DNA from: an uncultured Micavibrio sp.
GTDB taxonomy: Bacteria; Pseudomonadota; Alphaproteobacteria; Micavibrionales; UBA2020
Direction of reading: 5' to 3'
NCBI GenBank assembly: GCA_964575605.1
Contig: CAZNRN010000012.1
Span: forward strand, 2,933-66,932
DNA length: 64,000 nucleotides
In this document: positions 1-64,000 of the stretch, piece after piece
How the letters are laid out: each line of letters opens with the position of its first letter
Position numbering within the stretch: position 1 is the stretch's first letter
Notes under the pieces: generated by a model
The model's database searches: none
What the model saw: the letters and a program-made list of their open reading frames with translations, nothing else
Told to the model about the DNA's origin: nothing
Made by a program: the position numbers and the translations under genes

Positions 1-1319
1 ATGCCGACCATCATGGCTTGCTAACGACGTTGTGGTGTGGCGTCTTGCTCTGCCTTGTGCAGCCTTTGACCAGAATTACGGGCACTGTGGCAGGGGTTAT
101 CCTTGGAACCATGATCTGGGTGAGCCCCGAAGGCCTGATGCTTCTTGCACTGGTCTATGGCATCTTTGGTTTCGAAGCCTTGATGAAGCCCGAACGCATC
201 TGGCCGCTGGTATGCGTTGCCTTCGCTGCAGCATTGACCGTCACGGGCGCGCTTTTCGTGGAAATGCCCGCTGCCCAAATCTTGTCGTCAATCACTTATG
301 ATAGCGTTTCTATCGTCCATGCCGCGCTGCTCTGGCTGGCGGCAGGCGCGGCGCTGGCACTGGGGCTCCTGTTTTCGAAAGGCACCGGCTTGCGCGCACG
401 CATTGTGTCAGCCGCCCTGGCTGCGGTTACAGCGCTTTTGGGCATGGCCGCGTTATACCCGAAATTTTTCAAGGGCCCTCTGGTCGACGCCGATCCGTAT
501 ATTTTCTATTCCTTCCTGCCCCGCATCACCGAGGCCATGCCGTTATTCAGCGGCGAGTGGACTGACCTTGTAAATGAATTAACGCCGGTTGCCCTGGCGG
601 TAGCCCTCCTTGCCGTCTTTTGGAACAGGGGGGAGCGTCCGGCCAGACAGCGCCTGACAGTAATCCTGACGGCATTGCTTGCTGCAACCTTTACGATGAC
701 CTGCTGGCAAATCAGGTGGGGATATTACATGCAGCCAGTTGCGATACTGGCGTCTGCGATAGGGCTGCCCGCAGTTATGGGGGCAGCACGGCCAGCTTAC
801 TTGCGCTGGACACGTGCGATGCCCCGCAACTGGCGGCCCTATCTTGCCCTTTGGGTGGTTTTCATGGTGTCGATCGGCGTTGTGAAGTTCAAACCCTACG
901 TGCCGCATGAAAACGCTTACTGCATGACGCAGATCCGCTACACAATCCACACGGGCCAGGTGGAAAGGCTAATCGGCAAAAAACCGACCACCATGTTCAT
1001 TCACGAAGATTCGGGGGGCGACATCATTTTCTTCACGCCTTACAGCGTTATTGCCGGTAACTACCACCGCGAAGGGCGTGGCATGCGCGCCGTACATGAC
1101 ATCACCTATGCAGATACCAGCACAGAGGCGCGCGAAATGCTGAAGGAGCGCGACGTCGGCGCAATGATGTTCTGTCCCAAGCGCTACCGCGAAAACAGCT
1201 GGATACGGCAGGCGCATGATGCGGGCGACAAATATCCTCGCTGGATGACGCCCGTCAAAGGCCTGCGCTTTATAGACTTGCCGGGGCCGAAGCCTCTGCT
1301 GTTCAAGGTAAAGCCTTAA
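1..1319 (+). CDS. polytopic membrane protein, 5' end cut by window edge; putative GT-C-like glycosyltransferase, paralog of the next gene
   Basis: The frame is open from nt 3 (ADHHGLLTTLWCG...), matching ADHHGVLCVLWCG inside the 1320..3449 protein, so the listed start at 18 (TTG) is not the true start. Many hydrophobic segments. Shares the blocks YPKFFKGP.VD.D.Y, W.(I/L)RW.YYMQPVAI and FFTPY..IAGNYHRE with the downstream paralog. Confidence 0.75.
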   Translation, partial: ADHHGLLTTLWCGVLLCLVQPLTRITGTVAGVILGTMIWVSPEGLMLLALVYGIFGFEALMKPERIWPLVCVAFAAALTVTGALFVEMPAAQILSSITYDSVSIVHAALLWLAAGAALALGLLFSKGTGLRARIVSAALAAVTALLGMAALYPKFFKGPLVDADPYIFYSFLPRITEAMPLFSGEWTDLVNELTPVALAVALLAVFWNRGERPARQRLTVILTALLAATFTMTCWQIRWGYYMQPVAILASAIGLPAVMGAARPAYLRWTRAMPRNWRPYLALWVVFMVSIGVVKFKPYVPHENAYCMTQIRYTIHTGQVERLIGKKPTTMFIHEDSGGDIIFFTPYSVIAGNYHREGRGMRAVHDITYADTSTEAREMLKERDVGAMMFCPKRYRENSWIRQAHDAGDKYPRWMTPVKGLRFIDLPGPKPLLFKVKP

Positions 1320-3449
1320 ATGGATCAAAAGGCCTTCAACATCCGATTCACCTGCGTCGCCTTGGCTTCGGCGGCGGCGGATGCGGCACTGACCTTCTGG
1401 CTTCTGCAATCGGGCAAAGACGCGAATATCGCGCGCGGTATTGCATTGCTGCTTATATCCTTTGTCTCCGCGCCTCTGTTCCGGCGGGTGGTTTTTGGAG
1501 GCAGGGAGCTGAAAGAATCGGGGGTCCTGTTTTCAGCCGCTGCATTCCTTGATTTTGTCGTGTACTGGAAGCTATTGCGCATCTTGGGCCCTGCTGCCCC
1601 TGAAATGCAGGTATTCACAGCACTGACAGGCGGCGCGGTAGCGGGCGCCTTGCTGAAGTACATGATGTTTAAACCCGCCATCGCAAGGCAGGAAGAGGCC
1701 GCTATCCCTGCTACGGCAGGGCAGCATAAGAAAAACCTGCGCCTTGCGGTGTGGCTGGTGATCGCCTGCGGTATTGGCTGGCGGTCTTTTGCGCGGCAAC
1801 TGGATTTGCTGGCGGGCAGGCCCGTTGGGCCCTCCGATCCAGACACCTGGCTCAGGCTTACCCAAGTCCGGCACTGGTTAACAGGCGGCGGGTTTTACAA
1901 CCATGCGGTTGTGAACACCAACGCACCCTTCGGCGGCATAGAAACGCACTGGACAAGGCCTGTCGATGCGCTTTTGTCGATTTTCTACGCGATCGCACCG
2001 CATAACCTCGATATCAATAGCAAGCTGATGTTTGCCGCGAACTGGCTGCCGGGATTTTTATGCCTGGGGGCTATTTTTTGCATTTCGCGGTCAGCGCGGT
2101 TCCAGTCGGGTAGTTTCCATGCGCTGGCGGTCAGCGCACTCCTGGTGTTTTTCGGCACATTGTCGGCAACCCAATTTGCGCCCGGAATCGCGGACCATCA
2201 TGGCGTGTTATGCGTTCTATGGTGTGGAATGCTTGCGCTGCTGTTTTCAGCAACGACGCCAACAACGTCGTTTTTACTGGGGGCAGTGATGGGTGCCGCA
2301 GTTTGGGTCAGCCCTGAAGCGCTGTTACCCGCCGCATGCTTGCTGATGCTTTCGGGCGCTCTTGCACTCTATGCGCCATCTCGCATAAATGGACTGGCGC
2401 TTTCAACGGCTGCTGCAACCATTGTCGTCGTCGCCGGCGTTCTGGTGGAACGTCCGGTCGCACAGCTTATGCTGCCAGTTTACGACCAGGTTTCCGTCGT
2501 GCATGTGATGCTTTTCGGCCTCAGCACTGCGGCGGCTGCCGTGCTCTGTGTCATTTTCAGAAGCCCGCGGATTCAAACGCGCGCCTTCGCAAGCGTTGCG
2601 GCACTGGCGGCAATCGCAGGCGGCATGGCCGTATTTTACCCGAAGTTCTTCAAGGGGCCATTCGTCGACTCGGATGCCTACGTGACCGAAAACCTCTTGC
2701 CTGCTATAACTCAGGCCCAGCCTTTATTTGACGCGAGTTTTCCTGACATCTGCCGCGCGCTTTTACTGCCGTTAGCGGCTGTTATTCTGATGGGAAGTTG
2801 CTGGCATAAGGACATGGTTCCGGCAAAACGGCGCCAGATGACGGCGCTGGCCTCGCTGTTATCCCTTTCACTTGGCATGACGCTGTGGCAGTTGCGCTGG
2901 CAATATTACATGCAACCTGTGGCGATCATCATTATTGCCAGCTTACTGCCCGCGGCTGCCCGCGCGGCGCGGCCGGGAGTAATTCAACGCCTAAAGGAAT
3001 TTCCTGCGCTCTGGCGGCCCTACATGGTGCTATGGGTTATCATCCTTTTGACCATGGGTATCGGTACACTAGACGATAAACCGGAGAGCGCCGCCTGTAG
3101 CGCCGCGATGCGCGCGCAAATCCAGCAGGGCTGGCTGGAAGAGAAACTTGGTGACAAGGCGCTCATACTTGCTGCGCCGTCTGATGTCTCGGGGCAGCTG
3201 CTATTTTTCACGCCTTACAAAATCATCGCCGGTAACTACCATCGCGAGGCGAAGGGGCTGCAGGACCTTGACGTCATCTTCAAGTCGGCAAAAGCAGATG
3301 AGGCACACAAAAAACTGAAAGAGCGTAAGACGGCCGCGCTGTTTTATTGTCCTTCTGCCACACAAGGCGGCAGCTGGCTGGCGGGCAAGAAGCCTGCATG
3401 GCTTCAGCCCGTCGCTGACGATACGACCATTGTTTACAAGGTCAGGTGA
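1320..3449 (+). CDS. 709-aa polytopic membrane protein: GtrA-like N-terminal module fused to a GT-C-like body (putative glycan-modifying enzyme)
   Basis: The ATG directly abuts the upstream TAA (1317..1319). The N-terminal ~130 aa form four hydrophobic helices in a GtrA-like pattern (IRF...A.GIALLLISFVSAPLFRRVVF). DPDTWLRLTQVRHW lies in the first large loop. The C-terminal half is colinear with the 1..1319 product. Function is inferred only. Confidence 0.8.
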   Translation: MDQKAFNIRFTCVALASAAADAALTFWLLQSGKDANIARGIALLLISFVSAPLFRRVVFGGRELKESGVLFSAAAFLDFVVYWKLLRILGPAAPEMQVFTALTGGAVAGALLKYMMFKPAIARQEEAAIPATAGQHKKNLRLAVWLVIACGIGWRSFARQLDLLAGRPVGPSDPDTWLRLTQVRHWLTGGGFYNHAVVNTNAPFGGIETHWTRPVDALLSIFYAIAPHNLDINSKLMFAANWLPGFLCLGAIFCISRSARFQSGSFHALAVSALLVFFGTLSATQFAPGIADHHGVLCVLWCGMLALLFSATTPTTSFLLGAVMGAAVWVSPEALLPAACLLMLSGALALYAPSRINGLALSTAAATIVVVAGVLVERPVAQLMLPVYDQVSVVHVMLFGLSTAAAAVLCVIFRSPRIQTRAFASVAALAAIAGGMAVFYPKFFKGPFVDSDAYVTENLLPAITQAQPLFDASFPDICRALLLPLAAVILMGSCWHKDMVPAKRRQMTALASLLSLSLGMTLWQLRWQYYMQPVAIIIIASLLPAAARAARPGVIQRLKEFPALWRPYMVLWVIILLTMGIGTLDDKPESAACSAAMRAQIQQGWLEEKLGDKALILAAPSDVSGQLLFFTPYKIIAGNYHREAKGLQDLDVIFKSAKADEAHKKLKERKTAALFYCPSATQGGSWLAGKKPAWLQPVADDTTIVYKVR

Positions 3450-4466
3450 TCAGGCCGCGTTCTTGATTACGAAGGTGGCGCGCTTCGAAAACTCTTTCAG
3501 CTTCGATGCGCCGACATAGGTGCAGGCGGAGCGGAGGCCGCCCAGGATGTCCTGGATCGTGCCTTTCACATCGCCTTTGTACTCTACCTTGACGACGCGG
3601 CCCTCGGACGCACGGTGCGGTGCGACGCCGCCGGAATAGCGGTCCATCGCGACCTTTGACGACATGCCGTAGTATTCGACCATGTTGCCGTTGGAGGCTT
3701 TCAGGGTTTTCAGCTGTTCTTCGTTCATGCATTCAGTATGGCCGGCGAACATGCCACCCAGCATCACGAAATCGGCACCGGCGGCAAAAGCCTTCGCCAC
3801 GTCACCCGGCATCTTGCAGCCACCGTCGGCACAGATAAGGCCGGAGAGGCCGTGGGCCGCATCCGCGCATTCGATGATGGCGGATAGTTGCGGATAGCCG
3901 ATGCCCGTCATCGCACGCGTCATGCAGGCGGAACCGGGACCGATGCCTACCTTAACGATATCCGCGCCCGCGAGGATCAGCGCCTCGGTCATGTCGGGCG
4001 TTGCAACGTTGCCCGCCATAATGACTTTTTCAGGGTGATGTTCGCGCACGGTCTGCACGAATTCCACGAAGGCTTCGGTATAACCGTTGGCGACGTCGAG
4101 GCAGACTTTGTTGATGGAGTTGCTTTTCAGGCTGTTCAGCACGTTGTCGACTTTTTTGATATCGTCGATGCCGAAGGTGACGAAAGAGAAAGCACCCGAG
4201 ATATTAGCCTGCTGCAATTCATCAAGGGGGTAATGTTTGTGCAGCGAGGTGAATATATCGTATTCGGCCAGCGCCGCCGCCATCTTGATGGTACCGACAG
4301 TATCCATGTTCGCAGCGATGATCGGCACGCCCGTGATTTCGGTCTTCGCATGGGGAAGCTTGAAAGTGCGCTTCACATCGACGTCGCCACGCGATTTGAG
4401 GCGCGAGCGTTTCGGACGGATCAGCACATCATCGAAATCAAGTTTGCGTTCGGTTTCAATCCTCAT
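3450..4466 (-). CDS. guaC: GMP reductase
   Basis: [31 protein letters not shown]...[14 protein letters not shown] is near-colinear with E. coli GuaC. Start placed at the MRIE Met (4466), not the ORF-track start at 4535. Confidence 0.9.
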
Positions 4467-4674
4467 GGCGTCGGCTCCGGAATAATTCAAACATGCGTTT
4501 AGCCCGGGCTTTTTGGCTCGGGCGGGTGAAACCACAGTTTTGTTGGGGGTTTCGCCTATTCATAAGGCGATTCCGCTCAAACAGCAAGCAAGAAATGAAA
4601 AACGATTTATATCAGCGTTTTAATTGGCGGGTTCCGTCGCTTCACGCCTTTCTGCGGCGCGAATCTGCATGGCG

Positions 4675-5898
4675 TCAGGCGCCGCTCGGGAATTCGCGGA
4701 AGATCAGGTCAACGGCTTCATCATCGTGTAATGCGCCCGTAATGCGGCCGATAGAGGCCTGGGCTGTCTCAAGCTCTAGTGAAGCGTTGACACCCTCGCC
4801 ACCCGCAAGTGCTTTATCCAGCGCAGCCACGGCGATTTCGAGTGCATCGCGATGGCGACGTCGCGTAATGACCGAGCCGGGGCGCGAGCGGAAAAGCGTC
4901 GCGACACGTTCTGTGAGCTTTTCGATGAAGGCGTCCATACCTTCGCCCGTCATGACCGAGATCGATTTCACTGAACCGCCGGGTTTACCGAGGTCTGACT
5001 TGGTAAAGACGCTGAGTGTCTTGTTATCGATCATTTTAAGCGTATCCGGGTCTTGCGCGGGTTTGGTGCCATCGAATAGCGCAAGCTTCAGGTCCGCCCT
5101 GTCAACTGGTGCGTCCGTCATGATGACGGGATAGCCGTCAAGATCCATGCGCACCTCGGTAATCTCGCCCAGGTGACCCACACGGCCAGTAACAGTTGCA
5201 ACGTCGCGCCTGACCAGCGCATGCATCAGGCTGGTCTTGCCAGCGCCAGCGCCCCCGATGAGCGAAATTATAATTCCCTTGTGCATTCGCTCGCCGCGGT
5301 GACCGTCGTTCATATGGTCGCGCAAGTCTTTTACCAGCAGCCGCAGGTCGTCTTGCAGCCCCGGCAAAAGGCCTTCCGAACCTGAGCTTTCCTGCCTTGC
5401 GTGCAACGACAAGACACTTTCGCGCCAGCTGTTATAAAGGCGGGACGCGTTACCCATCGCGACATCCAGCGCCTGCAGCCGCTGCAATTCTGTTTCCGCC
5501 ATCAAGAGGTCGAGTACGCCCTCGGCTTCGATAAGGTCAAATTTTCCGTTTTCAAACCCGCGGCGCGTGAATTCGCCGGGCAATGCGTGGCGGCAGCCGG
5601 GAACTTTCGAAATGGCCTGCAATACGCTTTCAACAGCCGCGCGGCCGCCATGCAACTGGAATTCGATGACATCATCACCGTTGTAACTGAATTCCTGCGG
5701 ATAATGGATGCAGATGATGGTATCCAGCATTTTGCCGCTTGAGGGGTCTGAGAGCATATGCACTTCCACATGCCGCGGCTCGATATGGTTTTTCCACGAC
5801 AGCGCCTTGAAAACCCCGACCGCGCCCGGGCCGGAAACGCGGATGACGGCGATGCCGCACCCGAATCCTCCCGAGGCAAGGCCGAAGATTGTATCCAT
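4675..5898 (-). CDS. mnmE: tRNA modification GTPase MnmE homolog with degenerate G-domain and C-terminal motifs
   Basis: N-terminal domain conserved (EFQLHGG, LPGEFTRRGFENGKFDLIEAEG) and RRRH present. G1 is GGAGAGKT, but G3 DTAG is replaced by TDAP, G2 GTTRD is absent, and the C-terminus is FPSGA instead of FCIGK. Start at MDTIFGLAS (5898), sharing one nt with the ferredoxin stop (TAATG). Confidence 0.8.
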   Translation of the reverse strand: MDTIFGLASGGFGCGIAVIRVSGPGAVGVFKALSWKNHIEPRHVEVHMLSDPSSGKMLDTIICIHYPQEFSYNGDDVIEFQLHGGRAAVESVLQAISKVPGCRHALPGEFTRRGFENGKFDLIEAEGVLDLLMAETELQRLQALDVAMGNASRLYNSWRESVLSLHARQESSGSEGLLPGLQDDLRLLVKDLRDHMNDGHRGERMHKGIIISLIGGAGAGKTSLMHALVRRDVATVTGRVGHLGEITEVRMDLDGYPVIMTDAPVDRADLKLALFDGTKPAQDPDTLKMIDNKTLSVFTKSDLGKPGGSVKSISVMTGEGMDAFIEKLTERVATLFRSRPGSVITRRRHRDALEIAVAALDKALAGGEGVNASLELETAQASIGRITGALHDDEAVDLIFREFPSGA

Positions 5899-6266
5899 TA
5901 GCTGCAAGCCGCTGGTTTTTGAGCTGGAGAAAGCTCGGTCTGTTCCTTTTTCAGCAGCAGGCGTTCGACACGCTCGCCCTTTTGCAGGTGCGTGGCGATA
6001 ATTTCCTCGATGTCTTCCTTGCTGGAATAGGTGTACCAGGTGCCTTCCGGGTAAATCACGAGCACTGGGCCAAGTGCGCAACGGTCAAGGCAACCCGCCG
6101 AGTTGACACGGGTGGAAGCAATGCCGAGTTCCTTGACACGCGCATTCATGTAGTTGCGCAATTCCAGCGCGCCTTCCGCCTTGCAGCTGCCCTTCGGGTT
6201 GTCGGGCGGACGCTCGTTTGTGCAGCAAAAGACATGGCGCTGAAAATATAAGTTTTCTTCTGTCAT
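5898..6266 (-). CDS. thioredoxin-like [2Fe-2S] ferredoxin
   Basis: 122 aa. Cys pattern FCC...C(x)nAGCLDRCALGPV with the PEGTWY motif, typical of (2Fe-2S) ferredoxin-domain proteins. Confidence 0.8.
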   Translation of the reverse strand: MTEENLYFQRHVFCCTNERPPDNPKGSCKAEGALELRNYMNARVKELGIASTRVNSAGCLDRCALGPVLVIYPEGTWYTYSSKEDIEEIIATHLQKGERVERLLLKKEQTELSPAQKPAACS

Positions 6267-6308
6267 GGTTTTTCTTCCCCTCTTTGGTTAGGGTAGACAA
6301 AAGGAAAA

Positions 6309-8384
6309 ATGGCGGCAAGCGATATGAATCTTCTGGCAAACGAAACCAGTCCCTACCTGCGCCAGCACAAGGATAACCCTGTGCACTGGCGCCCTTGGGG
6401 CAAGGAAACGCTCGAGGCTGCAAGGCGCGAGAATAAGCCTATCCTGCTGTCAATCGGTTACGCAGCCTGCCACTGGTGCCATGTGATGGCGCATGAAAGT
6501 TTCGAGGATGGCGAAACCGCGGACCTGATGAACCAGTATTTCGTGAACATCAAGGTCGACCGTGAGGAACGTCCTGATATCGACATGATCTTCCAGAACG
6601 CACTGGCGCTGATGGGCCAGCAAGGCGGCTGGCCGCTGACGATGTTCCTGACACCCGGGGGCGAACCCTTTTGGGGCGGCACCTATTTCCCGCCGCTTGC
6701 CCGCCATGGCCTGCCCGGGTTTCGCGAAGTGCTGCGCGGTGTCCATACCAGCTGGGAGCAAGAGCAGGACAAGATCAGCCACAACGTGAAAAGCCTTACC
6801 GCGGCTTTGCACAAAATGCAGGAGAAGCAAGGCGGCGAGATAGTCACACGCGATCAGCTGGACAAAATCGCGGCTTATTACTTGAGCATCACGGACCATG
6901 TCAACGGCGGTATTGGCGAAGCGCCGAAGTTTCCCTCGCTCACGATAACATCATTCCTTTGGGACAGTTACTTGCGCACGGGTGGCGCGCCGTTCAAGGC
7001 AGCTGTTATTCATGCGTTATCATCGATGGCGCAGGGGGGGATTTACGACCACATCGGCGGTGGGTTCTGCCGTTATTCCGTCGATGCCGAATGGCTGGTA
7101 CCGCATTTCGAAAAGATGCTCTACGATAACGCGCTTTTTGTGTCGCTGATGACAGAAGTCATCCGGGAAACGAAAAACCCTCTTTTTTCGGCACGGATAT
7201 ACGAAACAGTTGATTGGCTAAAACGCGACATGGCTGTCATGCATGCCGGGGAGACAGCTTTTGCCTCCAGCCTGGATGCCGACAGCCGGGGCTGTAACGG
7301 TCATCTTGAAGAGGGCGCTTACTACGTCTGGAGCCTGTCGGAAATCGAGCTGTTGCTGGGGAAAGATACCAAGCATTTCGCCGAAGCTTACGACATTACT
7401 GCGTCCGGGAACTGGGAGGGCAGGAATATCCCGAACCGCCTGCGCCGCCCGGGCCTGATGAAGCAAGACGAAGAAAAACAGCACGAAATGATGCGCCTTA
7501 AGTTGCGTGAACACCGCAACACACGCATCCCCCCCGCGCGTGACGATAAAGTGCTGGCGGACTGGAACGGGCTGATGATAGCGGCACTGGCAAAATCTTC
7601 TTTCGCCCTCGATGCGCCCGAACACCTGCACATGGCCAAAAGCGCCTTCGCGTTTATCACGAAAAACATGATGCAAGCCGACATGCGTCTCTGGCATGTT
7701 TTCTGCGATGGGAAGACAGCGCATGCCGCAACGTTGGACGACTACGCCAATATGTGCGAGGCGGCTTTGGCACTATTCGCAGTCACACGCGAACAGCAAT
7801 ACCTGGAGCAGGCGGAAGGCTGGGTCGAGATTGTCTTGAAGGACTACCGTGATGAAGCCAACGGTGGCTTTTATCTTTCGGCACCCGCACAAAAAGAGCT
7901 TCTGGTGCGTCCGAAAACTGCGGACGATACGGCAACCCCATCCGGAAATGGCACGATGGTATCCGTACTGGCACGCCTTTTCATGCTCACCGGGAAACAG
8001 ATATACTCCGCGCAGGCCTCGGAAGCAGCGCGTGCTTTTTCCGGTAACGTATTGCAACGTTTCTTCCCCCTTTCCACGCTCCTCTCGGCCAGTGATTTCC
8101 TCGAACATCCCGTCAGCCTGGTTCTGGCAGGCGACAGGGGCCGCGAGGAATTCGTCGAAGTGCTAAGAAATATCTCCTTCCCGCAACTAGTTGTCTTGGA
8201 AGCCTCCGCCAGCCTGCCGCCACATCATCCGGCCGCTGGCAAGGAAGCTCTGGGCGGACGTGCAACGGCCTACCTATGTCCCTACCGCGCCTGCCTGCCC
8301 CCGATTACGGAAGCTGCGGACCTGAAAAACACATTGTTAAATGAGCGCAGGCGCAACCTGCGTGGCGCTGCCAACGACAGCTAA
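6309..8384 (+). CDS. thioredoxin-domain protein, YyaL/DUF255 family
   Basis: N-terminus [25 protein letters not shown]...[17 protein letters not shown] is the family hallmark. 691 aa. AAGGA ribosome-binding site upstream. Confidence 0.9.
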
Positions 8385-8457
8385 AAATTCCCGCTTTTCA
8401 TTTGACGGTTGAGCCTAAAAGGCTACTCTCTAGAGGATAAGAACGGGGGGATTCAAT

Positions 8458-9189
8458 ATGAAAAAAGATATCAAGGTCAAGGCGCATGACGGCGGAAGTT
8501 TCAGCGCCTATATCACCTATCCCCCTCACGAAAAACCGGCACCGGCCGTTGTCGTGATCCAGGAAATTTTTGGAGTCAATCCGGTTATGCGCGGCATCTG
8601 CGACAACCTGAGCCAGGCCGGTTACATCGCCATCTGCCCCGACCTTTTCTGGCGCCAGGAGCCGGGCGTACAGATCACGGATAAATCCGAAGTAGAATGG
8701 CAAAAAGCTTTCCAGCTTTTTCAGGGGTTTAATGTAGACCTTGGAATTTCGGATTTGAAGTCAACGCTTGCGCATGTGCGCGAAGACAAGCACTGCACCG
8801 GCAAGGCGGGAACCTTGGGCTATTGCCTGGGCGGCAAGCTGGCGTACCTGATGGCCACCCATTCGGATGCCGACTGCAACGTCAGCTATTACGGCGTCGG
8901 CATCGAGGCGCTGCTGGATGAGGCCAAAAGCATCAAGAAGCAACTGCTGATGCATATCGCCGAAAAAGACAAGTTCGTACCGATAGCCGCACAACAGAAA
9001 ATTCTGGGCGCACTGAACAAACACAAGAACGTCGAAATACACGTCTACCCGGGCGTCGACCACGCTTTCGCACGCGAAGGCGGCCAGCACTACGACAAAG
9101 AGGCTGCACACCAGGCGAATGCCCGTACGGCTGATTTCCTTGCCACCCATCTTGCCAGCGCAAGGAAGGCCAATGCCGGAACTCGTTAA
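8458..9189 (+). CDS. dienelactone hydrolase family protein
   Basis: 243 aa. VVVIQEIFGVN, GYCLGG nucleophile elbow and a C-terminal DHAF motif. G-rich ribosome-binding site. Confidence 0.85.
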   Translation: MKKDIKVKAHDGGSFSAYITYPPHEKPAPAVVVIQEIFGVNPVMRGICDNLSQAGYIAICPDLFWRQEPGVQITDKSEVEWQKAFQLFQGFNVDLGISDLKSTLAHVREDKHCTGKAGTLGYCLGGKLAYLMATHSDADCNVSYYGVGIEALLDEAKSIKKQLLMHIAEKDKFVPIAAQQKILGALNKHKNVEIHVYPGVDHAFAREGGQHYDKEAAHQANARTADFLATHLASARKANAGTR

Positions 9190-10813
9190 GCTTCCCGACA
9201 AGCCGGATGAGGCACACTTCCAGATCAGCCAGAAGGCGGCGGAGAACCTCGGCCGTCTCGTCGATGGAAACGGGCTGAAAGCGGAACAGGTCAGGCTGGC
9301 CAAGCATGAGACGCTGGTGCACCAGCTGCCGGGGCAAATCAACATCAAGATAAAGCCCGAAATCGCCGAAACGGTGATGAAGGGCAACATGTCGCGCGGC
9401 AAATCTTGTGGCGGCCGCGAAGGTGCAAAACTGGAGGCCGACGCACAGGCGAGCAGGCTTGCCCTTGACCCCAATATCCACCGCGAAATGATGCAGTTCA
9501 TCGATAAGGACGCAGGGCAGGGCTTCGGCATCGACCTGTTTAAATTACCCTTGGCAGCTGCGGCCGAAGATTACTCAGCCTCGACCCAGTGCGGCAAATG
9601 CGCCGGCAACATGTTTATCGGGTGCGTACGTTGTAACATGTCGGGCTCTGTCACTTGCAGCGGCTGCAGCGGACAGGGCGCGCAGACCTGCAGGGCCTGT
9701 TTCGGCTCGGGACAGTATACGCAAGGCTCCGGCAACCGTGTGCCTTGCTCGCAATGTAACGCGAGCGGCCGTATCATCTGCACCCAATGCAGCGGACAGC
9801 GTGAAATGCGCTGCAGCTATTGCCAGGGTGCGGGGCGTATCGGATGTGCCGAATGCGACCAGACGGGCTGGTGGACCTATGTCTACTCTGTGACCTATAC
9901 GGCAGAAGGCCTTTTCGCCCTCGACCGGCAGCAGATTCCGCAGGACGTCATGGAAGTTATCGACCATATCGGCGTGCGAAAACTGGCAACTGATAAATAC
10001 ATCGAGGTTTTCCGGCTGAACCTTCAACCGAAACTGAACGAAATCGGCGTGCCCATGGTCGCCTTCCTGCCCATCGCCCGCGCCGAATTTACGGTCGAGG
10101 GCAAGGCATATCCGGCAACTGTTGCGGGCCTTATCGGTCGAATTCTGGTCATCGATCACCTGATCGATCACGCTGTGAAGCCCGGCATCAATGCGCTATT
10201 CAAGCTGTCAAAAGGGCCTATGGCCACTGAAGCACTTGTCGATCAGGCGTGTAAATACCGTCTGATCCGTCAGGCGCTGACGGGCGTATCCTACCAGTCT
10301 AAAAAACAGGTCTACCAGCAAATCGTGAAACAATATCCGGTTGGCCTGTCGGACAAATACGCCAAGGCTGCGGTCAAATATGCCGGCGTGGCGGTTCTGG
10401 CGCTGAGCCAGGGACCGCGCAAAAAAGGCTTATTGATCGGCTCTGGCGCGGCAGCCGTATTGGCTGCGGCCTATTTTATGGCTGGTATACGGCCACCCAT
10501 ACTGGCAGCCCTAACCCAAAGCGGCCATGCAAAGCATATGCTTGGCGTCGACATTGCTGTGTGGCTGGTTGGTTATGCCGCGGCCGTGCTTACAATCAAA
10601 CTGATGGCGGCGTCGGCGCTGAGAAAGATTTTGCCAGACAACGTTAGTACAGCCAAAGGTGGCCTGCCCAGTGCTGGTAACGAAGGGCTCTTGGCACTGG
10701 CGACAAGCTTTGCCGTCTGGGTCGCCTGCGCCTTTGCAGCGCCGGTGAAGCCTGAATGGGTAATGGCAATCCTGAAGGCCGCTGGCATCGGCGTAGTGGC
10801 CACAGGCGGATAA
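9173..10813 (+). CDS. membrane-anchored protein with an extended DnaJ-type cysteine-rich zinc-finger region (eight CxxC motifs) and no J domain
   Basis: ATG at 9173 (MPELVKL) overlaps the DLH gene end by 17 nt. Residues 140-232 (nt 9590..9868) contain CGKCAG, CVRCNMSG, CSGCSGQG, CRACFGSG, CSQCNASG, CTQCSG, CSYCQGAG and CAECDQTG. The C-terminal ~150 aa have 3-4 hydrophobic helices. Confidence 0.75.
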   Translation: MPELVKLPDKPDEAHFQISQKAAENLGRLVDGNGLKAEQVRLAKHETLVHQLPGQINIKIKPEIAETVMKGNMSRGKSCGGREGAKLEADAQASRLALDPNIHREMMQFIDKDAGQGFGIDLFKLPLAAAAEDYSASTQCGKCAGNMFIGCVRCNMSGSVTCSGCSGQGAQTCRACFGSGQYTQGSGNRVPCSQCNASGRIICTQCSGQREMRCSYCQGAGRIGCAECDQTGWWTYVYSVTYTAEGLFALDRQQIPQDVMEVIDHIGVRKLATDKYIEVFRLNLQPKLNEIGVPMVAFLPIARAEFTVEGKAYPATVAGLIGRILVIDHLIDHAVKPGINALFKLSKGPMATEALVDQACKYRLIRQALTGVSYQSKKQVYQQIVKQYPVGLSDKYAKAAVKYAGVAVLALSQGPRKKGLLIGSGAAAVLAAAYFMAGIRPPILAALTQSGHAKHMLGVDIAVWLVGYAAAVLTIKLMAASALRKILPDNVSTAKGGLPSAGNEGLLALATSFAVWVACAFAAPVKPEWVMAILKAAGIGVVATGG

Positions 10814-10819
10814 ACGCTA

Positions 10820-12271
10820 TTACTGGTTCATCATTTTGAAGAACTCGTCGTTGTTCTTCGTGTCCTTCATCTTGTCGAGCAGGAATTCCATCGCATCGGT
10901 AGTGCCCATGGGCGACATGAGCTTGCGCAGGATCCACATTTTCGACAGGGTGCCGCTTTCGACCAGCAGTTCTTCCTTGCGCGTACCAGACTTCTGTATG
11001 TCGATGGCCGGGAAGACGCGTTTATCTGCGAGCTTGCGGTCGAGGACGATTTCGGAGTTACCTGTGCCTTTGAATTCCTCGAAAATGACCTCGTCCATGC
11101 GTGAACCGGTATCGATAAGGGCGGTCGAGATGATGGTAAGCGAACCGCCCTGTTCAATGTTACGTGCCGCACCGAAGAAGCGCTTCGGGCGTTGCAAGGC
11201 GTTGGCGTCGACACCGCCCGTCAGGACTTTGCCCGACGATGGCACGACCGTGTTGTAAGCGCGGCCAAGGCGCGTGATAGAATCGAGCAGGATAACGACG
11301 TCGCGCTTGTGCTCGACCAGGCGTTTTGCCTTTTCCAGCACCATTTCCGCGACCTGTACGTGACGCGCAGCGGGTTCATCGAAGGTGGAGGAGATAACCT
11401 CGCCCTTCACCGAACGCGCCATGTCGGTCACCTCTTCCGGGCGCTCGTCGATGAGCAGCACGATGAGGTAAGCGTCAGGATGGTTGGTTTCGATGGAATG
11501 CGCGATGTTCTGCATCATCACCGTTTTACCCGTGCGCGGTTGCGCGACGATGAGGGAACGCTGGCCGAAACCGATCGGCGCGACCAGTTCGATCACGCGC
11601 TGCAGCTGCACCTGTGATTTCTGGCGTTCGCCTTTTTTGGGCGGTGCTGCCGTGCCAGTGCTGGTAGGATCGTCCAGCTCCAGCTTGATCTTGCGGTCAG
11701 GATAGAGCGGTGTCAGGTTGTCGAAGTTGATACGGTGGCGGATGTTTTCAGGGGTCTCGAAGTTGATTTTGTTGACGCGGAGCAGCGCGAAGTAGCGCTC
11801 GTTGTCTTTCGGTGCGCGGATTTCGCCCTGCACCGTGTCTCCAGTACGCAGGCCGAAGCGCTTGATTTGCGAGGGCGAGACATAAATGTCATCGGGGCCT
11901 GGCAGGTAGTTTTCTTCGGGGCTGCGCAGGAAGCCGAAGCCGTCCTGCAGCACTTCGAGCACGCCTTCGCCTGAAATCGGAATGTCTTGCTCGGCCAGCT
12001 TTTTCAGGATGGCGAACATGATTTCCTGCTTTCGCAGGGTGGAGGAGTTTTCGACGCCGAGGCTGTCCGCATATTTCAGCAGATCTTCGGGCGATTTCAG
12101 TTTCAGCTCGTGCAGGTCCATCATTTTCGCGTTGGGATCTCGGCGTGCGGCTGCTTCTTCTTCCTCGGGCGTTACATCGGCTTGCGGAACCTGTCCGTGG
12201 CCGTCGTTATTGCCGCCTTGATAGCGTCCGCCGCCGGAATGATGGCCTGAATGACGTGAGCGTTTTACCAC
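10820..12271 (-). CDS. rho: transcription termination factor Rho
   Basis: Full-length colinearity with Rho (RNA-binding domain GFGFLR, Walker A PRTGKT, C-terminus ...FFKMMNQ). The GTG at 12271 gives a ~50-aa G/H/R/E-rich extension. An alternative ATG at 12124 (MMDLHELK) is possible. Confidence 0.9.
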
Positions 12272-12606
12272 TGTTGTGTTCTTTCTTTAGATGATGGGTC
12301 TGGAAATAGGGCGATAATTATTTGGATCGTCGCGGGGGTGATTGATTTTCTGTGCAGGCATCCGCTGAAAATGAACCGGCGGACGCGCCTCTTCGAATGA
12401 AGGCTTGATGATGAAAGTTAACAAGATTCCCGATGTATGTCAACTGCCACATTTTTCCGCGCAGGCTATTTGGAGCCGTATTTTGACGCCAAGAACTTGA
12501 TTCCGCCATATTTTGCAGGGACTTGGCTTGTCATATAATGGCATGGGGCAGGTTTCATGGTTTCTTAGCGGATGCTGCGCTAGGGTTGCTAAGGGGTGTT
12601 ACTGGC

Positions 12607-14220
12607 ATGACGATCGACGAACAAATAAAAGCGGACGCGGAGGGCGGGAGCCTTCCAGCCCTGATCGCTTGGACAAGGGCGCTATTACATGGCGGAAACC
12701 CTGAGCTCGAGAAAAAAGCGGATACGCTTTTGAAAGCGGCCGAAAAGGCCGAAGACAAGGTACTTTGCGCCATAGGAATGGCCTGTTTTGCGGGCGCGCC
12801 GCCCTTCGGCAAAGATGAAGCGGTTGGAAGGCTTTGGATCAAACAGGCCGAAGCGGCAGGCAGCGCGCTCGGGGCTGAGATACTGGGCGATTTTCATTTC
12901 GCCGAAAAAGATTACAAGGCAGCCGCCAACTTTTATTCGGCAGCTATCCATCGCGGCGCTGACGGCGCCGATGTTAAGTACGCACTGATGCGCATTTGCG
13001 GACTGGGCCTGCCGCGCAGTATCGCACGCGCGATTGACGACCTGCGTACCGCAGCTGCGAATAATGCGGAAGCCGCCGCACTATTGGCGAACGGTATTGT
13101 CCCACCAACCGTTGCAAAATTGTTCATGGGTGCGGCTTATAAAGAAGAAGCTGCGGTAACAGTTCCGGAGCTCGAGGAGCATTTCACCAAGGGGCGCATT
13201 TCGGCGGCATGGTTTAAAGAGACGCCCAAGCACGCGCCACAGGCCCCGCTAACCAAGGGTTCTGCCCAAGGCAGCGACGCGCCGATTCAGCAGGCGCCTC
13301 CCGTGATTCCCACACAATCCCCGGCAGCGGTGCATGACGCGCAGCCAGACCCCTTTGCAGTGCTGGATGGCCTGGTCGGGCTGACAAAGGTCAAAAAGGC
13401 CATGAAAAGCCTTTCCAGCCAAATGAAGTTTTTCGCCAAGCGAAAGGCCGCAGGCCTGCCCTACGAAAAACCAGCCACGCACTTTGTTTTCACGGGCAAC
13501 CCCGGCACAGGGAAAACAACAGTCGCGCGGATTCTGGGCGGCATCATGAAATCCGCCGGATACCTCGAAAAAGGCCACGTCGTTGAATGTTCGGCGCGTG
13601 ACCTGATCGGCGAGTGGGTCGGTACTACCGCGCCTAAAGTCGGGCGACAGGTGGAGGCTGCGATTGGCGGGGTACTATTTATCGACGAAGCCTATTCATT
13701 ACTGAATGCGGTAGGGGCAAGGGCGTCGTTTACCGACGAAGCGATTGCAACACTGTTAAAGCTGATGGAAGACCGGCGGCACGAGTTTGTGGTGGTGGCA
13801 GCAGGTTATCCGGACGAAATGATTGCTTTCGTGAATGCCAATCCCGGATTGAAGTCGCGCTTTTCGGAATTTATCGTTTTTGATGACTATCAAGGCATGG
13901 AGCTGGAACAGATATACCTGCGGATGGCTGAGCGAATGCAGTATAAGCTCGAGGAGCGTGCGAAAATACTTCTGAATGCCGTCATGAACGAGTCACCGAC
14001 ATCCTTTGCCGGCGAATTTTCTAACGGACGTTTTGTACGTAACCTTTTCGAAGACACAATCAAGTATATGGCTGGGCGCCTCGAACGGCTTGATCAGGGG
14101 CATAACACCCCTTCCGCACCACCGGCTATCGAGGAGTTGTCACTTATCCACGCCGAGGATATCCAGATGGCCTGGGACGAGGCGAAAGCAACGCCGCGCC
14201 AGGTATCGACAGCCCTCTAG
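12607..14220 (+). CDS. Sel1/TPR-like repeat N-domain fused to a CbxX/SpoVK-type AAA+ ATPase
   Basis: Start chosen at MTIDEQIK (12607). Walker A GNPGTGKTT (13495..13521), Walker B VLFIDEAYSL, then VVVAAGYPDEM. The N-terminal ~190 aa are helical Sel1-like repeats, followed by a P/Q/A linker. Confidence 0.8.
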   Translation: MTIDEQIKADAEGGSLPALIAWTRALLHGGNPELEKKADTLLKAAEKAEDKVLCAIGMACFAGAPPFGKDEAVGRLWIKQAEAAGSALGAEILGDFHFAEKDYKAAANFYSAAIHRGADGADVKYALMRICGLGLPRSIARAIDDLRTAAANNAEAAALLANGIVPPTVAKLFMGAAYKEEAAVTVPELEEHFTKGRISAAWFKETPKHAPQAPLTKGSAQGSDAPIQQAPPVIPTQSPAAVHDAQPDPFAVLDGLVGLTKVKKAMKSLSSQMKFFAKRKAAGLPYEKPATHFVFTGNPGTGKTTVARILGGIMKSAGYLEKGHVVECSARDLIGEWVGTTAPKVGRQVEAAIGGVLFIDEAYSLLNAVGARASFTDEAIATLLKLMEDRRHEFVVVAAGYPDEMIAFVNANPGLKSRFSEFIVFDDYQGMELEQIYLRMAERMQYKLEERAKILLNAVMNESPTSFAGEFSNGRFVRNLFEDTIKYMAGRLERLDQGHNTPSAPPAIEELSLIHAEDIQMAWDEAKATPRQVSTAL

Positions 14221-14657
14221 AACGGCTTCATCACAACCAGAATGACGATGACGATCATCAGCATGGTCGGAATTTCGTTCACGCCGCGGTAAAATTTCGC
14301 GCTTTTGGTGTTCTGATCTTTGACGAACTGTTTTCGCCAACGGGCCAAAAAACCGTGGAAAGCTGTCATGCCCAGCACCAGCGTAATTTTCGCGTGCATC
14401 CAACCCTGTTTGAGAATTTCCGGGTTTTCCCAGAGCATCAATCCGCCGAAAACGAAGGTCAAGACCATCGCCGGGTTGATGATGATGCGCAGCAGCTTGC
14501 GTTCCATGATCTTGAAGGTCTCGGATAGCTCCGAGCCTTTATCGGCATCGGCATGATAAACGAAAAGCCTTGGCAGGTAGAGCATGCCCGCCATCCATGC
14601 GATGACGGAAATAATATGGAGTGCCTTATACAAAGCGTAAAAATCAAAGTCTGACAT
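14217..14657 (-). CDS. hemJ: protoporphyrinogen IX oxidase HemJ (UPF0093 family)
   Basis: 146 aa, 4 TM. The conserved YKALHIISVIAWMAGMLYLPRLFVYH start is typical of HemJ. Directly abuts hemH. Confidence 0.8.
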   Translation of the reverse strand: MSDFDFYALYKALHIISVIAWMAGMLYLPRLFVYHADADKGSELSETFKIMERKLLRIIINPAMVLTFVFGGLMLWENPEILKQGWMHAKITLVLGMTAFHGFLARWRKQFVKDQNTKSAKFYRGVNEIPTMLMIVIVILVVMKPF

Positions 14658-15692
14658 TTATCCCTCGCACGCGCAGCGCTTGAATTTTTCAGGGCATGAC
14701 CGGCCGCAGGGCTTTCCTGAAATCGCATCCTTCACCAATTTGGCAAGGCCGGCGATAAAAGCGGGATGTGTGCCCACAGTTTCCACCCTTGCGAAATAAG
14801 GCAGGCCCAACTGCTCTGCCTTATGCCTGTATTCCATCTCGATTTCAACCAGCGTCTCGACATGCTCCGAAACGAAGGCGTGCGGATAGATAACCACGCC
14901 TTTTCTGTCTGCGGCTGCCTGGGCAAGGGCTTCTTCGGTCGAGGGACCGATCCATTTCAACGGGCCGACACGACTTTGATAACAAATTTGCCAGTCCAAT
15001 CCGGGGATATTTAATTCCCTCACGATCGCTTCCGCTGTTTTCTCGCATTGGTATTGGTAAGGGTCGCCACCGATGACGATCTTTTCGGGCAGGCCATGGG
15101 CGGAAAATAGCAGACGAGTCCCGCCGGGCGCTTTTTCCAGCTGCTGCCGGATGTTTTCGGCGGAGGCCTTTATAAAACCGTCCTGCACGGGATAACAGCA
15201 GATTTTTGATACATTCGTTTCATCGCCCCATCTTGCGTGAAGCGCACCGTCATCTGCCTGTACATTGGTCCAGAAGTCCTGGAACGATGAACCCGTGGTA
15301 GTGGTCGAGAACTGTGGGTAAAGCGGCAATAGCACGAGATGGTCGGGTTTTAGGTCATTAAGTTTTCCGATGACTTCTTTTGACAATGGGTACCAATAGC
15401 GCATGGAGACGAGCACTTCGGCGTCCATTCCCCGGCCGCGCAGTTCTGTTTGCAGGGCTTCGGCCTGTTTACGCGTGTTTTCGAGCAACGGCGATTTAAA
15501 GCCGAGTTTTTCGTAGGCGGCCCTTGCTGCGGCCTTGCTGCGCGTACGTGAAATGTAATGAGCTATAAACCATCTGATCGGCAGGGGCGCGCCAATGATG
15601 TTTTTATCCATGAAGAAGTTGTAAAGGAACGGCCTGATATCGGCTTCCTGCGAAGGACCACCCAAATTCATCAGGACAACGGCAGTTTTCAC
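14658..15692 (-). CDS. hemH: ferrochelatase
   Basis: MKTAVVLMNLGGP..., LLPLYPQFSTTTTGS and SAHGLP motifs. 344 aa. Confidence 0.9.
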   Translation of the reverse strand: MKTAVVLMNLGGPSQEADIRPFLYNFFMDKNIIGAPLPIRWFIAHYISRTRSKAAARAAYEKLGFKSPLLENTRKQAEALQTELRGRGMDAEVLVSMRYWYPLSKEVIGKLNDLKPDHLVLLPLYPQFSTTTTGSSFQDFWTNVQADDGALHARWGDETNVSKICCYPVQDGFIKASAENIRQQLEKAPGGTRLLFSAHGLPEKIVIGGDPYQYQCEKTAEAIVRELNIPGLDWQICYQSRVGPLKWIGPSTEEALAQAAADRKGVVIYPHAFVSEHVETLVEIEMEYRHKAEQLGLPYFARVETVGTHPAFIAGLAKLVKDAISGKPCGRSCPEKFKRCACEG

Positions 15693-16696
15693 CGGCGGAA
15701 TTCCCTGATGATTGTCGACAGTTGCGCAACATGCTCGGGCGGAGTGTCTTTGATGACACCATGCCCGAGATTGAAAATAAAAGGACGCTTGGCAACAGCA
15801 TTGAGGATGCGCAGCGCGCCATCCCGCATTTCCTGACCCCCTTTCAGCAACAGCGCTGGGTCAAGGTTTCCCTGCAGGCAGAACTTCGGCGGGAAAATAT
15901 CGAATGAAGCGGACTGGTCAAGGCCTAGGGCATCAACACCAGTTTCTTCGGCGTAGCGCTTGTAAAAGGGGCCGACTACGGCGCGGGGAAAGCCAATAAT
16001 AGGGATATCTGGGTTTGTCGACTTGAGCTTGCGCACAATTTCACGAGTGGGCGCAATCGACCATTCGACAAACTGCTGGCGGTTCAGCAAATTGGCCCAG
16101 CTGTCGAACAGCTGGATTGCCTGTACCCCGTTCGCAATCTGGCCGCGCAGGTATTGCACCGTCGCGTCGGTAATGACGGCGAGCAAGTCCTTGAACTTAT
16201 CCGGCTGTACTTCGGCGAATTGCCTGGCGACAGGAAAATCATTGCCACCCTGCCCTTGCACCATGTAACAGGCAACAGTCCATGGAGAACCAGCAAAGCC
16301 TATCAGCGCTTTTTCAGGGCCAAGATTTTTACGTATGCGTCGAACAGTGTCATAAACCGGCTCCAGCCTGCTTTCGTTCATTTTAAGCGAGGCGATGCGA
16401 AGAGCGCCAAGCCGCGGACCTTCACCTTCCATGAAATCGAGCTGCTGTCCCAAAGCATGCGGGACAACAAGGATGTCGGAAAACAAGATAGCCGCATCCA
16501 TATCGAAACGCCGGATCGGCTGTAAGGTTACTTCACAGGCAAGTTCAGGGTTGAAACAGAGGTTAAGGAAGGATCCGGCGTTTTTACGCAGGTCACGATA
16601 TTCCGGCAGATAACGCCCTGCCTGGCGCATAAACCAGAACGGTACCTGCGGTGTTATCTCCCCGTGGAGAGCTGCGATGATGGCTGGCTTGGTCAT
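15689..16696 (-). CDS. hemE: uroporphyrinogen decarboxylase
   Basis: PFWFMRQAGRYLPEYR signature near the N-terminus. 335 aa. 4-nt overlap with hemH. Confidence 0.92.
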   Translation of the reverse strand: MTKPAIIAALHGEITPQVPFWFMRQAGRYLPEYRDLRKNAGSFLNLCFNPELACEVTLQPIRRFDMDAAILFSDILVVPHALGQQLDFMEGEGPRLGALRIASLKMNESRLEPVYDTVRRIRKNLGPEKALIGFAGSPWTVACYMVQGQGGNDFPVARQFAEVQPDKFKDLLAVITDATVQYLRGQIANGVQAIQLFDSWANLLNRQQFVEWSIAPTREIVRKLKSTNPDIPIIGFPRAVVGPFYKRYAEETGVDALGLDQSASFDIFPPKFCLQGNLDPALLLKGGQEMRDGALRILNAVAKRPFIFNLGHGVIKDTPPEHVAQLSTIIREFRR

Positions 16697-16794
16697 GATG
16701 CCCTTGTTTACCGGAATCTAAAGTGCCAGTTTTTACCCTTAAAATATATAAGTATTAGAATCTTTTAGTAGGAGTCTGTAGGACGGTGCAAGGC

Positions 16795-16803
16795 GGGGAT
16801 AAT
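16795..16803 (-). promoter_or_regulatory. DnaA-box-like 9-mer (ATTATCCCC on minus strand)
   Basis: The plus strand reads GGGGATAAT. Contains the TTATCC core of the TTATCCACA consensus. Confidence 0.5.
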
Positions 16804-16913
16804 CCGGGATTCACATTTTTCCCCCTTACCTGCAGTCGCCGCGCTGTCCCGTATCGTGGAAAAAGATGCCGGATATAGTCGTTCACCACGCAGATTCAAT
16901 AATTTACCAAATT

Positions 16914-16922
16914 TGTGAATAA
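16914..16922 (-). promoter_or_regulatory. DnaA-box-like 9-mer (TTATTCACA on minus strand)
   Basis: The plus strand reads TGTGAATAA, one mismatch to TGTGGATAA (the E. coli R-box complement). Confidence 0.55.
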
Positions 16923-16953
16923 CCTTGATAACTTGTGATTCCGTAAACATCAG

Positions 16954-16962
16954 TTATCCCCG
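16954..16962 (+). promoter_or_regulatory. DnaA-box-like 9-mer TTATCCCCG
   Basis: Direct read. Shares TTATCC with the consensus. Confidence 0.5.
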
Positions 16963-17023
16963 TTATTCTATTCCGGAGTCTGCCTGCGTATTCTTCCTGC
17001 AAGGCTTTCGCAGGACACGTCAT

Positions 17024-17032
17024 TTATCCCGC
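17024..17032 (+). promoter_or_regulatory. DnaA-box-like 9-mer TTATCCCGC
   Basis: Part of the 10-mer TTTATCCCGC, which is repeated exactly at 17064. Confidence 0.5.
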
Positions 17033-17064
17033 AGGGAAACTTCTCCCGTCTTTTATGCACTAGT

Positions 17065-17073
17065 TTATCCCGC
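17065..17073 (+). promoter_or_regulatory. DnaA-box-like 9-mer TTATCCCGC
   Basis: Exact repeat of the 17024 box, 12 bp upstream of the next box. Confidence 0.5.
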
Positions 17074-17076
17074 GAA

Positions 17077-17085
17077 TTATCCCCA
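17077..17085 (+). promoter_or_regulatory. DnaA-box-like 9-mer TTATCCCCA
   Basis: Direct read. Matches TTATCCACA at 8 of 9 positions. Confidence 0.55.
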
Positions 17086-17169
17086 GAACCATGCATAATC
17101 AAGCTTCCATGCCCCGATTTTTCCCGATAGGATAAATCGGTTCAGGCAAGGGGTTTAAAAGGCTGCGAT

Positions 17170-17778
17170 ATGGCGGAAGACTGGCAAAAACTTGATGCGG
17201 AAAAATCCGCGCGTATCCTGTCGGAGGTTAATCCCCATCTGGAGCCTGTGCCGTTCAGCGTCGAACATACTACGATCCGTGCTCAACGCCTGCCTTTTTA
17301 TAAAAGTTATGAACTTTTCGAACTGACGGATCTTTCTGCTGTACCCGCCGCGCGCAAATACGCGCTTTACAAGCCGGGCGACATCAACGTCATCAACTGG
17401 ACGAACCAGACGATATACGAGACAAACGAGAAAGCGCCGATCAGCCTCGACGAGCGCAATGTCGTGGACTACGTGAAATTTTTCTTCAACTATGTGCGCG
17501 GGCGCCATGGCCGTTTCCTCATCATCGAGACGATCGATGACATCCGCTGGCAGGTAGAACCGCCGCTACAAGGCCGCAAGGTCATGCAGGAAATGCTTGT
17601 GCCCGTCGGGGTTGTCAGCCAGGACGCTGATGGAACGTTCAACCTTGAAGCCTTCATGGTTTTCAAGGACAGCCTTTTCAAGACCAAGATCCACGTCAAA
17701 AAAGACGGGCTGGTCAGCATGTCCGACGAAGAACTTAAAATCGAAGGCATGCCAGTCCTTCAGGACGCCGCGGCCTGA
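17170..17778 (+). CDS. hypothetical protein (202 aa), first gene right of the putative origin
   Basis: Clean ORF with genome-typical codon usage and an AAAGG ribosome-binding site. No family recognised. No signal peptide or TM segment. Confidence 0.7.
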   Translation: MAEDWQKLDAEKSARILSEVNPHLEPVPFSVEHTTIRAQRLPFYKSYELFELTDLSAVPAARKYALYKPGDINVINWTNQTIYETNEKAPISLDERNVVDYVKFFFNYVRGRHGRFLIIETIDDIRWQVEPPLQGRKVMQEMLVPVGVVSQDADGTFNLEAFMVFKDSLFKTKIHVKKDGLVSMSDEELKIEGMPVLQDAAA

Positions 17779-17782
17779 TCCC

Positions 17783-18820
17783 ATGCTGCCGCTGATTGCC
17801 GAACCAGACGCACGCGAAAAAAAACCCGAACCCTCCGACTTGCCGCCGGCTATCCAGCGCCAGATCGAAAAGCTTGTCGGCGCCAAGGTAACGGGCTCAG
17901 TTGCTGCCTTCGGCGGATTGTCAGTATCTGCGGGCTTTATCTTCACTTTTGACAACGGTCAAAAAATTTTCGCCAAGGGAGCCCACCCGGGCGACACGGC
18001 GCATGGCACCAAGAACCTCGGGCAAGAGGTGATGGTTTACGAGAGCCTCCCTGTGCTATCGCAAATATCCCCGCCCTATCTCGGGATTGTATCGGATGGC
18101 GAGGAAGACGGCTGGATGCTCGGTCTTTGGCGTTGTATCGATCATGACCCCAAACTGGCGACGCCAGCGCGTGTCTATGAGTCGCTGAAATCCTGGCAGC
18201 GCCATACTCCTGCGAAAGATATCCTGCCGCACGCGCGCGAGCACAATTACATTTCCCAGTTCCTCACACCCGAAAAAAAGTGGATACGTTTACGCAACGA
18301 CCAGCTGGCAAAACAGAAATTCGTATCGATGTTCGTTGATGCCAAGGAAGGACTTGCATGGTTCGACAAGCATGTGCCTTCCATCTGCCAGTATCAGGCG
18401 CGTATCGACAAGCTCAAAGGCGAAGAAGGTCTGATGCACGGCGACCTGCGCCTTGATAATTTTTTGTTTGGCCCCGACCGCACATATGTTGTCGACTGGC
18501 CTAATTCCTGCTGGGGGCCGCTGGTTTTTGATCTATCGTTCCTGTTTTCGAACATGGAGGCCTTGGGTTTTGGCTCGGCTGAAGACCATTTCCTTGCTTA
18601 TGCCATGGCGGGTGGCGTTGAAATCCCTCCTGATGATTATGTTGCGATGATGGCCGCCCTGTCGGGCCATTTTGCCGATCAGGCCTATCGCGAGGTGCCA
18701 GACAAGATGCCCCGTCTCCGCTGGATGCAGAAGTCGATGTTGCTTGCACAACTTAAGTTCTTGGCACGATTAGGGATAATCGAATCGCCGCCCCTTATGC
18801 AGGGGCAAAATCAACAATAA
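17783..18820 (+). CDS. APH/choline-kinase-like phosphotransferase (protein-kinase-like fold)
   Basis: ATG at 17783, 4 nt after the upstream stop. Catalytic loop HGDLRLDN (18437..18460), followed by VVDWPNS (the metal-binding Asp) and an upstream IFAKG Lys. The ORF-track start at 17597 overlaps the upstream gene and is rejected. Confidence 0.75.
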   Translation: MLPLIAEPDAREKKPEPSDLPPAIQRQIEKLVGAKVTGSVAAFGGLSVSAGFIFTFDNGQKIFAKGAHPGDTAHGTKNLGQEVMVYESLPVLSQISPPYLGIVSDGEEDGWMLGLWRCIDHDPKLATPARVYESLKSWQRHTPAKDILPHAREHNYISQFLTPEKKWIRLRNDQLAKQKFVSMFVDAKEGLAWFDKHVPSICQYQARIDKLKGEEGLMHGDLRLDNFLFGPDRTYVVDWPNSCWGPLVFDLSFLFSNMEALGFGSAEDHFLAYAMAGGVEIPPDDYVAMMAALSGHFADQAYREVPDKMPRLRWMQKSMLLAQLKFLARLGIIESPPLMQGQNQQ

Positions 18821-19092
18821 TCGGTCCTAAAAGTCCGATTTTCAGCTAGATTATTGTTTTCCTGTGGTTATTTTGCTCTGAAAACCACATTTTAGTTTAC
18901 GTAATCTAATAATATTCCTGCTTTTCTTATTTGGAAAAGGGGTTGTTAACCATCTTGGCCGCATGATGGTGGTGAAGAGGGAAATAGCTGCCTGCTTGCA
19001 GGGGCTGGAAAAGTGAAGAGTTCCGGCTTCTGGCCTTAAGGACCCCCAAGGGTCGGCAGGGCAAAAAAGAAACGAAAAAAACAGGGTGTGAA

Positions 19093-20124
19093 ATGGCTAA
19101 GGACATCGACTTCGATAGCGAGTCCCAAATTAAGAAGCCCGATACGCGGGGCTTTAAAAATACCTCGCGCCGCCTGCGCGAAGGCCAGCAAAAGCCGCTC
19201 AGCCACCGAGCGAGCCTTGACTGGCGCCTGGACCAGCGCACCGTGTGCGATAAGAATGGTCATAGCGCCGAAATCGTTCCCATCGCCGAGCTGAAAGAAA
19301 CTCTGTTGAAGAGCCGCACTGCCGAAGCGCTGTTCGAACAGGCCGGCAACCTCGAGATTGTTTACGACATGCAAAGCGCATCTTCGCAATATTATTGCCG
19401 CGAAGGCTGGCGCGTGATCACGTTGAACCCGCTGCGTCCGAAAGGCGACCTCATCAACCTGCTCGCGAAAGAACTTCGCCGCGACTGGCAATATTGCCAT
19501 GGCGCGCTGGTCAACCCGCTGGGCTACGAACCCGACGAAGCGATCCTTGTCAACCGCGCGCAAAGCGCCGATGTGCTGATGATCGCTGTCAAAATCGCCT
19601 GGGAACTGAAACTGGCCGGCGAAAACGAAGCCTGGGATTTTCTCGCGGCCACGCCGTCGGGAGATGTCACCCGCACTTACGAGCTGAAGGCGCAGGCAGA
19701 TTTCCGCACCCTGAACAACGGTGAAGCGGCGCGCGCGGCCTACGACAAGTTTTTCGAAGACAGCCGTACGAAACTGCATGACAAGCGCCTGATCCATCAG
19801 ATGCTGCTGGATGAAAGCGGCTATATGAAGGCAGGCTCGAAGCGCCCGAAGGTGACCATGGAGCTGTTCCAGCGCCTGGGCGAAGTCCCCGGCGGCCGCA
19901 ATTACCTGTCGATGCAGGCAAAACATGTACCGACCGACATGTGCTACGCAACCGTGGAAGACCGCTCTAACGCGAACTTCCTCTGGTTCATCAAGTTCGA
20001 ACGCAGCTTCCAGGAAAAGGAACTGCAGATGGTTAAAGAATCCGTGAAGCTGTCTGCCGAGGTCGTCGACTTCCGCAAATACTCCACGGGCAAGCGCGCC
20101 CGGCCGTCAGAGCTGGGCCAATAA
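19093..20124 (+). CDS. hypothetical protein, family member P1 with degenerate metal motif (KELRR ... SAD)
   Basis: 343 aa. Aligns by eye along its full length with 20176..21066, 31304..32188 and 53262..54350. KELRR at 19468..19482 sits where the paralogs have HELRH. Shares GGRNYLS with P2. Confidence 0.75.
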   Translation: MAKDIDFDSESQIKKPDTRGFKNTSRRLREGQQKPLSHRASLDWRLDQRTVCDKNGHSAEIVPIAELKETLLKSRTAEALFEQAGNLEIVYDMQSASSQYYCREGWRVITLNPLRPKGDLINLLAKELRRDWQYCHGALVNPLGYEPDEAILVNRAQSADVLMIAVKIAWELKLAGENEAWDFLAATPSGDVTRTYELKAQADFRTLNNGEAARAAYDKFFEDSRTKLHDKRLIHQMLLDESGYMKAGSKRPKVTMELFQRLGEVPGGRNYLSMQAKHVPTDMCYATVEDRSNANFLWFIKFERSFQEKELQMVKESVKLSAEVVDFRKYSTGKRARPSELGQ

Positions 20125-20175
20125 TTTCCGCTGTTCCGCCTCCCGCGGGATTGCCCGGATTTCGGAGGACTAGGA

Positions 20176-21066
20176 ATGCTGGAGCCGTTCTGCGACCGGC
20201 GCATAAAATTCTCCCTCGAGTCGTTGCTGGATCGCGACGCCTATATCGTCCCTGCTGAAAAACGCGCTTCGGCTTTTGCGGGCTATGTCCGAAGCCTTGC
20301 CGCCATAACGTCGCAAAGCTCGCTGGGAAGCGCCTTGTTGCGCGCAGCTGTGCTCCAGGGTGTATCTGTCGGGCTTGACCCCTTGCTTGAGCCCAATTCA
20401 AGTTATTTCTATCCGCAGCAAAACCATTTTGACTTAGGCTTTCAGCCCGACCTGCTGCAAAAGAGCGAAAAAGGCGTCAGCCAGTACCTCGTTTCTTTTG
20501 TCGGCGGTTTGCGCCGTGCGTGGCTTTTGCACAAGGGCCATGCGCCGGATGTTTCGCTTCGTCCCGACGACTTCTTGAAATTCTGCCGCTGTGCGGAAGC
20601 GGATGCAGGAGCTGTAACTCAGCTGGTCGCCTGGGAATTGCGCTCGGCGAATGCCGGTTTCATGTGGCGGCATTTGCTGTCAGGCCCGGACGGGGATATG
20701 TCGGTTATATTTGAACGCGCCATCATGGAAGGGCTGCAGAGCCAGTTTGACGGACTGGCGTTGAAGGCCGCTTTCAACCAATGGTTCGCTGACCGTGAAA
20801 GGATTGCGCTTTGTGATCACACGGCGCTTGAACTTATCGATATGTCGTTGATGCAGTTTGGCGGTCCGCCGCATGTCGGGGTCCGCAGCTTGAAACTCTC
20901 ATCCCTGCAGTCACTGGGTTCGTTGCCCAACGGACGCAACTATTTGTCCGGCTGCCTCTTCATGGGCGGCTGGTATAATATGATTGAGGACGAGTTTAAT
21001 CGTACGCATCTACGCCACATAGAACGGGATATTGCGCAACTTATTGAAAAACAACATAATATTTAA
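20176..21066 (+). CDS. hypothetical protein, family member P2 with degenerate metal motif (GGLRR ... EAD)
   Basis: 296 aa with a GGAGGA ribosome-binding site. GGLRR at 20503..20517. Shares AWEL, NGRNYLS and the C-terminal helix with P1. Confidence 0.75.
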   Translation: MLEPFCDRRIKFSLESLLDRDAYIVPAEKRASAFAGYVRSLAAITSQSSLGSALLRAAVLQGVSVGLDPLLEPNSSYFYPQQNHFDLGFQPDLLQKSEKGVSQYLVSFVGGLRRAWLLHKGHAPDVSLRPDDFLKFCRCAEADAGAVTQLVAWELRSANAGFMWRHLLSGPDGDMSVIFERAIMEGLQSQFDGLALKAAFNQWFADRERIALCDHTALELIDMSLMQFGGPPHVGVRSLKLSSLQSLGSLPNGRNYLSGCLFMGGWYNMIEDEFNRTHLRHIERDIAQLIEKQHNI

Positions 21067-21098
21067 GCGCTATCCTGGCATCTTTAAAATCATAATAT

Positions 21099-21132
21099 TT
21101 GACATAATCTAAGAATCGCGATATCTTCTTAG
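21099..21132 (+). promoter_or_regulatory. sigma70-like promoter (TTGACA-17-TATCTT) overlapped by a 24-bp inverted repeat
   Basis: TTGACA at 21099..21104 and TATCTT at 21122..21127, 17 bp apart. Inverted repeat CTAAGAA(N10)TTCTTAG at 21109..21132. Confidence 0.4.
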
Positions 21133-21172
21133 CCGAAACACGTTATAAAATTTTGGCATAGAGGAATTCATC

Positions 21173-21376
21173 ATGGCTGAAGTCGCATCCGGACCCCAAA
21201 ACGAAATTTTCGCGCCTGCAAAAGCGTCGCTGTGCAAGCAGGCATTCCAATGGGCGGGCGCTGCCGCCTCCGTCATCTGTGCGGAGCCGCCGCAGCAAGG
21301 CTTTGAAGCCGCCGGAAATGCTTACGACTATGTTGCAACGAAAGCTAAATTGGCGCTGAACCCGCCGAAGCGCTAA
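21173..21376 (+). CDS. possible small protein (67 aa)
   Basis: AGAGGA ribosome-binding site 7 nt upstream of the ATG, a promoter-like element upstream, and codon usage resembling its neighbours. No homology recognised. Confidence 0.4.
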   Translation: MAEVASGPQNEIFAPAKASLCKQAFQWAGAAASVICAEPPQQGFEAAGNAYDYVATKAKLALNPPKR

Positions 21377-21377
21377 A

Positions 21378-22151
21378 TCAGAAACCTTGAAGGTCGAGGA
21401 GGTGGGCTTCACCGCGCTTGGTGAGCCACTCCTTGGCCATCATGAGCGCGCGGTCTTTTTCACGGCGCGTCAGGTTTGAATAAACGTTATCACGGTCCGC
21501 CTCTGCGCGGACCTTTTCGTTTCCTTCAGGATAGTAAACGATCGCAAGGTGCAGCCACATCAGCGCGACGATCGCGTCCGAAGGCACCCCTTCGCCAAGG
21601 TAGTACATGACGCCTACGTGGTGCTGTGCCAGCGGGCGGCCGGACTCTGCAGCCTTGAGCAGGAAAGTCATCGCCTTTGCAGGGTCTTTCGGTACGCCCT
21701 GGCCTTGACGGTACATGATGCCCATGATCTCTTGCGCGCCCGGGTGGCCGCCATCGGCCAGCATCTTCATGCTTTTCGCGATGACGTCATATTTTTTCTG
21801 CTGATAGTATTTCATCAGCATTTCGTAGTTCAGCTTTCCTTTGCCTTCGCGAATTGCGCTTTCGGCTGTAGCTTCGTCAGGAGCGGCCTCGGCGGGATCC
21901 AGCACGGGTATAAGAAGGCCCGTCCTGAGGTTGTTGTATTCTTCAACGGGCGGCGGCTTATCCGGATTTTTCTCGACGTAGATTTCAGTGCTGTCTGAAT
22001 TGAAAGTGTTGAACTCGTCACCGTCCGTGCCACCGGTGGCCTTAGTTCCGGCACGCTCGTCGAGAGGGTTATCCTCGGCTGCCTTGATAGTGATGGGCTG
22101 AAATGCGAGCCCGGCGATGACAGCAGCGGCAAGAATTGAACGCAAACGCAT
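21378..22151 (-). CDS. secreted Sel1-repeat (SLR) protein
   Basis: Signal peptide MRLRSILAAAVIAGLAFQPITIKA. Repeats of the GxxxAQxxLGxMYxxGxGVPxD type. Confidence 0.85.
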   Translation of the reverse strand: MRLRSILAAAVIAGLAFQPITIKAAEDNPLDERAGTKATGGTDGDEFNTFNSDSTEIYVEKNPDKPPPVEEYNNLRTGLLIPVLDPAEAAPDEATAESAIREGKGKLNYEMLMKYYQQKKYDVIAKSMKMLADGGHPGAQEIMGIMYRQGQGVPKDPAKAMTFLLKAAESGRPLAQHHVGVMYYLGEGVPSDAIVALMWLHLAIVYYPEGNEKVRAEADRDNVYSNLTRREKDRALMMAKEWLTKRGEAHLLDLQGF

Positions 22152-22240
22152 GGATAACCCCCAGTAACTGCCGGCAAGATGAACGGCCGGCCCCTAGCTA
22201 TCTATTATAGACCTGTTCCTTCAAAAAACCAAAACCGGCC

Positions 22241-23149
22241 CTATTTGCGAAATACGAGTGTCCGCCAATTTCCCACAGGAATAGTCTTCATATGCTTAAG
22301 CCCCTGTTTTACATGGGCGAAGGAAACAAGTTCTTCCTGCCTTGCCAGAAGGCCTGAGAGGACGCAGATACCGTCTTTTTTCAATGCCTTTTGCAACAGG
22401 GGCGCCATATCGACTAAGGGCCCGGCGAGAATATTGGCGCAGATGAGATCATATGGCGCCCCTTCCTTGCAAAGCTTTGTCCTGTAACCGTCGCCGGCGG
22501 CCGCCGATAGTTTGACGCCATTCATCTTTGCATGCCGCTTGCTGACCACAATGCATTCCGGATCGATGTCGATGGCGGTTATTTTCGCCTTGTCCCACAG
22601 CTTCTTCGCTCCTATGGCGAGGATGCCAGAGCCACAGCCCATATCCAGCACGTTTTTAAAGGCCCGCTTTTCTTTCGCCAGCCATTCTAGCGCCATCAGG
22701 CAGCCTTTGGTAGTTTCATGCTCGCCAGAGCCGAAAGCCGTTGCAGCGTCGATTTGCAAAGGAATAAGTCCTTTGGGCGGCGACTTTTTAAAGTGTGAGC
22801 CATGCACGAAAAACCGTTTCGTCTTTACAGGCGGGAAGTTGTCGTGGACATGGCGTAGCCAGTCTTTCTGGGGCATCTTTTCCGCGCGGACCATAGCCTT
22901 GCCCCTCACCACGGTTTTGACACGCGCCAAGATTGCGTCTTTGTCGGGTGCCCCGCGCGTTGTCAGCGTGACTGTCCAGTTGTCCCCATCCTCCGCTTCC
23001 TTGTTATGGAGAAAGACAGCAGCCGCAAGGTCTTCGACGGCGTCGGAGACGGCCTGTGCGGTCATGCCATCCAGTTTTTTGGCAAAACCGAGGCTTACAC
23101 GATGCAGGACGGGCGCCTTTGCGGCGGGCTTATTCTTCGGAGCGGGCAT
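22241..23149 (-). CDS. prmA: ribosomal protein L11 methyltransferase
   Basis: PrmA layout with the SAM motif VLDMGCGSGILAI and FGSGEHETT. Confidence 0.85.
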   Translation of the reverse strand: MPAPKNKPAAKAPVLHRVSLGFAKKLDGMTAQAVSDAVEDLAAAVFLHNKEAEDGDNWTVTLTTRGAPDKDAILARVKTVVRGKAMVRAEKMPQKDWLRHVHDNFPPVKTKRFFVHGSHFKKSPPKGLIPLQIDAATAFGSGEHETTKGCLMALEWLAKEKRAFKNVLDMGCGSGILAIGAKKLWDKAKITAIDIDPECIVVSKRHAKMNGVKLSAAAGDGYRTKLCKEGAPYDLICANILAGPLVDMAPLLQKALKKDGICVLSGLLARQEELVSFAHVKQGLKHMKTIPVGNWRTLVFRK

Positions 23150-23278
23150 GACAGATACTATGGATAAGGGTTGTAAAACAAGCGCTTGGGGTGATCATTC
23201 TTGATATGCCGGCTTTTGTCCACCATATTGTTATACAGTCATTTTTCGGATTGGCATTTCTCCAGACAGGGCATCGCT

Positions 23279-24421
23279 ATGGAACATGAAGCCGTCATTT
23301 GCGGATACGTCCGCACCCCCTTCCACTTCGCCGGCAAGGGCGACCTTGCCTCGGTCCGTCCCGATGACCTTGCCGCGGTCGCCGTGCTCGGCCTGCTCAA
23401 GCAGACCAGTGTGGATGAAAAGGAAATCGAAGATCTTATTCTCGGTTGCGCTTTCCCGGAGGGCGAGCAGGGTTTCAACCTGGCGCGCCTTGTCGTGAAT
23501 ATCGCCAAGCTGCCGCTGTCGATTGCTGGTGTAACCGTCAACCGTTTCTGCGGATCATCCATGCAGGCGATCCATCAGGCCGTCGGTGCTATCAAAACCG
23601 GCACCGGCAAAGTATTTATTTGTGGCGGTGTCGAGAGCATGTCGCGCATCCCGATGGGCGGCTTCAATCCCCTGCCCAACCCGCAGCTGGTGGCCGATTA
23701 TCCGCAGGCCTATATCGCCATGGGCGAGACGGCCGAGAACCTGGCCAACAAATTCAAGATCAGCCGCGCCGAGCAGGAAAAGTACGCGCTGCTGTCGCAG
23801 CAGAAAGCGACCCTTGCGCGCGCCGGTGGCCGTCTGACGCCTGAACTGGTCTCTGTTACGACGCCGGATGGCAAGGTTGTGACCGAAGACGGCTGCATCC
23901 GTCCTGAAACGACCGCGCAGGGCCTTGCGGAACTGAAACTGGCTTTTGATGCAAATGGTTCTGTGACTGCGGGCACTTCGTCGCCCTTGACAGATGGCGC
24001 TTCGGCGACGCTGGTCACGTCGATGGAGTACGCCAAGGCTCATGGATTGAAAATCCTTGCTAAAATAAAATCGATGGGGGTTGCAGGCTGCGCGCCTGAA
24101 ATCATGGGTTACGGCCCCGTCCCCGCATGCCAGAAGGCGCTGGAGCGCGCGGGCCTTAAAATCGGGGATATCGATATCTTCGAGTTCAACGAGGCTTTTG
24201 CCGTGCAGTCGATGACCGTCTGCCGCGAACTGGGCGTCGATGAAAGCAAGCTGAACCTGGACGGTGGGGCAATTGCCCTTGGCCATCCGCTTGGCGCATC
24301 AGGTGCACGTATTACCGGCAAGGCCGCAATGCTGCTCCAACGCGAGAAAAAACAGTTGGCGCTGACCACCATGTGCATTGGCGGCGGCCAGGGCATCGCC
24401 ACGGTTCTGGAAGCCGCCTGA
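23279..24421 (+). CDS. acetyl-CoA C-acyltransferase (3-ketoacyl-CoA thiolase, FadA-like)
   Basis: VNRFCGSSMQA active-site Cys, NLDGGAIALGHPLGASG, CIGGGQG. Start at MEHEAVICGY (23279). Confidence 0.88.
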   Translation: MEHEAVICGYVRTPFHFAGKGDLASVRPDDLAAVAVLGLLKQTSVDEKEIEDLILGCAFPEGEQGFNLARLVVNIAKLPLSIAGVTVNRFCGSSMQAIHQAVGAIKTGTGKVFICGGVESMSRIPMGGFNPLPNPQLVADYPQAYIAMGETAENLANKFKISRAEQEKYALLSQQKATLARAGGRLTPELVSVTTPDGKVVTEDGCIRPETTAQGLAELKLAFDANGSVTAGTSSPLTDGASATLVTSMEYAKAHGLKILAKIKSMGVAGCAPEIMGYGPVPACQKALERAGLKIGDIDIFEFNEAFAVQSMTVCRELGVDESKLNLDGGAIALGHPLGASGARITGKAAMLLQREKKQLALTTMCIGGGQGIATVLEAA

Positions 24422-25446
24422 TGCTGACGGAGGCTATCCGCCGCATTCCTAAAGTCGACCTGCACGTCCATCTGGAGGGTACAATTTCCCCGCAGATTGT
24501 CGCGCGCATGGCGGAGCGCAACCGGCTTCCCGTGCCGCAGGGGCTGACAGCGCCTGATGGTCTCAGCATTCACTGGCAGCCGCAAACTACACCGCAAGAT
24601 AACCTGCTGTCTTTCCTCAAGGCCTATGACGAAGCGACGAAGGTAATGAAGACGGCCGCGGATTATATCGACCTTACTCATGATTACCTGCAGCGCTCCG
24701 CCGCCGAGGGTTGCATATACGCGGAACTGACGATTTCGGTTGAACATGGCGAAATGGTCGGGCTGCAGTATCCCGACATGCTGGCTGCCATCACCGAAGG
24801 ATACGAGCGTGCGAAAAAAGAAACCGGCATCGAGGCGCGCCTTATTTCAAGCTGCGTGCGTCATTACGGGCCCAAGTCGGCGTTGCGCGTCGCTGAAGTA
24901 ACCCGGGATAATCCCCACCCGCTCGTTACCGGCTTCGGCATGGCGGGAGATGAAAACGCCTATACGGTCGCGGACTTCAAACCGGCATTCGAGATATGCA
25001 GCCATCTTGGCCGCACGGCGCATGCCGGCGAGGCCTCAGGGCCTGAAACGGTACGGCAAGCGCGAGATATTTTGAAGCTGCGCCGCTTCGGACATATGGT
25101 GCGCGCTATTGAGGACGCCGAATTGATGCAGGAACAGGTAGCCATCAAGGCGGTGCCCGAAGTCTGCGTTGGCAGCAATCTTGCGCTGAAGGTTTATCCG
25201 GATTACAAAGCGCATCCGCTGCGCCGGTTTTTCGATGCGGGATTAAAAGTGACGCTGGGATCCGATGACCCGACCTTTTTTGGCACGTCAATTGGCCGCG
25301 AGTATCAGAACGCCCATGACAAGGCGGGCTTCACCGAAACGGAACTCGCAAAAATTTCGCAGAACGCGATAGAAGAGGCCTTCGTTGACGAGACAACACG
25401 CAGCAGGCTGTTGGATAAGATTTCAGCGTTCAAGACTGCCGCCTGA
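24421..25446 (+). CDS. add: adenosine deaminase
   Basis: IPKVDLHVHLEG, HAGE and TLGSDDP motifs. The ATG shares one nt with the thiolase TGA (TGATG). Confidence 0.88.
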   Translation: MLTEAIRRIPKVDLHVHLEGTISPQIVARMAERNRLPVPQGLTAPDGLSIHWQPQTTPQDNLLSFLKAYDEATKVMKTAADYIDLTHDYLQRSAAEGCIYAELTISVEHGEMVGLQYPDMLAAITEGYERAKKETGIEARLISSCVRHYGPKSALRVAEVTRDNPHPLVTGFGMAGDENAYTVADFKPAFEICSHLGRTAHAGEASGPETVRQARDILKLRRFGHMVRAIEDAELMQEQVAIKAVPEVCVGSNLALKVYPDYKAHPLRRFFDAGLKVTLGSDDPTFFGTSIGREYQNAHDKAGFTETELAKISQNAIEEAFVDETTRSRLLDKISAFKTAA

Positions 25447-25566
25447 GTTTTCTGCCCAGCTTTTCATAAGGGCACAAACGGCCGATATTATTTGACAGTT
25501 TTTCCTTTTATGCCTCATGATGCGCGCATCAGACAAAAATAACAGGCACATCACGGAGGTACTTCG

Positions 25567-26031
25567 ATGAAGGCTTCTACCAAAGTTGCGGCAGGCGCGG
25601 GCGCGCTGGCAGCAGGTATCGGTATTGCTTGCGCATTTCTTTGCCCGCTCGCGGGTCTTGCGGCTGGTGCTTACTTCACTTACGGCGCAGTTGCTGCGAC
25701 CATGGGCACGGCGGCAACCGTCGCATTGACGGCAGCTGGCGCAGTTGGCGGCATGCTGGTCGGCCGCATTGCAGCGCCAATAGTGGCGATTGCCAGTATC
25801 GGCCTAGGCGCTGCTGTGGGCCTGGGTGTCAAAGCGATCGGTTCGGGCATCGAAAAAATCCGTGGCGAAAAAACTGGTGCGCCTGCACAGAAATTCATGT
25901 CGCTTGAAACAACCTCGTTCAATCTGGTCTCTACCCTGAAATCTGCTTTCAGCAGGGCACAGCAGCCGAAGGCTGAAATCACAAAGCCTGTCCCGCGGTT
26001 GGAAATGGTGCCCAAGACGCCCAGCCTCTAA
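25567..26031 (+). CDS. Gly/Ala-rich small membrane protein (154 aa)
   Basis: GGAGG ribosome-binding site. The N-terminal ~100 aa are almost entirely G/A/V/I/L/T (2-3 predicted helices) and the tail is hydrophilic. A strong terminator follows. Confidence 0.7.
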   Translation: MKASTKVAAGAGALAAGIGIACAFLCPLAGLAAGAYFTYGAVAATMGTAATVALTAAGAVGGMLVGRIAAPIVAIASIGLGAAVGLGVKAIGSGIEKIRGEKTGAPAQKFMSLETTSFNLVSTLKSAFSRAQQPKAEITKPVPRLEMVPKTPSL

Positions 26032-26056
26032 CGACTAAGAATAGTATAGGAATAGC

Positions 26057-26088
26057 GAAAACCGCGCCTTGCAACGGCGCGGTTTTTT
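26057..26088. terminator. bidirectional rho-independent terminator
   Basis: AAAA-CCGCGCC-TTGCAAC-GGCGCGG-TTTTTT, a 7-bp GC stem flanked by an A-run and a T-run, lying between convergent genes. Confidence 0.75.
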
Positions 26089-26241
26089 GTTGACATTGTC
26101 AGCTTTAATGGCGATGTATTGGAAAGCCGAAATTGCCTTCTGGCATACGGTGCCTCGTTTTCCCAATGAATCTCAAGGTAATAAAATTTCAGGCGCCCTA
26201 TATGTGGGTGTTTTCCAATACACGTGGATTAATCGGGAGGG

Positions 26242-26634
26242 TCAGGTTGCGCTGAAGGTTCTTTTCAACCCGCGTCTGGCGTTCGACGCCATATCGCGTT
26301 CGACGGCATTGACGATTTGCTGGCCGACAATGGCGTTGACTTCGAGCAGGCTTTCTTTCGCATCGTTAAAGGTGCGCACGGCCGCCAAGTGGTCGGCGGG
26401 ACGCAGGTTAGCCAGCAGCGTGTGGACGCTGGCAGGCTTGGCACGGCGGTTGAATTCATTTTCGCGCGTCTGGAGCTGCGACGCTGCGAGGAAGAAATCG
26501 GTCAGGACTTTTTCGGCAGCAGGCGCGCCTGCGACATAGGCGGCCTTTAGCGTGCCCAGCGTCACGGCGTTGAAGCCGGTTGCGAGCACGCCGTTCAGGT
26601 CGTCTAAATTGTCTGTCCCTTTCAAGCGGACCAT
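26242..26634 (-). CDS. hypothetical protein (130 aa)
   Basis: Preferred over the overlapping plus-strand ORF 26069..26539, whose product is an R/S/A-rich low-complexity sequence. This frame gives a balanced, helix-prone composition. Confidence 0.55.
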   Translation of the reverse strand: MVRLKGTDNLDDLNGVLATGFNAVTLGTLKAAYVAGAPAAEKVLTDFFLAASQLQTRENEFNRRAKPASVHTLLANLRPADHLAAVRTFNDAKESLLEVNAIVGQQIVNAVERDMASNARRGLKRTFSAT

Positions 26635-26761
26635 GGCAGTAAGACCTTGCCCTTTTTCGGGTTTTCGGGTATCAATTTTCCTTAATGCTCATTATACCTG
26701 AAAATCCGGGTTTGTGCGGAAAAAGTTAATTTTCCGGAAGATAGACAGTTAAGTTGCTGAT

Positions 26762-28639
26762 ATGAATACGAAATATGACGTCATCGTTGTGGGTGGAGGC
26801 CATGCCGGCTGCGAAGCAGCAGCGGCGGCCGCCCGCATGGGCGCTAAGACCTTGTTATTGACACATAAAATAGATTCGGTCGGCGTCATGTCCTGCAACC
26901 CTGCTATTGGTGGGCTTGGAAAAGGCCATCTTGTCAGGGAGATAGACGCTTTAGACGGGGTGATGGGCAAAGTAATCGACCAGGCCGGCATCCAGTTTCG
27001 TATCCTGAATGCCAGCAAAGGGCCTGCTGTGCGCGGTCCGCGCGCGCAGGCGGATCGCAAGCTTTACCGTGAAAACATGCAGCAGATGCTGCTGAACTAT
27101 CCCAACCTGACCCTGCACGGAGATGGCGCAGAAGAGATTTTGCGCGACGCAGCGGGATCTATTACAGGCGTGAAGACGTCGCTCGGCACCGAATTTTCTT
27201 GCGGCGCGCTGGTTATCACCACTGGCACTTTCCTGCGTGGCATCGTGCACCGTGGCCGCACGCAGCATGAGGCAGGACGCATCGGCGAGAAACCGTCCGT
27301 CGGCCTGGCGCTGTCGCTTGAAAAACTTAACCTGCCGATGGGCCGTTTGAAGACGGGCACACCCGCGCGCCTCGACGGCCGTACTATCGACTGGAAAGTT
27401 TGCGAAGAACAACCGGGGGATAATCCGCCGACGCCGTTCTCCTTCATGAACGACCGTGTTACTGTGCCGCAGATTTCCTGCTTCATCACCTACACCAATG
27501 ACAAGACGCACCAGATCATCCGCGACAACCTGCATGATGCGCCGATGTATTCCGGCCAGATTAAATCGAGCGGTCCGCGTTATTGTCCCTCAATTGAGGA
27601 CAAGGTTGTGCGCTTCGCTGACAAGGAGCGTCACCAGATTTTCCTTGAGCCCGAAGGCTTGGACGATGACACCGTCTATCCAAACGGCATATCGACTTCG
27701 TTGCCCGAGCAGGTGCAGGCGGACCTGATCAAAACAATCCCGGGCCTCGAGAACGCGGTTATCCTGCAGGCCGGATATGCGATCGAGTATGATTACGTCG
27801 ATCCACGCGCCATGAAGCGTACGCTCGAAACCAACGCTGTTACAGGCCTTTTCCTTGCTGGCCAAATCAACGGCACGACCGGTTACGAAGAAGCTGCGGC
27901 GCAGGGTTTGATCGCCGGCATCAACGCTGCGTTAAAGGCATCCGGCAGCGGTGACGAGTTTGTGCTCGACCGTGCCGACGGTTACATCGGCGTGTTGATT
28001 GATGACCTGGTGACCCAAGGTGTGTCAGAGCCCTACCGCATGTTCACCTCGCGCGCTGAATACCGTCTGCTGTTGCGCGCCGATAATGCTGACCAGCGGC
28101 TGACACCCGCCGGCATTTCCATAGGATGTGTGGGGGCTGCGCGTTCCTCTTCTTTCGAAGAAAAACATCGTCAGCTGTCAACTGCACGCGAGAAAGTTCA
28201 AAACCTCTTCGCGCTGCCAATCGAGTTGGAGCGCCGCGGTTTCAGGGTGAATCAGGACGGTGTTCGCCGCTCGGCCCATGACCTGATGCGTTATCCGGAT
28301 ATTACTTTCGATGCGCTGGCTTCTATTTGGCCGGAATTGAAAGATATCACGCCTGCCATCGCCGCCCAGATCGAAATCGACGCGCGCTATGCCGGATATA
28401 TCCAGCGTCAGGAAGCTGACATTAAGGCGTTCCGCCGTGACGAAGCTTTACTGCTACCGAAAGACCTGGACTATGCGCAAGTCGGCAGCCTCTCGAACGA
28501 GATGCGCCTCAAGCTTGGCAAGCATCGACCGGATACCTTGGGGGCTGCTGCGCGCATTCCGGGCGTGACGCCCGCCGCCCTCGTCGCGCTTCTGCGCCAC
28601 GTCAAACGTAAGCCTGAAGCAGAGTCCAAAGTTGCCTGA
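26762..28639 (+). CDS. mnmG: tRNA uridine 5-carboxymethylaminomethyl modification enzyme MnmG (GidA)
   Basis: [19 protein letters not shown] motif. 625 aa, colinear with GidA. Confidence 0.95.
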
Positions 28640-29258
28640 TTCAATCGCTGATATCCTTGCAAGACACGGCCTGCATGTTTCACGTGAAACATCTGAAAAA
28701 TTGAATATTTACAATACTTTACTTTTGAAGTGGCAAAAGGCTATCAACCTCGTCAGCCCTACCACTATGGCTGAGGCCGGCGTTCGGCATTTCTATGATA
28801 GTGCGCAGCTTTTCCGCTATATTCCTGACCCTGATGTACGTTTGGCAGACATGGGGTCAGGCGCGGGGTTCCCTGGTCTGGTTCTCGCTCTGCTGGGGGT
28901 GCGGCAAGTTCATCTGATTGAATCAGACGTTCGTAAAGCGACCTTCCTGAGGGAGGTTTCACGTGAAACAGGCGTGGCGGTCACGGTTCATGATATCCGG
29001 GTTGAGGATTGTAAAATTCCCGGGTTGGATGTCGTTACAGCCCGCGCGCTTGCGCCCCTGCGCCATCTTCTCGAACATATGGATCATCTGGCGACGCCGG
29101 GCCATGAATGCTACGGCCTTTTCGCCAAGGGTGCCCAGTACGAGGAAGAACTTGTGAAAGCCCGCAAGCAATGGGGGTTTGATCTCGAGAGTTTTAACAG
29201 CGAAACCGAGCCGGAGGCGCGTATCCTCCGTATTCGCCACCTGCAGCATAAACAATAA
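28632..29258 (+). CDS. rsmG: 16S rRNA (guanine527-N7)-methyltransferase RsmG (GidB)
   Basis: TTG start overlapping the mnmG end by 8 nt. VSRET...LLLKW and [13 protein letters not shown] motif. Confidence 0.9.
28676..28691. promoter_or_regulatory. parS site, perfect TGTTTCACGTGAAACA
   Basis: Exact 16-bp palindrome matching the ParB-binding consensus. Lies inside rsmG (encodes HVSRET). Confidence 0.9.
28955..28970. promoter_or_regulatory. parS site, GGTTTCACGTGAAACA (1 mismatch)
   Basis: 15 of 16 match to the consensus. Lies inside rsmG (encodes VSRET). Confidence 0.8.
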
Positions 29259-29286
29259 ATATGTTAAATTAAGACCTTTCCGCAGT

Positions 29287-29302
29287 TGTTTCACGTGAAA
29301 CA
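29287..29302. promoter_or_regulatory. parS site, perfect TGTTTCACGTGAAACA
   Basis: Exact palindrome in the rsmG-parA intergenic region. Confidence 0.9.
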
Positions 29303-29326
29303 ACTGGGAGGAGCGTCTCTGCGCAC

Positions 29327-29342
29327 TGTTTCACGTGGAACA
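29327..29342. promoter_or_regulatory. parS site, TGTTTCACGTGGAACA (1 mismatch)
   Basis: 15 of 16 match, 40 bp after the previous site. Confidence 0.8.
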
Positions 29343-29406
29343 ATTTGCAATTAAATTAGCCACGCGATGGCTTGATTGGACTCGGGAAGAGGATTACAAA
29401 GTCTTC

Positions 29407-30258
29407 ATGACCCATCCCATCGTCAAAAACGAAGCTTTCATCGCCACGGACGGCGGTTCCGCCTCCTCCGCGACCCGGTATATCAGCATTTCAAACCAGA
29501 AAGGCGGCGTCGGCAAGACCACGACTACTGTCAACCTGGCCACAGCCCTTGCCGCTGTTGGCAAAAAGGTTCTGGTGATCGACCTTGATCCGCAGGGTAA
29601 CGCCTCGACCGGCTTCGGTGTCGACCGCGCGCAGCGCGTTAACGGCACATATGAAGTACTTTTCGGTGATTGCTCTGCAGATGAAGCTGCAATTGCGACA
29701 AAAGTGCCTAACCTTTACATCATTCCCTCCTCGATTCACCTGTCGGGCGCCGAGATCGAGCTGGTGGATGCCGAACGTCGCGAGGCCCGCCTGAAAATGG
29801 CACTGGAGCTATCGCAGCAGAATTATGACTATGTGCTGTTTGACTGCCCTCCCTCGCTTAATCTTCTTACGTTAAATGCGCTTGTCGCTTCGACCGGCGT
29901 ACTCGTCCCCCTGCAATGCGAGTTCTATGCGCTGGAGGGCCTCAGCCACCTGGTGAAAACGATCGAACGTGTCACGGCCAGCTTTAACCAGAAGCTCGAA
30001 CTGATGGGCGTCGTGCTGACCATGTACGACAAGCGCAACAACTTAGCTATGCAGGTCGCCGACAACGTGCGCGGCTTTTTCGGGGATAAGGTTTACGACA
30101 CGGTGATCCCCCGTAACGTGCGCATTTCCGAAGCGCCCTCTTTCGGCCTTCCCGCTATCGTCTACGACATGCACTGCCCCGGCTCGCAGGCCTATATCCA
30201 GCTCGCTAAAGAAATTTTGAAGCGCGAGCAAAAACTGCAGCTGCAATACGGCACATAA
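29407..30258 (+). CDS. parA: chromosome partitioning ATPase ParA
   Basis: Deviant Walker A NQKGGVGKTT. Start taken at MTHPIV (29407). The ORF-track GTG at 29335 would run through a parS site. Confidence 0.9.
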   Translation: MTHPIVKNEAFIATDGGSASSATRYISISNQKGGVGKTTTTVNLATALAAVGKKVLVIDLDPQGNASTGFGVDRAQRVNGTYEVLFGDCSADEAAIATKVPNLYIIPSSIHLSGAEIELVDAERREARLKMALELSQQNYDYVLFDCPPSLNLLTLNALVASTGVLVPLQCEFYALEGLSHLVKTIERVTASFNQKLELMGVVLTMYDKRNNLAMQVADNVRGFFGDKVYDTVIPRNVRISEAPSFGLPAIVYDMHCPGSQAYIQLAKEILKREQKLQLQYGT

Positions 30259-30275
30259 TATATTGGAGAAATAGG

Positions 30276-31232
30276 ATGACCGCAGAAGTAAAAAAACGCG
30301 GCCTTGGCCGCGGCCTCGACGCCCTCTTCCAGGACCAGCGCAAGGAAGAAGAAGCCTTCCAGCCCAAGATCAAGCGCGCCGATGAAATTGTCGCAGCAGC
30401 ACAGGCCGAGGTGAAACCCCAGGCCGGCGCCACGCCGCAGACTGCCGGCCCCCGCAAGGTTGCCGTCGAACGCCTTACCCCCGGCAAATACCAGCCGCGC
30501 CGTTTCTTTGACGACGCCGCGCTCGACCAGTTGTCTGACAGCATCGCCGCACATGGCGTGTTGCAGCCGCTGCTGGTGCGTCCCCTTTCTGGCAACATGT
30601 ATGAAATCATCGCAGGCGAGCGCCGCTGGCGTGCCGCGCAAAAAGCGCAGCTACATGAAGTGCCGGTCGTTATCGTCCAGCTGCCCGACAAGGAAACGCT
30701 GGAAATCGCGCTCATCGAAAACCTGCAGCGTGAAGACCTGACGGCGGTTGAAGAGGCCGAAGGCTACCAGCGCCTGATGGACGAATTTGGCCATACGCAG
30801 GAAATGCTGTCACAGCAGCTCGGCAAAAGCCGTAGCCATGTTGCAAATACCCTGCGACTGCTGAAACTGCCGCAGACCGTGCGCACCATGGTGCAGAGCG
30901 GCGCCCTTTCGGCCGGCCATGCCCGCGCGCTCGTCGGCGCAAAGGATCCGGAAGCACTGGCAAGCCTGATTACCCGCCGCAATCTCAGCGTCCGCCAGAC
31001 CGAAGCGCTCGTGCAGAAATCTTCAGAAGGCAAGCTGAAGCTGCCGCGCAAAAAAGGCTTTGTCGAAAAAGACGTCGATGTGCTGGCACTGGAAGAACTC
31101 ACGACCTCCAAGCTCGGCATGCGCGTGACGATCAACGGTGATGGCCCCGCCGGGACGCTCAGCATAGAGTATAAATCGCTCGATCAGCTGGATGACCTGC
31201 TGGCGCGTCTTGGACAGACACCGAAGCGTTAA
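30276..31232 (+). CDS. parB: chromosome partitioning protein ParB
   Basis: KRGLGRGLDALF, GERRWRAA box and an HTH region (SQQLGKSRSHVANTLRLL). Confidence 0.93.
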   Translation: MTAEVKKRGLGRGLDALFQDQRKEEEAFQPKIKRADEIVAAAQAEVKPQAGATPQTAGPRKVAVERLTPGKYQPRRFFDDAALDQLSDSIAAHGVLQPLLVRPLSGNMYEIIAGERRWRAAQKAQLHEVPVVIVQLPDKETLEIALIENLQREDLTAVEEAEGYQRLMDEFGHTQEMLSQQLGKSRSHVANTLRLLKLPQTVRTMVQSGALSAGHARALVGAKDPEALASLITRRNLSVRQTEALVQKSSEGKLKLPRKKGFVEKDVDVLALEELTTSKLGMRVTINGDGPAGTLSIEYKSLDQLDDLLARLGQTPKR

Positions 31233-31303
31233 TGCAGCCAGGCAAAGGGGCTTACTAATCTTTACGCTGGACCTGGACTTCCGCCACAAAACGTACGCGG
31301 TTG

Positions 31304-32188
31304 ATGGAGGATACGCAGCGTATATTATCGCTCTGGCCTGAAACGAAAACCCTGCTGGATCTCGCTTCCGCACAAAATGTGCCTATTGTTTTTAACGGTG
31401 ATTTAATTGGCACTGATACCGATGGGGTCAACATTATCAACCGCACCGCCGGCACGCGCCAAATCGAGTTGAAGCCGTATAAAAGTCCCGAAGATTGCGC
31501 AATTGCGCTTATTCACGAACTCAGGCATTTGTGGCAGGACGTGGCACTTGGCCTGACCGCGGCGACCCGCGGCCTTGGCGAAAGAGATGCCACGACGGTT
31601 GTTCTACTGAACCGCGTGCGCGAGGCAGATGCCTATGCATTCACAGATTTGATGATAGGGCGCATCAATCATTTCCAGGAAGATTTCCGGAAGTCGGAGA
31701 ACCTGCGCGCCGCGCTGCTCTTCCTTCATCGAGGGCAGCCGCTGACAGAGGGCCAGGAAAACGAGGTTAGTGACGTTATCGCCGAAGCAATCACCGGACG
31801 CCTGCCTGCTGAACGCGCCGCCGCAAGCGCCAAGTTTGAAAAGGCCCTGTCATGGCTGGATAGCTACGACTGCGAAGCAATCCAAAGCTATCAACGCCGG
31901 TATTGCCCTCCCATAGATCCGGGTCTTCCGCATATGACGGAAGCGCAAGGCCATATTGTCACCCTTGCCGATATCCGCAAACTCTGCGTGGTCGGCGAAG
32001 GGCCGACCCGCATATCATATATGGACGATTTGGCGGATCAAGATTTCACCGCGCTTGTCATGAAAGACGTCAAACCATCGGTTGCTGAAGTGATATCGAT
32101 GATTGAAGATTTCGAAAACGCAGGCGCGAAAAACGTGAAGCAAAAAGCCGAAATCGATACCCGTCTCAGGGCGGCGCTTAAGCCTTAA
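31304..32188 (+). CDS. hypothetical protein, family member P3 with intact HELRH ... EAD (putative gluzincin-like metallopeptidase)
   Basis: HELRH at 31514..31528 with READAYAF about 33 aa downstream. Colinear with P1, P2 and P4. No signal peptide. ATG at 31304 (the ORF track starts at a TTG at 31301). Confidence 0.75.
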   Translation: MEDTQRILSLWPETKTLLDLASAQNVPIVFNGDLIGTDTDGVNIINRTAGTRQIELKPYKSPEDCAIALIHELRHLWQDVALGLTAATRGLGERDATTVVLLNRVREADAYAFTDLMIGRINHFQEDFRKSENLRAALLFLHRGQPLTEGQENEVSDVIAEAITGRLPAERAAASAKFEKALSWLDSYDCEAIQSYQRRYCPPIDPGLPHMTEAQGHIVTLADIRKLCVVGEGPTRISYMDDLADQDFTALVMKDVKPSVAEVISMIEDFENAGAKNVKQKAEIDTRLRAALKP

Positions 32189-33228
32189 GCACGCCTGCGG
32201 CCCGCCGCCGCTTTGCTGCCAAGCTGTGCCAGCGAGAGGACTGCCCGCCCCAGGATAATTTCGGGGACGCTGCCGGTGTGCTTGCATTTGGCTTCGGCGC
32301 TGGAGATGATATTCAGCGCCTGTTCCAGCTGCAAAAAACTCCAGCCGTTTAGTTGCGCCACAAAGGCGTCTTTATGCTTGAAGAATAGCGGCGGCCGCAG
32401 TTTCTTGAGGGCAAGCTCCAGGCCGTCATTGCTCATCCGTGCCTTGGTTACGTGCAGCCGCGTGAAATGGTCGAGCATCACACGCAGGATGCGCACCGGC
32501 GGTTCACCCTCACGCAACAGGTGGGAAAGGATACGGTCAGCCTCCGCCACGTTTCCGGAAGCGGCGGTGCGTGCGAGGTCTTCCAGAGGCAGCTGGGCCG
32601 AACCCCCGACCGATGCGATAACGTCTTCCAGAGAAATATCCTTATACCCGCCCATATATATTGAGAGCTTTTCCGCCTCCCCCCGCGCTACACCGCGGTC
32701 TCCGACGACGTTTGCAGCCATATACTGCAGAGCGTCGGAGGAGATGGTATAGCCGCGGTTACGCAGCTCTTCGGAGAGTATTTTTGTCAAGTCGCGGGCG
32801 TCGTCGATGTAACAGGGAACGGCCGCCGCATTCGGCGCCTCCTCGAACAACTTACGCAGCTTCGAGGCCGGCCAAAGGTCGCCCGCCTCCAGCACGACGA
32901 GGTTACAGCCGGCCTTCATGGCAGCCAACGCGGCTTTGACAATCGGCTCTATCTTGTCGGTTGCATCACGTACGCGGATAACGCGTTTTCCACCCAGCAT
33001 CGAAATCGACTGGGCCTCGTCCAGAAGCTGGGACGGGTTGTCTGATAATTGCCCGCCTGTATATTCGGCAACAGCGAACGGGTCGTTACTATCGGGCACA
33101 GCCTGCTTTGCCAGCATAGTGGCGCGTTCGCGTACCAGCCCTTCGTCGGGCCCATACACCAGTATGGCCAACGCCTTCGGGTCTGGCTTTTTCAGGAAGG
33201 GTTCGATGTCGCGGAAGCCCAGTTTCAC
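32185..33228 (-). CDS. holA: DNA polymerase III subunit delta
   Basis: GTG start. ILVYGPDEGL..., 347 aa. Canonical position next to lptE and leuS. Confidence 0.85.
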   Translation of the reverse strand: MKLGFRDIEPFLKKPDPKALAILVYGPDEGLVRERATMLAKQAVPDSNDPFAVAEYTGGQLSDNPSQLLDEAQSISMLGGKRVIRVRDATDKIEPIVKAALAAMKAGCNLVVLEAGDLWPASKLRKLFEEAPNAAAVPCYIDDARDLTKILSEELRNRGYTISSDALQYMAANVVGDRGVARGEAEKLSIYMGGYKDISLEDVIASVGGSAQLPLEDLARTAASGNVAEADRILSHLLREGEPPVRILRVMLDHFTRLHVTKARMSNDGLELALKKLRPPLFFKHKDAFVAQLNGWSFLQLEQALNIISSAEAKCKHTGSVPEIILGRAVLSLAQLGSKAAAGRRRA

Positions 33229-33773
33229 GGCGAGGGCACCGGGAAAGGCTTGGGCGGCTCGACGCGATTGAAGTAAAGATCGATCTCGCGCACGACCGAA
33301 TCCGACAGTTCTTCCAGCATATGGTCGGTCACGCTGCGTTTCGAGGTGATGGTGGCCAGCTGGTTATCAAGCTGGTTATAGCCGCCGACTGCATGGACGT
33401 CGCGCTCCAGCAGCACGCGGCCCGTGCTGTTTTCGACCAGTTTGATATGTGTGCCGATAGTGGTCATGGCGCGGGTCGAGGTTGCGTCCTTGCGGATGCC
33501 AAGGTTGGTGGTGGAGTTCTGCAGCGGCGTCAGCGCCAGGGTATAATGTCCAACCGCCGGACGGCCGCGCACATAAAGGCGATCGATCAGCAGGTTGCGC
33601 AGGCGCTGGCCTTCACGGTCGGGAACATTGGCGATATCGATGGCCGCGCGGCTGGTCGCCATGTCGGGGTCAGCCGATTGCATGTATTCTGTCTTGCCGT
33701 AGAGTGGCTCGAACCCGCAACCCGCGAGCAGCAAAAGGCACAACAGCGCGGCGACAGGTTTAAACGACGACAT
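33225..33773 (-). CDS. lptE: LPS-assembly lipoprotein LptE
   Basis: Lipobox LLLAGC in [26 protein letters not shown]. Conserved position between leuS and holA. Confidence 0.8.
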
Positions 33774-36300
33774 TGATAATCCTGTTCGGCACCACGATAA
33801 CTTTCTTGGCGGCTTTGCCTTCCATGGCTTTTTGAACGGCCGGCTCGTCCAGCGCCGCTTTTTCGGCGTCGGGCTGGGCAAGGTCCTTGGGCAGCTGGAT
33901 GGTGGAGCGTAGCTTGCCGTTCACCTGGATGGCGATGGTGACGGTATCACTGCCCAGCCAGTTCTTGTCGGCTTCTGGCCAGCTGGAGTTGACGACCATT
34001 TCTTTATGGCCAAGATGCGACCAGAGCTCTTCGGCCAGGTGCGGCATAACGGGGGCCATCAGGCGGATCAGCGCCTCGCAGCCCTCTTTCAGCACAGCTC
34101 CGTCGCCCTTCTTGGCCGAGAAATCTTCCAAGGCATTTGAAAGCTCGCGCAGGCGCGCAATGGCCTTGTTGAAATGGAACTTTTCAAGGTCCTGCGTCAT
34201 CATATCGATGGTGCCGTGGATCTTGCGCTTCATCCCCTCCACATCGCCGCCCGTGCCATTGAAATCGGCCAGGGTGACAAGGCGCCAGAGGCGGTTGACG
34301 TATTTCCAGGCGCCCTCGATACCGCCTTCCGTCCATTCAACGTCCCGCTCCGGCGGGCTGTCGGAGAGGATCAGCAGGCGAGCAGCGTCGATCCCGTAGT
34401 TGACAGAGACTTCCTCGAGGCCGATCACGTTCTTGCGCGATTTCGACATTTTCTCGATGCGGCCGACGGTCACGGGCGTGCCGTCCGATTTACGGACATG
34501 CGCGCCGTTGTGGCCCTTCTCGATATCGGTCGGCGCCAGCCATTTGCCGTCTTCGCCCTTATAAGTTTCGTGGACGACCATGCCTTGGGTGAACAGCGCG
34601 GTAAAAGGCTCGTCAAAATCGAGGTAGCCGCATTTTTTGAGGGCGCGCGTAAAGAACCGCGCATAGAGCAAGTGCATGACGGCATGTTCGACGCCACCGA
34701 TATATTGGTCGACAGGCGCCCAGTATTTTACCTTCTCTTTCGAGAAGCCGGCCTGCTCGTTATGCGGATCGCAGTAACGGAACTGGTACCAAGAACTTTC
34801 AAAGAAAGTATCGAAGGTGTCTGTTTCACGTTCGGCGTCCTTGCCGCAGGAGGGGCATTTGGTCTTTTTCCACGTGGGGTGGTTATAGATCGGGTTACCT
34901 GGCTTGTCGAAACTGACATCTTCCGGCAGCGTCACGGGCAGATCGGCCTCGGGCACGGGTACTGCGCCGCATTCCTGGCAATGGATAATCGGGATCGGGC
35001 AGCCCCAATAGCGCTGGCGGCTGACGCCCCAATCCCTTAGACGGTAAAGCGTTGTCCCCTGCCCCGTTTTGGCAGCTTCGAAGCGCTTGATAACTTCGGC
35101 CTTGGCCTCGTCGATTGTCATGCCGTTTAGGAAGTCCGAATTATAAAGTTTTCCGGGGCCGGTATATGCCTCCATATCGACGGCGAAATCGCGGCCGTCC
35201 TTGTCGGGCGGGATAACGACAGGGATAACATCCAGGTTATACTTGCGTGCGAAGTCCAGGTCGCGCTGGTCATGCGCGGGGCAGCCGAAAATCGCACCGG
35301 TGCCGTATTCCATCAGGACGAAGTTGGCGATAAATACGCGCAGCGTCTTGCCAGCGATAAACGGGTGAACGACGGTCAGGCCGGTGTCATGGCCGATTTT
35401 TTCGGCGGTTTCGATGACCGCTTCTGATGTGCCGATCTTGCGGCATTTCTCGATAAACTCTTCCACGCCCATGTCGTTCTTTGCCAGCTTCTGCGCGACC
35501 GGATGGTCGGGAGAGATGGCGACGAATGAAGCGCCAAAAAGCGTATCAGGGCGCGTCGTGTAGATTTCCAGGCGCTGGCCTTTCGGCTTGGTCAGCTCGA
35601 AAGTGAATTTCAGGCCCTGGGACTTGCCGATCCAGTTCTCCTGCATCAGGCGGACTTTTTCGGGCCAGCCCTGCAGCTGCGAAATGCCATCCAGCAAGTC
35701 GTCGGCGAAGGCAGTAATTTTCAGGAACCATTGTTTCAGCTTGCGGCGCTCAACCAGCGCGCCCGAGCGCCAGCCGCGGCCGTCGACCACCTGCTCGTTC
35801 GCGAGCACGGTGTTTTCGATCGGATCCCAGTTGACGAAGGATTCTTTTTGGTACGCCAGCCCGGCCTTCAGGAAGTCGAGGAAGTATTTCTGTTCGTGCC
35901 TGTAATATTCTGGTGCGCAGGTGGCGATCTCGCGCGACCAGTCGATGGCAAGGCCCATCAGCTTCAGGTCCTGCTTCATCGCGGCGATATTCGCATAGGT
36001 CCATTTGGCAGGATGGGTTTTGTGTTCCATAGCCGCGTTTTCGGCGGGCAGGCCGAAAGCGTCCCAGCCCATGGGGTTCAGCACGTTGTAGCCCCGCGCG
36101 CGTTTGTAACGCGCCACGATGTCCGACATCGTATAGTTGCGCATATGGCCGACGTGCAGCTTGCCCGAAGGATAGGGGAACATGGCCAGCGTGTAATACT
36201 TGGGTTTGTCGGCGCTTTCCGTCACCTCGAAGCAGCGGCTGCTTTCCCAGGCCTGCTGCCAGCGGGCTTCGGTTTCCTTCACATTATAACGGTCGCTCAT
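33760..36300 (-). CDS. leuS: leucine--tRNA ligase
   Basis: 846 aa. HVGH (HIGH) and KMSKS motifs. Confidence 0.97.
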
Positions 36301-36393
36301 GTCAGTTCCTTAAAACGGCAAATGGCGCCTCCACACCCGGGGCGCGCTGGCCAGTAGACTATAAATATATATGGTTTTCCAGTATGCGGAAGC

Positions 36394-36954
36394 TTAAAGC
36401 TTGCCGCGGCCGGCCTGCGCCACGCGCAGTTCGCGGGCGCGGGTCAGGATGGTGTTTTCGATATTGGTCGCCATGTCGGCGGCGACGGCGGTATCTTTCC
36501 AGCCGCCCTTGGCCTGGGTCTGCTTGAAGACCGAAACGCGGACGCCGTCGGCGCGCAGCTGCTTGTCCAATATATATACAGACAGCTTGAAGCGTTCGCC
36601 CGGCGTCTGGGGGTTTTCGTACCAGTCGGTCAGGATGACGCCGCCGAAAGGATCGGCCGAAGCGACGGGCATAAAGGAAATGGTGTCGAGCGATGCGCGC
36701 CACAGGAAGCTGTTGACGCCGATACCCGAGCCGCCAGCACCATTTTCATCATCGTCCCTGCCGAAGAGGCGTGAACCCAGTGTTTGTCCCTCGCCCCAGA
36801 CGGTGTCAGGTTTTTGGTCGCTATAAAGCGGTTTGTCGTTGGTGGCGCCTTCCGGGCGTGTCGGATAGCTGGCTTCCTTTTTGATTTCGCCGCAACCCGC
36901 CAGCAATGCCAGCCCCGCAGCAACAAGCGATGTTGAAAGGAGATATTTCTTCAT
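36394..36954 (-). CDS. DUF3576-type lipoprotein
   Basis: Lipobox LLAGC. VNSFLWRASLDTISFMP...ADPFGGVILTDWY is typical of the alphaproteobacterial DUF3576 family, recalled from memory. Confidence 0.75.
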   Translation of the reverse strand: MKKYLLSTSLVAAGLALLAGCGEIKKEASYPTRPEGATNDKPLYSDQKPDTVWGEGQTLGSRLFGRDDDENGAGGSGIGVNSFLWRASLDTISFMPVASADPFGGVILTDWYENPQTPGERFKLSVYILDKQLRADGVRVSVFKQTQAKGGWKDTAVAADMATNIENTILTRARELRVAQAGRGKL

Positions 36955-37401
36955 GGTGTCAGGCTCCAGCCGTATCCGGTGTTCAATATATAGCTTCGGA
37001 TTTGTGTAGCATGGACGCCTTAAAACGCAAAGAGTCGCGGGTATTTAGCGGGTGATTCTACATTCTGTTAATGCAACCAGCTATGCATCGCCCATCAAGT
37101 AATATGTTAATTATACACCCGCGCAAGACCAAAATTGCTGCCAAACCCCAGCAATTGCAGGGAAACAGCGGGATAACACCGCCCACCCGTGTCCCAGGCC
37201 TTGTTGCTTCGCCGCCACAGTTGGCGGCATTGTCGCCGCAGGGCGCTTGTTCAGGTTGACCTGTAACAGGCTTAAAAGTTACTTCTCGATTGTACGGTGA
37301 GAAGCGGCCGAGGGGCACTGTTCCGGGGTTTCGACTGATCATCACATCAAAAACGCTCTGGTTAAAATGAATTTATCCGGGGCACTTTGGAGGAAAACAC
37401 A

Positions 37402-38640
37402 ATGAAAAAACTTCTTATGGCAGGTACGGCCATCGTCGGCGCAGCGGTTCTCGCTTCGCCTGCAAAAGCCGAACTGAAACTGGATCTCGGTGGCCACTTC
37501 CGTGGTTACGTGGTCTACGCTGACAACGACGAAACCGGCACCGCCGGCGCGTCTGACGACCTGCGCGATTTCGATTTCAAACGCGATTTCGAAGTGCACT
37601 TCTCGGGCGAAACCACCACTGACAACGGCCTGACCGTTGGCGTTCACGCTGAACTCGACCTCGGCAACGAGTCGGATGACGCTGGCGTCCCGACCGGTCT
37701 GCCCTCTCCCTGGACCAGCGCTACCGATAAAGATCCCAACCAGCTCGACGAAGCTTACATGTACTTCTCGGGTGGCTGGGGCCGCGTGAACTTCGGTTCC
37801 GAAGACGGCGCTGCATACCTCCTGCAGGTTGCTGCTCCCTCGGCTGACAGCAACGTCGACGGTCTCCGTCAGTACGTTTCGGGCCTGAACGCAGACGTTT
37901 GGGATGATGCTACGGTCAACGGCTCGCTCGTTGCTTCTGGCTTCACATATCCCCTCGGCTACGACAACGCCTTCTTCCGCGACACCGACCGCCTCACCTA
38001 CCTGACGCCGAAATGGAACGGCTTCCAGGCTGGCGTGTCGTACGCTCCGGAACAAGGTCAGAACTCGGTTGACAACGCCTTCCAAGGCATGAACACCGAC
38101 GACGACACGACCGACTACGAACACCTCTGGGATATCGCTGCCCGCTGGGATGGCGAATTCAACGGTTTCGGCATCAGCGTTGGCGCGGGCTATACCCACG
38201 CTTCGGCTGAAAACGAAGTCGCTGCTGGTGCGAACGCGTTCGGCTCTGACGACATCGCTGCCTGGGATGCAGGCATCAACGTCGCCTACATGGGCTGGAG
38301 CCTCGGCGTTGGCTACCTCGACTACACCGACACCGGTGTGAACGACACGGCTGGCAACGGCACGGACGTCACCACCTGGATCGTTGGCGGCGCTTGGGAC
38401 AACGGCCCTTGGCACGTCGGCGCAAGCTGGTACAACACGGAAATCGAAGCTAACGCATTCGGTTTCGGCATGGGCGCCGGTGGCGTCGAAATCGACCGCT
38501 TCACGGTCGGTGGCGGCTACACCTACGGCCCCGGCATGACCTTCCGCGGCGCAGTGGCATGGGGCGATGTTGACGCTCCCGTTGCCGCTAACGCAACGGA
38601 CTTCGTGCAAGTCACCTTCGGTACCGACGTTTCCTTCTAA
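37402..38640 (+). CDS. outer-membrane porin (paralog A)
   Basis: GGAGGA ribosome-binding site and signal peptide MKKLLMAGTAIVGAAVLASPAKA. Alternating beta-strand pattern with a C-terminal ...DVSF. By eye, about half or more of residues are identical to 40272..41465. Confidence 0.88.
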   Translation: MKKLLMAGTAIVGAAVLASPAKAELKLDLGGHFRGYVVYADNDETGTAGASDDLRDFDFKRDFEVHFSGETTTDNGLTVGVHAELDLGNESDDAGVPTGLPSPWTSATDKDPNQLDEAYMYFSGGWGRVNFGSEDGAAYLLQVAAPSADSNVDGLRQYVSGLNADVWDDATVNGSLVASGFTYPLGYDNAFFRDTDRLTYLTPKWNGFQAGVSYAPEQGQNSVDNAFQGMNTDDDTTDYEHLWDIAARWDGEFNGFGISVGAGYTHASAENEVAAGANAFGSDDIAAWDAGINVAYMGWSLGVGYLDYTDTGVNDTAGNGTDVTTWIVGGAWDNGPWHVGASWYNTEIEANAFGFGMGAGGVEIDRFTVGGGYTYGPGMTFRGAVAWGDVDAPVAANATDFVQVTFGTDVSF

Positions 38641-38678
38641 TCGGAAACATCGTCCCGAAAGGACAATGGATAAAAGGG

Positions 38679-38708
38679 GGAGCGCCGCAAGGCGCTCCTT
38701 CCTTTTTT
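38679..38708 (+). terminator. rho-independent terminator after porin A
   Basis: GGAGCGCC-GCAA-GGCGCTCC followed by TTCCTTTTTT. Confidence 0.8.
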
Positions 38709-38733
38709 GCGTGATATTTGAGACTATCGCCCT

Positions 38734-40275
38734 ATGCAGGACGAAGGCGTTAAAAAAGGGCAGGGGGCAGGCGGCGATATCACCGCGATCGATGCAGCCC
38801 TCAAGGCAGCGACGGGTTTCCTGCAGCAAAACCGGCCGGCCGAAGCCGAGAAAATATATCGCGATATCTTTTTACGCCAGCCCAACAACCCCGCGGCCCT
38901 TTTCAACCTGGGCCTTCTGGCCGGACGCCGCGGCTCACATGCGGACGCGGCGAAGTTCTTCGAACACCTGCTGACCGTGGCGCCACAGGATATGGACGCC
39001 CTGGCAGCGCTCGCCATTACCAAGGCCGAACTGGGGCAGGTCGACCAGGCTTATGAACTCGCCACTCGCGCAACTTCCGGGGCGTCAGGCCCGGCGCTGA
39101 CGCAACTTGCGGCGATGTATGGAGAAACCGGCGACCATGACAAGGCTGTCTTTTGCCTGCGTAAGGCTTTGCAGCAGCGTCCTTCCGACATCAACGCACT
39201 GTGCCTGCTCGCGTCCTATACCCGCCTTGCGGCCGACGACCCTGCCTTTTTGTCGTTGCGGACAGTTGACGAGCGCAACGCGCTGCCCGATGCCAATTCA
39301 CGCGCCCGTGCGGCCTTTGCGCTTGGCAAAGCCTATATGGACCAAGGCGACAGTGCCCGGGCTTTTGCGCTTTACGCCAAAGGCAACGCGTTAAAAAAAT
39401 CTACCTATGCGGGCTACGATATCGCGCGGCATGAAAAATACATCGAAAGCATTATCGCGCTTTTCGATGTGCAAACTGTGGCACGGATGCAAAGCGCCAT
39501 CCCGCCATCAGTTGCGGGTGAAAGGCCGGTATTTATCGTAGGTGTTCCGCGTTCCGGCTCGACACTTGTCGACCAGATATTATCCAGCCATCCGCAAGTG
39601 CGCAGCCTGGGCGAAAGCCCGGCAGTCCGGATGTCGGTGCCTTACTTTGAAAACAAGGAAGGGCAGGGGCTTTTCGGGCAGCGCGAACCCAGCATCACCA
39701 GCTCACTTATCGAAGGCCTGGACACTGACATGCTAGCCGCTATCCGCGGGCGATATATGGCTTTTGCCAAATACCAATCGCAGGCTACAGGATGTGTCGT
39801 CGACAAGATGCTCGGCAATTTCATGTTCCTCGGACTTTTACGCCTCGCGTTTCCCGGGGCAAAGTTTATCCACTGTATGCGCGACCCTGCCGATGCCGGG
39901 TTGTCGATCTGGAGCCTTATCTTCTGGCCGAACATGCCTTGGGCCTACGACCAGCGGAACATTGCGCGCTATTTCTTGGCCGAGAAGAAACTCATGGACC
40001 ACTGGAAAAAACTTTTTCCCGGCGGAATATACGAGGCCCGTTACGAACGATTGGTGGCTGACCAAGAAGGCGAAACGAGACGCCTGCTGGAATATTGCGG
40101 CCTGGCATGGGACGAACGGTGCCTCAAATTCCATGAAACGCGCAGGGTCGTTAAAACCGCCAGCGTCGCCCAGGTGCGCCGACCGCTTTACAACGATTCC
40201 GTCGCTAAATGGAAAAAACACGAAAACCATCTGGACGAGTTACTGACAACACTGCGGCAGGGGGGCTGGCAATGA
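38734..40275 (+). CDS. TPR-repeat protein fused to a sulfotransferase domain
   Basis: The N-terminal ~230 aa are TPR-like. VFIVGVPRSGSTLVDQILSSHPQV is a PAPS 5'-phosphosulfate-binding-loop type motif. The C-terminal domain is typical of the TPR-sulfotransferase family. Confidence 0.8.
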   Translation: MQDEGVKKGQGAGGDITAIDAALKAATGFLQQNRPAEAEKIYRDIFLRQPNNPAALFNLGLLAGRRGSHADAAKFFEHLLTVAPQDMDALAALAITKAELGQVDQAYELATRATSGASGPALTQLAAMYGETGDHDKAVFCLRKALQQRPSDINALCLLASYTRLAADDPAFLSLRTVDERNALPDANSRARAAFALGKAYMDQGDSARAFALYAKGNALKKSTYAGYDIARHEKYIESIIALFDVQTVARMQSAIPPSVAGERPVFIVGVPRSGSTLVDQILSSHPQVRSLGESPAVRMSVPYFENKEGQGLFGQREPSITSSLIEGLDTDMLAAIRGRYMAFAKYQSQATGCVVDKMLGNFMFLGLLRLAFPGAKFIHCMRDPADAGLSIWSLIFWPNMPWAYDQRNIARYFLAEKKLMDHWKKLFPGGIYEARYERLVADQEGETRRLLEYCGLAWDERCLKFHETRRVVKTASVAQVRRPLYNDSVAKWKKHENHLDELLTTLRQGGWQ

Positions 40276-41465
40276 AGAAACTGGTATCGGCTTGTGTATT
40301 AAGCGCACTTGCGTTCTCGTCTCTTGCCGCGCGGGCAGAGGACAAAAAGCTTTCGCTCGATCTGAAGGGGTATATCCGCAATTACGTGATTTACGCCGAC
40401 AACGACGAAACCGGCAGCGCCGCGCCCTCCGACGACCTGCGGCAGTTTGACTTCCGCCGCGAGATCGAGGTGCATTTCAAGGGTGAAACAACCTTTGATA
40501 ACGGCCTTACCGTAGGAATTCAGTCCGAATTCGAACTGGGCAACGAATCCGACGATGCCAGCGTGCCGACGGGCAATGATCCTAACCAGTTCGACGAAGC
40601 CTTCCTCTATTTCAAGGGCAATTTTGGCCGTGTGAATTTCGGCTCCAAGGACGGCGCCGCTTATATGCTGCAGGTTTCGGCTCCGGCTGCTGACGCCTAT
40701 ATCGACGGTATGCGGGTTTATATGCAGGGCCTGAACCCTGATGTCTGGGACGATGGCCTGATTAATGCTTCCTTCGCGCCGGCCGGGTTCTCGTTGCGCC
40801 TCGGCTACGATAATGCCGATTTCCGTGGCACGGACAGGATTACTTATTTCACACCCGAGTTCCACGGCTTCAAAGCGGGTGTTTCCTATGCGCCCGAGAA
40901 CGGCCAGAACGAAGTCGATGATGCTTTCGGCGGCATGGCGCCCGACGACAGGCCGGGAAAATTCGAACACATCTGGGATGCGGCCCTGCGCTGGGACGGC
41001 GAGGCAGGGCCCTTTAGCCTCCAGGCTGGCGCGGGCTATGTCCATGCTGCGACCGAAGTTGACGCCGCGCCCGGCGCATCCGGTTCCGATGACTTTGCTT
41101 CATGGGATGCAGGTTTTGCCGTGGACTACAAGGACTTCAGCCTCGGCACAGCTTACCGGCGCTCCAACACCGGCGTCTCAGGCCCTGATACTGACAGGAC
41201 AACATATGTCATCGGCCTCGGCTGGGATAAGGGACCTTGGCATGCAGGCGCAACATGGTACCGGCAGGATTTCGATTCCAACGCCAACAGCTTCGGTTTC
41301 GTGGATGATATCAGCCTGCAGCGAATCACTGTCGGCGGGGGCTATATCCTGATCCCGGGCGTCAGCTTCCGCGGCACAGTCAGTATGGGAAGTGTCGACA
41401 CCGGCACGGCCGGCAACGATACCGATTTTACGCAAATTACTTTCGGCAACGAGATTAAGTTCTGA
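40272..41465 (+). CDS. outer-membrane porin (paralog B)
   Basis: The ATG overlaps the sulfotransferase TGA (ATGA). Signal peptide MKKLVSACVLSALAFSSLAARA, C-terminal ...EIKF. Confidence 0.88.
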   Translation: MKKLVSACVLSALAFSSLAARAEDKKLSLDLKGYIRNYVIYADNDETGSAAPSDDLRQFDFRREIEVHFKGETTFDNGLTVGIQSEFELGNESDDASVPTGNDPNQFDEAFLYFKGNFGRVNFGSKDGAAYMLQVSAPAADAYIDGMRVYMQGLNPDVWDDGLINASFAPAGFSLRLGYDNADFRGTDRITYFTPEFHGFKAGVSYAPENGQNEVDDAFGGMAPDDRPGKFEHIWDAALRWDGEAGPFSLQAGAGYVHAATEVDAAPGASGSDDFASWDAGFAVDYKDFSLGTAYRRSNTGVSGPDTDRTTYVIGLGWDKGPWHAGATWYRQDFDSNANSFGFVDDISLQRITVGGGYILIPGVSFRGTVSMGSVDTGTAGNDTDFTQITFGNEIKF

Positions 41466-41487
41466 TTTCCCTGCAAAACCGGTGCAA

Positions 41488-41522
41488 AAACGGCGTTTTC
41501 TTTACGTAAACACCGTTTTTTG
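41488..41522 (+). terminator. probable rho-independent terminator after porin B
   Basis: AAACGGCGTTT-loop-AAACACCGTTT (one mismatch) followed by a T-run. Confidence 0.55.
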
Positions 41523-41596
41523 GTTGCTTTACCCTTGAACGGGGGCTTAAATCAACCCAGATTTTGTGCAGCGCACCCTTTTTGAAGGAGATATTC

Positions 41597-42793
41597 ATGG
41601 GCACCCAAAACAACGATCCTATCGTCATCGTCGGCATGGCACGGACGCCGATCGGCGCCTTCCAAGGCGAACTCGCCAACTTCACCGCCTCCGACCTCGG
41701 CAAGTTCGCGATCGAGGAAGCGCTGAAGCGCTCCAACGTAAAGCCGGGCGACGTCGAAGACGTCGTCATGGGGTGCGTACTGCCGGCAGGGCAGGGCCAG
41801 GCGCCCGCCCGTCAGGCCAGCATCAAGGCCGGCATTCCTGATTCCGTCGGTGCGACCACCATCAACAAAATGTGCGGCTCGGGCATGAAGGCCGTGATGT
41901 TCGCGCATGACAATATCCTGGCCGGCTCGGCTAACGTCATGGTCGCAGGCGGCATGGAAAGCATGACCAACGCGCCCTACCTGCTCGACAAGGCGCGCGG
42001 CGGCATCCGTATGGGCCATGGAAAGGTCCTCGACCATATGTTCCTAGACGGCCTCGAAGACGCCTACGATAAAGGCCAGCTGATGGGCGTTTTCGCAGAT
42101 GACACCGCCCGCAAATGCCAGCTGACGCGTGAAGATCAGGATAAATTCGCGATTGCCTCGCTCAGCCGCGCACTCGAAGCGAGCAAATCAGGTGCTTTCA
42201 AGGCCGAAATCGTGCCGATCACCATCAAGGCAAAAACCGGCGACACCGTCATCTCGGAAGATGAATCGCCGAAAAAGGGCAAGCCCGAGAAAATCCCGAC
42301 GCTGAAGCCCGCGTTCACGCCCGATGGCACCGTCACCGCCGCAAACGCCTCGTCGATTTCCGACGGCGCCGCGGCAATCGTGCTGATGCGTAAATCCGAA
42401 GCGCAAAAGCGCGGCCTGAAAGTTCTGGCCGAGATCAGGGCACATGCGACCCACGCGCAAAAACCTGCCGAATTCACGCTGGCTCCTATCGGTGCCACCA
42501 AAAAAGTGCTGGAAAAAGCGGGTTGGACGGCAAAAGACGTCGACCTTTACGAAATCAACGAAGCTTTCGCCGTGGTGACTTTGGCCGCGATGAAAGAACT
42601 GGGCTTACCGCATGAAAAGGTGAACGTGAACGGCGGCGCTTGCGCCCTTGGCCATCCGATCGGCGCATCGGGTGCCCGCATTATCATCACGCTGCTCTCC
42701 GAACTCGAGCGCCGCGGCCTGAAAAAAGGCGTCGCGTCACTCTGCATCGGCGGCGGCGAAGGCACGGCGATCGCGCTCGAAAGGGCGGCATAA
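41597..42793 (+). CDS. acetyl-CoA acetyltransferase (PhaA/AtoB-type thiolase)
   Basis: INKMCGSGMKAV, NVNGGACALGHPIGASG, CIGGGEG. Start at MGTQNNDPIVIVG. Confidence 0.9.
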   Translation: MGTQNNDPIVIVGMARTPIGAFQGELANFTASDLGKFAIEEALKRSNVKPGDVEDVVMGCVLPAGQGQAPARQASIKAGIPDSVGATTINKMCGSGMKAVMFAHDNILAGSANVMVAGGMESMTNAPYLLDKARGGIRMGHGKVLDHMFLDGLEDAYDKGQLMGVFADDTARKCQLTREDQDKFAIASLSRALEASKSGAFKAEIVPITIKAKTGDTVISEDESPKKGKPEKIPTLKPAFTPDGTVTAANASSISDGAAAIVLMRKSEAQKRGLKVLAEIRAHATHAQKPAEFTLAPIGATKKVLEKAGWTAKDVDLYEINEAFAVVTLAAMKELGLPHEKVNVNGGACALGHPIGASGARIIITLLSELERRGLKKGVASLCIGGGEGTAIALERAA

Positions 42794-42799
42794 GGACGC

Positions 42800-44758
42800 T
42801 TGGCCAAACGACGCTCCAGAAGTTCTGCTACAAAAACAGGAAGCCGCCGCACTGGCGGCTTCCGGTCTTTTGTGCGCTTTTGTTTCGCGCTGGGGCTTTT
42901 CGGCTTCGCGGGTTTCATGCTGATGCTGGCATGGCTGGCCTATGGCCTGCCGGACGCCAGCCAGGTAAAGCCCCTCGAAATTCATCCCAGCATCACGGTC
43001 CTTGCGTCCGACGGCACGCTTATCGCGCGGTACGGCGGGATGAAGGGCGATGTCATCAACGTGAAAGACCTGCCGCCCTATGTCTCGGCCGCGGTGCTTT
43101 CGATTGAAGACCGCCGCTTCTACGACCATTTCGGCATCGACCCGATCGGTCTTGGCCGCGCCATGCTGGTCAACATACAGGCGAGGCGCTGGGTGCAGGG
43201 CGGCTCCACCATTACGCAGCAGCTTGCCAAGAACCTCTTCCTGACGCCCGACAAAACCCTGCGCCGCAAAGGGCAGGAAGCAATGATGGCGCTTTGGATC
43301 GAGCGCAAGTTTACCAAGGATGAAATCCTTTCCGCCTACCTCAACCGCGTTTACTTCGGTTCGGGTGCCTATGGCATTGACGCGGCAGCGCGTACCTACT
43401 TCGGCAAACCCGCGCAGGACCTGACGCTCTGGGAAAGCGCGGTGCTGGCTGGCTTGCTCAAGGCGCCGTCCCGCTATTCTCCCGGCAGCAACCCGGCGCT
43501 TGCCCGCGAACGGGCGAAAGTCGTTGTCGCCGCCATGGAACGCGCCGGTTACATCGACAAGGGTATGAAGGTGCAGGAGCTGAAAGAAGCCAAGATGCGC
43601 CTTGCGGGTTCGGATTCAGGCGATCTCAACCGCTATTTCGCCGACTGGGTGATCGACCAGATCGACAGCTATGTGACGACTGCGTCCGGTGACCTCGTCA
43701 TCCGCACCACCTTTAGCCCGCAGCTGCAGTTACTGGCAGAAGCGCAGCAAAAAGCGCTTTTCGCTTCGCTAAAGCCTGACCAGAAAATTTCGCAGACAGC
43801 GCTGGTGACACTTGGCATCGACGGCGCGGTACTGGCAATGATCGGCGGCACCGATTATACCGAAAGCCAGTTTAACCGCGCCACACAGGCCGTGCGCCAG
43901 CCGGGTTCCTCGTTCAAGCCCTTCGTGTTTCTGGCCGCACTTGAGGCGGGTTATCGCCCCAGCGATATGCTCGAGGATGCACCGCTGAAAATCGGCAAAT
44001 ACCAGCCGAAAAACTACAATAACAAATATTACGGCCAGGTAACGCTGACCGATGCAATCGCGCTCTCCCTCAACACGGCAACCATCCGCCTGCTGCAAAA
44101 CGTCGGGCTGGCTGCACTTCTTGATACCGTGCAGCGTCTTGGCTTCACGCGCAAGTTCAAGGCCGAATTGGCCACAGGATTAGGGGCAGGGGAGGCAACG
44201 CTCTTGGAAATGACCTCCGCTTATGCCGTGATTGCCAACGGTGGCCGCGCAGCATGGCCTTGGGCGGTACTGTCGATCGAAGACGCGAAGGGTAACACCA
44301 TTTATACGCGCGAATCCATGGGGCAATTGCGGATGTTCAACCAACGTGATATTTCCGCGCTCGACAGCATGCTGGTGCAGGTGCTGGCGCGTGGTACGGG
44401 GCAGGCGGCGCAGCTGTCGCGGGGCCATACAGCCGGCAAGACTGGAACCTCACAGGACTACCGTGACGCCTGGTTCATCGGCTACACCGACAGGCTTGTC
44501 ACAGGCATATGGATGGGTAACGACGATAACTCGCCGATGGAACAGGTATCCGGCGGCAAATATCCCGCGCGTCTCTGGCACGACTACATGGAGCCTGCTT
44601 TGAATGTCGAAGTGCGCAGCTATGCGCTTGCGCCCGCCCGCGAAGGCGGTAGCGACGATGGGTTCTCCCGCATGCTTGACCGTTGGTCGTCGGGCGATTT
44701 CGGCGGCGGTTTCAGTGGCGGTTTCAGTGGCAATGACGTGCCGGTTTATAACCCATAG
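42800..44758 (+). CDS. class A penicillin-binding protein (transglycosylase/transpeptidase)
   Basis: N-terminal TM segment. GT51 motifs EDRRFYDHFGID and GGSTITQQ. Transpeptidase motifs SSFKP (SxxK) and KTGTS. Confidence 0.9.
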   Translation: MAKRRSRSSATKTGSRRTGGFRSFVRFCFALGLFGFAGFMLMLAWLAYGLPDASQVKPLEIHPSITVLASDGTLIARYGGMKGDVINVKDLPPYVSAAVLSIEDRRFYDHFGIDPIGLGRAMLVNIQARRWVQGGSTITQQLAKNLFLTPDKTLRRKGQEAMMALWIERKFTKDEILSAYLNRVYFGSGAYGIDAAARTYFGKPAQDLTLWESAVLAGLLKAPSRYSPGSNPALARERAKVVVAAMERAGYIDKGMKVQELKEAKMRLAGSDSGDLNRYFADWVIDQIDSYVTTASGDLVIRTTFSPQLQLLAEAQQKALFASLKPDQKISQTALVTLGIDGAVLAMIGGTDYTESQFNRATQAVRQPGSSFKPFVFLAALEAGYRPSDMLEDAPLKIGKYQPKNYNNKYYGQVTLTDAIALSLNTATIRLLQNVGLAALLDTVQRLGFTRKFKAELATGLGAGEATLLEMTSAYAVIANGGRAAWPWAVLSIEDAKGNTIYTRESMGQLRMFNQRDISALDSMLVQVLARGTGQAAQLSRGHTAGKTGTSQDYRDAWFIGYTDRLVTGIWMGNDDNSPMEQVSGGKYPARLWHDYMEPALNVEVRSYALAPAREGGSDDGFSRMLDRWSSGDFGGGFSGGFSGNDVPVYNP

Positions 44759-44812
44759 GCGTGTAGCCCCGGAACTCCAGTAATGCACCCTGACGCGATG
44801 TTAAGTAACCGG

Positions 44813-45250
44813 TCAGTCTGATCTACAGGGGATGTTATTCCGCGCCAGCTCATCGACGCGCTCGTTTTCCACATGACCCGCGTGGCCCTTTACCCAGACC
44901 CATTTCAGTTTGTTCAGCGGCAACAGGCTGTCAAGTTCCATCCAGAGGTCGATATTTTTCACGTCTTTCTTGTCGGAGGTTTTCCAGCCGCGTTTTTTCC
45001 AGCCTTCAAGATATTCGGTAACACCCTTCAACACATACTGGCTATCCGTGTGGATGGTAACCTGGCAGGGCGGCTTGATCGCTTTCAGGCCTTCGATCAC
45101 CGCTTTCATTTCCATGCGGTTGTTGGTAGTGGCCGTCTCGCCGCCGCCCAGTTCCTTTTCGTGTTTGCCGTAGCGCAACAGTGCGCCCCATCCGCCCGGG
45201 CCGGGGTTGCCGCTGCAGGCCCCATCAGTGAAAAGGTCGACCTTCTTCAT
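44813..45250 (-). CDS. rnhA: ribonuclease HI
   Basis: [34 protein letters not shown]. 145 aa. Confidence 0.92.
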
Positions 45251-46212
45251 GGCGTAAAGCCGTAATCGTCGAGCGAGGCTACCTGTTGGTGGAAGCGTAA
45301 TATCTTCACATGTTCCATCGGGTCTTTCGCCCGCACCAGTGCACCCTCGACCGGATGGAGCCAGTCGTAAAGCCTTGTCGCGATAATCCGCATCGCCGCT
45401 GCGCGGCCAAAGAAGGGCAGGGACTTCAGTTCGTTCTTAGCCAGCGGCCGCCCCTTGTGGTAGTTGGCAAGGAAAGCATGCGAGCGGCCGGTATCAAGGT
45501 CACCCTTCCAGTCGAAACACCACGGGTTCATCGCCAGCATCAGGTCATAGGCCAGTGTCTCGGTGCAGGAAAAATAGAAATCGATGACACCGGTCAGTTT
45601 TTCATCGGTAAAGAAAACGTTGTCGGGAAAGAAATCCGCATGAACCATGCCGCGCGGCAGGTATTTCGGCCAGTTATCGTGCAGGTATGACAGTTCCTGC
45701 GTCAGGAATTTATAAAGACCTGGCTCCACTGTATCGGCTTTTTCCGCGCAGGCCTGTATCAGGGCTTCCCATGCAGCAAGCCCGACAGAATTTTTTCTCT
45801 TCATCGAAAAATCGCGGCCGGCGCGGTGCATCGCGGCGAGAGTTTCGCCGGCTGCCTGGCAATGATGCGCGTAAATTTCACGCGGCCAGGCACCCTGCAG
45901 GAATTCAGATACCAGAGCGGGCTTTCCTTCCAGCGTAAAAACGTTTCTGCCTTCGCCATCATGCAGGACAGCAGGACAGGGGATGCCGCGTTTTTTAAGA
46001 TGCTCCATATAGCCGATGTAGAAAGGCAGTTCTTCCGGATTGGCGCGTTTTTCGATGACGGTCAGGATATAGCGGCCGGTAGATGTATTAAGCAGGTAGT
46101 TGGTATTTTCAACACCTTCGGTAATGCCCTCGGACGAAACAAGGCTTCCTACGCCCAGCCTCTGGAGCAGGGCGCTGATTTTCTCGTCGGTGATATGCGT
46201 ATACACAGCCAT
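45247..46212 (-). CDS. thrB: homoserine kinase, type II (APH-like ThrB)
   Basis: [16 protein letters not shown]...GVENTNYLL and [11 protein letters not shown]. 4-nt overlap with rnhA. Confidence 0.85.
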
Positions 46213-46266
46213 TACCGCTTAAAGGATAGCGGAAAGGGCAGGCTGCTGCCAGAGAGTTAGAAATGC

Positions 46267-46788
46267 TTAAAAACCGGGGCCTTTGGGGCCGGGACGGCGC
46301 GGCAGGCCCGCGGGCGCCACCTTCGTGAAGGGGAAGTGGCGGCGTGTGCCTTCAACCAGGCCGGTTTTACCGTTTTCCTCGACCTTTGAGCGCTGCAGGT
46401 CCTGCCAGCTACGCTCCGTCACCGAAAATTCACCATCGCTGCCGGTAAACTCGATTTCTATTTCCTTGTCGTAAGGATTTGTCGATTGAATCTGTACCGC
46501 CGGCACATCGCTGTGTCCGCCGATGCGTATGGAATAAGTGTCGTTGAGGTGTGTCAGTTCGTTCATCAACTCTGCCAGCGCGAGTTTGCGTGTATAGGGA
46601 TCAGGATCAAAAACCTGATCGCCCGCGCGCAGCACGGCTGTTTTCACACGCTCGCTCCACGCAGGGAAATCGCCCATCTGAGCGGGCTGCAGCTTGTCGT
46701 CGGGCAGGCTGAACGCAATCATGTAGCCAAGACCATTCTCAATGGTCTCGCTCTTTACTTCCACGGTCAGGCAAAAGGACTTCGCCAT
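46267..46788 (-). CDS. hypothetical protein (173 aa)
   Basis: Clean ORF between ispH and thrB on the same strand. No recognisable family. The C-terminus is R/P/G-rich. Confidence 0.6.
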   Translation of the reverse strand: MAKSFCLTVEVKSETIENGLGYMIAFSLPDDKLQPAQMGDFPAWSERVKTAVLRAGDQVFDPDPYTRKLALAELMNELTHLNDTYSIRIGGHSDVPAVQIQSTNPYDKEIEIEFTGSDGEFSVTERSWQDLQRSKVEENGKTGLVEGTRRHFPFTKVAPAGLPRRPGPKGPGF

Positions 46789-46894
46789 CGCTTGCGATTC
46801 TCGTCGTTGAAACTAAATGACTGTCTGGGCGCTACTATATGGGGTGAAGTTTCAAAATCAAGCCTGAAAAACACAGAAAATGACTTTTTCTGTA

Positions 46895-47839
46895 TCAGGC
46901 CGTGAGGATGCGGGGGATTTTGAAGGTCAGGCCTTCTTGCGCCACTACTGTGGTCTCGACCTTGACCTCGTAATCCTGCCGGGCCCGGTCGATCACTTGC
47001 TGTACAAGCAATTCTGGGGCAGAGGCGCCGGCTGTCAGGCCCAAAACGGTCATGCCCTTAAGCGCATCCCAGGGGATATCCGAAGCCTTGTCGGCAAGGT
47101 AGGCCTGTTTCGCGCCATAGGCCTTGGCAACCTCCACCAGCCGGTTCGAGTTCGAGGAGCTTTTGGAGCCAATCACCACCACTGCATCTGCCTTCGGCGC
47201 GATGTCCTTCACCGCAAGCTGGCGGTTGGTGGTGGCATAGCAGATATCTTCTTTTTTCGGCGCCGCGACCAAAGGATAACGCTGCCGCAGGGCATCGACG
47301 ATTTCTTTGGTGTCGTCGATAGATAAAGTTGTCTGCGTCACATAAGCGATTTTATTGCTGTCGCTGAATTGCAGCTTCGCGACATCTGCCATGGTTTCAA
47401 CCAGCACGACAGCGCCTTCCGGCAGCTGTCCCATCGTGCCGATCACCTCTGGATGCCCCGCATGGCCGATCAGGATGATTTTATGCCCGTTGCGATGGTG
47501 CAGCTCCGCTTCGCGGTGAACCTTGCTGACCAAAGGGCAGGTGGCGTCGACAAAGATCATGTTCCGCCGTTTCGCTTCTTCGGGCACATGTTTCGGCACG
47601 CCATGAGCCGAAAAAATAACAGGCGCACCCTCGGGCACTTCGGTCAGTTCCTTTACGAAGACGGCACCCTTGGCGCGCAGGTCTTCGAGGACGTGTTTAT
47701 TATGTACAATCTCGTGCCGCACATAGACGGGTGCCCCGAACTTGGCGAGCGACTTCTCGACGATCTCGATCGCGCGGTCGACGCCCGCGCAAAAACCCCG
47801 CGGGCTGGCCAGAAGGATGGTGAGGGGCGGCTTTTCCAT
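46895..47839 (-). CDS. ispH: 4-hydroxy-3-methylbut-2-enyl diphosphate reductase
   Basis: [15 protein letters not shown] with conserved Cys and His residues. Start set at MEKPPL (47839). The TTG at 47902 would add 21 aa with no counterpart in E. coli IspH. Confidence 0.9.
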
Positions 47840-47919
47840 GTGCCTGACTATAGGTGCCGCAGGGGCTTGAGTCGAGGGGCGGGCAGGGGTATCTTTGTGC
47901 AAATCTTCAGGAAAAAACC

Positions 47920-48471
47920 ATGCGAAACCTTCTTATCTGCCTCACTGTCCTTCTGCTGGCCGGCTGTACGGCAGCCGCCAATATGGTGGGGCTTGGCGAG
48001 AAAAAAGCGCCCGAGTACAGCTGCCCCGGCACGGCTGTGGTTTTCGGGGCGGATATCATCCCGGTCTTCGCCCCGGGCTCCCCGGCTAAGCCGGAGCCTG
48101 CCAATCTGGCCTCTACGGGCGTCTGGGGGCGCTATCAGGGGGATTGCTCTTATCACGACAAGGCCAACGAGGTTGCCTTTAACCTGAACCTTAATTTCCA
48201 GGCGCAAAAAGGCCCTATGGGCCAAAAGCTTAAGAAACAGAATTTACCATATTTCGTCGCTGTCCTGTCGCCCGAGGATAAAATATTGCAACGGACGGAG
48301 TTTTCGACTACGGTTGATTTCGATAATTCACCCGCCGGAACATCCACGGAACAACATTCGATCCGTATTCCGGTGTCGGGCAAGGCGACTGCCGGCAAGT
48401 ACAAACTGGTCTTCGGCTTTATCCTGACGCCCCGCCAACTTAACTATAACAGGGAAAAACATGGCTCTTAA
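47920..48471 (+). CDS. hypothetical lipoprotein
   Basis: [16 protein letters not shown] lipobox and an AGGA ribosome-binding site. Confidence 0.7.
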
Positions 48472-49090
48472 GGTCAAGCAATTCTGGCAGTCCGAGTTTA
48501 CCGAGCATGAAGACGTCATGGCGTTGACGCGCCAGCAGCTTCTGGGTTCCTTCGAAAAACTGCTCGAGGTTTCCACGTCCTGCATCAAGGCCGGCGGCAA
48601 GATCCTGTTCTTCGGCAACGGCGGCTCGGCTTCCGATGCCCAGCACCTGGCAACCGAACTGTCGGCGCGCTACAAGACCAACCGCGCCGCTATCGCCGCT
48701 ATCTCGCTGGCCACCGATACTTCCGCACTGACGGCGATCGGCAACGATTTCGGCTTCGAACATGTGTTCTCCCGCCAGATCGAGGCTATTGGCAAGCAGG
48801 GCGACGTTGCTATATGCATTTCCACCTCCGGCAACAGCCCGAACGTCCTGAAGGCGATTGAGCAGTGCAAGGCCCAGGGTATCACCACCGTCGGCTTCAC
48901 CGGCTTCTCGGGCGGCAAGATGGCCCCCTTGTGCGATATCCTGCTGAACGTGCCCTCGACCACCACGGCGCGCATCCAGGAGATGCACATCACGCTTGGC
49001 CAGATGTTCTGCGGCGCGCTGGAGCTGAACCTTGGCCTCGTCGCCGAGACGCAGCAGCAGCCCGCGGCGCCTGTCGCCAAAACCGCCTGA
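48461..49090 (+). CDS. SIS-domain protein, GmhA (phosphoheptose isomerase) / DiaA family
   Basis: GGKILFFGNGGSASDAQHLATEL and ISTSGNSPNV. GmhA and DiaA cannot be told apart by eye. Confidence 0.8.
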   Translation: MALKVKQFWQSEFTEHEDVMALTRQQLLGSFEKLLEVSTSCIKAGGKILFFGNGGSASDAQHLATELSARYKTNRAAIAAISLATDTSALTAIGNDFGFEHVFSRQIEAIGKQGDVAICISTSGNSPNVLKAIEQCKAQGITTVGFTGFSGGKMAPLCDILLNVPSTTTARIQEMHITLGQMFCGALELNLGLVAETQQQPAAPVAKTA

Positions 49091-49104
49091 GCCGAGTCTC
49101 TATT

Positions 49105-49353
49105 ATGTCAAAACAAGCTGCCGATCTCGAAAAACTGAGCTTCGAAGAAGCCCTGACCGAGCTTGAAAAGATCGTACGCCAGCTTGAAACCGGCTCCTCC
49201 GACCTGAAATCCTCCATCGACGCCTACGAGCGCGGCATGAGCCTGCGCAAGCTGTGCGATGGTAAACTGAAAGAGGCACAGGGCCGTATCGAGAAGATCA
49301 CGGTTGGCGAGGGCGGCAAGGCATCCGCCGAAAGCTTCAGGCTGCAGGAATAA
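49105..49353 (+). CDS. xseB: exodeoxyribonuclease VII small subunit
   Basis: LSFEEALTELEKIVRQLE... 82 aa. Sits in the conserved xseB-ispA-dxs order. Confidence 0.88.
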   Translation: MSKQAADLEKLSFEEALTELEKIVRQLETGSSDLKSSIDAYERGMSLRKLCDGKLKEAQGRIEKITVGEGGKASAESFRLQE

Positions 49354-49439
49354 CCCTCCCGTTCAAAAATAGTGCCTTTTTTCTGCGACTTAGGGTATAA
49401 CAGTCGTCAGCAAAAAACTGTCAGAAGGCATTTAAAACG

Positions 49440-50348
49440 ATGGCGCCATCACCACGCGAGGCAACACCGAAACTCTCACAGGCGATGGACGACTGCCGCG
49501 AAGGCGTCAACAAAACCATCGCAAGCCTCCTGCCTGCGACCGACCTGGTCGAAGCGCCCCTTTTCGATGCCATGCGCTACGCGGTTCTGAACGGCGGTAA
49601 ACGCCTTCGTCCCTTCATGGTGATGGAAGGTGCGCGCGTTTTTGGTGTCGATGCCGCCCGTGCCCGCCGCGTTGCCGCCGCTGCTGAAATCGTACACTGC
49701 TATTCGCTCGTCCACGACGACCTTCCCGCAATGGACAACTCCGACCTCCGCCGCGGCAAGCCTTCGCTGCACAAGGCTTATAACGAGGCGACCGCTATCC
49801 TTGCGGGCGATGCGTTGTTGACGCTCGCTTTCGAAATCCTTGCAGATCCAGAAACGCATGAAGATCCGCGCGTGCGTGTAGAACTGATGGCTAACCTTGC
49901 AGGCGCCATTGGCATGCATGGCATGGTTGGCGGCCAGATGCTTGACCTGATTGGCGAAAAACAGGAATTCGACGCTGGCACCATTACGCGCATGCAACGC
50001 ATGAAAACCGGCAAGCTGATCGCCTTCTGTTGCGAAGCAGGCGCGATCCTCGGTAAAGCGAACCCGGCGCACCGCCAATCGCTACGCAACTATGCCCATG
50101 ACCTCGGCCTCGCCTTCCAGGTGACGGACGACTTGCTCGACGTCGAAGGCAACGTGAAGGAACTGGGCAAGCCGGTCGGCGCAGATGGCAAGAAGGCGAC
50201 CTTCGTCTCCGCCATGGGTGTCGAACAGGCCAAAGCGCGCGCCCAGATGCTGGTCGACCAGGCAATCATGCACCTGCGCGTGTTTGACGCGGGGCGCGTC
50301 GATCTGCTGAAAGACCTTGCCCGCTACGTGCTCGAACGCCGGGTTTAA
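49440..50348 (+). CDS. ispA: (2E,6E)-farnesyl diphosphate synthase
   Basis: First DDxxD in HCYSLVHDDLPAMDN and second in FQVTDDLLD. Confidence 0.9.
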   Translation: MAPSPREATPKLSQAMDDCREGVNKTIASLLPATDLVEAPLFDAMRYAVLNGGKRLRPFMVMEGARVFGVDAARARRVAAAAEIVHCYSLVHDDLPAMDNSDLRRGKPSLHKAYNEATAILAGDALLTLAFEILADPETHEDPRVRVELMANLAGAIGMHGMVGGQMLDLIGEKQEFDAGTITRMQRMKTGKLIAFCCEAGAILGKANPAHRQSLRNYAHDLGLAFQVTDDLLDVEGNVKELGKPVGADGKKATFVSAMGVEQAKARAQMLVDQAIMHLRVFDAGRVDLLKDLARYVLERRV

Positions 50349-50535
50349 TTCTTTCGGTTACCCCATAATTTTGCGCAATAAAGCCACGGTTTTGGCACCG
50401 TGAACGCATTATTTCCGCTTTATATCAATGGTATAATAAGGATAAGACCGGCACCTGGAACTGCACGGGAAGATTGAACCACCCTCTGTCAATTTTCCTG
50501 AAAACGTGTATAAAAACAGGCAAAGGAAAACAGCC

Positions 50536-52449
50536 ATGGCAACTCCGCTCCTTGATAAGGTCAATTATCCGAACGACCTGCGTCAACTGGACAAGAAAGA
50601 CCTGCCCCAGCTTGCTGCCGAACTGCGGCAGGAGATGATTGATGCCGTCGCCGTCACGGGCGGGCATTTGGGCGCTGGCCTTGGTGTGGTCGAGCTGACG
50701 ACAGCCATCCACTATGTTTTCAACACACCCGAAGACCGCCTGATCTGGGATGTTGGACATCAAGCCTATCCGCATAAAATTCTCACCGGCCGCCGCGACC
50801 GCATCAAGACACTGCGTCAGGGCGGCGGTCTTTCGGGCTTCACCAAGCGTTCCGAGAGCGAATACGACCCCTTCGGCGCCGCCCATAGCTCGACGTCGAT
50901 TTCTGCCGGACTCGGCATGGCGGTCGCGCGCGATTTTGATAAAGGCGACAACAAGATCATCTGCGTCATCGGCGATGGCGCGATGTCGGCCGGTATGGCC
51001 TACGAAGCTATGAACAATGCCGGCGCGCTGAAAAGCCGCCTCGTCGTTATCCTGAACGACAATGACATGTCTATTGCGCCGCCTGTGGGCGCGATGAGCG
51101 CTTACCTCTCCCGCCTGATTTCGTCGAAGCCTTACTTAAGCATGCGCGAAATCGGCAAGAAGATGACGGGCAGGCTACCGCCGCTGATGAAAACCGCCGC
51201 CAAGCGCGCCGAGGAATATGCGCGCGGCATGATGACGGGCGGCACATTGTTCGAAGAACTCGGTTTCTATTATGTGGGCCCGATTGACGGCCACAACCTC
51301 GACCACCTGCTGCCCGTACTTGAAAACGTGCGCGACAGTATTTATGAAGGCCCGATCCTCGTCCACGTGGTAACCAAAAAAGGCAAAGGCTACCCGCCTG
51401 CTGAAACCGCCGCCGACAAGATGCACGGCGTCGCGAAATTCGACGTGCTGACCGGCGCGCAGGCCAAGCCTAAAACCACGTTGCCCAGCTATACCAAGGT
51501 TTTCGCGCAGAGCCTGATCGAAGAAGCAAAGCGCGACCCGAAAATCGTCGCGGTGACCGCGGCCATGCCCTCGGGCACCGGTCTTGACCTGTTCGAAAAA
51601 GCCTTCCCCGACCGTATGTTCGACGTCGGCATCGCCGAGCAGCATGCGGTGACTTTCGCGGCCGGCCTTGCCACCGAAGGCTATCGCCCCTTCGTCACCA
51701 TCTATTCGACTTTCCTGCAGCGCGCCTATGACCAGGTTGTGCATGATGTCGCCATACAGAACCTGCCGGTGCGTTTCGCCATGGACCGTGCGGGCCTTGT
51801 CGGCGCCGATGGCGCGACGCATGCGGGATCCTTTGATATCGCCTACCTCGGTTGCCTGCCCAATATGGTGCTGATGGCAGCTGCGGATGAAGTCGAGTTG
51901 CAGCATATGACCGCGACCGCTGCTGCCTATGACTCTGGCCCCATCGCCTTCCGTTATCCGCGTGGCGAGGGCATCGGGCTCGAACTACTGCCGCACGGCA
52001 TTCCACTTGAAATCGGCAAGGGCCGCGTCATGAAGCAGGGCACGAAAATCGCGCTGCTCAGCTACGGAACACGCTTGCAGGAATGCCTTGCCGCTGCGCA
52101 GCAGCTGGAAGCCATGGGCCTGTCGACAACCGTCGCTGACGCCCGTTTCGCTAAACCGCTGGACGCCGACCTGATTGGCCGCCTCGCCCGCAACCACGAA
52201 GTCGTGGTGACGGTGGAGGAGGGTTCAATCTGTGGCTTTGGTGCCTTGGTCCTGCAACATCTTGCGCAAACCGGCGCGCTGGACGCAGGCCTGAAAATCC
52301 GCACCATGACCCTGCCCGATATCTTCATCGACCACGACACGCCGCAAAAGCAGTATGACCTGGCCGAACTGAACGCGCGCCATGTTGTGTCACAGGCCGT
52401 ACAGGCGCTAGGCACTGGCGCTGCTTTGCCCTCGGCGCTGAAAGCCTGA
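50536..52449 (+). CDS. dxs: 1-deoxy-D-xylulose-5-phosphate synthase
   Basis: [14 protein letters not shown] and [18 protein letters not shown] motif. Start at MATPLLDKV with an AAGGA ribosome-binding site. Confidence 0.95.
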
Positions 52450-53189
52450 TGGGCGATAAGAAGCGCATCGACCTCATCCTTGTCGAAAAAGGACTCGCGC
52501 CCAGCCGTGCGCGCGCGCAGGAACTTGTGAAAAACGGCCTTGTCAAAGCCAATAACCTCCCTGTGTCAAAACCTTCTTCCGAATTCGACCCCTCCACGGA
52601 TATTGCCGTCAGCGGCGATGTGCACAGCTGGGTCAGCCGTGGCGGGCAAAAACTTGATCATGCGCTACAGGAATTCAGTATCGCAGTCGGGGGCAAGACC
52701 TGCCTCGACCTTGGCGCTTCTACCGGCGGTTTCACGGATGTGCTGCTGCACCATGGCGCCAGAAAAGTTTACGCCGTTGATGTGGGGCATGGCCAACTTG
52801 CTGAAAAGCTGAAATCGGATACGCGGGTCGTGAATATCGAAGGTATGCACGCCAAAGACCTTGATGCCAAAAGTATACCCGAGCGCGTTGACATTATAGT
52901 GATCGACGTCAGTTTTATCGGTCTCTCTAAAGTCCTGCCTTTCGCGGCCGCCCTTGCGGCGAAGGAGTGCGACCTCGTCTGCCTTGTGAAGCCGCAGTTC
53001 GAAGTCGGCCGCGAAAACATCGGCAGGGGCGGCATCGTGCGCGATGATGCTATGCAGCGTAAAGCCTGCACGGATGTTCAAGCCTTCATCGAATCGACCC
53101 TGAAGTGGGACGTGAAAGGGATCATCAAAAGTCCGATTGACGGCGGGGACGGGAACCGCGAGTTCCTGCTTGCGGCCTCCAACTACTAG
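52449..53189 (+). CDS. tlyA: TlyA-family rRNA 2'-O-methyltransferase
   Basis: S4-like N-terminus (RIDLILVEKGLAPSRARAQELV) and LDLGASTGGFTDVLL. TGATG overlap with dxs. Confidence 0.88.
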   Translation: MGDKKRIDLILVEKGLAPSRARAQELVKNGLVKANNLPVSKPSSEFDPSTDIAVSGDVHSWVSRGGQKLDHALQEFSIAVGGKTCLDLGASTGGFTDVLLHHGARKVYAVDVGHGQLAEKLKSDTRVVNIEGMHAKDLDAKSIPERVDIIVIDVSFIGLSKVLPFAAALAAKECDLVCLVKPQFEVGRENIGRGGIVRDDAMQRKACTDVQAFIESTLKWDVKGIIKSPIDGGDGNREFLLAASNY

Positions 53190-53261
53190 AAAATCATTGC
53201 ATTTTAAGAGCTTAGGGCAGCTATTGCCCGTTCCTGCAAAGCTGTTTATTGTCATAAGCAT

Positions 53262-54350
53262 ATGACAGACAAGCATGATCGCGATAAACCTGCGCCGGAA
53301 CAGGCGCCGGCAAACAACACGCCCTCAGTGGCGACGCCATGGCTTGCGCGCGTGAAATCGCGCGTCAAAAAAATCGTCGATACTGTCGATGACCGTTGCG
53401 CACAGCTGCGGCACGGTTCGCACAGCGACCATCGCCGCGCCATCATCGCGCGCCTGAAAGAACTGCCGGGCGGCGAGGCCATGCTGCTTTCCGCTAAAAA
53501 GCACGGTGTGAAGATTTCCGTCGTCTCGCTGCGCCGGAACAAGGGCAGCAAGGGGAAATTCACCCGCAGCAGCAGCGGCGCTCGCATCCGTGTCAGCAAT
53601 ACAGGCTCAGGCGCGCGCATGGCGACGACGCTCTGGCACGAACTACGCCATATGCAGCAGCATATCGAGCGGGGAGATATGACGGGCGGCGTTACACGTG
53701 TGCTTGATACGCGCGCGCAGCACATGATTTCATTGATGATCGAGGCCGACGCCTATACTGCGCAGATGCTGATGGGCCTGCGCCAGAAGAAAGCCGGCAA
53801 CCCCGAATATTATGACGCGCTGATGGAACGTAAATCACCCGCCTTCATCTCTATCAAAAAATTCCTAAAAAAAACGCCTTACGAAACCGTGCAGGACGAA
53901 AAGGCCTTTGCGCGCGCGCTGTTCACTGAAATGATGCTGACCGGCCTTCCGGCCTATCACGCCAAATATCTAGATGCCTATGCGAAAGCTTTCGAAAGCG
54001 CCAAAACTGCGGAAGAATTCAGGGCGCAGATGAGTGGGCGTAAACCACCGCCCGACTTTGCGCCGTCAAAATCGCTGCATGATATTTATGGCGTCACAGC
54101 ACCTCCTGATTTGCGCCGCATCGCAGCTTCGTTCCTTTCTGCACAAGACAAGGCTTTGCGCAGGGTCATCGGTAAGGTCGATGATACGACCCGGAATGCT
54201 GCAATGATCAGCGAAACGGATTTTCAGCAGGCAAAGGCGGAAATTGTCCGCGAATCAAAAAGACTCGCAAAATCCTTCAGAAAAAATGCCGCGCCAACTT
54301 CCCCACAGAAACACGATATACTGCGTACAGCAGCAATAAAGCCGTTTTAA
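53262..54350 (+). CDS. hypothetical protein, family member P4 with intact HELRH ... EAD (putative gluzincin-like metallopeptidase)
   Basis: HELRH at 53637..53651 with MIEADAYTA about 33 aa downstream. Colinear with P1-P3. No obvious SD sequence before the ATG. Confidence 0.7.
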   Translation: MTDKHDRDKPAPEQAPANNTPSVATPWLARVKSRVKKIVDTVDDRCAQLRHGSHSDHRRAIIARLKELPGGEAMLLSAKKHGVKISVVSLRRNKGSKGKFTRSSSGARIRVSNTGSGARMATTLWHELRHMQQHIERGDMTGGVTRVLDTRAQHMISLMIEADAYTAQMLMGLRQKKAGNPEYYDALMERKSPAFISIKKFLKKTPYETVQDEKAFARALFTEMMLTGLPAYHAKYLDAYAKAFESAKTAEEFRAQMSGRKPPPDFAPSKSLHDIYGVTAPPDLRRIAASFLSAQDKALRRVIGKVDDTTRNAAMISETDFQQAKAEIVRESKRLAKSFRKNAAPTSPQKHDILRTAAIKPF

Positions 54351-55183
54351 ACCGTCCCCCGCGCCAGAGATGTATTAACCGCGGCAACCGTCGCCTCTGC
54401 TATCGCCTCGAACAATTTGTCCGAAACTTCCTCGTAAAGCGCTTGCTGGTCAGGGTCAAAGGCCAGGTCATTCCACCCGCTGTTGCCGCCAAAGACGAAA
54501 GCAGTTTGTACTGCGTCCAACACTGCAACAGCACCCTTTTGCAAAAAGCCCTCGGGCGCAATATCGCGCGAGAAAGCATGCAGGAACTGTCCGTTGGACG
54601 ACAGCGTTTCAATGGCGCGCGAGAAATATTCGCTATAGGGGTCCAATTGTTCATGCACCGTGGCAAAAGCCAGCACCTCGCGCAAAGTGGCGAAAAGCAC
54701 GGCATGCGCCCGCGGTAGGGCATCGGGCAAGACAGGCGGTGAGGCAGGCCCCTGCCCGATGCGGCCGTAAGACATCTGCCAGACACGGCCGCCTTCAGCA
54801 TTCTGGTCGCCCAGCGCCATTTTCTGCGCCCAATAACGGCTGCGCCCTTCCGGGCGCAGCTCCTCGATCGTCCAGATCTTGCCACCGCCGGCATAGGCCG
54901 CCGATTTGCGGTCGGAAATATTCGGACGGTTGGCGGGATCGCAGATCAGCCTTAAGCCCGCAGCGCCGCCTTTTTTAATCAGTGGAAACCAGTCGTCGGG
55001 AGATGGGGTAAGTGCGGTTTCGACGGGAGTCGGCGAAGTCGGGTTTTTAACCTCAAAAAACCTCACAAATTCGCAGAACTGGCAGGTGGAATTGCGGCTG
55101 AAATAATCAACAGTACCCAGCCCCTGCAAAAATGCATTGCCGTGGCAGACCAGTGCGGCCATTTGGGCGACGGGGCCGTTCAT
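54347..55183 (-). CDS. hypothetical protein (278 aa), downstream of ivd
   Basis: The ATG lies 7 nt after the ivd stop on the same strand. Its stop overlaps the P4 stop (TTAA). No family recognised. Confidence 0.65.
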   Translation of the reverse strand: MNGPVAQMAALVCHGNAFLQGLGTVDYFSRNSTCQFCEFVRFFEVKNPTSPTPVETALTPSPDDWFPLIKKGGAAGLRLICDPANRPNISDRKSAAYAGGGKIWTIEELRPEGRSRYWAQKMALGDQNAEGGRVWQMSYGRIGQGPASPPVLPDALPRAHAVLFATLREVLAFATVHEQLDPYSEYFSRAIETLSSNGQFLHAFSRDIAPEGFLQKGAVAVLDAVQTAFVFGGNSGWNDLAFDPDQQALYEEVSDKLFEAIAEATVAAVNTSLARGTV

Positions 55184-55190
55184 GGGGGCG

Positions 55191-56420
55191 TCAGGTGGTT
55201 TCCTTGAACAATTCGCGGCCGATCAGCATGCGGCGGATTTCGCTCGTGCCGGCGCCGATCTCGTAAAGCTTGGCGTCGCGCAGGAAACGGCCGGTAGGAA
55301 AATCGTTGATGTACCCGTTACCGCCAAGCGTCTGGATAGCTTCCAGCGCCATCCACGTCGCCTTTTCAGCGGCATAGAGGATTGCGCCGGCGGCATCCTT
55401 GCGGGTGATTTCCTTGCGGTCGCAGGCCTTGCCCACGGCATAGACGTAGGAGCGCGAGGTATTCAGCGCGACATACATATCCGCCATCTTGCCCTGCATC
55501 AGCTGGAATTCGCCAATGCTCTGCCCGAACTGCTTGCGCTCGTGCACATAGGGGATGACCACATCCATGCAGGCTTGCATGATGCCGATGGGGCCGGCGG
55601 CCAGTACCGCGCGTTCGTAATCCAGGCCACTCATTAAAACGTTCACGCCCTTGCCGACCTGGCCAAGCACGTTTTCTTCCGGCACTTCGCAATCCTGGAA
55701 GACCAGCTCGCAGGTGTTCGACCCGCGCATGCCGAGCTTGTCCAGCTTCTGCGCTGTCGAAAACCCCTTGAACCCGCGCTCGATAATAAACGCCGTGATG
55801 CCTTTTGCATTGGCGGCGGGATCGGTCTTGGCATAGACAACCAAAGTATGCGCGTCGGGCCCGTTGGTGATCCACATCTTGTTGCCGTTCAGGACGTAGC
55901 GGTCGCCCTTTTTCTCGGCCTTCAGCTTCATCGATACGACGTCGGAACCGGCACCCGGCTCGCTCATCGCCAGCGCGCCGATCTTTTTGCCGGCGCAAAG
56001 GTCGGGGAGGTATTTTTTCTTCTGCGCTTCCGACCCGTTCAGGCTGATCTGGTTGACGCAGAGGTTCGAAAACGCACCATAGGAAAGGCCGATGCTGGCC
56101 GAAGCGCGGCTGATTTCTTCCATCGCCACGATATGCTCGATATAGCCAAGCCCCGTGCCGCCGTATTCTTCGGCAACCGTCATGCCCAACAGTCCGAGCG
56201 CGCCCATTTCCGGCCACAGCTCGTTCGGGAACTCGTTGTTGTGGTCAACGTCGGCCGCGATGGGTGCGATGCGGTCCTGGGCGAATTTGCGTACGGAATC
56301 GCGAATGGCTTCGGCGTTCTCGCCCAAGTCGAATTTCAGCGAGGGATAATCCAGCGCCTTGGGGACGTATGATTCTTTTTTGCTCATCTGGGGCTCTTTT
56401 TTCTGTGCCGAAACGGACAT
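55191..56420 (-). CDS. ivd: isovaleryl-CoA dehydrogenase
   Basis: Acyl-CoA dehydrogenase fold with an IVD-like block [35 protein letters not shown]. An alternative start at 56387 is possible. Confidence 0.85.
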
Positions 56421-56496
56421 GGGAAACCTCGTGGAAATGACTGCCTTACCTTACCCAAAAGAGGGGGTGAGGGCGATATGCCATTTGTTTACGGAA

Positions 56497-56925
56497 TCAT
56501 TTGCGCAAGTGCAAGGGGCCGCTGAGCTTCAACGGCGCTTCAAGGCCGGTCGAATACTGGATGATGGCGGTTTCGGCTTCCCGCCTCAAGGCTTCCTCGG
56601 CGCGGTGTTCTTCCTCGCGCGCGCGTTTAGCGGCGGCCGAGGTAAAGAGGTCGCAAATGCTGGAGAAATTCTGCAGCCCCGCCTGTTCAAAGGCTGTAAA
56701 GCCGTGCGGATCGCGGTGAGACATGTCTGCTCCTTTATCCAGCAGCAGCTTCACAATGTGCTCCTGCGCATACATGGCGGCGTGGAATAGAGGGGTTTGT
56801 CCCAGTGCGCTGACAAGGTCGCGTGCCGCCGGGAAAGCATCGAGGATTTTTTCGACATAGCCGAAATCGCCTGTTTCACAGGCGTCGAAGAATTCGTCCA
56901 TTTGCTTGTCGGTCAGTGCGGGCAT
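56497..56925 (-). CDS. ankyrin-repeat protein (142 aa)
   Basis: GQTPLFHAAMYAQEHIVKLLLDKGADMSHRDPHGFTAFE is a canonical ANK repeat, preceded by a second degenerate one. Confidence 0.75.
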   Translation of the reverse strand: MPALTDKQMDEFFDACETGDFGYVEKILDAFPAARDLVSALGQTPLFHAAMYAQEHIVKLLLDKGADMSHRDPHGFTAFEQAGLQNFSSICDLFTSAAAKRAREEEHRAEEALRREAETAIIQYSTGLEAPLKLSGPLHLRK

Positions 56926-57009
56926 GGGGTGGCGTTCCTAAAGCAAAAAGTATAAGGGAGTCATTATGTTTATGTCTATTCAAAATATAAATAGCTAATT
57001 AAATCAATG

Positions 57010-58443
57010 CTATAAAAGAAGCAAGGTGGCCAATCCCAAAAAAGCCATAAAGCCCACCACGTCCGTTACAGTCGTCAGCAGGACGCCGGATGATGGCGCC
57101 GGATCCAATCCGAAACGCGCCAGCGCCACCGGAATCAGCGCGCCGAACAATCCCGCAGCGACAAGATTGATGACCATGGCGGCTGCGATCACGATGCCGA
57201 GATATGTGTCCGAATACCACCAGGCAACCGAGGCGCCGAGAATAACGGCGAAGAGCAGCCCGTTGACGAGGCCGACCGTGCATTCCTTGCCAATCACGCG
57301 CCACGCATTGGCGGCGGAAACTTCCTTTGTTGCCAGCGCGCGGATAAGGACGGCCAGCGCCTGTGTGCCTGCGTTGCCGCCCATAGACGCGACGATGGGC
57401 ATCAAAATCGCAAGCGCGACGATTTTTTCGATCGAATGCTCGAATATGCCTATAACAAAGGAGGCAAGGAAAGCGGTGCCGAGGTTTATCACCAGCCACC
57501 ACGAGCGCGACTTGGCGGTCGAGAACATCGAACGGTTGATGTCTGAATCGCTCACGCCGCCGAGCTTCAGGAAGTCTGCTTCCGCCTCTTCGTCGATGAC
57601 GTCAACCACGTCGTCGATGGTAATCACGCCGACCAGCCGGTTTTCGGCGTCAACGACTGGCGCGGACAAAAGGTCCTTGCGGCGGAAGAGGTGTGCAATC
57701 TGGCCCGATTCCATGTCGAGCGGCACAGTTACATGCTCCTCGTTCACCAGCGTATCGACCTTGGTCGCGCGTTGCGCGCAAACCAGTCTTGCTAATGTAA
57801 CTGAACCAATAAAACGATGGCGCGGGTCGACGATAAAGATATCGTAAAACTTTTCAGGCAGGGCTTCGGCTGCTGCGCGCATATAGTCGACAATCTTGCC
57901 TACCGTCCAGAATTGCGGGATGGCGACGAATTCGCGCTGCATCAGGCGGCCTGCGCTGCCTTCTTCGAAGGTCAGGCCTTCCTCCACCGCGGCGCGCACC
58001 TTGCGTGACAGGTGGCGCATGATGTCCGCGCGCCTGTCGTCGCCGAGGTCGTCGATCAGACGGATAGCGTCGTCGCTTTCCAGTTCGTTGACGATCGACG
58101 CGACATGTTGCCCCGGCATATTCTGCAACAGGTTGTTCAGCAGTTCATGGTCGAAGTAGGTGAAGGTCTCGGGAGGGATGACGGACTCCAGGATTTCCAC
58201 CAGCTGCAGGCGGTCTTCGGGGCTGACCTTGGTCAATAGTTCGGCGGCGTCCGGCGCCGACAGGTCACGGCACAGTTCCTGGATGCGGTCGGTATAGTTG
58301 TGGCCGAGAAGCTCAAGAATCTCTTTAATAAACTCGTCAGTCAGGCCGATGGTATGCTCGTCGGATGCGTCGGGCTGCTGGTCGGGCGGGCCGTCCAGCG
58401 TCACGCCGTCCTCCGGCTTTCTGTCTTCCCGCTCGTCGTCCAT
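57010..58443 (-). CDS. mgtE: magnesium transporter MgtE
   Basis: N-domain, tandem CBS and 5-TM C-terminal domain with GNAGTQ and LLTTVTDVVGF. Confidence 0.92.
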   Translation of the reverse strand: MDDEREDRKPEDGVTLDGPPDQQPDASDEHTIGLTDEFIKEILELLGHNYTDRIQELCRDLSAPDAAELLTKVSPEDRLQLVEILESVIPPETFTYFDHELLNNLLQNMPGQHVASIVNELESDDAIRLIDDLGDDRRADIMRHLSRKVRAAVEEGLTFEEGSAGRLMQREFVAIPQFWTVGKIVDYMRAAAEALPEKFYDIFIVDPRHRFIGSVTLARLVCAQRATKVDTLVNEEHVTVPLDMESGQIAHLFRRKDLLSAPVVDAENRLVGVITIDDVVDVIDEEAEADFLKLGGVSDSDINRSMFSTAKSRSWWLVINLGTAFLASFVIGIFEHSIEKIVALAILMPIVASMGGNAGTQALAVLIRALATKEVSAANAWRVIGKECTVGLVNGLLFAVILGASVAWWYSDTYLGIVIAAAMVINLVAAGLFGALIPVALARFGLDPAPSSGVLLTTVTDVVGFMAFLGLATLLLL

Positions 58444-58456
58444 AGTAGCCTTGTCT

Positions 58457-60796
58457 TTATCCGCGCTTGCGTTTCAGCCGCGCGACTTTCGCTTTGGGTT
58501 TCTTGACCGCGGTTTTCTCCAGCGCCTGCGCCTGCGCACAAGCGTAGGCAGCCGCGTTCACGATGCCGCGCGATGTCACGCTCGGGATCAGGATATGCAC
58601 CGGGCGTTTTGCGCCCAGCAGCAGCGGGCCGACAGTAATGCCCTCGCACAACACTTTCATCATGTGGAAAGTGATGTTGGCGGCGTCGATATTGGGCATG
58701 ATTAGCAGGTTCGCCTGCCCTTTCAATTCGGACTGGGGCAGCATAAGGCCGCGGATGCTTTCGTCTAGTGCCGCAGAGCCTGTCATCTCGCCTTCCACCT
58801 CGAGATGCGGCGCCCGCTCCTTGATAAGCTCGGTCGCCAGGCGCATCTTGGTTGTATCGGCGCGGTCGATACTGCCGAAATCTGAATGCGAGAGCAGCGC
58901 GATTTTCGGCTGGATGCCGAAGCGCTTGACCTCTTCCGCCGCCATGATCGCCATGTCGCACAACTGCTCGGCCGTGGGGTCGGGGTTGACGAAGGCGTCA
59001 CAGATAAAGAACGTGCCCTTGTTCAGGACCATCACGTTAAAGGCTGCATAGGTCGAATTGCCCTCGGCGTGGCCAATCACATCGGTCACATAACGGAAAT
59101 GCCTGTCGTAGCGGCCGATTGTGCCACAGATCATTGCATCCGCATCTTCCTTATGCACCATCAGCGCGGCAATCGCGGTATTGCGTGTGCGCACTGCCTG
59201 CTTGGCAATCGCGGGCGTGATGCCCTTGCGGCCCAGCAGCTTGTGATAGGTCATCCAGTAATCGTTATAACGCGGGTCACTGTCGGGGTTGACCAGTTCG
59301 TAATCGCGGCCCTTTTGCAGGCGCAGGCCCAGTTTCTTAATACGATGCGTAATCACCTGTTCGCGGCCGATCAGGATGGGGCGGGCGATGCCTTCTTCTA
59401 CAATGGTTTGTGCGGCATGCAGGACGCGCACTTCCTCACCCTCGGCGAAGGCGATGCGCTTCGGGTCGGCGGCGGCGCGGTCGTAAATCGGGCGCATCAA
59501 TTGGCCGGATTTAAAGACGTATTTCAGCAGGCTTTCTTCATAGGCCTCGAAATCCTTGATTGGTCGCACAGCGACGCCGCTGTCCATCGCCGCCTTGGCG
59601 ACGGCAGGGGGGATTTTCAAAATCAGGCGCGTGTCGAAAGGCTTGGGGATCAGGTATTCAGGACCGAAGCTTAAGGGCTCGTCGCCATAAACGGCAGCGA
59701 CCTCGGCGGGCGCCTGCTCATGCGCCAGCTCGGCAATGGCCTTGACGCAGGCCAGTTTCATTTCCTCGTTGATGGTCGTCGCCCCCACGTCCAGCGCCCC
59801 CCTGAACATGAAGGGAAAGCAAAGCGCATTATTGACCTGGTTCACGTAGTCGGAACGGCCCGTGCAAATAATGGCGTCCGGACGCGCAGCGCGCGCTTCC
59901 TCCGGCATAATCTCGGGTGTCGGGTTGGCAAGCGTCATCAGGAGAGGCGCATCCGCCATGGATTTCACCATGGCCTTGTCCAGCACGCCCGGGGCGGAAA
60001 GGCCGAGGAAGACATCCGCGCCTTTGATAGCTTCCTTCAGCGTGCGGAAGGGGGTGTCGACGGCGAACTGCTTCTTCACCTCGTCCATATGCTCGTTGCG
60101 GCCTTTCCAGACCACGCCCGCGCGGTCGGTCAGGATAATGTTCTTCTTGGGCAGGCCCAGCGCCACCAGCAGGTTGACGCAGGCCATGGCCGAGGCGCCA
60201 GCACCCGAGGTTACCAGCTTCACGTCTTTCAACTTGCGGCCAGCATATCTCACCCAGTTGGTGAAGGCGGCGCCGACGATGATGGCCGTGCCGTGCTGGT
60301 CGTCATGGAAGACCGGGATCTTCATGCGCTCTTTCAGGCGCTTTTCGATCTCGAAGCATTCCGGGGCTTTGATGTCCTCGAGGTTGATGCCGCCGAAGCT
60401 GGGCTCCAGCGAGGCGATGATGTCGACGATTTTGTCGATATTCTTCTCGTCGATTTCGAGGTCGATGGCGTCGATGCCTGCAAACTTCTTGAACAGGACG
60501 GCCTTGCCCTCCATCACTGGCTTAGAGGCAAGGGGGCCGATATCGCCCAGACCCAGCACGGCTGTGCCGTTGGTGATGACCGCGACCAGGTTGCCGCGGG
60601 CGGTGTATTCGGAAGCCGTTTTCGGGTCGGCCGCAATCTCTTCGCAGGGTGCGGCGACGCCGGGCGAATAGGCGAGCGCGAGGTCGCGCTGCGTAGCCAT
60701 CGCCTTGGTCGGTGTAATGGTGATTTTCCCGGGCCCGTTCGGGTTGCGGTGATATTCAAGGGCGGCTTCGTACAAAGCGTCTTTTTTGAGTGCCAT
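58457..60796 (-). CDS. maeB: NADP-dependent malic enzyme (malic enzyme + PTA-like domain)
   Basis: 779 aa. N-terminus [13 protein letters not shown]...[11 protein letters not shown] and a C-terminal phosphate-acetyltransferase-like domain. Confidence 0.93.
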
Positions 60797-60966
60797 AGTT
60801 CAAGCTCCTGCCGGCAGAAAAAACGGATGAGGGGTCAGGCTGCGCTGCAGCCGCCCATATGGGGAAAAGGGTACCATGGTTCTGATAAGAAAAGGATTTT
60901 AAAGTTAGGGAACGATAGCCCACCCCTTGTCCATCCCGCCTTCGGCTGCGAAGCAGCTTAGGGGGA

Positions 60967-61051
60967 TGGTGCGGTCGAAAAGACTCGAACTTTCACGGGT
61001 CGCCCCGCTACCACCTCAAGGTAGTGCGTCTACCAATTCCGCCACGACCGC
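60967..61051 (-). tRNA. tRNA-Leu (anticodon GAG)
   Basis: The minus strand reads GCGGTCGTGGCGGAATTGGTAGACGCACTACCTTGAGGTGGTAGCGGGGCGACCCGTGAAAGTTCGAGTCTTTTCGACCGCACCA. It has a 7-bp acceptor stem, anticodon loop TTGAGGT, a long variable arm, a TTCGAGT T-loop and an encoded CCA. Confidence 0.9.
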
Positions 61052-61138
61052 AACGGGGTAGTCTAAGTTACCGTATTCCAATACCAGATTGGGTTTGGCA
61101 GTGCAAGTGTCAAGTAAACCCCTTTAAAATCGGCTTTT

Positions 61139-61663
61139 TCAGTTTGGTTTGGGGTTTTTCGGTTTGACCGCGGGCTGCGCCACAGGGTCTTTCTTGGGCT
61201 TGGGCTCCATGATCTCGCCTTTCTTTTCAGTGCGGGAGAAGAAGAGGTCGTCCAACCCCTCGCGGAACTGCTGCGGCAGCAGGCGGTAGGCTGCCATGTA
61301 ATGGTGCTTGGGCTCTTCCTTCGCGGTGCTGCCGTCATATTTCAACAGCGCCTCTTCCATATCGCGCAGGATGAGGAATGCGTTGTCGAAGTTCAGCTTG
61401 AAATCACCGCCTTTTTCAGGCGTCTGGCCGGTGTGCTTGGTGGCGGCGGCCTGATAGGCGCGGCTGACCGTCTGCAGGCCCGATGTCATCTGGCGCAGGT
61501 TGTGTTTGCTGGTGATTGTCCAGTAGCCGTCCTTGCCGCGCGCCGCGGTGAACTGCACGTGCTTATCCGTGCCCTCCAGCTGGGGGATGGGCAGCTTGCG
61601 GGTGACCATGGTGTCGACCTGGTCGAAGGAATCGGCAGCCTTGTTGAATATCTTTCTCAGCAT
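61139..61663 (-). CDS. hypothetical protein (174 aa) with K/P-rich C-terminal tail
   Basis: Clean ORF with an AAAGG ribosome-binding site. No family recognised. Confidence 0.6.
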   Translation of the reverse strand: MLRKIFNKAADSFDQVDTMVTRKLPIPQLEGTDKHVQFTAARGKDGYWTITSKHNLRQMTSGLQTVSRAYQAAATKHTGQTPEKGGDFKLNFDNAFLILRDMEEALLKYDGSTAKEEPKHHYMAAYRLLPQQFREGLDDLFFSRTEKKGEIMEPKPKKDPVAQPAVKPKNPKPN

Positions 61664-61831
61664 GGTAATGCCTTTTCTTTACAGAATCCTGTAATTTTCA
61701 TTATAAACAAGCGCTTAGTGTAGAATTTTTTCTAGATATATGAGTCCGATATGTCAAGGGGGGCTTTTCATCCACAGGGTATTCGATTATGTTATGCGAA
61801 TTCTTTAGACATATTTGGAAAGCAAAAATTT

Positions 61832-62542
61832 ATGGCTCTCGCGCAAAAAGCGGCGCCCAAACCTGCCGCTAAACAAACCAGCGTCAAAACCTCCCGCGGC
61901 CCAAAGCGTCCCGACTGGCACGTCGAGGACCGCCCCGTCGCCTACGAACGTGCGCTTGCTTTCATGGAAGCCAAGGTCGGCATGATCCGCGACAAGGCGG
62001 ACAATGATTACGTCTGGCTGCTCGAACATCCGCCGGTCTATACCGCGGGCACCAGCGCCGACCCCAAAGACCTCATCAACCCGCGCTTCCCCGTTCATGC
62101 GGCGGGCAGGGGCGGGCAATATACCTACCACGGCCCCGGCCAGCGCATCGCCTATGTGATGCTGGATCTGCACAAGCGCGAACCCGACCTGAAAAAATAC
62201 ATCCATTCCCTCGAGGAATGGGCGATCGAGACCCTGAAGGTTTTCGACGTCAGGGGAGAGCGCCGCGAAGGACGCGTCGGCATCTGGGTCGACATGAAGG
62301 ACTATGGCCGCAAAAAAGGCACCGAAGCCAAGATCGGCGCAATCGGCGTGCGCGTGAAAAAATGGGTCACCTACCACGGCCTGTCGCTGAACGTGAACCC
62401 CGACCTCGGCCATTATAACGGCATTGTGCCCTGCGGCATCCAGCAGCACGGCGTCACCTCGCTGGCCGACCTCGGCATCAAGACGACGATGGGCGATGTC
62501 GACCGCGCGCTTAAATCCAGCTGGGAAAAAGTCTTCGGCTAA
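61832..62542 (+). CDS. lipB: lipoyl(octanoyl) transferase
   Basis: WLLEHPPVYTAGTSA, RGGQYTYHGPGQ and KIGAIGVRV. Start taken at MALAQK (61832). Confidence 0.88.
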   Translation: MALAQKAAPKPAAKQTSVKTSRGPKRPDWHVEDRPVAYERALAFMEAKVGMIRDKADNDYVWLLEHPPVYTAGTSADPKDLINPRFPVHAAGRGGQYTYHGPGQRIAYVMLDLHKREPDLKKYIHSLEEWAIETLKVFDVRGERREGRVGIWVDMKDYGRKKGTEAKIGAIGVRVKKWVTYHGLSLNVNPDLGHYNGIVPCGIQQHGVTSLADLGIKTTMGDVDRALKSSWEKVFG

Positions 62543-63637
62543 TCACTCTGCGTTCAGCAGCACGATGTCCCCCGGCGATTTCGCCTTGGGATTGTTTTCG
62601 ACGTAGGCTACCAGTTGCTTGCCGTCAGGACTCCACGAAACATCGGCTGCTACGATATGGCCGGGCAGGTGCTGCGCAGCACCCCTGTCGTTGAACCAGC
62701 TAAAGCGTTTTTTGTCCGTACCGTCGGCGTTCATCGTCCAGTAATCCGTGCGCACCAGCAAGCCATTGGCGCGGTTTTTCTGCGATACGCCGGCGCTGGA
62801 CATCCAGATGATTTTCGAGCCGTCAGGCGACATCTGGGCGTGTTCGTCCCACTCGCCCTCTTTTTCATCCGTCAGCGCTTCCAGTTTCTGGTCGGCGAAG
62901 CTATATTTATAAATATCGAAACCTTTGTCGTCGTTGCCGAACTTCATGCCGGTGAACAAAAGGCTTGCGCCGTCAGGCGTGAAGCTATGCGTTTCATAGA
63001 ACTGCAGCTTGCCGGGCGTCAGCGTCTCGATATTAGAGAGTTTCGGCTTGTTGTTATCGAAGCTGAAGGCCGCGCGCTTGATAACCCAGGTACCGGTGGG
63101 TGAGGGCTTCGGGCTCGTCAGTTCCGCCCAGACCAGCCAGTTGCCGTCGGGCGAGAAATGCGCATGCAAGACGCCCTTCCCCTTGCCAAGGTCGGTCATG
63201 CGCCAGGCACGCGCGCCATCAGACGTCATGATCCAGATGTTGTTGTTCACGCCAGCACCAGGGTTGGTATAGAGCTTGTAGATGCCGCCCCAGAAAGGCT
63301 GCGGGATGCGTTCATCCAGCGACTGGAAAACAATAAATTTGCCGGACGGATGCCAGGCGGGGTTGCCGTTATGCAGCGACGGATAATCCTTGCCGCAGGT
63401 CAGGCACTTCTTCTCCGAGCCGGCCGGCTTCATGGTCCAGACGTCGAACCATTCATCGTCGCCCTGTTGATCGAAAGCGATCAGGCCATCGGGGCCCCAG
63501 TCGACGCGGCCGCCTTTTCCCTTCACCAACATTGTCGCGGGCTTCGGCTGCGGTGCAGCAGCTTCTTCGGCCATTGCGGGAGATGCCAGCAACAGCGCGG
63601 CGCAAAGAATCGTGGAAATTTTCGTGAATACGGACAT
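62543..63637 (-). CDS. periplasmic PD40/TolB-like beta-propeller protein
   Basis: Signal peptide MSVFTKISTILCAALLLASPAMA. Repeated W.PDG / SPDG beta-propeller blades. Confidence 0.75.
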   Translation of the reverse strand: MSVFTKISTILCAALLLASPAMAEEAAAPQPKPATMLVKGKGGRVDWGPDGLIAFDQQGDDEWFDVWTMKPAGSEKKCLTCGKDYPSLHNGNPAWHPSGKFIVFQSLDERIPQPFWGGIYKLYTNPGAGVNNNIWIMTSDGARAWRMTDLGKGKGVLHAHFSPDGNWLVWAELTSPKPSPTGTWVIKRAAFSFDNNKPKLSNIETLTPGKLQFYETHSFTPDGASLLFTGMKFGNDDKGFDIYKYSFADQKLEALTDEKEGEWDEHAQMSPDGSKIIWMSSAGVSQKNRANGLLVRTDYWTMNADGTDKKRFSWFNDRGAAQHLPGHIVAADVSWSPDGKQLVAYVENNPKAKSPGDIVLLNAE

Positions 63638-64000
63638 TGGCTGCCTCCCCTGACCGTGGATGAACCCGGCAGTATCCTAGCAGCGTAAAACTAAAAGGTT
63701 TATCCCTCGTGTGGCGCGAATCGATCAAGGACGGACAGGACACGGGCATCTCAATGCCAAACCATCTTTACATAATCTGAAAACAAAAAAACAATTGATA
63801 CGGGGAGGGGCCAAATGCTGCGCTGCTTCAGGTATCTAAGCCCCGATTTTCCCGAAGAAAAGATTGCTATCCGAAAATTTCGTGATATGTTGCGCATAAG
63901 ATCAAAAAACATACTCATATGTTACGGGAGTACAGTATTTGGCGAAACGCGTTTCCGCCGATACTATCACCGGGATCACGGCAGATCCGTCCAATAACGG

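Follow-up and report, generated by a model that had tools for sequence, protein, structure and literature searches.

A hemE-linked intergenic region as a probable chromosomal replication origin in an uncultured Micavibrio sp.

Where does chromosome replication begin in this uncultured Micavibrio sp., and could the intergenic region upstream of hemE be that place? We analyzed a 64,000-nucleotide stretch of DNA (hereafter the window), in which 473 bp of intergenic DNA (the gap, 16697-17169) separate hemE from a gene for a conserved 202-aa protein without family annotation (p202). The gap carries DnaA boxes, an AT-rich tract and GANTC sites, and a preliminary description had proposed it as oriC. 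We consider it very probable that the gap is a DnaA-dependent chromosomal oriC of the hemE-linked alphaproteobacterial type.

The G+C content of the gap is 44.8%, against about 57% across the window. On its left, hemE (15689-16696; TIGR01464, E = 5e-110) lies on the minus strand and is transcribed away from the gap, and hemJ, hemH and hemE together occupy 14217-16696 on that strand. They are followed by an AAA ATPase gene on the plus strand (12523-14220), by rho (10820-12271, minus) and, at the far end, by mnmE (4675-6081, minus); genes for a DsbH-like thioredoxin, a dienelactone hydrolase and an unknown protein lie between mnmE and rho. On the right, p202 (17170-17778, plus) is likewise transcribed away from the gap, with an APH-like kinase gene and two DUF6782 paralogues next to it. 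Further right are Sel1 and prmA genes (minus), a thiolase and an adenosine deaminase gene, then mnmG, rsmG, parA and parB on the plus strand (26762-31232, with parA and parB at 29335-31232) and, to the right of parB, holA and leuS on the minus strand.

Gene calls confirmed the minus-strand placement of hemE, hemH, hemJ and rho given in the preliminary description. That description had also seen gene orientation diverge from this point. The genes do leave the gap in both directions, but the overall orientation bias is modest, with 6 plus and 6 minus genes on the left and 25 plus and 17 minus genes on the right. Four parS sites (28676, 28955, 29287 and 29327, spanning 28676-29342) lie 11.5-12.2 kb from the gap, where 0.22 would be expected by chance and 0/100 shuffles reached four. 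Together with parAB they are 11.5-14 kb from the gap, in agreement with the earlier account and within the roughly 10-15 kb expected of an origin of the Caulobacter Cori type. No ORF scanned across the 64 kb matched DnaA, so that dnaA is absent from the window, as had been noted.

Copies of hemE identical to that of the window were found on metagenome contigs of JGI 3300048597 and SRR14271333/4. The nearest GTDB genome is a MAG labelled "Alphaproteobacteria bacterium" with an 87% identical hemE, and the next GTDB relatives, among them Micavibrio-like MAGs and Azospirillaceae, have hemE genes 50-60% identical.

The six DnaA-box-like 9-mers listed in the preliminary description were all recovered at their positions and strands, and we counted 7-9 boxes in the 473 bp. 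Four lie on the plus strand and point towards p202. Boxes a (TTATCCCCA, 17077-17085) and b (TTATCCCGC, 17065-17073) stand 12 bp apart as a tandem pair, with box a first; box c has the same sequence as b (TTATCCCGC, 17024-17032), and the 10-mer TTTATCCCGC is repeated exactly. Box d (TTATCCCCG, 16954-16962) is adjoined by a weak box, TTATTCTAT, at 16963-16971. On the minus strand, pointing towards hemE, box e (TTATCAAGG, 16923-16931), which is degenerate in the window, stands in tandem with box f (TTATTCACA, 16914-16922), the two being back to back with box d. The hemE-proximal box h had been read as ATTATCCCC at 16795-16803 (minus); its canonical register is TTATCCCCG at 16794-16802. Box h faces the AT tract, as does its degenerate partner CCTTGCACC (16785-16793, minus).

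Two opposed box arrays thus diverge from about 16940, with d, c, b and a running towards p202 and e, f and h towards hemE. The spacing of the boxes in the window is 12/41/70/31/9/120 bp. A variable spacer of about 100 bp (16821-16913) separates the core boxes from the hemE-proximal module. An additional motif of the form ATCCTA(T/G), TTATCCTAT, is located on the minus strand at 17127-17135, about 35 bp upstream of the p202 start. It is kept in 13/14 aligned gaps (see below) and has at least 3 mismatches to the DnaA-box consensus; it is a candidate for either a weak DnaA box or a promoter/operator element. Neither this motif nor box e nor the GANTC sites considered below had been listed in the preliminary description. 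The only repeats in the gap are the boxes. An Rfam scan of the gap returned no family (best E-value 0.24), and a sigma-70 promoter scan, which gave one plus-strand match and none for hemE, was uninformative.

Are such words simply common in the intergenic DNA of this genome? The preliminary description had left room for TTATCCC(C/G) being equally frequent elsewhere, and this is not what we observed. TTATCCC is found 5 times in the gap, compared with 13 in the whole rest of the window (63.5 kb). For TTATCC the counts are 6 in the gap and 4 in the 3,446 bp that make up the window's other intergenic gaps of at least 100 bp, which makes it about 11-fold denser in the gap. The densities of both TTATCC and GANTC are highest here among the window's intergenic regions. 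Under a looser criterion (up to 2 mismatches to TTATCCACA), the gap holds 6 sites, an approximately 5-fold excess that 0.9% of windows equal.

Three other places in the window were examined as alternatives and rejected. A cluster of 7 sites with up to 2 mismatches at 22.9-23.4 kb is scattered, heterogeneous and mainly coding. A pair of GGGATAAC 12 bp apart (35208/35220) lies inside leuS. The 432-bp gap at 36955-37386 contains only two unrelated TTATCC words. No second intergenic DnaA-box cluster of comparable kind was found within the 64-kb window.

For comparison, we fetched 80 hemE loci from other species. Across these 80 loci, the 500 bp preceding hemE contain 5.3 TTATCC per kb and the flanks about 0.45 per kb, a difference of about 12-fold. 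We then considered the individual boxes in a 14-way alignment of the window's gap with those of 13 relatives (hemE identity 54-87%). With up to 2 mismatches, boxes a and d occur in all 14 gaps; box a is a perfect TTATCCACA in 9 of them, and box d lies inside the best-conserved core of the alignment. At the same threshold, box e is kept in 12/14 gaps and boxes f and h in 11/14 each, which gives five boxes that keep their position in 11 or more of the 14. The e/f position in relatives reads TTATCCCCG and then TTATCCACA. Box b keeps its TTATCC core in most relatives (up to 3 mismatches in 12/14), box c appears as a TTATCC(C) core with a 1-bp shift in about 10/14 relatives, and the partner of box h has up to 3 mismatches in 9/14 gaps and 5 in the window.

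The distances between the boxes are conserved as well. In one relative with a hemE 59% identical (L006), the spacing is 12/40/71/29/9/121 bp, and the same layout, with spacing within ±2 bp, recurs upstream of hemE in MAGs with hemE 54-60% identical. The spacer at 16821-16913, by comparison, gave no blastn alignment even with the closest relative (L004), and its alignment columns are unconserved. Judged from sequence comparison, such rigid box geometry would be what a nucleoprotein machine requires and would not be expected of a simple operator.

The gene neighborhood was compared across the same loci. The hemE side (hemE, hemH, hemJ and rho) is the same in most relatives' loci. On the non-hemE side, p202 is present in 47/80 relatives, where it is divergent from hemE, the kinase gene in 16 and the two DUF6782 genes in 35-38; the window shares its divergent gene arrangement at the gap with 47 relatives. 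We also considered whether mnmE and mnmG had been split by a recent inversion centred on the origin, and rejected this: the flanks next to the gap are syntenic in 47 relatives (6-kb flanks), and any rearrangement would therefore be old.

The AT-rich run reported previously was confirmed at 16739-16768. This tract, TTAAAATATATAAGTATTAGAATCTTTTAG, is a candidate DNA unwinding element located 25 bp from box h, and nearest-neighbour energies place the least stable 30-bp duplex of the entire 64 kb here (16740-16770). All 14 aligned gaps have 77-87% A+T at this position, and the tract is nearly identical in 8 of them. When we scanned metagenomes with a 25-mer from the tract, it was found on two contigs only, both times at the homologous hemE-p202 gap.

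At the junction of the box pair and the AT tract lies a DnaA-trio-like run of CTA-type trinucleotides, CTCCTACTA (16766-16774, minus). Reading from the h pair, a 10-bp spacer is followed by CTCCTACTA and then by the AT tract. Relatives have (CTA)3-5 or CTATTACTA at the position of CTCCTACTA. Across the set, Micavibrio-like and Azospirillum loci included, one pattern recurs immediately before hemE: boxes in tandem and co-oriented, then 2-4 G/C bases, then CTA-type trinucleotides with AT-rich DNA. One locus (L019), for example, reads TAATCCCCG-ATTCCCACA-GGCC-CTA-TTA-CTA, and another (L056) has five CTA-type repeats.

We searched for this module with strict rules resembling those of a published search: a box with up to 2 mismatches, an optional second box with up to 4, a spacer of up to 16 bp and at least 3 NAN trios on the correct strand. 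These rules were passed by 18/81 loci against about 0.6 expected, an approximately 30-fold excess, and visual inspection reveals the pattern in further loci. The window itself fails the strict rules: box h shows 2 mismatches and its partner 5, and CTC-CTA-CTA begins 19 bp from box h, so that the partner box (limit 4) and the spacer (limit 16 bp) are both out of range. We therefore regard DnaA-trios in the window as plausible without being proven. Strong and weak boxes of the h pair have changed places between the window (TTATCCCCG, then CCTTGCACC) and its closest relative (TTTTCCCCG, then TCATCCACC). To judge from these sequences, the swap looks like the upkeep of one good box in the hemE-proximal pair and not like decay.

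GANTC, the putative CcrM methylation site, is concentrated in the gap. Its 7 copies (16714, 16758, 16772, 16808, 16893, 16937 and 16976) are the maximum of any 473-bp stretch in the window; the window-wide average is 1.3 GANTC per kb, rising to 3.5 per kb in intergenic DNA outside the gap. The GAGTC at 16976-16980 is kept in 14/14 gaps. A GATTC at 16937-16941, in the centre between the divergent box arrays, is kept in 10/14, and a GAATC within the AT tract (16758-16762) in 8/14. Searching the gap for CtrA sites, we found no full TTAA-N7-TTAA and no TTAACCAT, with one loose TTWW-N7-TTWW match, and searching it for IHF sites gave no match to WATCAANNNNTTR or WATCAN5WTR.

Does the composition of the flanking DNA change at the gap, as at an origin? 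With the loci oriented so that hemE lay on the plus strand, the whole-flank GC skew rose from -0.037 on the non-hemE flank to +0.020 on the hemE flank, with origin polarity in 50/65 loci (p = 2e-8). For genes on either strand, the third-codon-position skew was -0.12 and -0.02 on the left and +0.06 and +0.13 on the right. Since its sign is the same for both gene strands, this skew is linked to replication and is not a by-product of gene orientation. The negative-to-positive switch at the homologous gap was found in 22/23 Micavibrio-like loci (p = 5e-7), and 20/26 Azospirillaceae-like loci also switched with origin polarity (p = 5e-5).

In the clade closest to the window, 8/16 loci had this polarity (p = 0.78), which amounts to no switch. 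Within the 64-kb window itself the gap marks no switch: plus-strand skew measures +0.025 to its hemE side and -0.003 to its p202 side, a pattern either reversed or too flat for an origin. Coding-strand bias (about -0.13) dominates the skew of the window; after correction for it, about +0.07 remains on the hemE flank and about 0 on the p202 flank, again not what an origin would give. In the window's lineage, the skew neither supports nor clearly contradicts an origin, and because both the window and its closest clade lack the switch, the skew argument is borrowed from sister clades. In the Micavibrio-like clade, the KOPS-like GGGNAGGG also changes polarity across the gap (p = 0.001). We did not retain it as an independent marker, as coding-strand bias confounds the other clades and the sites in the window are too few. 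Taken together, the proposal of a hemE-linked oriC is well supported, but not proven, by the conserved boxes, their roughly 12-fold density upstream of hemE in 80 loci and the skew of the sister clades.

We wondered whether a function other than initiation could explain the same features. The boxes may be operators of a DnaA-regulated divergent promoter for hemE and/or p202, with the origin elsewhere. The promoters of hemE and p202 must indeed sit in the gap, conserved motifs are found near both starts (ATCCTA(T/G)CG before p202 and CTGGCA before hemE), dnaA is not nearby, and a skew switch is missing from the window and its closest clade. In Caulobacter, the hemE promoter is itself part of the origin and both functions coexist, so that operator and origin roles are compatible. 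We regard an operator without an origin as quite unlikely, given that 7-9 boxes in opposed arrays with a spacing kept within ±2 bp, together with an AT tract and a box pair, exceed a typical DnaA operator. Further, the homologous gap is the point of the skew switch in two sister clades and is the predicted origin in Azospirillum (bioRxiv 10.64898/2026.09.14.751567) and the mapped one in Caulobacter (PMC6393856).

The gap could also be a datA- or DARS-like locus that titrates or reactivates DnaA, or a relic origin that no longer fires, initiation having moved elsewhere. A dense box cluster in a lineage with no detectable local skew switch would agree with this, as would the degeneration of box e and of the partner of box h in the window relative to its relatives. 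We find it very unlikely: purifying selection clearly acts on the AT tract and the strongest boxes in the clade, the exchange of strong and weak members in the proximal pair between the window and its closest relative looks like maintenance, parS and parAB are still about 12 kb away, and such loci have not been described next to hemE. Because the gap must hold the hemE and p202 promoters in any case, both the promoter and the titration or relic explanations are compatible with origin function. A chance cluster of TTATCC-like words in AT-richer intergenic DNA is hardly credible. In its favour are the excess of only about 5-fold under the loose criterion and the scattered, similarly sized cluster near 23 kb, but the excess of TTATCC is about 11-fold over other intergenic DNA and about 12-fold upstream of hemE across 80 loci, and the individual conservation of the boxes by position in distant relatives effectively refutes chance.

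We therefore return to the gap as oriC, for which a working model can be put forward. We infer that DnaA would occupy 7-9 boxes of the TTATCC(C/A)C type in the two opposed arrays that diverge from about 16940. The hemE-side array would end in the co-oriented box pair (16785-16802), the CTA-type trinucleotides and the 30-bp AT tract (16739-16768). At the tract, a DnaA-ATP oligomer may extend onto one strand, melt the duplex and let the helicase load. Forks would then leave both ways, one of them co-directional with hemE-hemH-hemJ-rho and the other with p202, the kinase-like gene and the two DUF6782 genes. In other CcrM-bearing Alphaproteobacteria, the methylation state of the origin reports replication, and the conserved GANTC sites would probably serve the same end here.

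The p202 protein itself deserves a brief description. It is much better conserved than its housekeeping neighbour: where hemE identity between genomes is only 54-60%, that of p202 is 75-94%. It has no Pfam or NCBIfam match, and neither its fold nor its sequence matched a PDB entry; the predicted fold is confident (pLDDT 86, pTM 0.81). The p202 domain also occurs in 2-4 copies in proteins of 0.9-2.3 thousand residues with TPR repeats or an AAA domain. In this uncultured clade, to which Micavibrio-like MAGs belong, p202 has taken the place of the canonical DUF299 flank. One may speculate that it is an origin-associated factor, such as an initiation regulator, co-evolving with the rigid box layout, but we think this unlikely.

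For a poorly known lineage of uncultured Alphaproteobacteria, the analysis fixes the likely origin, and with it the layout of the replichores and the distance between parS and the origin. This is of use for orienting genomes, for coverage-based growth rates (peak-to-trough ratio) and for quality checks of MAGs. It also offers a well-resolved comparative view of an origin with 5-7 position-conserved boxes, fixed spacing, a module leading from the box pair to the AT tract and conserved GANTC sites, an origin type that here dispenses with CtrA and IHF motifs and has another gene at its flank. Both its place and its design are already known for Alphaproteobacteria; it is a useful annotation and no surprise, and leaves the current understanding of origins unchanged.

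How does the gap compare with known origins? hemE is an indicator gene for origin prediction in Ori-Finder (PMC2275245), and the experimentally mapped origin of Caulobacter crescentus, Cori, is flanked by hemE and CCNA_00001 (PMC6393856; PMC5587793) and has five GANTC sites (PMC6393856). The comparison with Caulobacter drawn in the preliminary description holds in part. Like Cori, the gap lies directly upstream of hemE and has several DnaA boxes, an AT-rich region and multiple GANTC sites, with parS/parAB within about 10 kb in the comparison and dnaA not adjacent. Unlike Cori, it has no TTAA-N7-TTAA CtrA sites and no IHF consensus, and its non-hemE flank is p202 instead of DUF299/CCNA_00001 (COG1806, RP001, yqfL). 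The boxes here are more numerous and nearer to the E. coli consensus; the C-rich box variants are TTATCCCC, and Cori has weak W and moderate G boxes.

The oriC of Azospirillum was predicted by DoriC and Ori-Finder between yqfL (DUF299) and hemE, with parAB about 12.4 kb away (bioRxiv 10.64898/2026.09.14.751567). The gap resembles it in its hemE flank, in about six DnaA boxes of mixed orientation and in a parAB some 12 kb off. The Azospirillum loci in our set have a box, GGCC and CTA-type repeats before hemE, along with a local skew switch. The non-hemE flank there (L033) is DUF299-maf-aroE, against p202, the kinase-like gene and two DUF6782 genes in the window, and the intergenic sequences of the two align at motifs only.

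The hemE-proximal end of the gap is reminiscent of Bacillus subtilis oriC, in that a co-oriented box pair, a short G/C spacer, CTA-type trinucleotides and AT-rich DNA are arranged on one strand. In B. subtilis, the CTA-type trinucleotides lie on the strand of the box pair (3'-GAT-5' on the other). The basal unwinding system of that origin consists of DnaA boxes 6 and 7 plus DnaA-trios, and such a system is predicted in most bacterial origins (PMC6669920; PMC8287927; PMC10721633). The window departs from the strict search rules in its degenerate second box and in trios that start 19 bp off, and many of its relatives fit them better.

Origins of the Rickettsiales (Wolbachia, Rickettsia and Ehrlichia) also have hemE as a boundary, measure 400-600 bp, and contain DnaA boxes and raised A+T; their second boundary gene is COG1806 or COG1253, and CtrA sites are sometimes absent (PMC1914354). 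They have 2-4 DnaA boxes and an IHF site, whereas the gap has 7-9 boxes and no IHF consensus. Of the features of the Cori type, the window has hemE as a flank, DnaA boxes, an AT tract, GANTC sites and parS nearby; it lacks CtrA sites, IHF sites and DUF299, the three in which the origins of the Rickettsiales likewise vary (PMC1914354).

We analyzed third codon positions across the whole window and found a strong bias of C over G on the coding strand, amounting to about -0.13 on either side of the gap between hemE and p202 (16697-17169). Because of this bias, any replication-linked skew in the lineage is swamped. The same strain was also assembled independently, as metagenome contig L001 (JGI contig Ga0498938_0004376), which terminates inside the gap at window position 16910. 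The break point falls in the variable spacer that separates the box arrays.

Box-like words were also found outside the gap. Among the hemE loci of relatives (L004-L083), TTATCC, the core word of the DnaA-box consensus, shows a second rise to 1.3-2.2 per kb against a background of about 0.45, located between +1000 and +1750 relative to the start of hemE (window ~14.9-15.7 kb), within the start of hemH. The window itself carries the word at 15604 and 15187, and the rise is probably a conserved codon pattern. Further away, inside leuS, GGGATAAC occurs twice (35208-35228) with the same 12 bp spacing as the two candidate DnaA boxes at 17065 and 17077; we judged the pair incidental.

Two short motifs near the start codons are conserved and bear no relation to the box consensus: CTGGCA, approximately 30 bp before hemE (16721-16730, minus strand), and ATCCTA(T/G)CG, approximately 35 bp before p202 (17127-17135, minus strand). 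They may represent promoter, operator or leader elements. We also considered CTGGCA as a sigma-54 site, but the match was poor.

On the hemE side, the window and its closest relative, L004, are alone in having an AAA ATPase similar to CbbX/SpoVK/EccA (12523-14220, plus strand) inserted between hemJ and rho; in the other relatives hemJ adjoins rho. The N-terminal region of this ATPase, approximately 280 aa, carries no annotation. The ATPase and p202 are not related. In many Alphaproteobacteria, mnmE, mnmG, rsmG, parA and parB form a single cluster. Here, mnmE (4675-6081, minus strand) lies on the hemE side, while mnmG-rsmG-parA-parB (26762-31232, plus strand) lies on the opposite side in mirrored orientation, an arrangement that an old inversion spanning the origin would fit.

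The gene opposite hemE, p202 (17170-17778, plus strand), encodes a 202-aa protein for which searches of Pfam and NCBIfam gave no match. In 47 of the 80 relatives it lies upstream of hemE and divergent from it, and the two tandem DUF6782 paralogues beside it (putative metallopeptidases, 19093-21066, plus strand) are kept in 35-38 relatives. The identity of p202 is 75-94% in metagenome-assembled genomes (MAGs) whose hemE identity is 54-60%. The AlphaFold model of p202 is confident (pLDDT 86, pTM 0.81), and neither fold nor sequence searches of the PDB returned a match. The family, which also appears as 2-4 repeats within large TPR or AAA proteins, comprises about 1,344 representative clusters. 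Unlike the window, Caulobacter, Rickettsia and Azospirillum carry DUF299 at the position held here by p202.

Follow-up and report, generated by a model that had tools for sequence, protein, structure and literature searches.

The gene cluster formed by hemE and the adjacent replication origin is the main guide to locating origins in Alphaproteobacteria. Its order has been described as hemE - Cori - COG1806/DUF299 (CC0001/RP001) in Caulobacter and Rickettsia, and a hemE - COG1253 variant has been found in Anaplasmataceae (PMC1914354). In M. aeruginosavorus ARL-13 the genome numbering starts at hemE, and clear skew transitions have been reported by the authors of that genome (PMC3189940).

Other described proteins resemble the products of the locus presented here. 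Enzymes of the APH/choline kinase/YihE (SrkA) type share catalytic residues and a Pfam match with one of them. STAND NTPases and similar multidomain proteins carry C-terminal sensor or recognition domains, and the domain of another product is found in such proteins. Zincin-fold proteins, such as the minimal SprT/SPRTN type, ImmA/IrrE and the ligand-binding, IrrE-like domain of PrpR from M. tuberculosis, a non-proteolytic zincin derivative, share a sheet and a subsequent helix with the predicted structure of one of a further pair of products and include its top, though weak, fold matches.

In this work we have analyzed the right flank of hemE in a stretch of 64 kb (the window) from an uncultured Micavibrio sp. 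We read the locus as a variant of the origin gene cluster conserved in Alphaproteobacteria, with a different, previously undescribed right boundary gene, p202. It shares with the known cluster hemE as the left boundary, an AT-richer, DnaA-box-rich spacer of more than 300 bp and, in distant relatives, the flank DUF299-maf-aroE-coaE-dnaQ-secB. It differs from the Caulobacter and Rickettsia clusters in that hemE and the spacer are followed by p202 and then by DUF6782a/b, not by COG1806/DUF299; DUF299 appears in distant relatives only after DUF6782b and is absent from the flank in the window.

Layout of the locus and its putative origin

The features of the region are as follows:
15689..16696, reverse strand: hemE (uroporphyrinogen decarboxylase; ORF and Pfam URO-D), bounds the putative origin on the left
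16697..17169: putative oriC spacer, 473 bp, GC 0.448, with DnaA-box-like motifs
17170..17778, forward strand: p202, 202 aa, invariant right boundary gene, no family match
17783..18820, forward strand: phosphotransferase of predicted APH/choline-kinase fold, 345 aa, Pfam APH
18821..19092: spacer upstream of DUF6782a, 272 bp, with conserved blocks including TTAACCAT
19093..20124, forward strand: DUF6782a, 343 aa, Pfam PF20573
20176..21066, forward strand: DUF6782b, 296 aa, Pfam PF20573, paralogue of DUF6782a
21067..21172: spacer, 106 bp, 34% GC, with a promoter-like site
21173..21376, forward strand: p67, 67 aa, intact ORFs in the closest relatives, no family match

The five ORFs are all located on the forward strand with AT-rich spacers between them, and hemE and hemH are the immediate left neighbours of the origin spacer. 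The GC content of the three spacers, from left to right, is 0.448, 0.434 and 0.340 versus 0.566 for the window, and the cluster agrees with the neighbouring genes in GC and GC3. The first-pass annotation had described four to five co-oriented genes flanked by AT-richer spacers, lying next to a putative oriC and not obviously of recent transfer; ORFs, Pfam matches and spacer composition, the presence of hemE and a DnaA-box-rich AT-rich spacer, and the GC and GC3 values bear it out on these points. Judged by its composition and gene order, the cluster is native and vertically inherited.

Within the spacer 16697..17169 the DnaA-box-like heptamer TTATCCC occurs at 16954, 17024, 17065 and 17077, which makes four of the seven copies in the window, and GGGATAA occurs at 16796; TGTGAATAA is located at 16914 and the AT-rich ATATATAAG at 16744-16752. 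The equivalent spacer in 58 species is 256-623 bp long (320-620 bp in most), its GC content is about 10 points below that of its own locus, and in most of these species it shows an enrichment of TTATCC of about 10-fold. The motifs TTATCCCCG, TTATCCACA and ATATATAAG are present in the spacers of 34, 30 and 26 of the 58 species, respectively. The hemE boundary, an AT-richer spacer exceeding 300 bp and a cluster of DnaA boxes are features of hemE-adjacent oriC that are found here, and the spacer is the putative chromosomal replication origin. Cumulative GC skew over the 64 kb has no clear turning point; uninformative at this scale, it does not mark an origin. In contrast to Caulobacter Cori, the spacer lacks a full CtrA box: TTAA-N7-TTAA is absent between 16000 and 22000 and occurs once in the whole window. 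The promoter of p202 must sit within the DnaA-box spacer.

The predicted gene products

No match for p202 was found in Pfam, NCBIfam, PADLOC or PHROGs, and single-sequence and profile searches of PDB returned no credible relative, nor did 17 diverse members of its family match Pfam. Its AF2 model (pLDDT 82.9, pTM 0.79) resembles no fold in PDB or in the viral set BFVD. The protein is acidic (pI 5.2) and without a recognisable DNA-binding domain. Its median identity of 82% in the closer clade is similar to that of GidA (80%), versus 56% for hemE. In p202, an alpha/beta domain of ~170 aa that is widespread but undescribed stands on its own; its family has 1344 representative relatives including multidomain fusions. 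These fusions are robust (E 1e-24 to 1e-32): in nSTAND1, TPR and caspase proteins the domain comes after arrays of ankyrin, TPR or Sel1 repeats, in other proteins it stands after a Ser/Thr kinase or a VirD4-like ATPase, and in FtsH-like proteases it lies at the N-terminus, ahead of the AAA module. It differs from the sensor domains of STAND-type proteins in standing alone, very conserved and fixed beside the origin, and in belonging to no named family. p202 thereby provides a handle on a large family (1344 representative clusters) covered by no Pfam or NCBIfam family and matching PDB neither in sequence nor in fold, and the small, soluble, highly conserved standalone protein is the easiest route to the binding target of the domain.

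The second gene encodes a divergent enzyme of the APH/choline-kinase type whose predicted catalytic residues are intact. It matches Pfam APH (PF01636) with 47.3 bits (cut-off 23.2, E 2.9e-12). The program-made ORF list places its start at TTG 17597; gene callers and orthologues use ATG 17783, four nucleotides past the p202 stop codon, and in one subclade the kinase is probably translationally coupled to p202. The residues H219-G-D221-L-R-x-D225-N226, D238-W239 and K65 are invariant among 21 orthologues, and K65, from its position, would be the ATP-binding lysine. A single-sequence search found no relative in PDB; the profile matched APH(9) (3i0o, at 8.7e-8, over kinase residues 124-259 only), choline kinase 4r77 and YihE 1zyl; the nearest solved structures are APH(9), LicA-type choline kinase and YihE. 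The best NCBIfam scores against aminoglycoside-resistance kinases and other named equivalogs (MTR kinase, LxmK and others) were 17-21 bits versus cut-offs of 228-315, and a conserved C-terminal PRLRW motif, specific for the group, sets the protein apart from the known APH, choline kinase and YihE enzymes.

The remaining two larger products belong to the DUF6782 family (PF20573, cut-off 27 bits), with 97.7 bits (E 8.5e-28) for DUF6782a and 64.3 bits (E 1.3e-17) for DUF6782b, and cover profile positions 26-240 of 241. They are 31% identical over 150 aa (E 1e-12), and DUF6782b begins 51 nt downstream of DUF6782a. The N-terminus of DUF6782a is basic and disordered, and a segment of its C-terminal part (residues ~289-310) is invariant. 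Its AF2 model (core pLDDT ~80, mean 61) contains a three-stranded sheet and then a long helix located where the active-site helix would be, and its top Foldseek matches in PDB are all zincins: SPRTN 6mdw, MATCAP, M61, IrrE/PprI and PrpR. The match with SPRTN has a probability of 1.00 and rmsd of 3.1 over 84 columns, with a weak E-value (0.16) and a model of mean pLDDT 61. The DUF6782 profile matched no PDB sequence, and a literature search found no paper mentioning the family. We consider DUF6782a/b as old paralogues with a predicted zincin-like core, which differ from zincins in lacking the zinc-binding His, the E-values of the fold matches being weak.

Both proteins had been called catalytically dead, and the comparison of orthologues supports this, as HExxH is present at the expected helix in none of the 91 DUF6782a/b sequences. 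The window's proteins carry KELRR (DUF6782a) and GGLRR (DUF6782b) at this site, and the orthologues (R/K)ELRR and GLRR or ALRD, respectively. DUF6782a thus has Arg or Lys in place of both zinc-ligand His residues, and DUF6782b lacks the Glu as well; single His residues, at exactly the two expected positions, were found only in L015, L037 and L055 among the 91 orthologues. The Pfam name, the fold matches and the residual His suggest that the motif was lost, in a comparison confined to the DUF6782 orthologues. The two proteins are presumably non-catalytic. They may act as a pair, which is supported by the covariation of their residual evolutionary rates (r = 0.83 versus 0.07-0.55 for controls), and they would be a clear example of a protease fold that has become an apparently non-catalytic, co-evolving pair.

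The first-pass annotation had also found no assignable function in the cluster, and fold class is indeed the most that homology searches give. Neither signal peptides nor hydrophobic segments were found in the five proteins; therefore all of them, p202 included, are probably cytoplasmic.

Conservation of the cluster and its possible meaning

The order hemE - spacer - p202, with hemE divergent and not more than 1.2 kb from p202, is preserved in 52 of the 55 related species genomes, and p202 can be used as a marker of the origin and of the clade. Downstream gene content was counted in the 50 genomes whose sequence extends 5 kb or more beyond p202: at least one DUF6782 gene follows in 44 and two in 38, while none lies nearby in six; the kinase is present in 27 and missing in 23. 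With DUF6782a as the anchor, 39 of the 41 informative metagenome contigs have p202 upstream in the same orientation. Highly divergent members retain the arrangement, and several lineages have heterogeneous, unrelated genes inserted between p202 and DUF6782a. In the searches made here, standalone p202 and DUF6782 proteins turned up only in Micavibrio-like genomes, and tblastn beyond the clade found no DUF6782 in plasmids. Conservation as a block, proposed earlier as a check, holds for a core of p202 and DUF6782a/b across an order-level clade, but not for the kinase or for p67, which is limited to the closest relatives. The co-occurrence of the families, another proposed check, is reciprocal for p202 and DUF6782 (39 of 41 contigs and 44 of 50 genomes), apart from the six genomes without DUF6782 near p202 and two contigs.

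In distant relatives DUF299, maf, aroE, coaE, dnaQ and secB lie directly after the trio of p202 and DUF6782a/b, and the trio is therefore regarded as a lineage-specific insertion, in agreement with the earlier remark that genes of no assignable function lie here, where well-studied Alphaproteobacteria have housekeeping genes beside oriC. In the subclade of the window the DUF299 flank has been replaced by genes for Sel1, PrmA and thiolase.

The spacer upstream of DUF6782a contains TTAACCAT at 18946-18953 (forward strand), which corresponds to the published ungapped CtrA motif (PMC6180460). Its TTAACC core is invariant amid poorly conserved sequence in an alignment of 11 species, and TTAACC(A/T)(T/C) was found upstream of DUF6782a in about 30 of 36 closer-clade species, ~75-280 nt from the gene (95-200 nt in most), whether the kinase or p202 precedes it; it is nearly absent from the distant clade. 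TTAACCAT alone is not rarer in the window than expected by chance (19 of 100 shuffles had at least two). In the closer clade DUF6782a/b may be transcribed from a promoter of their own with this conserved CtrA-type element, which suggests cell-cycle-timed expression, putatively controlled by CtrA. The rate correlation between p202 and DUF6782 (0.50-0.59) does not exceed the best control (0.55, hemE). Because the kinase and p67 are patchy, six genomes have no DUF6782 near p202, insertions occur, DUF6782a has a separate element and there is no rate excess, the locus is better described as two or more units in a conserved neighbourhood. The idea of one undescribed functional module is not upheld by such lineage-variable content and control-level covariation.

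Our preferred, still tentative, explanation is that the cluster represents a lineage-specific right boundary of the origin region in Micavibrio-like predators, inherited vertically and organized in two to three transcription units, and not a mobile or defence island. The first unit would comprise p202 and, in one subclade, the probably translationally coupled kinase. As its domain elsewhere sits at the target- or ligand-recognition end of proteins, p202 may serve in recognition or as an adaptor and bind a partner that is conserved in the cell; the APH-fold kinase could phosphorylate this partner or an associated small molecule. The second unit, in the closer clade expressed from a promoter with the CtrA-type TTAACCAT and possibly timed by the cell cycle, would encode DUF6782a and DUF6782b, most likely non-proteolytic binding proteins acting as a pair. 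The small protein p67 would form the third. The value of the locus lies in the leads it opens, neither predation nor cell-cycle control being explained so far.

The rival that survives best, although we think it rather unlikely, is that the genes are functionally unrelated and kept together only by the unusually stable gene order at alphaproteobacterial origins. The unrelated housekeeping genes of the canonical flank (DUF299-maf-aroE-coaE-dnaQ) are likewise syntenic in the distant clade, DUF6782a seems to own its promoter element, genes have been gained and lost between the units, and p202 and DUF6782 covary within the control range. On the other hand, p202, the kinase and DUF6782a/b have stayed together in the window's subclade even though rearrangement has removed the canonical flank there, the p202-DUF6782 association is reciprocal, and the p202 domain is fused elsewhere to kinases and proteases, among others, to which fold classes its neighbours in this cluster belong.

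A bolder extension of the adaptor hypothesis would make the p202 domain a new class of target-recognition domain, common to STAND NTPases, caspases, Ser/Thr kinases, FtsH-like proteases and VirD4 coupling proteins, and the standalone p202 of Micavibrio-like predators an essential, origin-linked adaptor, working in one regulatory module with a dedicated kinase and the co-evolving pseudo-zincin pair, the dosage and timing of the module being tied to initiation and CtrA; we regard this as improbable. Even less probable is a direct action of p202, possibly with its neighbours, on replication initiation or cell-cycle control, with its position providing cis or dosage coupling. The near-invariant hemE - spacer - p202 order, the inversion in L144 that carried the three jointly, the location of the p202 promoter among DnaA boxes, the CtrA-type element before DUF6782a and the very high conservation of p202 would fit such a role, but the acidic protein has no recognisable DNA-binding domain, its relatives sit in proteins unrelated to replication, and the origin spacer lacks the full CtrA site.

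The occurrence of the p202 domain in nSTAND1-ankyrin, caspase-Sel1 and giant TPR proteins typical of defence systems might point to a conflict system of the STAND/caspase type, built of a sensor domain, a kinase and protease-like effectors. This is highly unlikely for a single-copy locus of fixed position, vertically inherited under strong purifying selection across the order, with no NTPase or active effector domain and with protease-like proteins devoid of the catalytic motif; PADLOC (E <=0.1) and PHROGs (E <=0.01) matched none of the five proteins. Just as remote is the view of the products as secreted or injected factors of Micavibrio predation: in these searches standalone p202 and DUF6782 are seen only in Micavibrio-like genomes, but the proteins carry neither signal peptide nor hydrophobic segment, no secretion genes adjoin the cluster and p202 is far more conserved than expected of a prey-facing protein.

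p67 and minor features of the region

A link of the cluster to the AAA+ ATPase gene at 12523-14220 was rejected, since that gene was found in only three related loci. The antisense ORF at 19036-19926 is no gene, as it recurs in relatives merely as a shadow of DUF6782a. An Rfam scan of the cluster region gave no match, and promoter and terminator predictions for the region were not above chance.

The 67-aa protein, listed at first only as possible, proved to be a real gene, kept intact in 11 species (62-72 aa) with 42-91% identity and the shared motifs EKPS..K.AFQ and GNAYDY; it has no match in Pfam, NCBIfam or PHROGs. The 34%-GC spacer preceding it contains a promoter-like site at 21099-21127 (TTGACA-17-TATCTT), identified as a consensus match only.

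Gene content and the putative origin

The five plus-strand open reading frames proposed by the first-pass annotation to the right of hemE are all present at the locus. Genes and spacers, in window positions, are:

16697-17169, spacer between hemE and p202, putative oriC
17170-17778 (+), p202, a 202-aa protein
17783-18820 (+), APH-like kinase, 345 aa
18821-19092, spacer before DUF6782a
19093-20124 (+), DUF6782a, 343 aa
20176-21066 (+), DUF6782b, 296 aa
21067-21172, spacer before p67
21173-21376 (+), p67, a 67-aa protein

The kinase start was set at ATG 17783, four bases past the TGA of the p202 gene, and an upstream TTG from a mechanical ORF list was rejected. The spacers are AT-richer, as annotated (GC of 0.448, 0.434 and 0.340 versus 0.566 for the window), and the GC and GC3 of the genes equal those of their neighbours, which agrees with the native codon usage noted earlier. 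In Pfam the kinase belongs to the APH phosphotransferase family, and the products of 19093-20124 and 20176-21066 both belong to DUF6782, annotated as 'putative metallopeptidase family'; p202 and p67 gave no match in Pfam, NCBIfam, PADLOC or PHROGs. A 296-aa antisense ORF over DUF6782a (19036-19926, minus strand) is not a gene: such shadow ORFs overlap other genes as well, and its recurrence in relatives comes only from conservation of the sense gene.

The comparison drew on 64 loci from species-level genomes with p202 as the anchor, 80 loci from metagenomes with DUF6782a as the anchor and five additional contigs that hold very divergent members; the genomes are mostly metagenome-assembled and taxon names are those of the database records. 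A 100-kb metagenome contig carries identical protein sequences. Hundreds of close relatives of p202 exist, the named ones from Micavibrio sp., unclassified Alphaproteobacteria, Rhodospirillales or 'Bdellovibrionales', the last label being due to the NCBI placement of Micavibrio. Below, the closer clade denotes the nearer relatives of the window (36 species) and the distant clade the remaining half of the same order-level clade.

The hemE gene lies divergently upstream of p202, less than 1.2 kb away, in 52 of 55 informative species. Across 58 species the intervening spacer is 256-623 bp long (mostly 320-620 bp), its GC content is about 10 points lower than that of the surroundings, and in most of them the DnaA-box core TTATCC is enriched about 10-fold. 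The sequences TTATCCCCG, TTATCCACA and AT-rich ATATATAAG occur in this spacer in 34, 30 and 26 of the 58 species, respectively, and four of the seven TTATCCC heptamers of the window fall within 16954-17083. The window's spacer contains no full CtrA box, and GC skew across the 64 kb was uninformative on the origin. The genome numbering of M. aeruginosavorus ARL-13 begins at hemE, and the orthologues in that strain are found at the end of the chromosome, beside GMV_1. In Caulobacter and Rickettsia the origin is located between hemE and a DUF299/COG1806 gene, and in Anaplasmataceae the right boundary gene differs (PMC1914354). The hemE synteny and the DnaA-box-rich spacer support well the origin-adjacent position claimed before, and we infer with good support that the cluster adjoins the replication origin. 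Of known patterns, the conserved alphaproteobacterial origin gene cluster comes nearest, and the present cluster differs from it in its right boundary. Two other elements that are not DnaA boxes recur in the putative origin spacer: ATTCCGGAG/GACTCCGGAAT (window 16967-16980) in 16-19 of 58 species (loci L003-L066) and ATCCTATCG in 16 of 58.

The p202 domain family and the kinase

Median identity to the window protein in the closer clade is 82% for p202, 80% for GidA, 74% for thiolase, 60% for hemH and 56% for hemE. Exhaustive searching with HMMER across 1.84 billion cluster representatives gave 1344 relatives of p202. Every standalone relative (~204 aa) that was traced is encoded in the same hemE context. 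Among the remainder are multidomain proteins with one to four copies of the domain (p202 residues ~30-190), for which Pfam has no model.

Table. Proteins fused to the p202 domain (P0208, P0234, P0260, P0258/P0392, P0220/P0270/P0255 and P0122, listed in the order caspase, Ser/Thr kinase, VirD4-like, AAA + M41, nSTAND1, giant TPR)
Giant TPR proteins, e.g. in Methylomusa anaerophila: domain C-terminal
AAA + peptidase M41 (FtsH-like): two copies at the N-terminus
Caspase + Sel1 repeats: domain downstream
Ser/Thr protein kinase: domain downstream
VirD4-type type IV coupling ATPase: domain downstream
nSTAND1 + ankyrin repeats: domain downstream

In proteins of these kinds, target- or ligand-recognition modules occupy the same positions. 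Few residues of p202 are invariant across the family, and most of those few look structural (N86, Y101, G114, W127 and G180), which speaks against enzymatic function. AlphaFold gave a confident model (pLDDT 82.9, pTM 0.79), for which Foldseek returned no match in PDB or BFVD; p202 is acidic and lacks hydrophobic segments. We infer that p202 is a cytoplasmic recognition or adaptor protein. As far as the libraries searched here show, its domain is undescribed, and this apparently new family merits a study of its own.

The kinase adds a new member to a known superfamily, and by profile its nearest solved relatives are spectinomycin kinase APH(9), choline kinase and YihE; no equivalog model fits it. 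The HGDLRxDN catalytic loop, the next Asp-Trp, an N-lobe Lys and a C-terminal PRLRW motif are invariant across 21 orthologues, and judged by its sequence the enzyme is probably active. Its gene is missing throughout the distant clade and in one closer-clade subclade, and probably joined p202 during the history of the clade.

The DUF6782 pair, its upstream spacer and p67

DUF6782a and DUF6782b, both found across the clade, are paralogues (31% identity over 150 residues, E 1e-12). The confidently predicted core of the DUF6782a model consists of three strands and then a long helix, and the best PDB fold matches of the model, with weak statistics, are all zincins (SPRTN, MATCAP, M61 peptidase, IrrE/PprI and PrpR). 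At the position of the zincin HExxH the core helix carries K126-E-L-R-R130 in DUF6782a and GGLRR in DUF6782b. The first-pass annotation had called the pair peptidase-like and catalytically dead, and indeed this metallopeptidase motif occurs in none of 91 orthologues, three of which keep a single His at one or other of the two expected sites; these searches yielded no DUF6782 outgroup that carries HExxH. DUF6782 is a catalogued family of unknown function, here shown to be without the metallopeptidase motif.

A C-terminal segment of about 22 residues in DUF6782a, DRSNANFLWFIKFERSFQEKE (residues 289-310, window 19957-20022), hardly varies among orthologues, whether close or very distant (38-92% overall identity). 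It is modelled at low confidence by AlphaFold and is likely an interaction motif. The distance matrices of the two proteins correlate with r = 0.83 (controls 0.07-0.55, housekeeping divergence regressed out). The two would constitute a non-proteolytic pair of binding proteins, which probably interact with each other.

Among the conserved blocks of the 272-bp spacer before DUF6782a is TTAACCAT (18946-18953), which has an invariant TTAACC core and is identical to the ungapped CtrA motif reported in PMC6180460. Its count in the window is not significant, and therefore conservation constitutes the evidence for the element. It is located ~75-280 nt (mostly 95-200 nt) upstream of DUF6782a in about 30 of the 36 closer-clade species, whichever gene precedes, and is mostly missing in the distant clade. 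DUF6782a probably has its own promoter. Further cross-species blocks at 18846-18885 and 18905-18975 are GATTAT-N-TTCTGTGGTT, TTTCCGTAAT and CATGATGAAGGTG. The p67 gene, preceded by a promoter-like site, is intact in 11 species and has conserved motifs.

Conserved neighbourhood and the single-module reading

In the distant clade the gene order is hemE, spacer, p202, DUF6782a, DUF6782b, DUF299, maf, aroE, coaE, (GATase), dnaQ, secB, fxsA, tim44; the p202-DUF6782a-DUF6782b trio therefore separates the putative origin from the canonical flank of Alphaproteobacteria. Genes for Sel1, PrmA, thiolase and adenosine deaminase stand instead of this flank in the window's subclade, and the trio, together with the kinase, is kept in place there.

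Conservation as a block holds for p202 and DUF6782: a DUF6782 gene follows p202 in 44 of 50 p202 loci, and p202 lies 0.2-4.2 kb upstream of DUF6782a in 39 of 41 DUF6782a loci. It does not extend to the kinase (27 of 50 informative genomes) or p67. That the genes form a single functional module, as was proposed, is plausible but unproven. This reading is favoured by the association, strong in both directions, by the persistence of the block while the rest of the flank rearranged, and by the kinases and proteases among the p202-domain fusion partners. However, six lineages lack DUF6782 near p202, several lineages carry unrelated genes between p202 and DUF6782, one contig shows a joint inversion of hemE and p202 with respect to DUF6782, DUF6782a is probably transcribed from a separate promoter, the rate correlation between p202 and DUF6782 (0.50-0.59) is no higher than the best control, and unrelated genes near the origin also keep their order. 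The cluster is best described as two to three units in a conserved neighbourhood, functional coupling between them being plausible but unproven. It had no PADLOC match among known defence systems and is not one of them.

Individual loci showed further arrangements. In the inverted metagenome contig (L144:8019-16776) hemE, spacer and p202 form one unit 5 kb downstream of DUF6782a-DUF6782b-DUF299, and p202 remains linked to hemE and the spacer rather than to DUF6782. The sole informative contig with neither p202 nor hemE upstream of DUF6782a (L108:5631-8978) has a neighbouring minus-strand ORF (5631-6503, 290 aa) with an intact HEVEH motif. In one sublineage (L038, L040, L041 and L043) rho comes directly after p202 and the kinase, and the downstream sequence available, 2.9 to 10 kb according to the contig, contains no DUF6782 gene. 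Immediately left of the hemH-hemE block, 12523-14220 (+) encodes a 565-aa protein with a repeat-like N-terminal half and a SpoVK/CbbX/EccA-type AAA+ module (TIGR02881, E 1.8e-73, below the equivalog cut-off); found in only three related loci, it was rejected as part of the neighbourhood. Weak sub-threshold Rfam matches (RefA9, STnc420 and isrJ, best E 0.025) in the intergenic region before gidA (26029-26119) are probably chance matches to a hairpin.

Follow-up and report, generated by a model that had tools for sequence, protein, structure and literature searches.

Four old paralogues of the putative metallopeptidase family DUF6782, two of which, standing in a strongly conserved tandem, have lost the zinc-binding motif

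What do four related proteins do in one 64-kb stretch of DNA (the whole stretch analysed, hereafter the window), when two carry an intact zinc-protease motif and two do not? The initial annotation described them as an unrecognised, lineage-specific family that is expanding, with its motif ablated in two copies. All four open reading frames are present on the forward strand: P1 (19093..20124), P2 (20176..21066, 51 bp downstream of P1), P3 (31304..32188) and P4 (53262..54350). In profile searches, all of them fell in Pfam PF20573 (DUF6782; 241 model positions), scoring 97.7, 64.3, 32.6 and 60.4 bits, respectively, above its curated gathering threshold of 27 bits. The family is thus a catalogued one, labelled 'Putative metallopeptidase family' in Pfam and annotated under the same name by NCBI. 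The term 'lineage-specific' holds for the named source records, all of which come from uncultured alphaproteobacteria or MAGs of the Micavibrio type, but suits poorly a family with its own Pfam entry and 573 representatives at 50% identity. A profile built from P1-P4, run against ORFs from all six frames of the window, detected no fifth copy. NCBIfam searches with P1-P4 gave no matches, PDB sequence searches with three DUF6782-family profiles gave chance matches only, and we found no paper mentioning DUF6782 or PF20573. Because the PADLOC and PHROGs profiles for anti-phage defence and phage families both returned zero matches, defence-system and prophage readings were dropped. The only Rfam/tRNA-scan result in the window is one tRNA-Leu, unrelated to P1-P4. 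We conclude that P1-P4 are real, old paralogues of a catalogued, unstudied putative zinc-protease family.

The similarity among the four is less extensive than the whole-length alignment first proposed. BLASTP was significant only for P1-P2 (1e-12 across 150 residues) and P3-P4 (1e-4 across 75 residues); P1-P3 gave 0.004, and P2-P3 and P2-P4 were non-significant. Profile-profile comparison joined the P1/P2 pair to the P3/P4 pair over a 127-column core (96% probability, E 2.9e-9). P1 and P2 cover the PF20573 model nearly in full, whereas P3 and P4 match just its N-terminal 60-145 positions, and their C-terminal halves are their own. The GRNYLS block reported for P1 and P2 is indeed shared by both, at residues 268 and 253. 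A simple hydropathy scan revealed no TM-like stretch in any of the four and the N-termini are polar, in agreement with the absence of signal peptides and TM helices described earlier.

The split into two motif-intact and two motif-less copies was verified at the nucleotide level. P3 carries HELRH at 31514-31528 (residues 71-75) and EAD at 31622-31630, and P4 carries HELRH at 53637-53651 (residues 126-130) and EAD at 53742-53750; in both, the spacer is 23 residues, not 27 or 25 as counted before. The corresponding sites read KELRR (19468-19482) and SAD (19564-19572) in P1, and GGLRR (20503-20517) and EAD (20596-20604) in P2. P3 and P4 thus contain the HExxH of zincin/gluzincin metallopeptidases, and P1 and P2 do not. 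The candidate third ligand, E107 in P3 and E161 in P4, is invariant, and the equivalent position in P1 is Ser (Gln in the orthogroup consensus). P1 and P2 are without the metal ligands; P2 has lost both His residues and the catalytic Glu and retains EAD. The family norm, HE(L)RH..Q..E(A/G)D, is found in 146 of 154 sequences (the top 150 representatives and the four from the window). Three other DUF6782 arrays have it in all modules, with a single E-to-D exception, which makes the ligand loss specific to P1 and P2.

Structure models placed these motifs in a zincin-like layout. The AlphaFold model of P4 (pLDDT 92.1, pTM 0.88) has a three-stranded sheet followed by the HELRH helix (residues 117-137) and a next long helix (150-177) bearing E161. 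The P1 model (pLDDT 80) has the same zincin-like layout of strand-strand-strand, HExxH helix and Glu helix. High-probability Foldseek matches of both models were zincin proteases only, led by the SprT domain of SPRTN (probability 0.90-1.00), with MATCAP, an M61 peptidase and IrrE/PprI next in the ranking. Of 52 relatives of the P3/P4 type, 19 matched Peptidase_M78 in addition to PF20573, with E 1.8e-6 at best. Together with the family name and the model topology, these matches support the zincin or gluzincin-type origin suggested at the outset.

We then considered whether P1 and P2 are decaying copies, as 'ablated' implies. P1 has 1,039 homologues, the best 120 at 58-92% identity, and its site is a conserved alternative, with the orthogroup consensus RELRR...NRAQQAD. 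E127 is retained in 119 of 121 orthologues, and little or no variation is seen at R129, Q133, N154, R155, Q157 and D160 around the former site. Conservation in P1 peaks at residues 289-310, a C-terminal helix outside the pocket; the C-terminal block EDRSNANFLWFIKFERSFQEKE is invariant save for S305, which is nearly invariant. In P2, the motif G-(G/A)-L-R-R is fixed across 35 sequences (the window's P2 and 34 orthologues). Median identity is 67% for P1 and 53% for P2, compared with 61% for HemH, 58% for HemE and 56% for PrmA. The dN/dS values of 0.066 (P1) and 0.054 (P2) lie within the 0.036-0.110 of neighbouring genes. Of 45 related genomes from Micavibrio-like alphaproteobacteria, 35 carry the tandem, with the deepest branches represented. 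None of the other three paralogues is as well conserved as P1, and the tandem arrangement of P1 and P2 goes back to the ancestor of the Micavibrio-like clade: a strongly conserved pair that lost its zinc-binding motif long ago.

P3 and P4 also occupy conserved positions. Across the 14 clusters of the P3 orthogroup, neither HELRH nor EAD varies; P3 lies 71 bp after parB, convergent with holA, and its positional orthologue (34% identity) occupies the identical gidA-gidB-parA-parB-[gene]-holA-lptE-leuS slot. An alternative TTG start for P3 is present at 31301. The P4 orthogroup (39 clusters) also has an invariant motif. P4 follows a tlyA-like methyltransferase gene by 72 bp, in a conserved dxs-(tlyA)-[gene]-acyl-CoA dehydrogenase slot that holds one to three copies. 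Each of P1-P4 represents a separate orthogroup within which the motif state is fixed. These orthogroups, the ancestral tandem and the low identity of the P3 and P4 positional orthologues (31-34%) speak against a family expanding in this lineage.

The neighbourhood of P1 and P2 offers candidate partners. Upstream of P1 is an APH-family (phosphotransferase-fold) kinase gene (17783..18820, forward strand; PF01636, E 2.9e-12), its start taken as the ATG 4 bases past the orf17170 stop. It has no NCBIfam equivalog. An identity as the peptidoglycan-recycling kinase AmgK was rejected, as NCBIfam gave LxmK, TIGR02172 and MTR kinase only, all far below threshold. Before it lies orf17170 (17170..17778, forward strand; 202 residues), very strongly conserved (median identity 82%, dN/dS 0.041), with zero matches in Pfam, NCBIfam, PADLOC and PHROGs and chance-level PDB matches only (E 0.43 and 0.86). 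Convergent with P2 is a Sel1-repeat gene (21378..22151, reverse strand; Pfam Sel1, E 1.5e-15), whose product begins with a signal-peptide-like N-terminus as read from the sequence, MRLRSILAAAVIAGLAFQPITIKA. Among the 45 loci, the kinase gene is upstream of P1 in 30, orf17170 is present in 35, including loci without APH and P2, and the Sel1-repeat gene in 36. Local gene order is conserved for all nearby genes (hemH, hemE, prmA, thiolase), which leaves synteny with little weight as evidence. Six loci lack both APH and P2; in the P1 tree, the P2-less genomes form one clade and one branch, and two keep APH. Since this reflects one or two events, with two genomes APH-positive and P2-negative, joint loss was downgraded as evidence of a functional link. 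A promoter and terminator scan of 16600-21500 found sites no more numerous than in shuffled sequence.

The link to kinase and Sel1 comes from a natural fusion protein. P0276 is a 2,563-residue protein encoded by a single gene of 7.7 kb within a bacterial contig of 271 kb, and contains Sel1 repeats, two DUF6782 modules of the P1/P2 type and an APH kinase domain. It directly matches P1, P2 and the Sel1 protein of the window (E 7e-12 for the last). This correspondence with neighbouring genes suggests that they may form one functional module. P0253, P0266 and P0259 are two-module DUF6782 fusions, an architecture showing that such modules operate in pairs. Both modules of P0276 retain HExxH, so the fusion is uninformative on the role of the ligand-less versions. 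No orf17170-like region was found in P0276 or beside other DUF6782 arrays. The APH kinase is a candidate functional partner of P1/P2, and the two probably work with it; the Sel1 protein is a candidate partner on the fusion evidence alone.

From motif, model and conservation, we infer the biochemical function of DUF6782 members as follows. The family would consist of cytoplasmic-type proteins of about 300 residues with a minimal zincin (gluzincin-like) core, in which a three-stranded sheet precedes the active-site helix with HELRH and the next helix with EAD; the C-terminal half is predicted to be all-helical and to vary between subfamilies. P3 and P4 appear to retain all residues that a Zn-dependent peptidase needs, and most likely act as small regulatory metallopeptidases that cleave at specific sites, in the manner of ImmA/IrrE or SprT, rather than as enzymes of bulk degradation. 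P1 and P2 would be a derived tandem pair, changed before the radiation of the Micavibrio-like clade, with Arg in place of the two zinc-binding His in P1 and Gly/Ala in place of the HE in P2. They are predicted, almost certainly, to bind no catalytic zinc, and are under purifying selection like that on core metabolic enzymes, which argues that they are non-catalytic zincin scaffolds acting as binding or regulatory subunits. The fusion of Sel1 repeats, two P1/P2-type modules and APH makes a module of APH kinase, P1 and P2 their most likely setting, to which the Sel1 protein and orf17170 may belong. Speculatively, a kinase ligand or substrate would sit in the groove that once bound peptides and is now lined with Arg. 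Against the module, the link to kinase and Sel1 comes from a single fusion protein on one contig, and the Sel1 protein looks exported, unlike P1 and P2. Taken as a whole, this account of ancient DUF6782 paralogues, with P3 and P4 as peptidases and P1 and P2 as non-catalytic scaffolds in an APH-kinase module, is the one we favour, with reasonable though not high confidence.

A rather unlikely alternative is that all four, P1 and P2 included, are exported effectors against prey or host, resembling the NleD type (M91), with paralogues directed at different prey targets. Some of these genomes are labelled Micavibrio in public records, and the cultured species is described in PMC6145908 as an obligate epibiotic predator. 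Weak Peptidase_M91 'effector protein' matches in 7 of the 52 P3/P4-type relatives and in fusion proteins, the effector-like build of P0276 (very large and multi-domain, with Sel1 repeats and a C-terminal hydrophobic segment), the ankyrin-repeat genes and a T6SS Tle1-like gene near P4-type arrays, and the one to three copies of P4-type genes all fit such a role. However, the M91 matches are marginal or below threshold, and signal peptides and TM segments are absent from all four. All four lie within housekeeping operons (parAB, dxs-tlyA, hemE/prmA) with no adjoining secretion genes, and the evolutionary rate of P1, lower than that of core enzymes, is a poor fit to an arms race.

The APH-kinase account may also be pressed further than we favour. 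In Micavibrio-like predators, a zincin could have become, before the radiation, the metal-free pair P1 and P2, working with the APH kinase and orf17170, perhaps also with the Sel1 protein, as a clade-specific and possibly essential system whose groove reads or holds a phosphorylated ligand. We consider this full version quite improbable; if true, it would represent a new kind of kinase-pseudoprotease partnership.

It is very doubtful that P1 and P2 are still enzymes with a new chemistry, the Glu and Arg cluster of P1 serving a metal-independent hydrolase or transferase on, for example, a phosphorylated or carboxylated substrate. The constraint on E127 and the surrounding polar residues fits catalysis as well as binding, but the Glu is gone from P2 too, and the helix at 289-310 is better explained by a protein-protein interface. 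We know of no description of metal-independent catalysis by a zincin fold. Finally, we give little credence to a superficial zincin likeness, in which DUF6782 members would be helical proteins with a regulatory or structural role, binding metal through HExxH for sensing or stability, with no peptidase among the four: whole-model Foldseek lists are mostly helical-bundle noise and no match reaches E 0.001, but the full gluzincin signature (HExxH with a Glu 30-31 residues further along) never varies within the P3 and P4 orthogroups and is nearly universal across the family, the P4 model has the right strand-helix-helix topology, and the independent Pfam matches (M78, M91, SprT-like, MPTase-PolyVal) are all zincin.

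The preferred account of peptidases alongside ligand-less scaffolds has no bearing on any long-standing open question. It concerns a putative protease family that is wholly uncharacterised and found mainly in uncultured Micavibrio relatives. The branch of this family with the strongest conservation and widest distribution is the one without metal ligands; it occurs as a tandem pair and is tied by a natural fusion to a kinase and Sel1 repeats. Together, these features provide a concrete, testable entry point into DUF6782.

Among known systems, the nearest sequence relative of DUF6782 is, by profile matches, Peptidase_M78 (ImmA/IrrE/PprI, PF06114). Like M78, DUF6782 would be a small cytoplasmic zincin with HExxH, a Glu some 27-31 residues further along on the following helix, and a helical C-terminal domain; IrrE and PprI structures are among the fold matches of P1. 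DUF6782 differs in the Arg of HELRH and in a Gln three residues past the motif. P4 reached 13.6 bits (E 0.061) against the M78 threshold of 22 bits and P1-P3 gave no match, whereas some relatives pass it; judged on these scores, the relation is one between families, not membership. The usual substrate of ImmA/IrrE is an HTH repressor. No HTH repressor gene was seen beside any copy in the window or in the related loci; the neighbours are parB/holA, tlyA and an unknown ORF, and the APH kinase and Sel1 protein. The earlier guess of DUF4157 rests on the short HExxHxxQ string: P1-P4 gave no match at E up to 1, and DUF4157 does not appear in the list of the 25 Pfam families that the 52 relatives matched most often (the 19 families outside that list matched at most one relative each). 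M91 (NleD-type effectors, PF14891) shares the zincin HExxH, but its best match, 32 bits against a cut-off of 25, comes from P0253 only, and no secretion-system context is present here. The SPRTN protease domain (PDB 6mdw, 6mdx) is the best local structural match of both models (probability 0.90 for P4, 1.00 and 0.99 for P1), over 82-93 columns of the sheet and active-site helix, with E only about 0.1 to 0.8 and rmsd of 5-7 Å; P0266 also has a weak SprT-like Pfam match. In SprT proteins, the third zinc ligand is a His shortly after the motif, unlike the Glu of EAD that would serve in DUF6782. The PF20573 label itself presumes a metallopeptidase; P1 and P2 are without the ligands behind it, and the database name is probably wrong for their two orthogroups.

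All four ORFs proposed in the initial annotation were found (P1, 19093..20124; P2, 20176..21066; P3, 31304..32188; P4, 53262..54350; all on the forward strand), and each passes the threshold of a single Pfam family, DUF6782 (PF20573; gathering threshold 27 bits), with bit scores of 97.7, 64.3, 32.6, and 60.4, respectively. They do form one family, as had been proposed, and it is a catalogued one, which the initial annotation did not recognize; the family itself is therefore not new. Its Pfam name, "Putative metallopeptidase family", agrees with the gluzincin type first suggested, and NCBI names its members "DUF6782 family putative metallopeptidase". A profile built from P1-P4, run against the window's ORFs in all six frames, detected no fifth copy. 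At the nucleotide level, the motif states read by eye were borne out: P3 and P4 carry HELRH...EAD, a predicted zinc-binding motif of the gluzincin type, P1 carries KELRR...SAD, and P2 carries GGLRR...EAD. The spacers of P3 and P4, given as 27 and 25 residues, are both actually 23 residues. An alignment of the four along their whole length was not recovered. BLASTP similarity is significant within pairs only (P1-P2, 1e-12; P3-P4, 1e-4), with no significant similarity for P2-P3 and P2-P4, and profile-profile comparison connects one pair with the other through a 127-column core only (P4 59-192 versus P1 65-189; 96% probability, E 2.9e-9).

With a P3/P4-type profile, an exhaustive HMM search collected 573 DUF6782 representatives clustered at 50% identity (E 1e-3 or lower), 161 of which reach E 1e-10. 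HExxH is present in 146 of 154 sequences (the best 150 representatives and the window's four), a sample biased by a query profile that itself carries the motif; the carriers mostly show HELRH, a Q three residues on, and E(A/G)D. At the sequence level, HExxH...E(A/G)D can thus be taken as the usual state of DUF6782. No sequence relative was found in the PDB, and DUF6782 or PF20573 is named in no paper that our literature search found. Among 52 aligned P3/P4-type members, Peptidase_M91 is matched by 7 and MPTase-PolyVal by 2. DUF4157, the initial guess, is not among the 25 Pfam families listed for these members, and each of the 19 families outside that list matches at most one member. Some P4-type proteins match PF14203 (TTRAP, "putative transposon-transfer assisting protein"); these weak matches, in P0156 (locus L052, 5001..6134) and 6 of the 52 members, lie in the helical C-terminal half (best E 4.7e-6).

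Each paralogue falls into a separate orthogroup with a fixed site state. HELRH and EAD show no variation in the P3 (14 sequences) and P4 (39 sequences) orthogroups. The P1 orthogroup (121 sequences) has the consensus R-E-L-R-R...N-R-A-Q-Q-A-D: the first His is replaced by Arg in 118 sequences and the second in 113, the Glu is retained in 119, and the distal Glu is replaced by Gln in 81. K126 and S158 of the window P1 are minority variants. The P2 orthogroup (window P2 and 34 orthologues) reads G-(G/A)-L-R-R...R..E-A-D. When one genome per species was scanned for P1 orthologues, 45 were positive, with a single locus apiece. These genomes are MAGs without exception and carry the labels Alphaproteobacteria, Micavibrio sp., Rhodospirillaceae or "Bdellovibrionales", the last because NCBI taxonomy places Micavibrio under Bdellovibrionales. 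Thirty-five of the 45, the deepest-branching genomes (42-48% identity) among them, have a P2 orthologue after P1, and the tandem is therefore ancestral. The most distant P3 orthologue (34% identity) occupies the identical slot, gidA-gidB-parA-parB-[gene]-holA-lptE-leuS; a P3 relative at 50% identity adjoins carD, not the parB/holA slot. The P4 slot, dxs-(tlyA)-[gene]-acyl-CoA dehydrogenase, was found in two further MAGs, labelled Micavibrio sp. and Alphaproteobacteria bacterium, the latter with three tandem copies; local copy-number change is confined to the P4 type. Given the separate orthogroups, fixed states, ancestral P1-P2 tandem, and conserved P3 and P4 slots, the four copies are old, and not the product of a recent expansion as first supposed. 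In the nearest relative, the P1, P3, and P4 orthologues probably share one contig, since the longest contig reported for each measures 84,741 bases, as does that MAG's P1-P2 contig. At locus L051 (3807..7124), three tandem P4-type genes stand where the window has P4 alone; the middle copy reads HEVRH...MDAD, with Asp replacing the distal Glu, and a T6SS Tle1-like gene lies ~2 kb downstream. Records labelled "Patescibacteria group bacterium" (DASPMW010000191.1, or L015, and the proteins P0019 and P0142) hold the complete alphaproteobacterial hemH-hemE-orf17170-APH-P1-P2-Sel1-prmA locus and probably represent a mis-binned or mislabelled MAG.

P1 and P2 have lost their ligands, are under purifying selection, and are functional. 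Across the 21 genomes holding every gene compared, median identity to the window was 87.6% for Rho, 82.1% for orf17170, 73.4% for the thiolase, 67.1% for P1, 60.7% for HemH, 57.6% for HemE, 55.9% for PrmA, 52.8% for P2, 50.3% for the Sel1 protein, and 46.0% for the APH kinase. Against the closest relative, dN/dS (Nei-Gojobori) was 0.066 for P1 and 0.054 for P2 (neighbours, 0.036-0.110), values to be read qualitatively because several genes are near saturation at synonymous sites. The former site of P1 lies among invariant residues (E127, R129, Q133, N154-Q157, A159, and D160), and invariance is densest in the C-terminal EDRSNANFLWFIKFERSFQEKE (residues 289-310, S305 being the sole exception), which starts a long helix in the P1 model. 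Elsewhere in the Alphaproteobacteria, DUF6782 arrays combine a two-module protein with one to three single-module genes. HExxH...EAD is retained in all of their modules, apart from a single E-to-D change in the triple P4-type array, and loss of the ligands is therefore peculiar to the P1 and P2 orthogroups. Two such arrays sit within housekeeping operons, one after lpxB (L054, 6001..11131; a 715-aa two-module protein and three genes) and one beside the suf operon (L053, 6001..9344; a 707-aa two-module protein and one gene), all modules having HExxH...EAD.

Across the clade, the genes keep the order hemH-hemE (-), orf17170-APH-P1-P2 (+), Sel1-prmA (-), thiolase (+); as all genes around P1-P2 are syntenic, synteny alone is uninformative on a functional link. 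APH and P2 are both missing from six loci. The P2-less genomes comprise one clade and one branch, with APH retained in two, so that one or two events account for the APH/P2 co-variation. The stop of orf17170 (17170..17778, +; 202 aa) lies 4 bases before the likely start of the APH kinase (17783..18820, +). The gene is directly upstream of P1 or APH-P1 in 35 of 45 loci, namely all those with local synteny and upstream sequence, including loci without APH and P2. It has no Pfam, NCBIfam, PADLOC or PHROGs match and only chance-level PDB matches, and no similar sequence occurs beside other DUF6782 arrays or within the fusion protein P0276 described below. With a dN/dS of 0.041 and a clade median identity above every neighbour except Rho, orf17170 is a clade-specific protein, unclassified and under strong constraint. 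Between rho and hemH, the window encodes a 565-aa AAA+ ATPase of the CbbX/SpoVK/EccA type (12523..14220, +); homologues were detected in only 2 of 45 related loci (at the equivalent position in L002 only). The gene therefore has the appearance of a variable insertion, within a region that is syntenic apart from it. A 278-aa ORF without family assignment (54347..55183, -) is convergent with P4, their stops overlapping by 4 bases, and is absent from the corresponding slot of L051 and L052.

The homologue P0276 (2,563 aa) is encoded by one gene, flanked by putA and the ATP synthase F0 operon, on a 271,527-bp bacterial contig (JGI sample 3300071358). It comprises, in order, Sel1 repeats, two DUF6782 modules, two unassigned regions, an APH kinase domain, and a C-terminal Gly/Ala-rich hydrophobic segment (2337-2378). 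Both DUF6782 modules retain HELQH...EAD and obtain their highest scores with the P1/P2 subfamily HMMs (61-69 bits; P3/P4 HMMs, ~20). Direct matches to the window are P1 (5e-16), the Sel1 protein (21378..22151, -; 7e-12), and P2 (9e-6). The unassigned regions share a (Q/E)HGTSEG motif, TLQHGTSEGNLSRILNNGF (~residue 1120) and TLEHGTSEGALYSILTDGF (~residue 1575); Pfam gives them no assignment and self-BLAST of P0276 reveals no repeat. The build of the protein is effector- or toxin-like. Since P0276 joins Sel1, two P1/P2-type modules, and APH in one chain, the Rosetta-stone argument from this single protein suggests that kinase, modules, and Sel1 may act together.

On balance, we favour a reading in which P3 and P4 are zinc peptidases and P1 and P2 are metal-free binding or regulatory subunits, probably with an APH-type kinase. 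From their motif, topology, and family relations, P3 and P4 are predicted to be small, site-specific, cytoplasmic, zinc-dependent peptidases like ImmA/IrrE or SprT. P1 and P2 would be metal-free descendants of the same scaffold, and the one fusion protein suggests that they are probably partners of the kinase; speculatively, the Arg-lined former groove would hold a phosphorylated ligand. That the proteins are instead exported effectors for predation is unlikely: the lineage, the hints of M91, and the way P0276 is built speak for it, but the lack of export signals, the housekeeping gene contexts, and the slow evolution of P1 speak against it. We regard it as less probable still that P1 and P2 are enzymes with new chemistry, and as quite improbable that none of the four is a peptidase.

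Pseudoenzyme branches are common across enzyme families, and no long-standing question hangs on the P1/P2 branch. What appears new is that Arg is fixed at both zinc-binding His positions in the P1 branch, the most widespread of the family and its best conserved; that another paralogue without ligands accompanies this branch in an ancestral tandem; and that one fusion protein links these two to a kinase and to Sel1 repeats.

AlphaFold models of P4 (pLDDT 92.1, pTM 0.88) and P1 (pLDDT 80.1), built from family alignments, are of good confidence. Both show three beta strands followed by the motif helix (117-137 in P4), a long EAD helix (150-177 in P4), and an all-helical C-terminal half. Foldseek searches of the PDB with either model returned nothing at E up to 0.001. 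The sole high-probability matches are local and fall on the SprT protease domain of SPRTN (6mdw and 6mdx; 0.90 for P4, 1.00 and 0.99 for P1), followed for P1 by MATCAP, an M61 aminopeptidase, and IrrE/PprI, all zincins. The SPRTN SprT domain would thus be the best local fold likeness of both models, at E >0.001. ImmA/IrrE is another known system that the proteins resemble: Peptidase_M78 is the commonest secondary Pfam family, matched by 19 of the 52 P3/P4-type members (best E 1.8e-6), and IrrE/PprI is also among the fold matches of P1.

Follow-up and report, generated by a model that had tools for sequence, protein, structure and literature searches.

The two proteins described here belong to the DUF6782 family, the name of which rests on an HExxH motif and which Pfam describes as a 'putative metallopeptidase family'; our literature search found nothing published on DUF6782, including biochemistry or genetics. 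In the gluzincins (MEROPS clan MA(E)), the ligands are the two HExxH histidines and a downstream glutamate, with the motif glutamate acting as the general base. Their fold runs from a mixed sheet to the active-site helix and on to the Glu helix. A like topology, in which a three-strand sheet leads to the motif helix and then to the helix carrying the Glu ligand, is seen in the minimal zincins, namely M78 (IrrE/ImmA/PprI), SprT/Wss1/SPRTN and the M91 NleD-type effectors. Metallopeptidase relatives can also serve without cleaving, and the bacterial degenerate LytM factors EnvC, NlpD and DipM are examples of such pseudo-metallopeptidases. Others that bind or regulate are found in the α-MPP/β-MPP heterodimer, the FtsHi proteins (for example, with REAAV for HExxH) and the inactive ADAMs, and in FtsHi4 an Arg replaces the His (PMC11266112).

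The window, that is, the whole 64,000-nucleotide stretch of DNA analysed here, carries the DUF6782 paralogues P1 to P4, which share their domain architecture with about 1,580 cluster representatives. The features of concern are the following:

17170 to 17778, plus strand: orf202, upstream of P1 in the same orientation and with the highest conservation of all genes at the locus.
17783 to 18820, plus strand: APH-fold kinase-like gene, between orf202 and P1 (Pfam APH, E = 2.9e-12).
19093 to 20124, plus strand: P1, 343 aa; DUF6782 paralogue without the zinc ligands, with K126-E-L-R-R130 at the motif and S158, in 'SAD', at the third-ligand position.
20125 to 20175, plus strand: P1-P2 spacer, 51 nt, with a GGAGGA Shine-Dalgarno sequence at 20161-20166 and, by scan, no terminator-like site.
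20176 to 21066, plus strand: P2, 296 aa; DUF6782 paralogue without the HExxH histidines and glutamate (G110-G-L-R-R114); E141 of 'EAD' is kept.
21173 to 21376, plus strand: small ORF of 67 aa, directly downstream of P2; listed among the genes of the JGI record, with no Pfam match.
21378 to 22151, minus strand: Sel1-repeat protein, convergent with P2, with an N-terminal signal-like sequence (Pfam Sel1, E = 1.5e-15).
31301 to 32188, plus strand: P3, DUF6782 paralogue with HELRH and EAD, directly after parB.
53262 to 54350, plus strand: P4, DUF6782 paralogue with HELRH and EAD; HELRH..Q is present in 39/39 homologues found.

Sequence comparison marks P1 and P2 as true paralogues. BLASTP aligns them at 31% identity over 150 aa (E = 1e-12), their ortholog profiles match in hhalign with 99.4% probability over 237 columns (E = 2e-21), and P1, P2, P3 and P4 score 97.7, 64.3, 32.6 and 60.4 bits, respectively, against Pfam PF20573 (DUF6782), all above its gathering cutoff of 27 bits. 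The HExxH column reads KELRR in P1 and GGLRR in P2 versus HELRH in P3 and P4, as expected from the first-pass annotation of this DNA, which had described two family members in tandem, both lacking the zinc site; the co-oriented, head-to-tail arrangement and the 51-nt distance that it gave are exact. It had also listed features specific to the pair. The motifs GGRNYLS (P1)/NGRNYLS (P2) and AWELK (P1)/AWELR (P2) are indeed found in neither P3 nor P4, but the C-terminal amphipathic helix is probably not exclusive to P1 and P2: it is modelled at residues 291-324 of P1 and 273-295 of P2, and the C-terminal 'DFQQAKAEIVRESKRLAK' of P4 aligns with 'SFQEKELQMVKESVKLSA' of P1. The proposal that the pair forms its own subclade, apart from all HExxH members, received moderate support. 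When compared with P4, the P1 and P2 profiles give E values of only 2.5e-3 and 5.7e-3, respectively, against the 2e-21 between them, and in neighbour-joining (NJ) trees the P1 and P2 clades have bootstraps of 1.00 and 0.99, while the split between {P1+P2} and all HExxH domains has a bootstrap of 0.67-0.70 and a polarity that varies with where the root is set among the HExxH members.

The replacement of the zinc site extends through both orthogroups. The P1 motif is RELRR in 106 of 121 sequences and (R/K/Q)ELRR in 78 of 81; the first histidine has become R/K, the second R, and the third-ligand Glu Q/S/A/V/I, with the general-base Glu kept. The P2 motif is xxLR(R/D/K), with the first histidine replaced by G/A/R/K, the Glu by G/A and the second histidine by R/D; 23 of 44 sequences retain the Glu at the third-ligand position. 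No HExxH was found in any P1 or P2 orthologue in 80 species loci, nor in any database homologue placed in either clade; the motif is retained in P3, P4 and the double-domain DUF6782 members. Judged from these alignments, the gluzincin ligand set is absent, since both proteins are without the two histidines, P2 also without the catalytic Glu and P1 without the third-ligand Glu. They would thus be classed as pseudo-peptidases, i.e. homologues of an enzyme family without the catalytic residues and under purifying selection, and we infer that both have lost protease activity. The name 'DUF6782 family putative metallopeptidase', given by NCBI to the P1 and P2 orthologues, is probably wrong for these two orthogroups, because their zinc ligands and catalytic residues are replaced.

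The AlphaFold2 (AF2) models are in line with a zincin-like order of elements. The P1 model (pLDDT 74) has three strands followed by the motif helix 117-135 and the helix 147-174, and in the P2 model (pLDDT 89.7, pTM 0.89), as in that of P1, a three-strand sheet leads to the motif helix and then to the 'EAD' helix, an order that fits the zincin fold. The best, weak Foldseek matches were SPRTN, IrrE/PprI, Wss1, MATCAP, M61 and ZMPSTE24; the top match, SPRTN, had a probability of 0.99 over 84 residues, yet E = 0.29, and all matches of the P1 and P2 models in the PDB and BFVD had E > 0.1, none being below 1e-3. No sequence relatives of P1 or P2 with solved structures were found. Since there is no significant structural neighbour, the zincin assignment rests on Pfam-level links and topology. 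The double-domain homologue P0344 does pass the Pfam cutoffs for M78 (29.2 versus 22 bits) and M91 (32 versus 25 bits). The M78 HMM matched neither P1 nor P2, and among the proteins checked only P4 (E = 0.06) and P0344 (29 bits) responded; no HTH gene is present in the conserved P1-P2 neighbourhood. With no M78 match and no adjacent HTH (Xre-type) gene, P1 and P2 are placed, on sequence grounds, outside the M78 ImmA/IrrE regulatory peptidases. They differ from the minimal zincins in having no HTH/Xre partner (as in ImmA/IrrE), no DNA-binding module (as in SprT), no catalytic residues and no significant global fold match. The PADLOC defence-system models gave no match for P1 or P2 either.

Loss of HExxH from both P1 and P2, when P3 and P4 keep it, could mean that the pair are decaying pseudogenes of a duplicated protease gene. 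The selection and conservation data refute this, and we give it practically no credence. In 14 close genome pairs the dN/dS was 0.015-0.087 for P1 and 0.028-0.082 for P2, a range (0.015-0.09) like that of the housekeeping neighbours hemE, prmA and thiolase (0.014-0.26, or 0.014-0.11 apart from two hemE comparisons). Purifying selection on P1 and P2 is as strong as on housekeeping genes. The first-pass annotation had seen the pair as maintained and had named a dN/dS near 1 or frameshifted orthologs as the marks of decay; the reading frames of both genes are instead open and near full length wherever the contigs allow (80 species loci, of 253 matching species). Long blocks of invariant residues, the confident P2 model and the strong codon bias of P1 argue in the same direction. 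That P1 and P2 are intact across their relatives points to some job other than that of a protease.

The former active-site residues rank among the most conserved positions of the two proteins. In P1, E127, L128, R129, Q133, A159 and D160 are invariant, together with a 22-residue block (289-310), and R126 and R130 are conserved in at least 90% of sequences; in P2, the invariant residues are L112, R113, R114, W116, A142, D143, W153, N255, Y256 and L257. P1 is the more conserved of the two proteins and shows a strong codon bias (Nc 36.2, GC3 0.74), with P2 at Nc 49, its seven locus neighbours from hemH to prmA at 44-57, and all 13 other window genes computed at 38-57. In every genome pair, dS is roughly twofold lower for P1 than for the neighbours, which we attribute to the codon bias. 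A 296-aa antisense ORF (19036-19926) was considered as an overlapping gene behind this low dS and was rejected as compositional; throughout these genomes, the antisense frame in register with the codons stays open along roughly half the length of each gene. Of the two genes, P1 is the one present universally, and it has both the higher conservation and the stronger codon bias.

The pair is also widespread. P1-type genes are present in 253 genome species of Micavibrio-type alphaproteobacteria, and 1,039 homologues of P1 were collected, along with 69 of P2 at 34-100% identity. All the Micavibrio-type (Micavibrionales-like) alphaproteobacteria that we looked at have a conserved P1, in most cases with P2 after it, so that the orthologous tandem pairs asked about by the first-pass annotation do exist: P2 comes immediately after P1 in 66 of the 80 loci, and P1 stands without an adjacent P2 in about 14. 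The neighbourhood has the conserved order hemE-orf202-(kinase)-P1-P2-Sel1-prmA, within a hemE-thiolase region that is syntenic as a whole across the loci. The pair is kept as far as M. aeruginosavorus (locus L070), at 43% identity for P1 and 31% for P2. In the RNA-seq table for M. aeruginosavorus ARL-13 (Wang et al. 2011) hemE is GMV_1, and the P1 and P2 orthologues are therefore expected among the last ORFs of that genome.

As to how the zinc site was lost, the first-pass annotation had taken KELRR and GGLRR as signs that each copy lost HExxH in its own way, by relaxation or independently. The wider sampling does not bear this out. An Arg at the second His position is common to P1 and P2 (LRR in both). 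The P2 clade splits at its base into (G/A/S/C)(G/A/S)LRR and (R/K)(A/G/S)LRD forms, and the R/K at the first His position is thus common to P1, which is (R/K)ELRR, and a deep P2 subclade. By parsimony, these shared states suggest that both histidines were lost before the tandem duplication, in an ancestor of the form (R/K)xLRR.

The opposite order, duplication first and then a separate loss of HExxH in each copy, perhaps through fission of a two-domain catalytic ancestor like the giant Sel1-DUF6782x2-APH proteins, draws on relatives that carry two DUF6782 domains each, i.e. P0328, P0353, P0344 and the alphaproteobacterial giants P0249/P0252. Within P0328, P0353 and P0249/P0252, but not P0344, the two domains of a protein are each other's nearest relatives, and hence arose by independent duplications. 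The giants are the HExxH relatives best matched by P1 and P2, and they combine the same three domain families as the APH gene, P1, P2 and the Sel1 gene of the window: P0252 holds APH, Sel1 and two DUF6782 domains in a single chain. P1 and P2 match the giant domains about as strongly as they match each other, with a slight BLAST-bit preference of P1 for the first domain (d1) and P2 for the second (d2), and motif positions 1-2 do differ (KE versus GG in the window). However, the giants are chains of 2,500-2,800 aa in which both domains keep HExxH and EAD, their d1 and d2 share 150-186 bits versus about 64 bits to P1 or P2, and the domain-level NJ tree groups d1 with d2 (0.92) and P1 with P2 (0.67), which makes the giant duplication independent of that of P1 and P2. 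Together with the Arg and R/K states shared by the two clades, this makes a loss after duplication rather improbable, in our estimate. The window kinase showed no detectable specific relation to the APH domain of P0252 beyond the catalytic HGDL..N motif, and the apparent tie of the APH kinase and the Sel1 protein to P1 and P2 comes from whole-region synteny plus one fusion, in P0252, at the level of domain families.

We favour, with some confidence, the view that P1 and P2, an ancient tandem pair under selection, are co-transcribed pseudo-peptidases that bind rather than cleave and that probably act as one two-domain unit. A single ancestor would have lost its histidines, reached the (R/K)xLRR state and then been duplicated in tandem. 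Co-transcription of P1 and P2 is likely, since the spacer holds no terminator-like site; from the start of P1 through to the stop of P2, the scan found a single such site on the plus strand, a weak stem of 5 pairs inside P2 itself (20644-20657). The P1 stop is followed mostly 5-134 nt later by the first ATG of P2 in the 39 closer loci, with an overlap of a few nt in one of them; among the distant Micavibrio-type loci the P2 starts are ambiguous. A P1-P2 fusion by stop-codon readthrough was also considered, as the two genes lie in one frame with a single TAA between them in the window; it was rejected, the frame being common to only 8 of 66 loci, fewer than the one third expected by chance. A search for RNA elements, promoters and terminators around P1-P2 found nothing above chance.

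The products are predicted to be cytoplasmic and may be non-proteolytic binding or regulatory proteins, in which the arginine-lined former active-site cleft ([RK]ELRR..Q, AD, AWEL, NYL) would bind a partner or a ligand, either anionic or a peptide, without cleaving it. Like P1 and P2, the known pseudo-metallopeptidases have substituted metal ligands and maintained selection, and they are often the partner of a family member or part of a heterodimer; they are unrelated to DUF6782, however, whereas in the present pair both partners are dead, presumably cytoplasmic and restricted to one bacterial order. Since fusions of two DUF6782 domains have arisen several times, each independently, among catalytic relatives, the functional unit is probably a two-domain (pseudo)dimer, here P1+P2 and possibly a heterodimer. 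P1 would be its abundant and universal core, as suggested by its Nc, its low dS and its occurrence without an adjacent P2, and P2 an accessory subunit that is missing next to P1 in some lineages.

The same differences allow that P1 and P2 act separately, their adjacency reflecting only an origin by tandem duplication and the frozen synteny of an origin-proximal region. P1 can occur alone, its codon bias and degree of conservation differ from those of P2, and the entire hemE-thiolase region, not just the pair, is syntenic. Set against this are the short gap with its Shine-Dalgarno sequence and no terminator-like site, the retention of the pair down to M. aeruginosavorus, and the DUF6782 domain pairs fused independently several times in relatives. 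Separate action therefore seems to us possible but the less probable arrangement.

The neighbouring genes may extend the unit. In 12 related genome loci, tblastn located counterparts of the 67-aa ORF immediately after P2 (E 2e-35 to 1e-5), and the ORF is tentatively a third gene of the P1-P2 unit. The upstream orf202 is found in nearly all of the 80 loci wherever the contig reaches that far (53 full-length copies, 35-93% identity), and it had no Pfam, NCBIfam or PDB match; neither orf202 nor the 67-aa ORF was found fused to a DUF6782 protein. The APH kinase-like gene occurs in the window-type clade and, in the synteny table, is absent at that position from Micavibrio proper. Most of the closer loci, those with a P1 identity of at least 57%, have the Sel1 gene in synteny, but it was not found next to P1 and P2 in Micavibrio-type loci.

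The strict conservation at the former active site also raises the question of whether P1, perhaps with a composite P1-P2 site, is still an enzyme, with a metal-independent hydrolase or other chemistry built on Glu127 and Arg126/129/130. The invariant E127, R129 and Q133, and the nearly invariant R126 and R130, seem to exceed the needs of a scaffold; HExxH-fold domains can host other chemistry (P2 has a weak structural match to the HExxH-domain oxygenase ChlB, 8s5f); and the adjacent kinase-like gene could provide a phosphorylated substrate. However, Arg is unable to ligate zinc, P2 is without the Glu as well, the family offers no precedent, and no similarity to a known Arg/Glu hydrolase site was found. 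We regard such an enzyme as unlikely.

Taken together, these data describe two large, order-wide DUF6782 orthogroups that apparently lack canonical zinc binding and yet rank with the most highly conserved genes in their genomes. They correct the annotation of proteins that database pipelines call 'putative metallopeptidase', and they define pseudoenzyme subfamilies with diagnostic motifs ([RK]ELRR..Q, AD, AWEL and G.NYL) within an uncharacterised family. The recurrent, independent doubling of the domain leads to the hypothesis that DUF6782 works as a dimer. A more far-reaching and, at present, speculative idea casts P1, together with P2 and perhaps also with orf202 and the 67-aa ORF, as a highly expressed housekeeping factor that defines the lineage of the predatory Micavibrio order; in it, the zinc site of an effector-like zincin would have been turned into an arginine cluster for a new ligand or for new metal-independent chemistry. 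Were it so, the constant location next to the replication origin would suggest an order-specific role in the cell cycle or core physiology. The order consists of obligate bacterial predators and is under investigation as a source of living antibiotics, and P1 stands out as an order-specific protein that is under strong constraint and probably abundant.

P1 and P2, the tandem pair of DUF6782 genes, stand head to tail with a gap of exactly 51 nt, as the first-pass annotation had placed them. The window holds four DUF6782 (PF20573) paralogues within 64 kb, P3 and P4 having been found by an HExxH scan of all window ORFs followed by Pfam:

19093..20124, + strand: P1, 343 aa
20176..21066, + strand: P2, 296 aa
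31301..32188: P3, DUF6782 paralogue with HELRH, 69 nt after parB and converging with holA
53262..54350: P4, DUF6782 paralogue with HELRH, basic (pI 10.2)

From the sequence comparisons, it is clear that P1 and P2 are homologous to each other, with BLASTP aligning 150 residues at 31% identity (E=1e-12) and a profile-profile comparison of their ortholog alignments covering 237 columns (99.4% probability, E=2e-21). Both score well above the cutoff of 27 bits for PF20573, the "putative metallopeptidase family" (P1 97.7 bits, P2 64.3 bits). When the four paralogues are aligned, the HExxH column reads KELRR in P1, GGLRR in P2 and HELRH in P3 and P4, and the downstream 'EAD' position reads SAD in P1 and EAD in the other three. 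GGRNYLS/NGRNYLS and AWELK/AWELR are common to P1 and P2 and absent from P3 and P4, as had been proposed. The C-terminal helix, described earlier as a further feature of this pair, is seen in the AlphaFold2 (AF2) models of both, but it is probably not exclusive to them, since the P4 C-terminus aligns with that of P1.

A P1 relative is encoded in 253 species when one genome per GTDB species is surveyed, namely Micavibrio or Micavibrio-like alphaproteobacterial MAGs and a complete genome, M. aeruginosavorus HCB189. Database searches returned 1039 P1 homologues at E<=1e-3 (58-92% identity among the best 120 of the 1039) and 69 P2 homologues (34-100% identity), many of which share contigs, for example GC185_08005 and GC185_08010. 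Gene order is near-invariant across 80 loci: hemE(-), orf202(+), [APH-like kinase(+)], P1(+), P2(+), Sel1(-), prmA(-), thiolase(+). Orthologous tandem pairs exist elsewhere, P2 lying directly 3' of P1 in 66/80 loci, and about 14 of the 80 carry P1 without an adjacent P2. The first ATG after the P1 stop is mostly 5-134 nt away in the 39 closer loci; in the distant loci of Micavibrio type, the start of P2 is ambiguous. A GGAGGA ribosome-binding site lies in the window spacer, 9 nt ahead of the P2 ATG, a terminator scan found no terminator-like site in that spacer, and the arrangement is compatible with co-transcription. The shared reading frame of P1 and P2 in the window (one TAA and 16 sense codons between them) is a coincidence, since it is kept in only 8 of 66 loci. 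Five of the MAGs (L017, L061, L008, L021 and L049) are filed under 'Patescibacteria group bacterium' or 'Bdellovibrionales bacterium', and their locus is typical of Micavibrio-type Alphaproteobacteria; either the taxonomic label or the binning is probably mistaken or out of date.

The flanks of the pair hold two further conserved ORFs:

17170-17778, + strand: orf202, 202 aa, always between the putative origin and P1
21173-21376, + strand: 67-aa ORF downstream of P2

Exact TTATCCC (DnaA-box-like) sites number 18 in the window, where about 5 would be expected over all 64 kb, and five of the 18 lie within about 290 bp in the hemE/orf202 intergenic region (16697-17169). With hemE, mnmG-gidB-parAB and holA nearby, this region has the appearance of the chromosomal replication origin; hemE is GMV_1 in the authors' gene numbering for M. 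aeruginosavorus ARL-13. No gene of the locus is better conserved than orf202 (89% identity in a genome whose hemE has 59%), which has no match in Pfam, NCBIfam or PDB. The 67-aa ORF, preceded by a promoter-like TTGACA-17-TATCTT at 21099-21127, has no Pfam match, and its protein is conserved at the same position in 12 related genomes (tblastn E 2e-35 to 1e-5).

None of the P1 or P2 orthologues was found to retain HExxH, a point on which the first-pass annotation had suggested a check. The P1 motif is RELRR in 106/121 database sequences and (R/K/Q)ELRR in 78/81 genome sequences. The P2 motif has two forms: the window-type clade shows (G/A/S/C)(G/A/S)LRR, the Micavibrio-type clade (R/K)(A/G/S)LRD. 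Residues of the former active site rank among the most conserved positions in both alignments: E127, L128, R129, Q133, A159 and D160 are invariant in P1, with R126 and R130 at least 90% conserved and a 22-residue invariant block (EDRSNANFLWFIKFERSFQEKE), and L112, R113, R114, W116, A142 and D143 are invariant in P2. The motif loss, as read from these alignments, is ancient and fixed. Invariance of Glu127 would suit a P1 with kept or new catalysis through this residue, a reading that we consider improbable. HELRH..Q is kept in 39/39 P4-type homologues.

Such conservation also bears on whether P1 and P2 are decaying pseudogenes, for which dN/dS near 1 or frameshifted copies had been named as signs; neither was seen. 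By the Nei-Gojobori method, dN/dS between the window and the closest genome (L004) is 0.066 for P1 and 0.054 for P2, beside 0.036 for hemE, 0.053 for prmA and 0.047 for thiolase, and in the 14 closer pairs of genomes whose dS is not saturated it is 0.015-0.087 for P1 and 0.028-0.082 for P2. Contig-end cuts aside, no truncated or frameshifted copy occurs in the 80 loci. These two results exclude decay, and the two genes are maintained. In 14/14 genome pairs, P1 has roughly half the dS of the neighbouring genes because of strong codon bias, the strongest of the 14 window genes computed (Nc 36.2, GC3 0.74; P2 Nc 49); bias and low dS together suggest that P1 is highly expressed. The long ORF antisense to P1 is an artefact of base composition, of a kind that every gene in these genomes shows.

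Among 1.84 billion cluster representatives, a profile search (E<=1e-3) gave 1583 family members. In a neighbour-joining (NJ) tree of 151 non-redundant domains, P1 (66 sequences, bootstrap 1.0) and P2 (44 sequences, 0.905) each form a clade in which HExxH occurs in none, and a third clade including P3 and P4 (41 sequences, 0.695) has it in all. A second tree, with two-domain proteins cut into single domains, gave 1.00 for P1, 0.99 for P2 and 0.67 for the split between P1+P2 and all HExxH domains. The proposed P1/P2 subclade is thus recovered with a split bootstrap of 0.67-0.695, and hhalign is concordant (P1-P2 E=2e-21; P1-P4 E=2.5e-3; P2-P4 E=5.7e-3). Since the catalytic HExxH state must be ancestral in a zincin-derived family, the root lies most plausibly among HExxH members, which would make P1+P2 one dead lineage, duplicated in tandem later. 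It had been supposed that each copy lost HExxH differently; however, Arg replaces the second His both in P1 and in the larger P2 subclade, and R/K replaces the first His both in P1 and in the smaller of the two basal P2 subclades. The most parsimonious ancestral motif is then (R/K)xLRR, so that, on distance trees of moderate support, both histidines appear to have gone before the duplication.

Zincin ancestry of this family of putative metallopeptidases is reasonably supported by the models and sequence matches. AF2 predicted P1 with pLDDT 74 and P2 with pLDDT 89.7 (pTM 0.89), both with three strands followed by two long helices, the first bearing the former HExxH motif and the second (E/S)AD, the order expected of a gluzincin core. 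Foldseek found no significant neighbour of either model in PDB and BFVD, so the overall predicted fold is unrepresented there. The top weak matches are almost all HExxH proteins and comprise SPRTN (probability 0.99 over 84 residues), MATCAP, M61, ZMPSTE24, IrrE/PprI, Wss1, the HExxH domain of ChlB and phage proteins resembling SprT. P0344, a double-domain member, also exceeds the Pfam cutoffs for M78 (IrrE-like) and M91 (NleD-like effector).

Five DUF6782 relatives carry two domains per chain and keep HExxH..EAD in both. The two domains are mutually closest within P0328 (44% identity), within P0353 (39%) and within the lineage of two giant proteins (37-43%, cluster bootstrap 0.92); those of P0344 are no more similar to each other than to P0353 domains. 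The domain was accordingly doubled independently at least three times, besides the P1/P2 gene duplication. Our main argument follows from this recurrence: the functional unit of DUF6782 would be a two-domain (pseudo)dimer, and P1 and P2 would act together. The giants, both alphaproteobacterial, are:

P0249, 2804 aa: Sel1 repeats, two HExxH DUF6782 domains and weak M91 (NleD-like effector) similarity
P0252, 2563 aa: the same with an APH-fold kinase domain

P1 and P2 match the giants' DUF6782 domains about as strongly as they match each other. The gene for P0252 is chromosomal, between putA and F0 ATP synthase genes. Its Sel1, DUF6782 and APH families are the same three that adjoin in the window, which is suggestive, at the level of domain families, of a functional link between kinase, P1-P2 pair and Sel1 protein; however, the whole region is syntenic anyway, and no specific relatedness of the P0252 APH domain to the window kinase was found.

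Pseudo-peptidases as a phenomenon and the Pfam family itself are already known. We found no published literature mentioning DUF6782, and no report of two order-wide dead DUF6782 orthogroups, of their exceptional constraint, of probable histidine loss before the P1/P2 duplication or of recurrent domain doubling across the family.

Taken together, the alignments show that P1 and P2 no longer have the canonical zinc ligands, that the former active site is under strong constraint and that conservation extends across the order. We tentatively propose, at rather less than even confidence for the whole, that both products are cytoplasmic (neither a signal peptide nor a transmembrane segment was apparent when we read the sequences by eye), that the remodelled, Arg-rich cleft serves to bind, not to cleave, a partner protein, a peptide or an anionic ligand, and that P2 is an accessory subunit to P1, the abundant core. 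By analogy, the pair may then resemble other pseudo-metallopeptidases that serve as scaffolds or regulators (reviewed in PMC11266112).
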